Below, piece by piece: positions 1-20,000 of a stretch of DNA of 20,000 nucleotides; position 1 is the first letter of the stretch, and each line of letters begins with the position of its first letter. Both the position numbers and the translations under genes were made by a program. The notes below the pieces were generated by a model that made no database searches, was not told where the DNA came from, and saw nothing but the letters and a program-made list of their open reading frames with translations. The stretch is taken from the IMG/VR virus record IMGVR_UViG_3300036945_000909; one strand, written 5' to 3'. Source of the DNA: an uncultured virus (IMG/VR IMGVR_UViG_3300036945_000909) (lineage: Duplodnaviria; Heunggongvirae; Uroviricota; Caudoviricetes).

Positions 1-2
1 AT

Positions 3-3000
3 GGTAAAAAAGTAGTGACATTTAGAATGATTAAAGAAGGAACACAGATATTTTTTGAAGATGAGAATGAAGATGCTAAATATACTCATATTGGGTATGG
101 TAGATACAAATTAAAAGGTAAGGAAGATGATGATAAATCCCCTACGTTTACCAAAGATGATAGTGGTAAGTATATTCAATCACAAACTCAAACAAACGAA
201 CCTAAACAAGATACTCCGCAGGGAACTGCAGTTAAAGGGGCAAAGATGTTCGCTCATGATCCAAATGTTAAACAACCAACAACTACCGAACCAACTAATA
301 AAGATTGGACTGATGGTAAGGATGGGTGGGAAATATTAGATGACCCTAGATCAAAAGTAAAAAACATTAGAAAATACACCGATGAAGAACTTCAAGGTGA
401 AACTAGTGAATATTTTGATAATGAAGTGACTAAAAAAGTTGCACCAAATGCATTTACCGATGAATCTGATATGATTCAACAAATTAAAGATGCAAAACCG
501 GTTTATTTATCATCTGAAGAAATGCAAAATATGAATAACTCTGATATGGGTGATATTCTATCTGCAAGTAAAAATGGTGGTAAGGATGCAATGTTAAAAT
601 TGGGTAAAGAACGTGCTATTAAATATGGTAAAGATTGGGATAGATTAGAGAAAGGTATTGCAAAAGGAAATGCAGTTCCATCTCCAATTGTATTAAAAGA
701 CAACTCAGGCCAATTACATTTATTAGCAGGAAATACTCGTTTAATGTCATTTACTGCAAGTGGTAAAAAATTACCCGTAAAAATTATTAATTACGATGGT
801 GATTTCCAATACGAAAATTCTGATTCTAAAAAAACTGATGTAAGTAAATACAGCATTACAAATTTAAAAAGAAAAATTAGTGGTTGGGCTGAAAAAGAAA
901 AAGAATTCTTTACTAAAAATCAACAAAGACCAAATTCCGAAGTTCGTAGAACTATTGGTGAAATGATTGCCGATAAAACTAAAGGAGCAATTCAAGCAAT
1001 TAAAAAGATTGCACAACACGAAATTAAAGAATTTAAAGAGGCAGGAGTTGGTGCAACAAAATTCTTCAAAGGAGAAAAATTAACCGATGAAGATAAAAAG
1101 GCTTTAAAAGCAATTGCTATAAAAGTAGCCACAACTGCTCTATTTGGAGCAGTGACAGGTGGAGCATCACATGGAGCACTTGCATTTGGAAAACACGTTG
1201 CAATTGAATTAATTCCCCACGTAGTTGGTGAAACTATTTTGAAGGGAATAGGCAAGGCTGCGATATTTGCAGGTGTAGATGAAGAAAACGAAGAAATGTA
1301 TTTACAGAAATTTGGTGAATTGATTGCTAAAAATATGCAAGAAATGAAAATACCAAGTGATATTCTTCAAAAATCAATTATGACTTACGAAAGTGAAGGT
1401 GAGAAAGAAGAACAATCAGTTAGTGAAAAATATCTAAGTGATTTCAGTAAAGTTGTTAAGGAAATGATTGATGAAGAGTTGGAAATCCAACAAAATGAAA
1501 TGAGTAAGTCACAATTAAATCAGGTTGAAAAATACGCAGAGAAACAATTATCACCCGAAGATATTGAATTTACAAATCATTTCTTTGATAGAGTTAATGA
1601 TGCTAGAAATGGAAAAGAAATTTCGGATGCAGAATTGACTGGGTTTTTCAAAAGATTAGCACGTCATAAAAAGGAATTTAAAGAATTCTTAGAAAAGTTC
1701 CATCAGATTGTTGTTAAAGATAAAAGAAACGATATAAATATTCCATTTGTTAAACAATCCAACCATATCATTGCTAAAACGGTAATGAGAAAGGGTGATT
1801 TCAAATCAACAAATCAAACTTTAACAATTGAAGATAAAATTCCTGGTGGCAAATCTACTGGTATGAATTTATATGATATAGCAAATTATCATAATTGTGA
1901 TATTGATGAATTATCAAATCAATTACAGATTGGTATTAAAGTAGAAATGGAACACACTTCAGATAGAAAAATTGCTGAAGAAATTGCAATGGATCATTTA
2001 TATGAAGACCCTAAGTATTATACTAAACTTGCTACTATTGAAACTGAAGATACTATATCTGAAATCAGTGCAATGGGGGGTTCGTTCCAAAACGATGGAA
2101 ACGCAACAACTGGTAATTCATGGAATGATGATTGGAGTGATTATGATACTCAAGATTACTATTTAGATAATTTAGAAGGTTGGACAACATATAGTGATAA
2201 TCCATCTGAATATGAAAAGAAAAAATCAACCGATCAAGTATTACCTATCCATAATCATGATCATGATAAGACATCAAAATATAATCGTATTTTAAAATAT
2301 GGATTTAAAGACCCAATCCAAAGTTCAAAAGATAAATTAGCAGAAGGATTTACAAAAGGACAATTATTTGCTGGTAATCTTAAAATAGGTGGAGTAGTAG
2401 TTCCAATTGAAGTAGAATTAGTTGGTGCAGATAATAAAAAGAATGCGTTTATTACTAAGGTAATTAATATTGATAAAAAGTATTTGAGTAAATTACCATC
2501 AAATGGTATATTAGAAATACCAGCAAGAATATTTCGATTTGCAGGTGGATGGCGAAAAATAAAATCACCATCTGCATTTGAAAATATAAATTCAAAAAAC
2601 CATAAAGCAGATTCGAGAATTGATAGAAATTTTATCAAACATCACAAAAGTTCAAGTTATACACCTGATATGGGATACCCTGCAGAGTTAGATACTATTG
2701 ATTTTGATGATGCAGATAATAAAGTAGGTCACCAAACGAATAAAAAAGATAAGAAAAACAGAGGATACGAACCAGTAAAAGAATCATTTATAAATGAAGG
2801 TGGTGCATATGGTCATATGAATCATCCATTTGATACTGATATTAATTTAACCTTTGGACAACTTAAAGATATTGTAAACCGTGCATTAGATGGTGAATTA
2901 GAACTTGCTAGAGAGAAAACTGATGGGCAAGCACTTGCAATTAGTTGGGTAGGTGGAAGATTAGTTGCTGCTCGTAATAAAGGACACTTAAAAAATAGAG

Positions 3001-3995
3001 GTGCAGGTGCATTAGATATAAAAGGTGTTGCGGATAAATTTACTGGTAGGGGAGAATTAGAGAAAGCTTACAACTTTGCAATGCAAGACCTTAGTAAGGC
3101 TATAAAAGCACTTTCTGAAAAACAAAGAGATAAGATTTTTAAGAATGGTGCATGTTTTATGAACATTGAGGTAATATACCCAACCTCAGTCAATGTAATT
3201 CCATATGGTCAACCTCTTTTAGTATTCCACGGAACAATGGAATATGATATGGAAGGTAACGCGATTGGAGAAGACCAACAATCTGGTAAGATTTTGGGTG
3301 GTATGATTAAGCAAGTAGAACAAAACGTTCAGGCTAATTATACTTTACAAGGACCACCGGTTCTATCATTACCAAAATCACAAAATCTTTCATCTAAAAA
3401 AGGTGAATACAATTCGAAAATCTCTAAATTACAAAAAGAATTTGGGTTGGGAGATACTGCAGGTGTTGCTGAATATCATCAAGCATGGTGGGAAAACTTT
3501 GTAGATAAAAAATCACCATTAAAGTTAGATAATAATACTAAAATGGGATTAGTGAAGAGATGGGCGTTTGGTGATAAAGGATTTAGAATAGATGCTAAAA
3601 ATATAACAGATACTAAAGTGTTAGATTGGGCTACTAAAATTGATAAAGAAGACCAAGGAAAAATCACTAAAGAAAATTTAATGAAATTTGAAGATATTTT
3701 CTTAGGAGTGGGTGCAGAAGTTCTTTCATTTACATCATCAGTATTGACTGTTAATCCAGACAAGGCTGTTAGAGATATGAAAAAGAGATTAGACCAAACT
3801 ATTAGTGATGTTAAGAAATCAGGTGACCCTAAAAAGATTGAAAAATTAAAATTAGAGTTGAGAAGATTATCTGCAGTAGGTGGAGTTGATAAGATTGTTC
3901 CAATTGAAGGTATTGTATTTGTGTATAATGGTAAAACTTTTAAATTAACTGGTAGTTTTGCTTCATTGAACCAATTATTAGGAATATTTTACTAA
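3..3995 (+). CDS. Large multidomain phage protein, 5'-truncated. Contains a ParB/Srx-like domain, a hydrophobic helical segment, an HFFDR domain, a DUF5661-like domain and a C-terminal EGGAYGHMxHP domain. Putative virion polyprotein.
   Basis: Frame is open from position 3 (GKKVVTFRMIKEG), so GTG at 15 is probably not the true start. Motifs: PSPIVLKD..LLAGNTRL (ParB-like); GIKVEMEHT..IAMDHLYEDPKYYTKL; EGGAYGHMNHPFD..EKTDGQ. Ends at TAA 3993-3995. Confidence 0.8.
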   Translation, partial: GKKVVTFRMIKEGTQIFFEDENEDAKYTHIGYGRYKLKGKEDDDKSPTFTKDDSGKYIQSQTQTNEPKQDTPQGTAVKGAKMFAHDPNVKQPTTTEPTNKDWTDGKDGWEILDDPRSKVKNIRKYTDEELQGETSEYFDNEVTKKVAPNAFTDESDMIQQIKDAKPVYLSSEEMQNMNNSDMGDILSASKNGGKDAMLKLGKERAIKYGKDWDRLEKGIAKGNAVPSPIVLKDNSGQLHLLAGNTRLMSFTASGKKLPVKIINYDGDFQYENSDSKKTDVSKYSITNLKRKISGWAEKEKEFFTKNQQRPNSEVRRTIGEMIADKTKGAIQAIKKIAQHEIKEFKEAGVGATKFFKGEKLTDEDKKALKAIAIKVATTALFGAVTGGASHGALAFGKHVAIELIPHVVGETILKGIGKAAIFAGVDEENEEMYLQKFGELIAKNMQEMKIPSDILQKSIMTYESEGEKEEQSVSEKYLSDFSKVVKEMIDEELEIQQNEMSKSQLNQVEKYAEKQLSPEDIEFTNHFFDRVNDARNGKEISDAELTGFFKRLARHKKEFKEFLEKFHQIVVKDKRNDINIPFVKQSNHIIAKTVMRKGDFKSTNQTLTIEDKIPGGKSTGMNLYDIANYHNCDIDELSNQLQIGIKVEMEHTSDRKIAEEIAMDHLYEDPKYYTKLATIETEDTISEISAMGGSFQNDGNATTGNSWNDDWSDYDTQDYYLDNLEGWTTYSDNPSEYEKKKSTDQVLPIHNHDHDKTSKYNRILKYGFKDPIQSSKDKLAEGFTKGQLFAGNLKIGGVVVPIEVELVGADNKKNAFITKVINIDKKYLSKLPSNGILEIPARIFRFAGGWRKIKSPSAFENINSKNHKADSRIDRNFIKHHKSSSYTPDMGYPAELDTIDFDDADNKVGHQTNKKDKKNRGYEPVKESFINEGGAYGHMNHPFDTDINLTFGQLKDIVNRALDGELELAREKTDGQALAISWVGGRLVAARNKGHLKNRGAGALDIKGVADKFTGRGELEKAYNFAMQDLSKAIKALSEKQRDKIFKNGACFMNIEVIYPTSVNVIPYGQPLLVFHGTMEYDMEGNAIGEDQQSGKILGGMIKQVEQNVQANYTLQGPPVLSLPKSQNLSSKKGEYNSKISKLQKEFGLGDTAGVAEYHQAWWENFVDKKSPLKLDNNTKMGLVKRWAFGDKGFRIDAKNITDTKVLDWATKIDKEDQGKITKENLMKFEDIFLGVGAEVLSFTSSVLTVNPDKAVRDMKKRLDQTISDVKKSGDPKKIEKLKLELRRLSAVGGVDKIVPIEGIVFVYNGKTFKLTGSFASLNQLLGIFY

Positions 3996-4072
3996 TTTTT
4001 TAAAAAAATATTAATTTTTTAGTTTTAATATATGTATATATATTAGAATAAAGAACCTAATATATAAAAATT

Positions 4073-4732
4073 ATGGCAAAAGAGTTCCAAAAGAAATTTA
4101 TGCATCCAACTCGTAGAAAGTTGGTTGATATGGTTATGAGTGGTGGTGATTATGAAAAAACTACTCAAATTGGTTATACTCCTGAAACAATAGAACGTAA
4201 GGTTGGTGATGTTTGGGAAGACGAATATAATCGTTACGAAAAGAAAGAAGGTTATACTTTAAAAACTGGTAAAAATTCTGAAGCATTTAACGATATTAGA
4301 AAATGGTTAAATGAACAAAAAGAATGTAAGAACATTGAATGTAAAAGAGTTAAAAAATCTAAAACAGATTTTAAACTAATACAGAAAACAGGTTATTGTA
4401 TTGATTGTTTAGCAAAAATAGAAACTGACATTAAGTTAAAAGGAATTTGGCAAGAATATCAGGACTATAAAGTTTACACTCGTATGATTATTGAGGGTAA
4501 AATCAAATTAGAACAAATCAGACAATCTTTAGATGAAGTTAAACCATTTTATGAATACATCAATGAAGATGGTTCAGTTGAAAAATGGGAATTACCACAA
4601 TCGGTGGATGAAATCAAAAAAGAAATCAAAGAATTCATCGAAAATGGTGAAATTGAATTAAAGGAAATAGAAGATAAACGTAACGAAGCGTTTGAGGTTA
4701 TAAGAAAAAACAATTATGAACATTATTTGTAA
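4073..4732 (+). CDS. Hypothetical phage protein with putative Zn-binding cysteines
   Basis: 219-aa ORF co-oriented with its neighbours; CKNIEC...YCIDC; helical, acidic C-terminus. Confidence 0.75.
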   Translation: MAKEFQKKFMHPTRRKLVDMVMSGGDYEKTTQIGYTPETIERKVGDVWEDEYNRYEKKEGYTLKTGKNSEAFNDIRKWLNEQKECKNIECKRVKKSKTDFKLIQKTGYCIDCLAKIETDIKLKGIWQEYQDYKVYTRMIIEGKIKLEQIRQSLDEVKPFYEYINEDGSVEKWELPQSVDEIKKEIKEFIENGEIELKEIEDKRNEAFEVIRKNNYEHYL

Positions 4733-4746
4733 AAAAGGATTAATTT

Positions 4747-5130
4747 ATGAGAGACATTAAATCAACCATTTTACTATTAGTCATTATTGGGTTAGCCGGA
4801 TATAATATCTTTTTCACTAAGCAGTTGAGAACGGATATTGATGGTTATAATTCGAAGATTGATAGTATTCAAACCGAAGTTGACTCGGTAGTGTTAGTCA
4901 ACAAAGAATTGGATAGACATATCAATAAACTACATCAAGAAGTTGTAGTAATTGATAAGAATATCGCAGTAGTAACCAAAAAAATAACAACAATAAAGGA
5001 AGAAACAAATGAGAAAGTTAATAACGTTGACAATTATGCTATCCATGACCTTTACCAGTTTTTCTCAAACCGTTACGAAAACGGACTCGATAGTTCCGCT
5101 AAAAGTTCCGGTGGCAAAGCTAGTAATTAA
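4747..5130 (+). CDS. N-terminally membrane-anchored coiled-coil protein (i-spanin-like)
   Basis: N-terminal hydrophobic helix (ILLLVIIGLAGYNIFF) followed by heptad-like sequence; AGGA at 4736-4739; overlaps the next ORF in another frame. Confidence 0.6.
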   Translation: MRDIKSTILLLVIIGLAGYNIFFTKQLRTDIDGYNSKIDSIQTEVDSVVLVNKELDRHINKLHQEVVVIDKNIAVVTKKITTIKEETNEKVNNVDNYAIHDLYQFFSNRYENGLDSSAKSSGGKASN

Positions 5131-5419
5131 GGATATACTTAGAGGTGATGGAGCAATCCAACAATTAGAAGAAACTGAAAAGGTACTTGAATTAACCAAT
5201 CAAAAATTGGTGTTAAAAGAAAATGTAATTTCAGTTCTAAACTCTAAAGTGACAAATTTAGATTATATCATCAAACAAAAAGATGAACAATTTAAATTAG
5301 AACGAAACAAATCTGAAGATTTAATAAAAGAAATAAAGCAAGTTAGACGAACTACTTTTTTATATAAAGTTGGAACGTTTATCGGTGTTATAACTACTAC
5401 TTTATTTTTATTAAAATAA
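5009..5419 (+). CDS. Signal-peptide coiled-coil protein with C-terminal hydrophobic anchor; overlapping partner of 4747-5130
   Basis: MRKLITLTIMLSMTFTSFS/Q signal peptide, coiled coil, C-terminal FLYKVGTFIGVITTTLFLLK; AGGA at 4997-5000. Confidence 0.6.
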   Translation: MRKLITLTIMLSMTFTSFSQTVTKTDSIVPLKVPVAKLVIKDILRGDGAIQQLEETEKVLELTNQKLVLKENVISVLNSKVTNLDYIIKQKDEQFKLERNKSEDLIKEIKQVRRTTFLYKVGTFIGVITTTLFLLK

Positions 5420-5424
5420 ACTAA

Positions 5425-7005
5425 ATGGCATCTTTAAAAGATATAATTAAATTAGAGTATTCTAAATGTGCTGCTGACCCAATATACTTTATGAAAAAGT
5501 ATTGTATGATTCAGCACCCAGTTAGAGGAAAAATTCCATTTCATTTATTTCCTTTTCAGGATAGAACTTTAGTAGAATTCAAAGACCATCGATATAACAT
5601 CGTATTAAAATCCCGTCAAACAGGTATTTCTACTTTGGTTGCGGGATTTTCCCTTTGGAAGATGTTATTTAATCAAGATTACAACGTATTGGTAATTGCA
5701 ACGAAACAAGAAGTTGCAAAAAACTTAATTACCAAAATCAGAGTAATGAATCAATACCTACCAAGTTGGTTGAAACAAGATACGGTAGAAGATAATAAAC
5801 TTTCCCTTCGATATGCAAATGGTTCTCAAGCAAAGGCAACTTCATCTTCTGGAGATGCTGGTCGTTCTGAAGCCCTATCCTTATTAGTATTTGATGAGGC
5901 AGCCTTCATCGATAATATTGAAGAAATTTGGATTTCTGCACAATCTACTCTATCAACGGGTGGTAGTGCGATTATTCTATCTACTCCTAATGGTGTGGGT
6001 AATTTCTTTCATAGAACGTGGGTAGGTGCAGAAGAAGGAACAAACGATTTTAATACCGTTCGATTACACTGGTCAGTTCACCCAGAAAGAGATCAAAGTT
6101 GGAGAGATGAGCAAGCTAGATTATTAGGACCAAAGGGTGCCGCACAAGAATGTGATTGTGACTTTGTAAGTTCCGGTGATACGGTTATCGATCCGGAGTT
6201 ACTTATGTTTTATAAGGAAACTTATGTTCAAGAACCAATTGAGAAGACTGGGTGGGATTCTAACCTATGGAAATGGGAATATCCAAACTACAACAAAGGA
6301 TATATGGTTGTAGCGGACGTTGCTCGTGGAGATGGTGGTGACTACTCTGCATGTCATGTGTTTGATATTGAAACTGCAACACAAGTAGCAGAATATAAAG
6401 GAAAAATGGATACTAAAGATTTTGGTAATTTCTTAGTAGCACTTGCAACTGAATATAATGAGGCACTTTTAGTAATAGAGAATGCTAATATTGGTTGGGC
6501 AGTAATTCAACAAGTAATTGATAGAGGATACCGCAATCTTTTTTATATGAGTAAGGATTTAAAGTATGTAGATGTTCAACATCAATTACATAATAAATTC
6601 AGAGCAGAAGAAAGAGGTATGGTGGCAGGATTTTCTACTACATCTAAAACTCGTCCTTTGATTATTTCTAAATTAGAAGACTACGTCAGAGAAAAATCCG
6701 TAACAATTCGTTCATCGAGATTGATAGAGGAACTATTTACATTTATATGGGTTGGTAATCGTGCAGAGGCAATGAGAGGTTATAATGATGACTTGGTGAT
6801 GTCTTTGGGTATTGGATTATGGGTTAGAGATACTGCACTTCGTTTAAGACAAGAAGGTGTTGATTTAACTAAAATGGCAATCGGTGGAATCCAACAACAT
6901 TCATTCACATTAGATGGTTTCGGTGGCAATTCATCATTAGATGAAAATCCTTGGCAAATGAGAGTGGGTGATAGAAACGAAGATTTGACTTGGTTGATTA
7001 AATAG
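5425..7005 (+). CDS. terL: Terminase large subunit (T4 gp17-like)
   Basis: LFPFQ Q-motif; Walker A LKSRQTGIST; Walker B LLVFDEAAF; coupling motif STPNG; RNase H-like nuclease motifs VVADVARG, VIENAN and NDDLVM. Confidence 0.95.
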   Translation: MASLKDIIKLEYSKCAADPIYFMKKYCMIQHPVRGKIPFHLFPFQDRTLVEFKDHRYNIVLKSRQTGISTLVAGFSLWKMLFNQDYNVLVIATKQEVAKNLITKIRVMNQYLPSWLKQDTVEDNKLSLRYANGSQAKATSSSGDAGRSEALSLLVFDEAAFIDNIEEIWISAQSTLSTGGSAIILSTPNGVGNFFHRTWVGAEEGTNDFNTVRLHWSVHPERDQSWRDEQARLLGPKGAAQECDCDFVSSGDTVIDPELLMFYKETYVQEPIEKTGWDSNLWKWEYPNYNKGYMVVADVARGDGGDYSACHVFDIETATQVAEYKGKMDTKDFGNFLVALATEYNEALLVIENANIGWAVIQQVIDRGYRNLFYMSKDLKYVDVQHQLHNKFRAEERGMVAGFSTTSKTRPLIISKLEDYVREKSVTIRSSRLIEELFTFIWVGNRAEAMRGYNDDLVMSLGIGLWVRDTALRLRQEGVDLTKMAIGGIQQHSFTLDGFGGNSSLDENPWQMRVGDRNEDLTWLIK

Positions 7006-7022
7006 GTAATAAATTAGTTTTA

Positions 7023-7031
7023 TATATTTAT
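7023..7031 (+). promoter_or_regulatory. TATATTTAT putative late-promoter motif
   Basis: Same 9-mer in four intergenic regions upstream of + strand genes. Confidence 0.5.
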
Positions 7032-7049
7032 AGTGTATAGGAGAAAATT

Positions 7050-7526
7050 ATGATAAAATTACAAACACTATTGAACGAAGAATCACCGTGTTGGAAAGGA
7101 TACAAACAAGTTGGCATGAAAATGCTAAATGGAAAGGAAGTTCCAAATTGTGTCCCATCAAAAAACGAATCAATCGATGATGAATACGATGAGTATGATG
7201 TAGAAGATGAGGATGAAGAAGATTTCTTAGATTTTTTAAAAAACTATACAACAGAACTAAAAGAATCTACTTGTAATTGTGTTAATGAAGCAGAATATCA
7301 AGGTAGAGAAGTAAAATTGGGTAAACCAATGCAAGGTGATGTTAAAAAATTTAAAGTATATGTAAAAAATCCTGCAGGAAATGTAGTTAAAGTGAATTTC
7401 GGACAAAAAGGAATGAAAATCAGAAAATCAAATCCTGCTGCTAGAAAATCATTTAGAGCAAGAATGAATTGTGATAATCCTGGACCAAGACATAAAGCAA
7501 ATTATTGGTCTTGTAGAAAATGGTAA
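7050..7526 (+). CDS. Small putative head-associated protein: CWKGY..VPNC module plus basic C-terminal domain
   Basis: 158 aa; AGGAG at 7039-7043; MIKLQTLLNEE leader; PCWKGYKQVGMK..GKEVPNCV; acidic linker; KKFKVYVKN..KVNFG..ARKSFRARMNC..YWSCRKW. Confidence 0.75.
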   Translation: MIKLQTLLNEESPCWKGYKQVGMKMLNGKEVPNCVPSKNESIDDEYDEYDVEDEDEEDFLDFLKNYTTELKESTCNCVNEAEYQGREVKLGKPMQGDVKKFKVYVKNPAGNVVKVNFGQKGMKIRKSNPAARKSFRARMNCDNPGPRHKANYWSCRKW

Positions 7527-7561
7527 AAAAAATAAAAGGTTATAAATTAAAATAAAAAAAT

Positions 7562-9295
7562 ATGGCGGATACTTCGTTTTTTGGCAGATTAAGTAAACTC
7601 TTTCAATCTAAGGCAGTTGTGACTGTTGATAAAGATGGTAAGAGAACGGTCTTTGATGCCGATGAAAGACAACAGACCAATCTATCATCGTTAAGAGATA
7701 GATACACTAAAATTCAAAAATCTTTCTTTGAACAAGCAGGTGGTGCACAATCAATGGCATACCAACAAGTTCGCAGGGAAGTATTTAGAGATTATGATGC
7801 AATGGATTGTGACCCAATTCTAGCATCTGCTTTAGATATATACGCAGATGAATCTACACTTAAAAACGAATTTGGTGATATTTTAACCATTCGTTCTGAT
7901 AATCAAAAAGTACAAGAAGTATTAGACAACCTTTTCTACGATATTCTTAACGTAGAGTTTAACTTATGGCCATGGGTTCGTAATATGGTTAAGTATGGTG
8001 ATTTTTTCTTAGGATTAGAAATTGCCGAAGGTAAAGGTATTGTAAACGTAACCCCTCATTCAGTATATAACACAGAAAGATTAGAAGGACAAGACCCCCA
8101 TAATCCAAATGTAGTTAAATTTAAAATTACTGAAGACCCAAATGGTAAAGTTGAGTATGATAATTTCGAAATAGCACATTTCCGTTTATTAGCAGATACA
8201 AACTGGTTACCATATGGTAAATCAATGATTGAGAATGGTAGAAGATTGTGGAAACAATTGAGTTTAATGGAAGATGCGATGTTAATCCATCGTATTATGA
8301 GAGCACCTGAAAAAAGAGTGTTTAAAATCGATATAGGAAACATTCCACCAACTGAAGTAGATAATTACATGCAAAGAATTATCAACAAAATGAAGAAAGT
8401 TCCTTTCGTTGATAAAAATAGTGGCGATTATAACTTAAAGTATAATATGCAAAACCTTACCGAAGATTTCTTCTTACCGGTTAGAGGTGGTGATAGTGGA
8501 ACTTCAATTGAAAACCTTGCAGGATTAGATTATGCTGCAATCGATGATATTGAATACTTAAAATCTAAATTATTTGCAGCACTTAAAATTCCAAAAGCAT
8601 ATTTGGGATATGATGAGAATGTAAATGGTAAAGCAACTCTTGCAGCCGAAGATGTTCGTTTCGCAAGAACAATTGAAAGAATCCAAAGAACGGTAGTTTC
8701 TGAATTATCTAAAATAGCAATCGTGCATTTATACGCACAAGGTATTACAGATTCTGAAATGACTAACTTTGAATTGCAATTAGTTAATCCTTCAACAATT
8801 TATGAACAAGAGAAAGTAAATCTTTGGTCAGAAAAAGTTAGATTAGCACAAGATATGCAAGGATTGAATATGTTAAGTAAAGATTGGATTTATGAAAACA
8901 TCTTTAAAATGGCCGAAGGTGATCAAACTCGTGAAAGAGGTAAAATCATCGAAGATATTAAAGATAGATTCCGTTATAATTCTATTGAGAATCAGGGCAA
9001 TGACCCAGCAGTGGAATCCGAACCAACTGATGTTGAGGAAAGTTTAGAACAAATCAAAACCGAACTTACAAATAAAGGTGGAAGACCACGTGAAGGAAAT
9101 ACCTATGGTAAAGATAAATCTCCGTTTGGTAGAGACCCATTAGGTGATAAAGAAAATAAAAATGCATTAAAACACAGAACATCTGAAGACCGTGCATTAC
9201 AATATATCAATGGGATTGCAGCAAAACGTAAATTTTTAGCAGAACAAAAAGGTATGTTAGATGAGACTAATATCATCGATGACACGCAAAATTAA
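7562..9295 (+). CDS. Portal protein (T4 gp20-like)
   Basis: LMEDAMLIHRIMRAPEKRVFKIDIGN, EDFFLPVRGG..GTSIENL, YLKSKLFAALKIP and EDVRFARTIERIQ match T4-type portal motifs; lies downstream of the terminase. Confidence 0.95.
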   Translation: MADTSFFGRLSKLFQSKAVVTVDKDGKRTVFDADERQQTNLSSLRDRYTKIQKSFFEQAGGAQSMAYQQVRREVFRDYDAMDCDPILASALDIYADESTLKNEFGDILTIRSDNQKVQEVLDNLFYDILNVEFNLWPWVRNMVKYGDFFLGLEIAEGKGIVNVTPHSVYNTERLEGQDPHNPNVVKFKITEDPNGKVEYDNFEIAHFRLLADTNWLPYGKSMIENGRRLWKQLSLMEDAMLIHRIMRAPEKRVFKIDIGNIPPTEVDNYMQRIINKMKKVPFVDKNSGDYNLKYNMQNLTEDFFLPVRGGDSGTSIENLAGLDYAAIDDIEYLKSKLFAALKIPKAYLGYDENVNGKATLAAEDVRFARTIERIQRTVVSELSKIAIVHLYAQGITDSEMTNFELQLVNPSTIYEQEKVNLWSEKVRLAQDMQGLNMLSKDWIYENIFKMAEGDQTRERGKIIEDIKDRFRYNSIENQGNDPAVESEPTDVEESLEQIKTELTNKGGRPREGNTYGKDKSPFGRDPLGDKENKNALKHRTSEDRALQYINGIAAKRKFLAEQKGMLDETNIIDDTQN

Positions 9296-9312
9296 TCAAT
9301 CATAAAAAATTT

Positions 9313-9321
9313 TATATTTAT
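9313..9321 (+). promoter_or_regulatory. TATATTTAT putative late-promoter motif
   Basis: Intergenic, between the portal gene and the 9363 gene. Confidence 0.5.
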
Positions 9322-9362
9322 AATAGAGTTTTTGAGTATATCAAAATAAGGATTTGAGTAAA

Positions 9363-10232
9363 ATGAAAAAAATAAAACATTCAAAATTTAAGAATACGGG
9401 TTTTCTATTCGAACTATTAACTCGTCAAATAACTTTGGAAATTTTAAATAATTCCCCGGAGAAGGCAAAAAACATCGTATCTGAATTTTTTGGCAATGGA
9501 ACAGAATTGGCTAAAGAACTTCGTTTATTTAATTTATTAATAAATGAAAAATATAATTCTGAAACTAAAGCAGAAAAATTTATTGATGCTATCTTAGATG
9601 CTAGAACAAAGTTAGATGAGCAAAAATTGGCTAAACAAAAATATAGTTTAGTTAAATCGATAAAAGAAAATTTTGAAATAGATTCATTCTTATCATCACC
9701 AGTAACGAATTACAAAGTTCTTGCATCAATTCATAAATTATTTGAGGCAAAAGCAACAAATGTATTGGATGTAAAAGATGTATTCGATTCTAAACTTACA
9801 TTAGTAGAACACGTATCTACATCAACTCCATCTTTGAAACAAAAAGAAGATAAATTAGTTGAAGATTATAAGAAACAAGAAAAAGATTTAAGATTACTTA
9901 CTTATAAGATTCTGGTTGAAACCTTTAATAAAAAATATTCAAATCTAAATGATTCTCAAAAATTATTATTAAGAGAATACATTAATAACGTAACCAATAC
10001 TTCTAAATTTGGTGAATATTATTCCAACGAATTAAAAAATGTTGTAACTGAATTACATTCCATTTATACAACAATGGATGATAAGATTACAAAGATAAAA
10101 TTAAAAGAAACTATTAACGTCTTAAAGAATCAAAAGTTTGGTAAAAAAATTACCGATGAACAAGTTTCTGCGTTAATGATGGGATTTGAACTTATAAAGG
10201 AAATAAAAAATGTTAAAAGCCGAATCTCTTAA
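9363..10232 (+). CDS. Hypothetical helical protein in the head gene cluster
   Basis: Long ORF (KKIKHSKFKNTGFLFELL...). ATG 9363 is preferred over TTG 9354 because AGGA at 9349-9352 is suitably spaced for it. Confidence 0.75.
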   Translation: MKKIKHSKFKNTGFLFELLTRQITLEILNNSPEKAKNIVSEFFGNGTELAKELRLFNLLINEKYNSETKAEKFIDAILDARTKLDEQKLAKQKYSLVKSIKENFEIDSFLSSPVTNYKVLASIHKLFEAKATNVLDVKDVFDSKLTLVEHVSTSTPSLKQKEDKLVEDYKKQEKDLRLLTYKILVETFNKKYSNLNDSQKLLLREYINNVTNTSKFGEYYSNELKNVVTELHSIYTTMDDKITKIKLKETINVLKNQKFGKKITDEQVSALMMGFELIKEIKNVKSRIS

Positions 10233-11493
10233 AAAATATATTGATGAAGTAATTGCAGAAATCGAACAAGAATTAGATGAAGCAACTGCTACCGGTGATA
10301 TTGCAGGATACGAAACTCCAAATGCGTTTTCTGATGGAAGTGATGCAACAAAAAGACGTAAAAAGAAAATTGCAACTCAATTGGGTATGCAGTTAGTTGG
10401 TAAAGTTGAATCAGTAAATGAAGCATCTACAACATTTGTATCTGGTAATTCTGGTAGAACTATAACTCATTTAGATAATAAAAAATATCAATTAACGAAA
10501 GATGTAAAGGGTGCTCAAATTGGAAACTATCATAGTGTAGTTTTACCAAAAGGAAGCATTATACATAATCTACCAGGTGGTGTATTTGTTTCACACCCAT
10601 CGTTAAAAGATAAATTTTCGGGTATTAAAGAAACTCCAAACTTTGGTTTTAGAGTGACTACTCACCCTGATACTATATTAACTATTGAAAAATCTTCAAA
10701 AATATTAGAATCGATAAGTGAAATGGTGATTACCGAAAAACAATTCAAAGGTTTGGATGGGATTCCAGCAACTACTTCATTAGCAAAAATAACCAAAGAC
10801 CAAAAATTAAAAATAATCAAAGGTGTTGGTAATATAATTGATTTTATTGTTCCCAAAGGAGTAAGTAGAAACTTTTGGCAAGTAATTGGAACTGGCAAAG
10901 TAAAGAAAAACTTATCCGGTGAATATTACTTAGAAGGTAAAATAATCAATTCACCTATGTTCAAATCTATGGATGATTTAATAAATGGTATAAAATGGGA
11001 TTCGATGGAAGATAGAAGACGATTTAACGAATCAATTAATGAATATAACTTAAACGATATTATCAAACAGGTTAAAACTTATGAAAAACCAAAAGATGCA
11101 AAACTTTTGACAATCAAAGTAATAAATAAACTTAAAGATACTAGAAATAAATCAAATTCATCTAAAAAAATCGAAATTCAAAAAATAATTGATACTATTG
11201 AGGGTGATTACAACAAAGGTAAGTATCTTAAATTGGAATCAATTAATGAAAATCGTTGGTTAGAATTAAAAAATGATGATTCTATGCATGCTAATAAAAA
11301 ACTAGCAGTTGGTTTAAAAGAATTAAAAAATCAATTAAGTGAAGTTGAAAAGTTTTTCCGTTGGTATAATCAAATCAAAACAATGAATGAATTAGATTCA
11401 AATCAATATTGGAAAAGAACAAATTCACATATTTATAAGATAAAAGAACGTATAATCAACATAGCAAGAACATTGCAGGAGATAGAAAAATAA
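10210..11493 (+). CDS. Putative internal head polyprotein with cassettes bounded by ES[IV][NS]E linkers
   Basis: 427 aa; AGGA at 10198-10201; four ESVNE/ESISE/ESINE/ESINE linkers; overlaps the upstream gene by 23 bp. Confidence 0.7.
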   Translation: MLKAESLKKYIDEVIAEIEQELDEATATGDIAGYETPNAFSDGSDATKRRKKKIATQLGMQLVGKVESVNEASTTFVSGNSGRTITHLDNKKYQLTKDVKGAQIGNYHSVVLPKGSIIHNLPGGVFVSHPSLKDKFSGIKETPNFGFRVTTHPDTILTIEKSSKILESISEMVITEKQFKGLDGIPATTSLAKITKDQKLKIIKGVGNIIDFIVPKGVSRNFWQVIGTGKVKKNLSGEYYLEGKIINSPMFKSMDDLINGIKWDSMEDRRRFNESINEYNLNDIIKQVKTYEKPKDAKLLTIKVINKLKDTRNKSNSSKKIEIQKIIDTIEGDYNKGKYLKLESINENRWLELKNDDSMHANKKLAVGLKELKNQLSEVEKFFRWYNQIKTMNELDSNQYWKRTNSHIYKIKERIINIARTLQEIEK

Positions 11494-11966
11494 TGAAAAT
11501 CACAAAAGAACAATTTAAGAAAATCGTTAGAGAGGTTTTAACCGAAGAAAACGAATACCAAGCATTCTTTCAGAAAGCATTAGATAAAGCTGGAAAATCA
11601 ATTCCATCTATGTCTGATGAAGAAAAGAAAGCGTTTTTTGATAAAATCGATGCCGCATGGAATGGTAAAGGTGAGAAAAACGAAGAATTAGTTGGTGGCC
11701 AAAAAGAATTAGATGTTGATGGTGATGGTGATATTAGTGGTGACGATTTAGCAGATTTAAGAGCTGGTAAAAAAGCAGATGAATCTATAAATGAAGAAGA
11801 TATTAATTGGGGTGCAACCGAAAACGCAATCATTAACTTTCTAAAAGCAAATACAAAAATTTTAGATAAAAGAGTTAAAGATAGAGATACTGATGGTGTT
11901 AAAAAAGGATTACAATCAATTATTGATGGTTTAACTAATGCACAACGCAGTTTAAAATTAAAATAA
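11493..11966 (+). CDS. Putative head protein with EF-hand-like DxDxDG loop
   Basis: TAATG stop/start coupling; AGGAG at 11477-11481; DVDGDGDISGDD at 11712-11747; ESINE linker. Confidence 0.7.
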   Translation: MKITKEQFKKIVREVLTEENEYQAFFQKALDKAGKSIPSMSDEEKKAFFDKIDAAWNGKGEKNEELVGGQKELDVDGDGDISGDDLADLRAGKKADESINEEDINWGATENAIINFLKANTKILDKRVKDRDTDGVKKGLQSIIDGLTNAQRSLKLK

Positions 11967-11981
11967 TTATAAAGGATAGAT

Positions 11982-12575
11982 ATGAAATCATTATTAATAG
12001 AAACTAACCTATTTGAAGGTAAGGTAAATGAGGATGAAGGTGGAAGAACTCTTGTAAAGGGTATTCTACAACGTGCTGGTGCCGAAAATCAAAATGGTAG
12101 AGTATATCCGATGGAAATTTTAAGAAGAGAAGCACAGAAATATGAAACTCTTATTAAAGAAAGAAGAGCGTTAGGAGAATTAGACCATCCAGATTCATCT
12201 GTAATCAATTTAAAGAACGTTTCTCATAACATTAAGGAAATCCATTGGGAAGGTAATGATTTGTGTGGGACAGTTGAAATCTTACCAACTCCATCAGGCA
12301 ATATCTTAAAAGAATTATTAAGAGCAGGAATCCTTTTAGGAATTTCATCTCGTGGTATGGGTTCAGTATCACCAATGGGTGAGGGTAAAGTAAAAGTAGG
12401 TGAAGATTTTGAATTAATTGGTTGGGATTTCGTATCCAATCCATCTACACATGGTGCATTTATGACACCATTACAAGAATCTGTAAATAAACAATTACAA
12501 GAACAGGCAGTAGTATGTGGTGATTTCTGTAAGGCACAAGACCTTATGAGAGAAATTATTACTGAATTAGCATAA
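11982..12575 (+). CDS. Prohead core protease (T4 gp21-like)
   Basis: NQNGRVYP, ALGELDHP (His), LGISSRGMGS (Ser) and WDFVSNPST (Asp) motifs. Confidence 0.95.
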   Translation: MKSLLIETNLFEGKVNEDEGGRTLVKGILQRAGAENQNGRVYPMEILRREAQKYETLIKERRALGELDHPDSSVINLKNVSHNIKEIHWEGNDLCGTVEILPTPSGNILKELLRAGILLGISSRGMGSVSPMGEGKVKVGEDFELIGWDFVSNPSTHGAFMTPLQESVNKQLQEQAVVCGDFCKAQDLMREIITELA

Positions 12576-12586
12576 GGAATACACAT

Positions 12587-13027
12587 ATGGCATTCTCAAT
12601 ACAAGATTATTTAGAACATAATAAAATAGAATTAGGTAAAATCACCAAAGAAGTTGGTGATACTCCATATAAAGGTGGTCATAACGATATTCGTAAAACA
12701 AATTACGATGTTAAGATTAAAGAAGATGGTAAGTTGGATTTATATACTCATAAAAAAGTATTAACTGAATCTATATTAAACGAAGCATCTGAAGTATCAT
12801 TTAATGAATTAAAACCAGAACAACAAAAACAAATTAAAGCGTTCGAACAATTATTGGGTGGAAAAGTTAATTCTATATTTGATGGAATTCACGGATTTAT
12901 CGTAGATTTGAAGGTAAGTGGTGGACATGGTAATTATAGATTTGAAGCCGATGAAATGAAAAAGTTAATATCACTTAAAGTTCGTTGGGTTGAAGGTGAT
13001 AGAGATAATGTAAGTATTGGATTTTAA
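12587..13027 (+). CDS. Hypothetical protein: two modules joined by an LTESILNE linker
   Basis: 146-aa ORF; AGGA at 12575-12578. Confidence 0.7.
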   Translation: MAFSIQDYLEHNKIELGKITKEVGDTPYKGGHNDIRKTNYDVKIKEDGKLDLYTHKKVLTESILNEASEVSFNELKPEQQKQIKAFEQLLGGKVNSIFDGIHGFIVDLKVSGGHGNYRFEADEMKKLISLKVRWVEGDRDNVSIGF

Positions 13028-13044
13028 AAATAGGATTAATAAAA

Positions 13045-15288
13045 ATGATTAAATTAAGAAATTTACTTAACGAAGAAACTTTTACCGCAACAAATAAAAA
13101 GAGTGGTAAAACCTCAGTATTCAAATCAAAAGATAGTAGAGATGCTGCAATCAAAGCAGGAACTCATAATCCTATAAAAGATAAGGGAGATTCTAATTCT
13201 AAAGATAGTGAAACTCCAAAGGTAAATATCTTTGATAAACCATCAAATAAACCAAAATCAAAACCTAAAAAATCTAATAAATCAATTTCCCAAAGTGATA
13301 TAGATGATAATTTAGGAGATTCAGTAGAGTTTGATGATTATTTAGATAATAACGAAGATATATTTTCTAAAGATGATTTTAATGAATTAAAGTCATTAAA
13401 TAGTAATTGGCAACAATTGGAAGCAGATTCAGTCGAAGCAGAAATGGATGATGACTATGAGTTAATGGATGAAATAGATACTGACATAAATAATATAGTT
13501 GGTGATATAACAAATGTATTAGACAAATATTTAGATAAATCTAAAAAAACTCCAATATCAAAACCTAAAAATAAAAGAGGAGAGGGTGACCCCAAAGTAA
13601 ATGCTTTAGCTAATAAATTGGCTGAAAAAGCAGGATTTACTCTGAAAAAATTAGGTAAGGAAAAGTTTAGAGAAGTAATGCTTCAATCAGCAGTTAAGGC
13701 ATTAAAATTTAAATATCGTAGAGAAGCAAGAGAATTGGTAGCAGCACTTGAAGGGAAACCTGAATTTGCAAAAAGAGTAGATTACCCATATGGATTAGAC
13801 CCTAAGTATGATGAGAAAATGGACTATATAAAAAATAATACAGCAGATGGTTCAATTTATATGAACCCATCTGATGATGTTGATAGTTATAGTTTTAATG
13901 TTTTACAATCCTCTAAATATTTTGCTCCAGATGCAGTAGATGCAATTGCGAATACATTAAGAATAAATGGGTTTGATGCTGATGCAGATTTAGTCCAATC
14001 GGTTCTTAATCCTAACAATAAAGAAAAGAAAAACGAAAATAAAATTCAATCTACAAAATTAAAAAGTATAACAGAATCAATGAAATTAAGAAATTTACTT
14101 AACGAAGAAACTTTTACCGCAACAAATAAAAAGAGTGGTAAAACCTCAGTATTCAAATCAAAAGATAGTAGAGATGCTGCAATCAAAGCAGGAACTCACT
14201 CTGAAAAAGAAGATAATAAATCAGATAAATCAACTGGTACTGCTTCAAAAGTAAATATCTTTGATAAACCAACAACATCAGAACCAAAATCAAATACTCC
14301 AAAATTAAGTCCTAAAATGATTAAAATGGATTTGGATGATATGAAGGGAACATTATCAATGTCTGTTGCGTACGCAATTAAAAGAGGTGATAGAAACCCA
14401 AATGTTGCATTCGGTTTAGGTGATAATCAATATGATAATATATTAAAGAGATTAGCAAAAATTGGTGGTGCAAGTGAGCATGATATGAAATTTAGAACTG
14501 ATAATTATTCTACTGCTGAATTAGAAAAATGGGCAAAGGAACGATTAGATTTAGTTTTAACAGATGAACCTAAAGATGAACCAAGCGAACCTAAATCAAG
14601 AAAAGGTGTTCCTGCAGTAAATAAGGCAGTTAGACAACAAGCTCAAAAATTAGGAATTACTCCTGAGAAATTGGGTAAAGAAGAATATTTGAAAAAAATG
14701 GCTCAAGCAGCAGTTTCTGCACTTACTGATTCAAACTTTCACCCTGAAGCAAGACAATTGGTTGCTGATTTAGAAGGAAAACCAGAAATGGCAGAGAAAC
14801 CTGAGTATCCATCAATGAAAGACCCAAAATATAAAGAAAAGATGACAGTTCTTAATGCCAAATACGATTCTGTATATAATACACCTGATAAAGATGCAGA
14901 TGAATTGGGAACTTCAGCATCACAATCTGCTGAATGGAGTGGTGATACTGCAATCGATGCAATCGCGTTTGATTTGAGAATGAATGGTTTTCACAAAATG
15001 GCAGATAAGATACAATCGGTAATTAAAGAAGGTAAAGTTAGTAGAACTTCACTTACAAGAATAATGAACGAATCTGCAAGTAAAGAAGCAGTTGGTATAT
15101 CAGTATTTACTGGTACTCGTGCTGATGCAATTGATGCATTTATTCAAAAACATGAATTAGATGCAATGAAACTTTATAAAAGTATCAAATCAGCAAACTT
15201 AAAAGGTAGAATGGATTTCGTTACTGCATTAGTTGGTAAAGAAGGAAACAAATACCAACAAGCTATTATTAAAGCGTTTAGAAAATAG
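13045..15288 (+). CDS. Internally duplicated putative internal head protein
   Basis: 747 aa; two ~344-aa units, each starting KLRNLLNEETFTATNKKSGKTSVFKSKDSRDAAIKAGTH and containing an LGKE..EARxLVAxLEGKPE domain; AGGA at 13032-13035. Confidence 0.8.
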   Translation: MIKLRNLLNEETFTATNKKSGKTSVFKSKDSRDAAIKAGTHNPIKDKGDSNSKDSETPKVNIFDKPSNKPKSKPKKSNKSISQSDIDDNLGDSVEFDDYLDNNEDIFSKDDFNELKSLNSNWQQLEADSVEAEMDDDYELMDEIDTDINNIVGDITNVLDKYLDKSKKTPISKPKNKRGEGDPKVNALANKLAEKAGFTLKKLGKEKFREVMLQSAVKALKFKYRREARELVAALEGKPEFAKRVDYPYGLDPKYDEKMDYIKNNTADGSIYMNPSDDVDSYSFNVLQSSKYFAPDAVDAIANTLRINGFDADADLVQSVLNPNNKEKKNENKIQSTKLKSITESMKLRNLLNEETFTATNKKSGKTSVFKSKDSRDAAIKAGTHSEKEDNKSDKSTGTASKVNIFDKPTTSEPKSNTPKLSPKMIKMDLDDMKGTLSMSVAYAIKRGDRNPNVAFGLGDNQYDNILKRLAKIGGASEHDMKFRTDNYSTAELEKWAKERLDLVLTDEPKDEPSEPKSRKGVPAVNKAVRQQAQKLGITPEKLGKEEYLKKMAQAAVSALTDSNFHPEARQLVADLEGKPEMAEKPEYPSMKDPKYKEKMTVLNAKYDSVYNTPDKDADELGTSASQSAEWSGDTAIDAIAFDLRMNGFHKMADKIQSVIKEGKVSRTSLTRIMNESASKEAVGISVFTGTRADAIDAFIQKHELDAMKLYKSIKSANLKGRMDFVTALVGKEGNKYQQAIIKAFRK
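13051..13166 (+). repeat. 116-bp perfect direct repeat, copy 1
   Basis: Identical by inspection to 14083-14198 (AAATTAAGAAATTTACTT...GCAGGAACTCA). Confidence 0.95.
14083..14198 (+). repeat. 116-bp perfect direct repeat, copy 2
   Basis: Identical to 13051-13166; offset 1032 bp, in frame. Confidence 0.95.
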
Positions 15289-15296
15289 GAGAATCG

Positions 15297-15761
15297 ATGA
15301 TTAAATTATCACAAATATTAAAAGAAGGTGAAGAAAGACAACAAACTCAGATGTCATCTGAATTAAAGAAACATTTTTTAGAAATCGTATCTACATACAA
15401 CAAGTATCAAGAACAGATGGATAGGAAATCTGATTTAGCAACTATTGCTGAAACTTTAGGTGGAATTACCGAAGCAGCAAGAGCACTTGCTTTGAATGAA
15501 GGTGATGATTGGTTTGATAAAGTAACCATCAAACGTAATATGAATGAGTTAGAAAAATTGGGTAAAGAATTTGATAAATGTGCAATGGAAGCAAATTCAT
15601 TAGACCAAAGAATGGGTGGGTTATATGAAGATATGGGACACATTCTTTCTCGTTATTACAAGTTAGGTGAAATATCCGAAGAACAAATGAAAAATAGATT
15701 AGGTATTACAAATGAATCAGTAAAAACATCTAAAGGATGTGATATTTGTGATAAAAAATAA
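15297..15761 (+). CDS. Hypothetical helical protein with MIKLxxILKE leader
   Basis: 154 aa; AGGAG at 15287-15291; DWFDKVTIKRN..YEDMGHILSRYY. Confidence 0.75.
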   Translation: MIKLSQILKEGEERQQTQMSSELKKHFLEIVSTYNKYQEQMDRKSDLATIAETLGGITEAARALALNEGDDWFDKVTIKRNMNELEKLGKEFDKCAMEANSLDQRMGGLYEDMGHILSRYYKLGEISEEQMKNRLGITNESVKTSKGCDICDKK

Positions 15762-15767
15762 TTTATA

Positions 15768-15776
15768 TATATTTAT
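15768..15776 (+). promoter_or_regulatory. TATATTTAT putative late-promoter motif upstream of bS21
   Basis: Intergenic, about 30 nt upstream of the bS21 ATG. Confidence 0.5.
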
Positions 15777-15807
15777 ACAAAAGTTACAAACAATTTAAAT
15801 TAAATTA

Positions 15808-16071
15808 ATGAGCGGAATATCAAGATGCACAGTAGAAGTTCGTAATGGAGACATTACAAAGGCTTTGAAAATCTTTAAAAAGAAAGTTATGGAAAGTGGT
15901 CATCTCTTAGAATTAAGAGAACGTAAAGAATACGTTAAACCAACCACTAAACGAAGATTGGTCAAGCAAAAGGCAGTTAGAGAAGAACAAAAGAGAGTTA
16001 TTCTTGAGAAAATAGCCGATGGTGACCGAAAATTACGTTTTTATACAAAAAAACGTAAGAAAAAAGAATAA
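15808..16071 (+). CDS. rpsU: Phage-encoded 30S ribosomal protein bS21
   Basis: VEVRNGDITKALKIFKKKV..G.L.ELRERKEYVKPTTKRR..K..AVR matches the bS21 pattern; small and highly basic. Confidence 0.88.
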   Translation: MSGISRCTVEVRNGDITKALKIFKKKVMESGHLLELRERKEYVKPTTKRRLVKQKAVREEQKRVILEKIADGDRKLRFYTKKRKKKE

Positions 16072-16116
16072 AAAATGTAAAATTTATAGAAAAATATAGT
16101 TTTTTTATAAATTGTA

Positions 16117-16125
16117 TATATTTAT
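16117..16125 (+). promoter_or_regulatory. TATATTTAT putative late-promoter motif upstream of scaffold-capsid genes
   Basis: Intergenic; precedes a ~150-nt structured leader. Confidence 0.5.
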
Positions 16126-16133
16126 TATCAATT

Positions 16134-16245
16134 AACTCACTCTCAATGTGAGTTTTTATATTAAGTTGGTTAATGAATACCCTTCTATATAAGGTGTGAC
16201 CGAACAACCGACCTAACTTTAATCTATATTGGAATTCTCCTAATA
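16134..16245 (+). ncRNA. Candidate structured cis-regulatory leader of the scaffold/capsid mRNA
   Basis: Stems AACTCAC/GTGAGTT, GTTGGTT/AACCGAC enclosing CCTT/AAGG, and TATTGGA/TCCTAATA. Confidence 0.4.
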
Positions 16246-16276
16246 ATTTCACAGAACAACACAAGGAAGGTAAAAA

Positions 16277-17335
16277 ATGGCAAATTCAAAATTGTTAAAA
16301 GAAGCAATTGCTGATGCTAAGGCCGTTAGAGAAACTGCAATCGCTAATGCAAAAATCGCATTAGAAGAAGCATTCACTCCAAGATTACAATCTATCTTAT
16401 CTAAAAAACTTCAATCAGAGATGGAAGGTGAAGAAGAAGAAGCAGATGTAAACGAAGAGTATGGTGCTGAAGACACATCAGATGCTGATTCATCAGCAAT
16501 CGGTGATGGCGAAAACAAACAACCTGCAGCTGACGCTAATGACTCATCAGACATTGCACAAGGAAATCCTGATACTGACGTTGAAACTGCTCAAACAGGC
16601 GAAGAAGATGAAAACATCGAAGTAGTTGCTGAAGCAGAAGAAGACGAAATACCAGGTGAAACTCAATCTCGTATCGAAGAAGAAGACGAAGACGAATTGG
16701 ATTTAGAATCAATCATCAGAGAATTGGAAGACGAATTAGGTGGTGAAGAACCATCTGAAGAAGAACCATCTGAAGAAGAACCAGTTTACGAAGAAGAAGC
16801 TGAAGAAGAAGAAGCATCTGAAGAACCAGCAGTTGAAGAAGCTGAAGGTGAAGATGAAGAAATTGATTTAGATGAAATTTTACGTGAAATGGGATACGGA
16901 GATGATGAAGAAGCAGTTGAAGAAGGTGAAGATGAAGATGCAGCAGAAGCTATGGCAGCTAAAGATGCAGAATTAGAAGAAGCTTACAACGTAATCAAAT
17001 CTCTAAAATCAACAATCAACGAAGTTAATTTGTTAAATGCAAAATTATTGTACACAAACAAATTATTCCGTTCTTACGATTTAACTAATGAGCAAAAACA
17101 TAAAGTTGTTGAAACTTTAGATAGAACTCAAAACGTTAGAGAAGTAAAATTAGTGTTCTCTACTTTGGCAGAATCAATGAAAATTGGTGGAACTGCTAAA
17201 AAAGTAAAAGCACAAACAAAATTAACTGAATCATTTGCTTCTAAGCAAGTTGCTTCAACTGCACCGAAAAAAGAAATCATCGCAGAAAGTAACGGATTAG
17301 CAGATAGATTCAAGCAATTAGCAAATATCAAATAA
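16277..17335 (+). CDS. Prohead scaffold/core protein (functional analogue of T4 gp22)
   Basis: Very acidic low-complexity centre, coiled-coil ends, many [LIV]xE sites, immediately upstream of the major capsid gene; AAGGAAGGT at 16263-16271. Confidence 0.8.
   Translation: MANSKLLKEAIADAKAVRETAIANAKIALEEAFTPRLQSILSKKLQSEMEGEEEEADVNEEYGAEDTSDADSSAIGDGENKQPAADANDSSDIAQGNPDTDVETAQTGEEDENIEVVAEAEEDEIPGETQSRIEEEDEDELDLESIIRELEDELGGEEPSEEEPSEEEPVYEEEAEEEEASEEPAVEEAEGEDEEIDLDEILREMGYGDDEEAVEEGEDEDAAEAMAAKDAELEEAYNVIKSLKSTINEVNLLNAKLLYTNKLFRSYDLTNEQKHKVVETLDRTQNVREVKLVFSTLAESMKIGGTAKKVKAQTKLTESFASKQVASTAPKKEIIAESNGLADRFKQLANIK
16745..16783 (+). repeat. 15-bp tandem repeat (GAAGAACCATCTGAA, ~2.6 copies) encoding EEPSE
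   Basis: Read directly from the sequence within the scaffold gene. Confidence 0.85.
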
Positions 17336-17361
17336 CAAAACAAACATTAGGAGAAAATAAA

Positions 17362-18990
17362 ATGGCAAATTTCGATTTATCAAAACTAATGGAAGGAAAG
17401 AACCCACAACAAGTAATGTTGGCTGAAACACGTCAATTACAATCTAAGTGGGAAAAAACTGGACTTCTTGAAGGTTTAAAAAGCAGAGAGCAATCTCAAA
17501 TTGCAGTTCTTTTAGAGAACCAAGCAAAACAATTATTAGATGAAGCAACAGCAACAGGTACTTCTGCAGGTTCAGAAGAGTGGTCTGGAGTAGCATTACC
17601 ATTGGTAAGAAGAATCTTTGGTGAAATCGCAGCGAAAGAATTCGTTTCGGTTCAACCAATGAACTTACCTTCAGGTCTAATCTTCTTCTTAGATTTCAAA
17701 TACGGAACTGCACAACCAGGTAATCCTGCATTCGCTGGAAAATCTTTGTTCGGTGGTAATGGAACATCTGCAGCTAATTCTGACTTCGGTAGAACTAAAG
17801 CAGCAGTAAACGGTCTTTATGGTGAAGGACGTTATGGATATTCAGTAAATGATTCATCAGTAGCAGTAGCTTCAGGTAACCAATCATTTACAACAGCATC
17901 TTGGTCTGATGTAGGATTTGATTCAGCATTATCTGCATCAATCGCAGCATCTCAAATCGCTAAAATATCTGTATCAAAAGCAAACGTATCTGCAGTTTCT
18001 GACGTAGATGCAGTTCGTTCATTCTATGTATCATCTTCAGTATTCGCAGCAGCAGATTCATTCTACCCTGCATACTCACACTTTGATGGTACAAATTATT
18101 CATTCTTTGCTAAAGTAGCTAACATTTCATCTGGTTCAGGTGCAACTACTTTAACAGTTAAATATTCTGAGCAACCTGCTGCTTACGACAGAGGTGATTT
18201 CGAAGATGGAAATCCAACAGAACCGGCTACTGATTTAGGTATTCCAGAAGTTGATTTAGAATTGAAATCAGAGGCTATCGTTGCTAAGACTCGTAAGTTA
18301 AAAGCAGTGTGGACTCCAGAGTTGGCACAAGACTTAAATGCTTACCACTCAATTGATGCTGAAGCAGAATTAACATCTATGTTGTCTGAATATATCTCAT
18401 TAGAGATTGACTTAGAAATCTTAGATATGTTAAAAGCTAACGCTTTAACAACTGAGTATTGGTCAGTAACTTTAGGTGAAGAGTATAACTCAGCAACAGG
18501 TGCATGGTTAGCAGGAACAAACTCTGCAGCATACACTAAAAACACATGGTTCCAGACTTTAGGTGCTAAAATAAACAAAGTATCTAATAAGATTCACCAA
18601 TTAACATTACGTGGTGGTGCTAACTTCATCGTAGCTTCTCCAGACGTATGTACGGTATTAGAATCTATTCCTGGATTCGTAGTAAACGCAGATAAAGATG
18701 CAATGTCATTCGCAGCTGGTGTAACAGCAGTTGGTTCTATGGCAAATCGTTATACGGTTTACAAAAACCCTTATATGACATCTAACGAAATCTTATTAGG
18801 TTTCAAAGGTTCAAACTTCTTGGAGACTGGAGCAGTTTACGCACCATACGTTCCATTGATTATGACACCATTAGTGTACGATCCAACTAACTTCACGCCA
18901 AGACGTGGTGTTATGACTCGTTACGCTAAGAAGATGGTAAGACCAGAATTCTACGGAAAAATTTATGTTAAAGATTTAGCTAATATCTAA
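17362..18990 (+). CDS. Major capsid protein (T4 gp23-like)
   Basis: KWEKTGLLEG, LLENQ, PLVRR, VQPMNLPSGLIFFLD, AKTRKLKAVWTPELAQDLNAYH, YAPYVPL and FTPRRGVMTRY motifs; AGGAG at 17349-17353. Confidence 0.97.
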   Translation: MANFDLSKLMEGKNPQQVMLAETRQLQSKWEKTGLLEGLKSREQSQIAVLLENQAKQLLDEATATGTSAGSEEWSGVALPLVRRIFGEIAAKEFVSVQPMNLPSGLIFFLDFKYGTAQPGNPAFAGKSLFGGNGTSAANSDFGRTKAAVNGLYGEGRYGYSVNDSSVAVASGNQSFTTASWSDVGFDSALSASIAASQIAKISVSKANVSAVSDVDAVRSFYVSSSVFAAADSFYPAYSHFDGTNYSFFAKVANISSGSGATTLTVKYSEQPAAYDRGDFEDGNPTEPATDLGIPEVDLELKSEAIVAKTRKLKAVWTPELAQDLNAYHSIDAEAELTSMLSEYISLEIDLEILDMLKANALTTEYWSVTLGEEYNSATGAWLAGTNSAAYTKNTWFQTLGAKINKVSNKIHQLTLRGGANFIVASPDVCTVLESIPGFVVNADKDAMSFAAGVTAVGSMANRYTVYKNPYMTSNEILLGFKGSNFLETGAVYAPYVPLIMTPLVYDPTNFTPRRGVMTRYAKKMVRPEFYGKIYVKDLANI

Positions 18991-19024
18991 TCTTAACAGA
19001 ATTGACGTAACGATTCAATAATAG

Positions 19025-19054
19025 AAAGAGGGAAACGAAAGTTTCCCTTTTTTT
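19025..19054 (+). terminator. Rho-independent terminator after the major capsid gene
   Basis: Stem AGGGAAAC (19029-19036), GAAA loop, GTTTCCCT (19041-19048), followed by a T-run to 19054. Confidence 0.9.
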
Positions 19055-19092
19055 ATGTCCTAGTATATATTATGGAAACCTTGTGGTTAAAC

Positions 19093-19142
19093 ATTCAGTG
19101 TCTTATATGACATTTGAGTTGGAGAAATACCAACAAATGAAT
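19093..19142 (+). ncRNA. Candidate three-way-junction RNA leader
   Basis: P1 ATTCA/TGAAT, P2 GTGTC/GACAT, P3 GTTGG/CCAAC. Confidence 0.4.
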
Positions 19143-19171
19143 TTTTAAATACAAACAAAAATAAGGAAATT

Positions 19172-19969
19172 ATGAAACAATCAGTTTGGACAAGTGGAAG
19201 TCCGTCAAATCCACAAGCGTTTATCACCAAAGGTAAACAAAGAATCAAACAATTCGAAGGACAAGTCTATCTTAATGATGGAGATGAATATCAAATCGAA
19301 TTATTCAACCCAACTCCAAATCACGTCTTAGCAAAAATCAAAATCGATAAGGATTATTTATCAGGTGGTGGTATTGTATTACGACCAGGTGAGAGAGTGT
19401 TTTTAGAACGTTTCTTGGATTCAAATAATAAATTTGTATTCAGAACCTATGAAGTAGGTAAAGAGGCAGTTAATGTAGGTGCTATTGATAATAATGGATA
19501 TGTAGAAATACAATTCTTTGCTGAATATACATCTTCTAACTTTTTAAATAGTGGGTTTACTACAATTAGCACCAATAATAGTGGAAATTGGGGTGGTAAT
19601 ACATTTACTACTAATACATTGGGAATTAGTGGAGTTACGAATACTGCATATTATAGTAATACGGGAACTTTAACATCAGGTATTAGTTCAATCGTATCAT
19701 CCAACACATTAGCAGGACCAAATATTCGAAGTACGAATAAAGTTGAAACCGGTACAACTGAAAAAGGAGATACATCTAATCAACAATTTACATCATCAAA
19801 TAGAAGTTTTAATTCATATTCATTTCATAATGTAGCATGGAGAATTTTACCCACATCACAAAAGCAATACCACAAAGAAGATTTAGGTGTATTGTATTGT
19901 GGTGAGTGTGGTGCAAAAAGAAAAAAAGATACACATAAGTTCTGTCCACATTGCGGAACTAAATTTTAA
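19172..19969 (+). CDS. Hypothetical protein: beta-rich N-terminal domain, S/T/N/G-rich linker, C-terminal zinc ribbon
   Basis: 265 aa; YCGECG..FCPHCG; AGGA at 19164-19167. Confidence 0.75.
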   Translation: MKQSVWTSGSPSNPQAFITKGKQRIKQFEGQVYLNDGDEYQIELFNPTPNHVLAKIKIDKDYLSGGGIVLRPGERVFLERFLDSNNKFVFRTYEVGKEAVNVGAIDNNGYVEIQFFAEYTSSNFLNSGFTTISTNNSGNWGGNTFTTNTLGISGVTNTAYYSNTGTLTSGISSIVSSNTLAGPNIRSTNKVETGTTEKGDTSNQQFTSSNRSFNSYSFHNVAWRILPTSQKQYHKEDLGVLYCGECGAKRKKDTHKFCPHCGTKF

Positions 19970-20000
19970 TTAACAAAATCACAAGGTATTCACTAAGGAG

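Follow-up and report, generated by a model that had tools for sequence, protein, structure and literature searches.

Ribosomes of the Bacteroidota normally ignore Shine-Dalgarno (SD) signals, the anti-SD being kept hidden with the help of Tyr54 of the ribosomal protein bS21, which stacks on A1534. Studies on Flavobacterium johnsoniae relate this sequestration to the autoregulation of rpsU, in which failure of bS21 to hold the 3' tail of 16S rRNA makes an SD-led mRNA usable (PMC7797042, PMC9976891, PMC13000457, PMC13000453). The Y54A substitution in F. johnsoniae bS21, or removal of its C-terminus, raises the output of SD reporters 1.7- to 5-fold (PMC9976891). The component and the logic would be the same at the phage locus described here, but the F. 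johnsoniae switch depends on loss or mutation of the host's own bS21 and acts on one gene through a 13-bp SD helix (PMC9976891, PMC13000457), whereas here a foreign bS21 would serve at least a dozen virion genes with SD sites of 4–5 nt.

bS21 is also the ribosomal protein most often encoded by phages (PMC9976891). Chen et al. 2022 (ISME Commun 2:31, PMC9723584) described freshwater myoviruses, assigned to Bacteroidetes hosts, in which a T4-like head module (large terminase (TerL), portal, prohead protease and major capsid protein (MCP)) encloses a bS21 gene, as it does here; expression was late and high, and the phage protein was proposed to enter host ribosomes and favour phage transcripts. 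Their bS21 genes lie on the reverse strand, whereas ours is co-oriented with the head genes, an arrangement shared by all 21 other loci with bS21 in the head module (20 IMG/VR MCP relatives and LR756508) and by phage Mel-JY01. In their proteins position 54 is Tyr or a different aromatic residue, from which a host-like action was inferred, whereas the present family has an invariant Arg, a comparison made here with the published text only; and SD sequences enter the available text of that study as background, without analysis of SD sites on phage genes (PMC9723584).

Virus-encoded bS21 is likewise known from Pelagibacter phage HTVC008M and other marine phages (Mizuno et al. 2019, PMC6375957), and the HTVC008M protein is able to enter Escherichia coli ribosomes (cited in PMC9976891). 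The marine proteins come from phages of another host phylum and are distant in sequence (36–38% identity by tblastn to the Mosig and Melnitz phages), and the available text draws no link with SD sites (PMC6375957). The cultured, completely sequenced Flavobacterium phage vB_FspM_immuto (MW353176.1) shares the head-module gene order and the TATTTATA-type late-promoter-like motif, and its MCP is 51% identical, but it differs in having no PF01165 match anywhere in its 160 kb and SD sites ahead of only 1 of the 46 annotated genes in the region examined. Proposals in print go no further than a possible favouring of phage transcripts by phage bS21; in the literature we searched, no paper connects this protein with SD-led genes of phages or with release of the anti-SD.

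SD-like sites in the head module

The DNA analysed here (the window) comprises 20,000 nucleotides from a 60.7-kb contig of an uncultured lake or freshwater phage, and is the head-morphogenesis module of a T4-like myovirus. Pfam matches identify a gp20-like portal, a gp21-like protease, a gp23-like capsid protein and a T4-type large terminase (Table 1), and the position and acidity of the product of gene 16277–17335 suggest that it is the scaffold.

Table 1. Features of the head module (coordinates are those of the window)
Feature	Position	Strand	Remarks
SD-like AGGA	4736..4739	+	7 nt ahead of ATG 4747 (127-aa membrane/coiled-coil protein)
SD-like AGGA	4997..5000	+	8 nt ahead of ATG 5009
Large terminase (TerL) gene, SD-less A/T leader	5425..7005	+	Pfam Terminase_6N 1.2e-10; phrog_2 5.5e-50
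TATTTATA late-promoter-like element (7025-7032), then AGGAG (7039-7043)	7025..7043	+	ahead of gene 7050
Portal (gp20-like) gene, SD-less leader	7562..9295	+	Pfam Portal_T4 5.8e-69
SD-like AGGA	9349..9352	+	10 nt ahead of ATG 9363; TATTTATA at 9315-9322
SD-like AGGA	10198..10201	+	8 nt ahead of ATG 10210; within 3' end of preceding gene
SD-like AGGAG	11477..11481	+	11 nt ahead of ATG 11493
AGGA (11973-11976) and prohead protease gene (gp21-like, 11982-12575)	11973..12575	+	Pfam Peptidase_S77 1.3e-26
SD-like AGGA	12575..12578	+	8 nt ahead of ATG 12587
SD-like AGGA	13032..13035	+	9 nt ahead of ATG 13045 (747-aa protein, start MIKLRNLLNEE)
SD-like AGGAG	15287..15291	+	5 nt ahead of ATG 15297
TATTTATA late-promoter-like element	15770..15777	+	30 nt ahead of bS21 ATG
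Phage bS21 gene (87 aa), SD-less leader; Arg58 at Bacteroidota Tyr54 site, basic C-terminal tail	15808..16071	+	Pfam PF01165
Terminator-like hairpin 3' of bS21	16134..16154	+	weak: 1 found vs 0.8 expected
SD-like AAGGAAGG (AGGA, from 16264) and acidic scaffold-like gene (16277-17335)	16264..17335	+	
AGGAG (17349-17353) and major capsid protein gene (gp23-like, 17362-18990)	17349..18990	+	Pfam Gp23 3.4e-77
AGGA (19164-19167) and 265-aa gene with C-terminal zinc ribbon	19164..19969	+	
AAGGAG	19995..20000	+	leads an ATG 7 nt past window end

A preliminary description of this DNA had listed thirteen AGGA or AGGAG motifs ahead of genes. Every one is correctly placed, 4–11 nt ahead of an ATG; where the listed start is a TTG, at 9354, the motif agrees better with the ATG at 9363. 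The AGGAG said to close the window is part of an AAGGAG whose ATG, found in the contig, lies just outside. The genes for bS21 (15808), TerL (5425) and portal (7562), together with the gene at 4073, do have the SD-less leaders ascribed to them, A/T-rich and free of AGGA, GGAG and GAGG. One of these three cores at a spacer of 4–11 nt is present at 13 of the 17 window genes, compared with 4.3% (0.043) of the contig's other ATGs (binomial p = 3e-15), and a chance origin of the enrichment is excluded.

The geometry is that of a ribosome-binding site. Among the 46 true starts of the contig, motif ends lie at spacers of 4–12 nt, with one stray at 18 and none at 0–3 or 13–17. The phage consensus is [A/T]A[A/G]GGA[G], 4–11 nt ahead of the ATG; flavobacterial 16S rRNA ends read CCTCCTTTCT, and the AGGA(G) motif is complementary to their CCUCCUUU end. 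Complementarity to the 16S 3' end, a spacing of about 4–12 nt and enrichment at true starts, by which SD sites are recognised, are thus found together. When SD frequency was compared by gene class across the contig, the sites proved to be confined to virion genes: 13/17 in the head module against 5/29 in the rest of the contig (Fisher p = 1e-4) and 0/11 among the enzyme-annotated genes upstream in the same contig (p = 7e-5).

A phage bS21 with Arg at the Tyr54 site

The protein encoded at 15808 matches PF01165 over residues 8–59 (E = 2.2e-14; 53.3 bits against a cut-off of 27), and bS21 chains in the PDB match it with E-values down to 6.6e-6. Bacteroidia-type, anti-SD-sequestering bS21 is marked by Tyr54 and by a short, weakly basic C-terminal part (PMC7797042), and the phage protein has neither. 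Its Arg58 aligns with Tyr54 without a gap after the KP motif; Arg occupies this site in all 24 aligned family members, and Tyr54 is present in 5/5 sampled cellular Bacteroidota, whose genomes were gathered via a 16S probe. From the KP motif on, the phage protein has 44 residues with a net charge of +13, and cellular bS21 has 24–26 residues with a net charge of +2 to +5 (four sequences in which the motif was located). An AlphaFold model (pLDDT 76) predicts a single helix, residues 48–71, running across Arg58, and a disordered tail; a fold search with this model gave no match at E ≤ 0.001, a search that is uninformative for so extended a protein.

Judged by its sequence, this bS21 belongs to a large phage-only family. 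A scan of cellular genomes from 185,579 species for the family's motifs returned 73 pattern matches, of which none was confirmed; with no confirmed cellular relative, bS21 therefore yields no host signal. As had been described, the gene has no SD site of its own, and we find it behind a late-promoter-like TATTTATA, a motif counted 11 times within the 120 nt ahead of the contig's genes and 1.35 times in shuffled sequence. Of 18 relatives in which the start of bS21 could be used, 16 likewise have an SD-less leader there. A strong SD precedes host rpsU in 3/5 sampled Bacteroidota, whereas the phage bS21 gene has none.

Host and relatives

Since the contig itself holds no early promoters, the host was deduced from relatives. 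It is probably a member of the Bacteroidota, as the preliminary description had supposed, given the promoters of a complete relative and the kinship with a cultured Flavobacterium phage. The complete relative, G006 (252.6 kb), has a bS21 of the same family and an MCP that is 73% identical; ahead of its genes stand 14 TTTG-N17-21-TAnnTTTG elements, where shuffled sequence gives 0.41 (at most 4). In flavobacteria TAnnTTTG serves as the sigma-A -7 box (PMC9723704). One bipartite element of the same consensus is present in G019, which is closer to our phage (MCP 80% identical). Bacteroidota-type promoters were seen neither on the contig itself nor, in the bipartite form, in the SD-rich relatives G014–G016, and in five fragmentary relatives the counts of the bipartite pattern were no better than in a reversed control. 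Another relative, Microcystis phage Mel-JY01 (MCP 53% identical), has a cyanobacterial host according to its record; its bS21 lies within the head module, and SD sites precede 17 of its 31 genes.

In relatives it is the SD site of the scaffold gene that is conserved. An SD-like core precedes this gene in 22/23, the MCP gene in 23/46, the protease gene in 9/24, the portal gene in 3/21 and terL in 1/14, so that the SD-less state claimed for TerL and portal extends to most relatives (13/14 and 18/21). G006 is SD-poor overall, with sites at 27/259 genes and at 5/10 in its head bin, and among its SD-led genes that could be given a function (26 of the 27 were searched) five of seven are virion genes, namely portal, protease, MCP, adaptor and sheath. 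Sites are likewise most frequent in the head module of three other large relatives with bS21, G016 (24/28 against 7/26) being one example.

The comparison of relatives with and without bS21, which the preliminary description had called for, gave a higher SD share with bS21, on 2–4 independent contrasts only. Across the 21 loci that have bS21 the median share is 0.45, against 0.12 across the 15 that do not, most of which are fragments (Mann-Whitney p = 3.6e-5), and a share of at least 0.30 is reached by 16/21 and 1/15 loci respectively. On the MCP tree the bS21 state changes only four times, giving two independent pairs on well-supported branches and four on all branches, numbers with which significance is unreachable in an independent-pairs test of bS21 against SD share. 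In G006 the bS21 gene lies 105 kb from the head module; a head module that has no bS21 does not, therefore, imply a genome that has none.

A possible reprogramming of ribosomes late in infection

We propose that short SD sites mark the virion genes of this phage, above all the head genes, and that enzyme genes, terminase, portal and phage bS21 keep the A/T-rich, SD-less leaders of the host type. Phage bS21, with its own late-promoter-like element, would then be made late and by unmodified ribosomes. With Arg in place of Tyr54 and a long, strongly basic tail like that of bS21 from SD-using bacteria, it may replace host bS21 on 30S subunits and hold the 3' tail of the 16S rRNA more loosely; SD-led virion mRNAs would thereby gain a private advantage late in infection. 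We regard this explanation as a whole as plausible, if a little short of an even chance. We hold somewhat more tentatively that phage bS21 is the 'SD-permissive' part that makes SD-blind Bacteroidota ribosomes SD-reading late in infection, with host mRNAs and phage enzyme genes staying on the SD-less route.

The preliminary description had already suggested such reprogramming, an idea that is partly supported: the probable host, the restriction of SD sites to virion genes, an SD-less bS21 gene whose product has no Tyr54, and the association between SD sites and bS21 all agree with it. Loss of the tyrosine, on the other hand, cannot be the whole mechanism, and five phages with bS21 are SD-poor. 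The shortness of the phage SD sites (4–5 nt) also counts against the mechanism, the host case tested being a 13-bp helix (PMC13000457), as does the aromatic residue at the Tyr54 site in all the phage bS21 of Chen et al. 2022, from which a host-like action was concluded (PMC9723584).

In another account, less likely in our view but to be taken seriously, the sites are genuine translation signals of high-copy virion genes but act without phage bS21, perhaps through bS21-less host 30S subunits or by weak pairing on normal ribosomes. The protein would then serve some other purpose, such as general ribosome capture or upkeep or the countering of a translation-stalling defence, and the two traits would have been co-inherited in a few lineages. 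Five SD-rich relatives (L153, L154, L160, L162 and L171; SD share 0.33–0.69) have a phage bS21 that keeps Tyr, so that the Tyr-to-Arg change is not needed for an SD-rich head module. Conversely, SD-poor modules accompany a Tyr-less bS21 at six loci, which represent five distinct phages (L138 and L204 are near-identical): the residue is Arg in L138 (5/26), L204 (4/28), L150 (3/20), L140 (1/12) and L139 (5/23), and Met in LR756508 (0/8). Ribosomes without bS21 occur naturally and translate SD-led rpsU (PMC9976891), and the independent contrasts number only 2–4. The close relatives L132, L133, L134, L137 and L149 have an SD site ahead of the scaffold gene and no bS21 in the head module, but the distant bS21 gene of G006 weakens this point. 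Action without bS21 is further opposed by the bS21-less clade around immuto, which is nearly SD-free (0/8 to 4/13 per locus; 1/46 in immuto itself), and by the presence of bS21 in 11/11 loci that have an SD share of at least 0.45 and a visible region upstream of the MCP gene.

Were the host an ordinary SD-using bacterium outside the Bacteroidota, the SD sites would be routine and bS21 an incidental auxiliary gene. Such a host predicts SD sites on most genes, yet they are found at none of the 11 enzyme genes, at 5/29 genes outside the head module and at 27/259 genes of G006; the promoters of G006 and G019 and the cultivation of immuto on Flavobacterium also argue for a Bacteroidota host. We consider an SD-using host improbable, although three points speak for it: the PDB match of phage bS21 to the F. 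johnsoniae protein (23.8 bits) does not exceed that to the E. coli one (29.8 bits), the SD-rich Mel-JY01 has Microcystis as its recorded host, and no Bacteroidota-type promoter was seen on the contig itself. Less credible still, with very little room left for it in our view, is the idea that AGGA(G) belongs to a signal for late transcription or RNA processing. Four of the motifs do follow TATTTATA at a fixed short distance (contig 4700, 6656 and 14422; window gene 7050), but most SD-led genes have no TATTTATA nearby (for example MCP, scaffold, protease, 10210, 11493, 12587, 13045, 15297 and 19172), the distance from motif to ATG stays at 4–11 nt even within upstream coding sequence, and the motif is complementary to the flavobacterial 16S end.

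If phage bS21 does reprogram ribosomes as proposed, this would be a clear example from nature of a specialised ribosome arising from the exchange of one protein, one that is virus-made and has a defined mRNA code. The SD pattern gives phage bS21 a testable job without proving it: it offers a candidate mRNA feature by which virion messages could be told apart, an SD site in an SD-ignoring host lineage, and a candidate protein feature, the combination of a missing Tyr54 and a basic tail. For F. johnsoniae the strains, reporters and ribosome structures that a test needs are already available, making the question directly testable.

The module is also represented in RNA libraries, being covered by four freshwater runs from three studies. 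Word depth is far greater for contigs of the 15.3–19.3 kb block than for those of 4–13 kb, although contig depth cannot rank genes; as RNA libraries may contain DNA, this is no more than a weak hint of transcription of the block. One RNA-library contig of 2,507 nt spans positions 15148–17655, taking in gene 15297, bS21, the scaffold gene and the start of the MCP gene.

SD sites and the head module

The source record (60,724 bp, linear; CheckV completeness 29%), of which the window spans bases 40701-60700, has a GC content of 31% and carries all its genes on the + strand. A T4-like head module is recognised in the window by profile searches, and the 40 kb of the contig that lie 5′ of it encode a primase, an SbcCD-like nuclease, an NAD-synthetase-like gene, nucleotide-sugar epimerases, a radical-SAM protein, a tail-fibre-like giant gene and many unknowns.

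Features of the head module (window positions)
Feature	Position	Strand	Basis
Large terminase	5425-7005	+	profile search
gp20-like portal	7562-9295	+	profile search
gp21-like prohead protease	11982-12575	+	profile search
Ribosomal protein bS21	15808-16071	+	PF01165, 2.2e-14
Scaffold-like protein, acidic, 352 aa	16277-17335	+	
gp23-like major capsid protein (MCP)	17362-18990	+	profile search

When AGGA, GGAG or GAGG ending 3-12 nt ahead of a start is counted as an SD site, 13 of the 17 window genes have one, compared with 4.3% of the contig's remaining ATGs (binomial p 3e-15). Spacers are 4-11 nt, and at the 46 true starts of the contig there is a single stray motif at 18 nt and none at 0-3 or 13-17. 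The consensus, [A/T]A[A/G]GGA[G], complements the CCUCCUUU end of flavobacterial 16S rRNA, and the AAGGAG that ends the window is followed in the contig by an ATG 7 nt downstream. The SD observation is genuine and well past chance; the 13 motif coordinates of the preliminary description are all correct, and the leaders that it named as SD-less (terminase, portal, bS21 and the gene at 4073) do lack an SD. Of the 29 genes beyond the head module five carry a site, preceded in four of the five by a TATTTATA element, and enzyme-annotated genes have none (0/11; Fisher p 7e-5 vs head module). The contig itself therefore displays a contrast, between SD-led virion genes and SD-less enzyme genes, of the kind that had been expected between late and early genes. 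It is likely that these SD-like sites are genuine translation signals kept for virion genes, a feature unusual for a Bacteroidota phage, since the Cellulophaga baltica phages are without it in those parts of a preprint that describe them (10.1101/2021.04.21.440840).

Orthologous starts in relatives were located by tblastn, with exclusion of matches that began past residue 8, had no start codon within six codons or had less than 25 nt upstream. An SD core precedes the scaffold gene in 22/23 relatives, the MCP gene in 23/46, the protease gene in 9/24, the portal gene in 3/21 and terL in 1/14, counts that include near-duplicates among the MCP-related IMG/VR loci (L168/169/170, L151/152 and L138/204). 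This pattern matches the earlier proposal that high-copy head proteins are SD-led and low-copy ones are not. The MCP site is kept in 5/5 members of the contig's immediate clade.

Several other genes of the region deserve description. A giant ORF of 1,566 aa (window 3-3995; contig 39995-44695) contains a DUF5661 domain (Pfam 2.9e-13) and is preceded by a TATTTATA element and a GAGG site. The SD-led genes 4747-5130 and 5009-5419 share 122 nt, which they read in different frames; the product of the former combines a coiled coil with a membrane segment at its N terminus, and that of the latter has a signal-peptide-like start and a hydrophobic C-terminal end, an arrangement reminiscent of embedded spanin pairs, with no lipobox cysteine seen. 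The products of genes 7050, 13045 and 15297 begin with nearly identical decapeptides (MIKLQTLLNE, MIKLRNLLNE and MIKLSQILKE), and in the 13045 protein the first ~40 residues (KLRNLLNEETFTATNKKSGKTSVFKSKDSRDAAIKAGTH) recur near residue 346. Internal head proteins of T4 carry a capsid-targeting or protease-cleaved propeptide, and by analogy the MIKL-type start and repeat look like such a propeptide. Adjoining the MCP gene, 19172-19969 encodes a 265-residue protein with a terminal zinc-ribbon motif (Pfam 1.9e-4, under the cut-off) and no relative by tblastn in the 79 MCP loci.

Promoter-like elements and the host lineage

Within 120 nt 5′ of contig genes there are 11 copies of TATTTATA, compared with 1.35 in shuffles; the element is likewise over-represented in each of the four large relatives examined and can be seen in Flavobacterium phage immuto. 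The late promoter of T4 is TATAAATA, and from this likeness we read TATTTATA as the probable late promoter of the phage. One copy, at 15770-15777, lies 30 nt 5′ of the bS21 ATG, ahead of an A/T-rich, SD-less leader, with a weak terminator-like hairpin downstream of the gene; bS21 therefore appears to be a late unit of its own. Four freshwater RNA libraries (three studies), which possibly contain DNA, yielded contigs that match the module at 95-99% identity, and one of these contigs joins gene 15297, bS21, scaffold and the start of the MCP gene. The depth of these contigs over 15.3-19.3 kb far exceeds that over 4-13 kb, such depths being unable to rank genes. These contigs give a weak hint in agreement with the late, high expression described by Chen et al. 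2022, parts of which place bS21 within the head modules of myoviruses from fresh water whose assigned hosts are Bacteroidetes, report that phage bS21 is expressed late and propose its substitution into host ribosomes (PMC9723584).

The nearest capsid proteins in a phage collection include those of the uncultured 484-kb phage LR756508 (55% identity), Microcystis phage Mel-JY01 (53%), immuto (51%) and Rhodothermus phage RM378 (45%). Mel-JY01, whose Microcystis host is as given in its record, has a head-module bS21 and 17/31 SD-led genes, a combination that counts against a simple account. An IMG/VR scan yielded at least 605 relatives, from which 79 loci were retained. One of these, L145, is part of a 252,603-bp, 100% complete record (G006) with an MCP 73% identical; its bS21, encoded 105 kb from its head module, is a member of the family of the contig's bS21, with 46% identity, the shared SGHLxELRER motif and Arg at the decisive position. 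Fourteen bipartite TTTG-N17-21-TAnnTTTG elements lie 5′ of G006 genes, compared with 0.41 in shuffles (maximum 4), and most share the consensus TTTGG...TTCGTATATTTG. TAnnTTTG is given as the sigma-A -7 box of flavobacteria in part of a published account (PMC9723704). A closer relative, G019 (MCP 80% identical), has one element of this consensus. We conclude that the lineage probably infects Bacteroidota; because the contig holds no early region, a Bacteroidota host for the contig itself is something we infer and regard as probable. G006 is SD-poor as a whole (27/259 genes; 5/10 in its head bin), and 26 of its 27 SD-led genes were searched against PHROGs, with seven given a function, five of them virion.

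The early promoter of G006, TTTGG-N19-TTCGTATATTTG, has at least 12 copies, for example at 2937, 9433, 34670, 70346, 187713 and 218085 (L212-L224), and its uniformity is far above what a generic host consensus would need. Two genes with MIKL-type starts (209865 and 210789) lie immediately 5′ of bS21 in this genome.

Presence of bS21 and SD share among relatives

Profile searches of six-frame ORFs find a head-module bS21 in 20/79 loci and in LR756508, every time on the MCP strand, as here; the gene described in parts of Chen et al. 2022 is on the reverse strand (PMC9723584). SD shares, scored with a simple ORF caller in 52 loci of at least 8 kb (30 shorter loci excluded), range from 0 to 0.83. 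Both traits are known for 36 loci: the median share is 0.45 in the 21 with bS21, among which the G006 locus was entered, and 0.12 in the 15 with none in the head module (Mann-Whitney p 3.6e-5), and a share of at least 0.30 is reached by 16/21 and 1/15 respectively. SD sites are nearly absent from the immuto-centred clade (15 rows), which is without bS21; in immuto, a PF01165 search of the 160 kb gives no match, and 1/46 annotated genes has an SD site. In three other large bS21 relatives SD sites likewise peak in the head module, as in G014 (14/19 genes in bins 10-30 kb vs 10/63 past 50 kb) and G016 (24/28 vs 7/26).

The expectation that relatives with bS21 would be richer in SD sites is thus borne out in the shares themselves, but on just two to four independent pairs. 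A quick IQ-TREE analysis of the MCP, with 63 of 83 capsid proteins retained, gives only four changes of bS21 state (two independent pairs on well-supported branches, four on all), so that significance is out of reach for any test. The association also has exceptions, with few SD sites (0/8 to 5/23) in five loci with an Arg-type bS21 and in LR756508 (Met), and absence of bS21 from a fragment is weak proof because the G006 gene sits so far from its head module. That phage bS21 makes SD sites usable is a plausible and testable proposal, which we hold tentatively.

The bS21 protein

A word-based search (E <= 0.001) gave 144 relatives of the phage bS21; the 120 listed are all metagenomic and 72-141 residues long. 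Arg58 is invariant in an alignment of the query with 23 relatives, and the family's bS21 motifs are encoded by 0 of 185,579 prokaryote species genomes. Joint alignment with bS21 from five Bacteroidota genomes (Flavobacterium, Polaribacter, Sphingobacterium, a Bacteroidaceae member and a Crocinitomicaceae member) matches cellular Tyr54 to Arg58, ungapped from the KP motif to this site. The stretch that starts at this motif is 44 residues long in the phage protein, with a net charge of +13; in the four cellular proteins whose motif was located it spans 24-26 residues, with +2 to +5. A strong SD such as GAGGAGGTG precedes 3/5 of the sampled host bS21 genes; the phage gene has none.

Parts of the structural and genetic work on F. 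johnsoniae describe Tyr54 as stacking on A1534, where the 3′ tail bends toward the bS18/bS6 pocket (PMC7797042), and a ~1.7- to 5-fold rise in strong-SD reporter output, in vivo and in vitro, with Y54A or deletion of residues 43-64 (PMC9976891); steric exclusion of bS21 by a 13-bp SD helix is described in part of a further report (PMC13000457). The phage bS21, which lacks the Tyr and has an E. coli-like basic tail, is thus a sensible candidate for a part that would permit SD use. Chen et al. 2022, in the parts that bear on this point, infer instead that phage bS21 blocks the anti-SD as the host protein does, treat SD as background only and describe position 54 as aromatic in each of their 61 proteins, a description set here against our Arg (PMC9723584). 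Among 22 head-module bS21 proteins, the contig's own included, the site is Arg in 15, Tyr in five, Met in LR756508 and unclear in L189. The five with Tyr have a basic N-terminal extension of ~20 residues and come from loci rich in SD sites (0.33-0.69), so that an SD-rich head module does not depend on loss of the Tyr, and a mechanism consisting of the Tyr54-to-Arg change alone is unlikely. McNutt et al. 2023 suggest, as speculation, bS21 exchange and rpsU autoregulation as a counter-defence, and our literature search found no paper tying phage bS21 to SD-led phage genes or anti-SD release.

In L201 and L173 the bS21 gene is itself SD-led (TAGGAGGT and AGAGGT), as in host rpsU; the other 16 usable leaders differ. 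The bS21 proteins of L150, L139, L138/L204 and L140 have an MLI or MIN start and retain KPSV, as in cellular Bacteroidota bS21, and nonetheless combine a basic tail with Arg at the Tyr54 site, as though they had been acquired from a host and then altered at this site.
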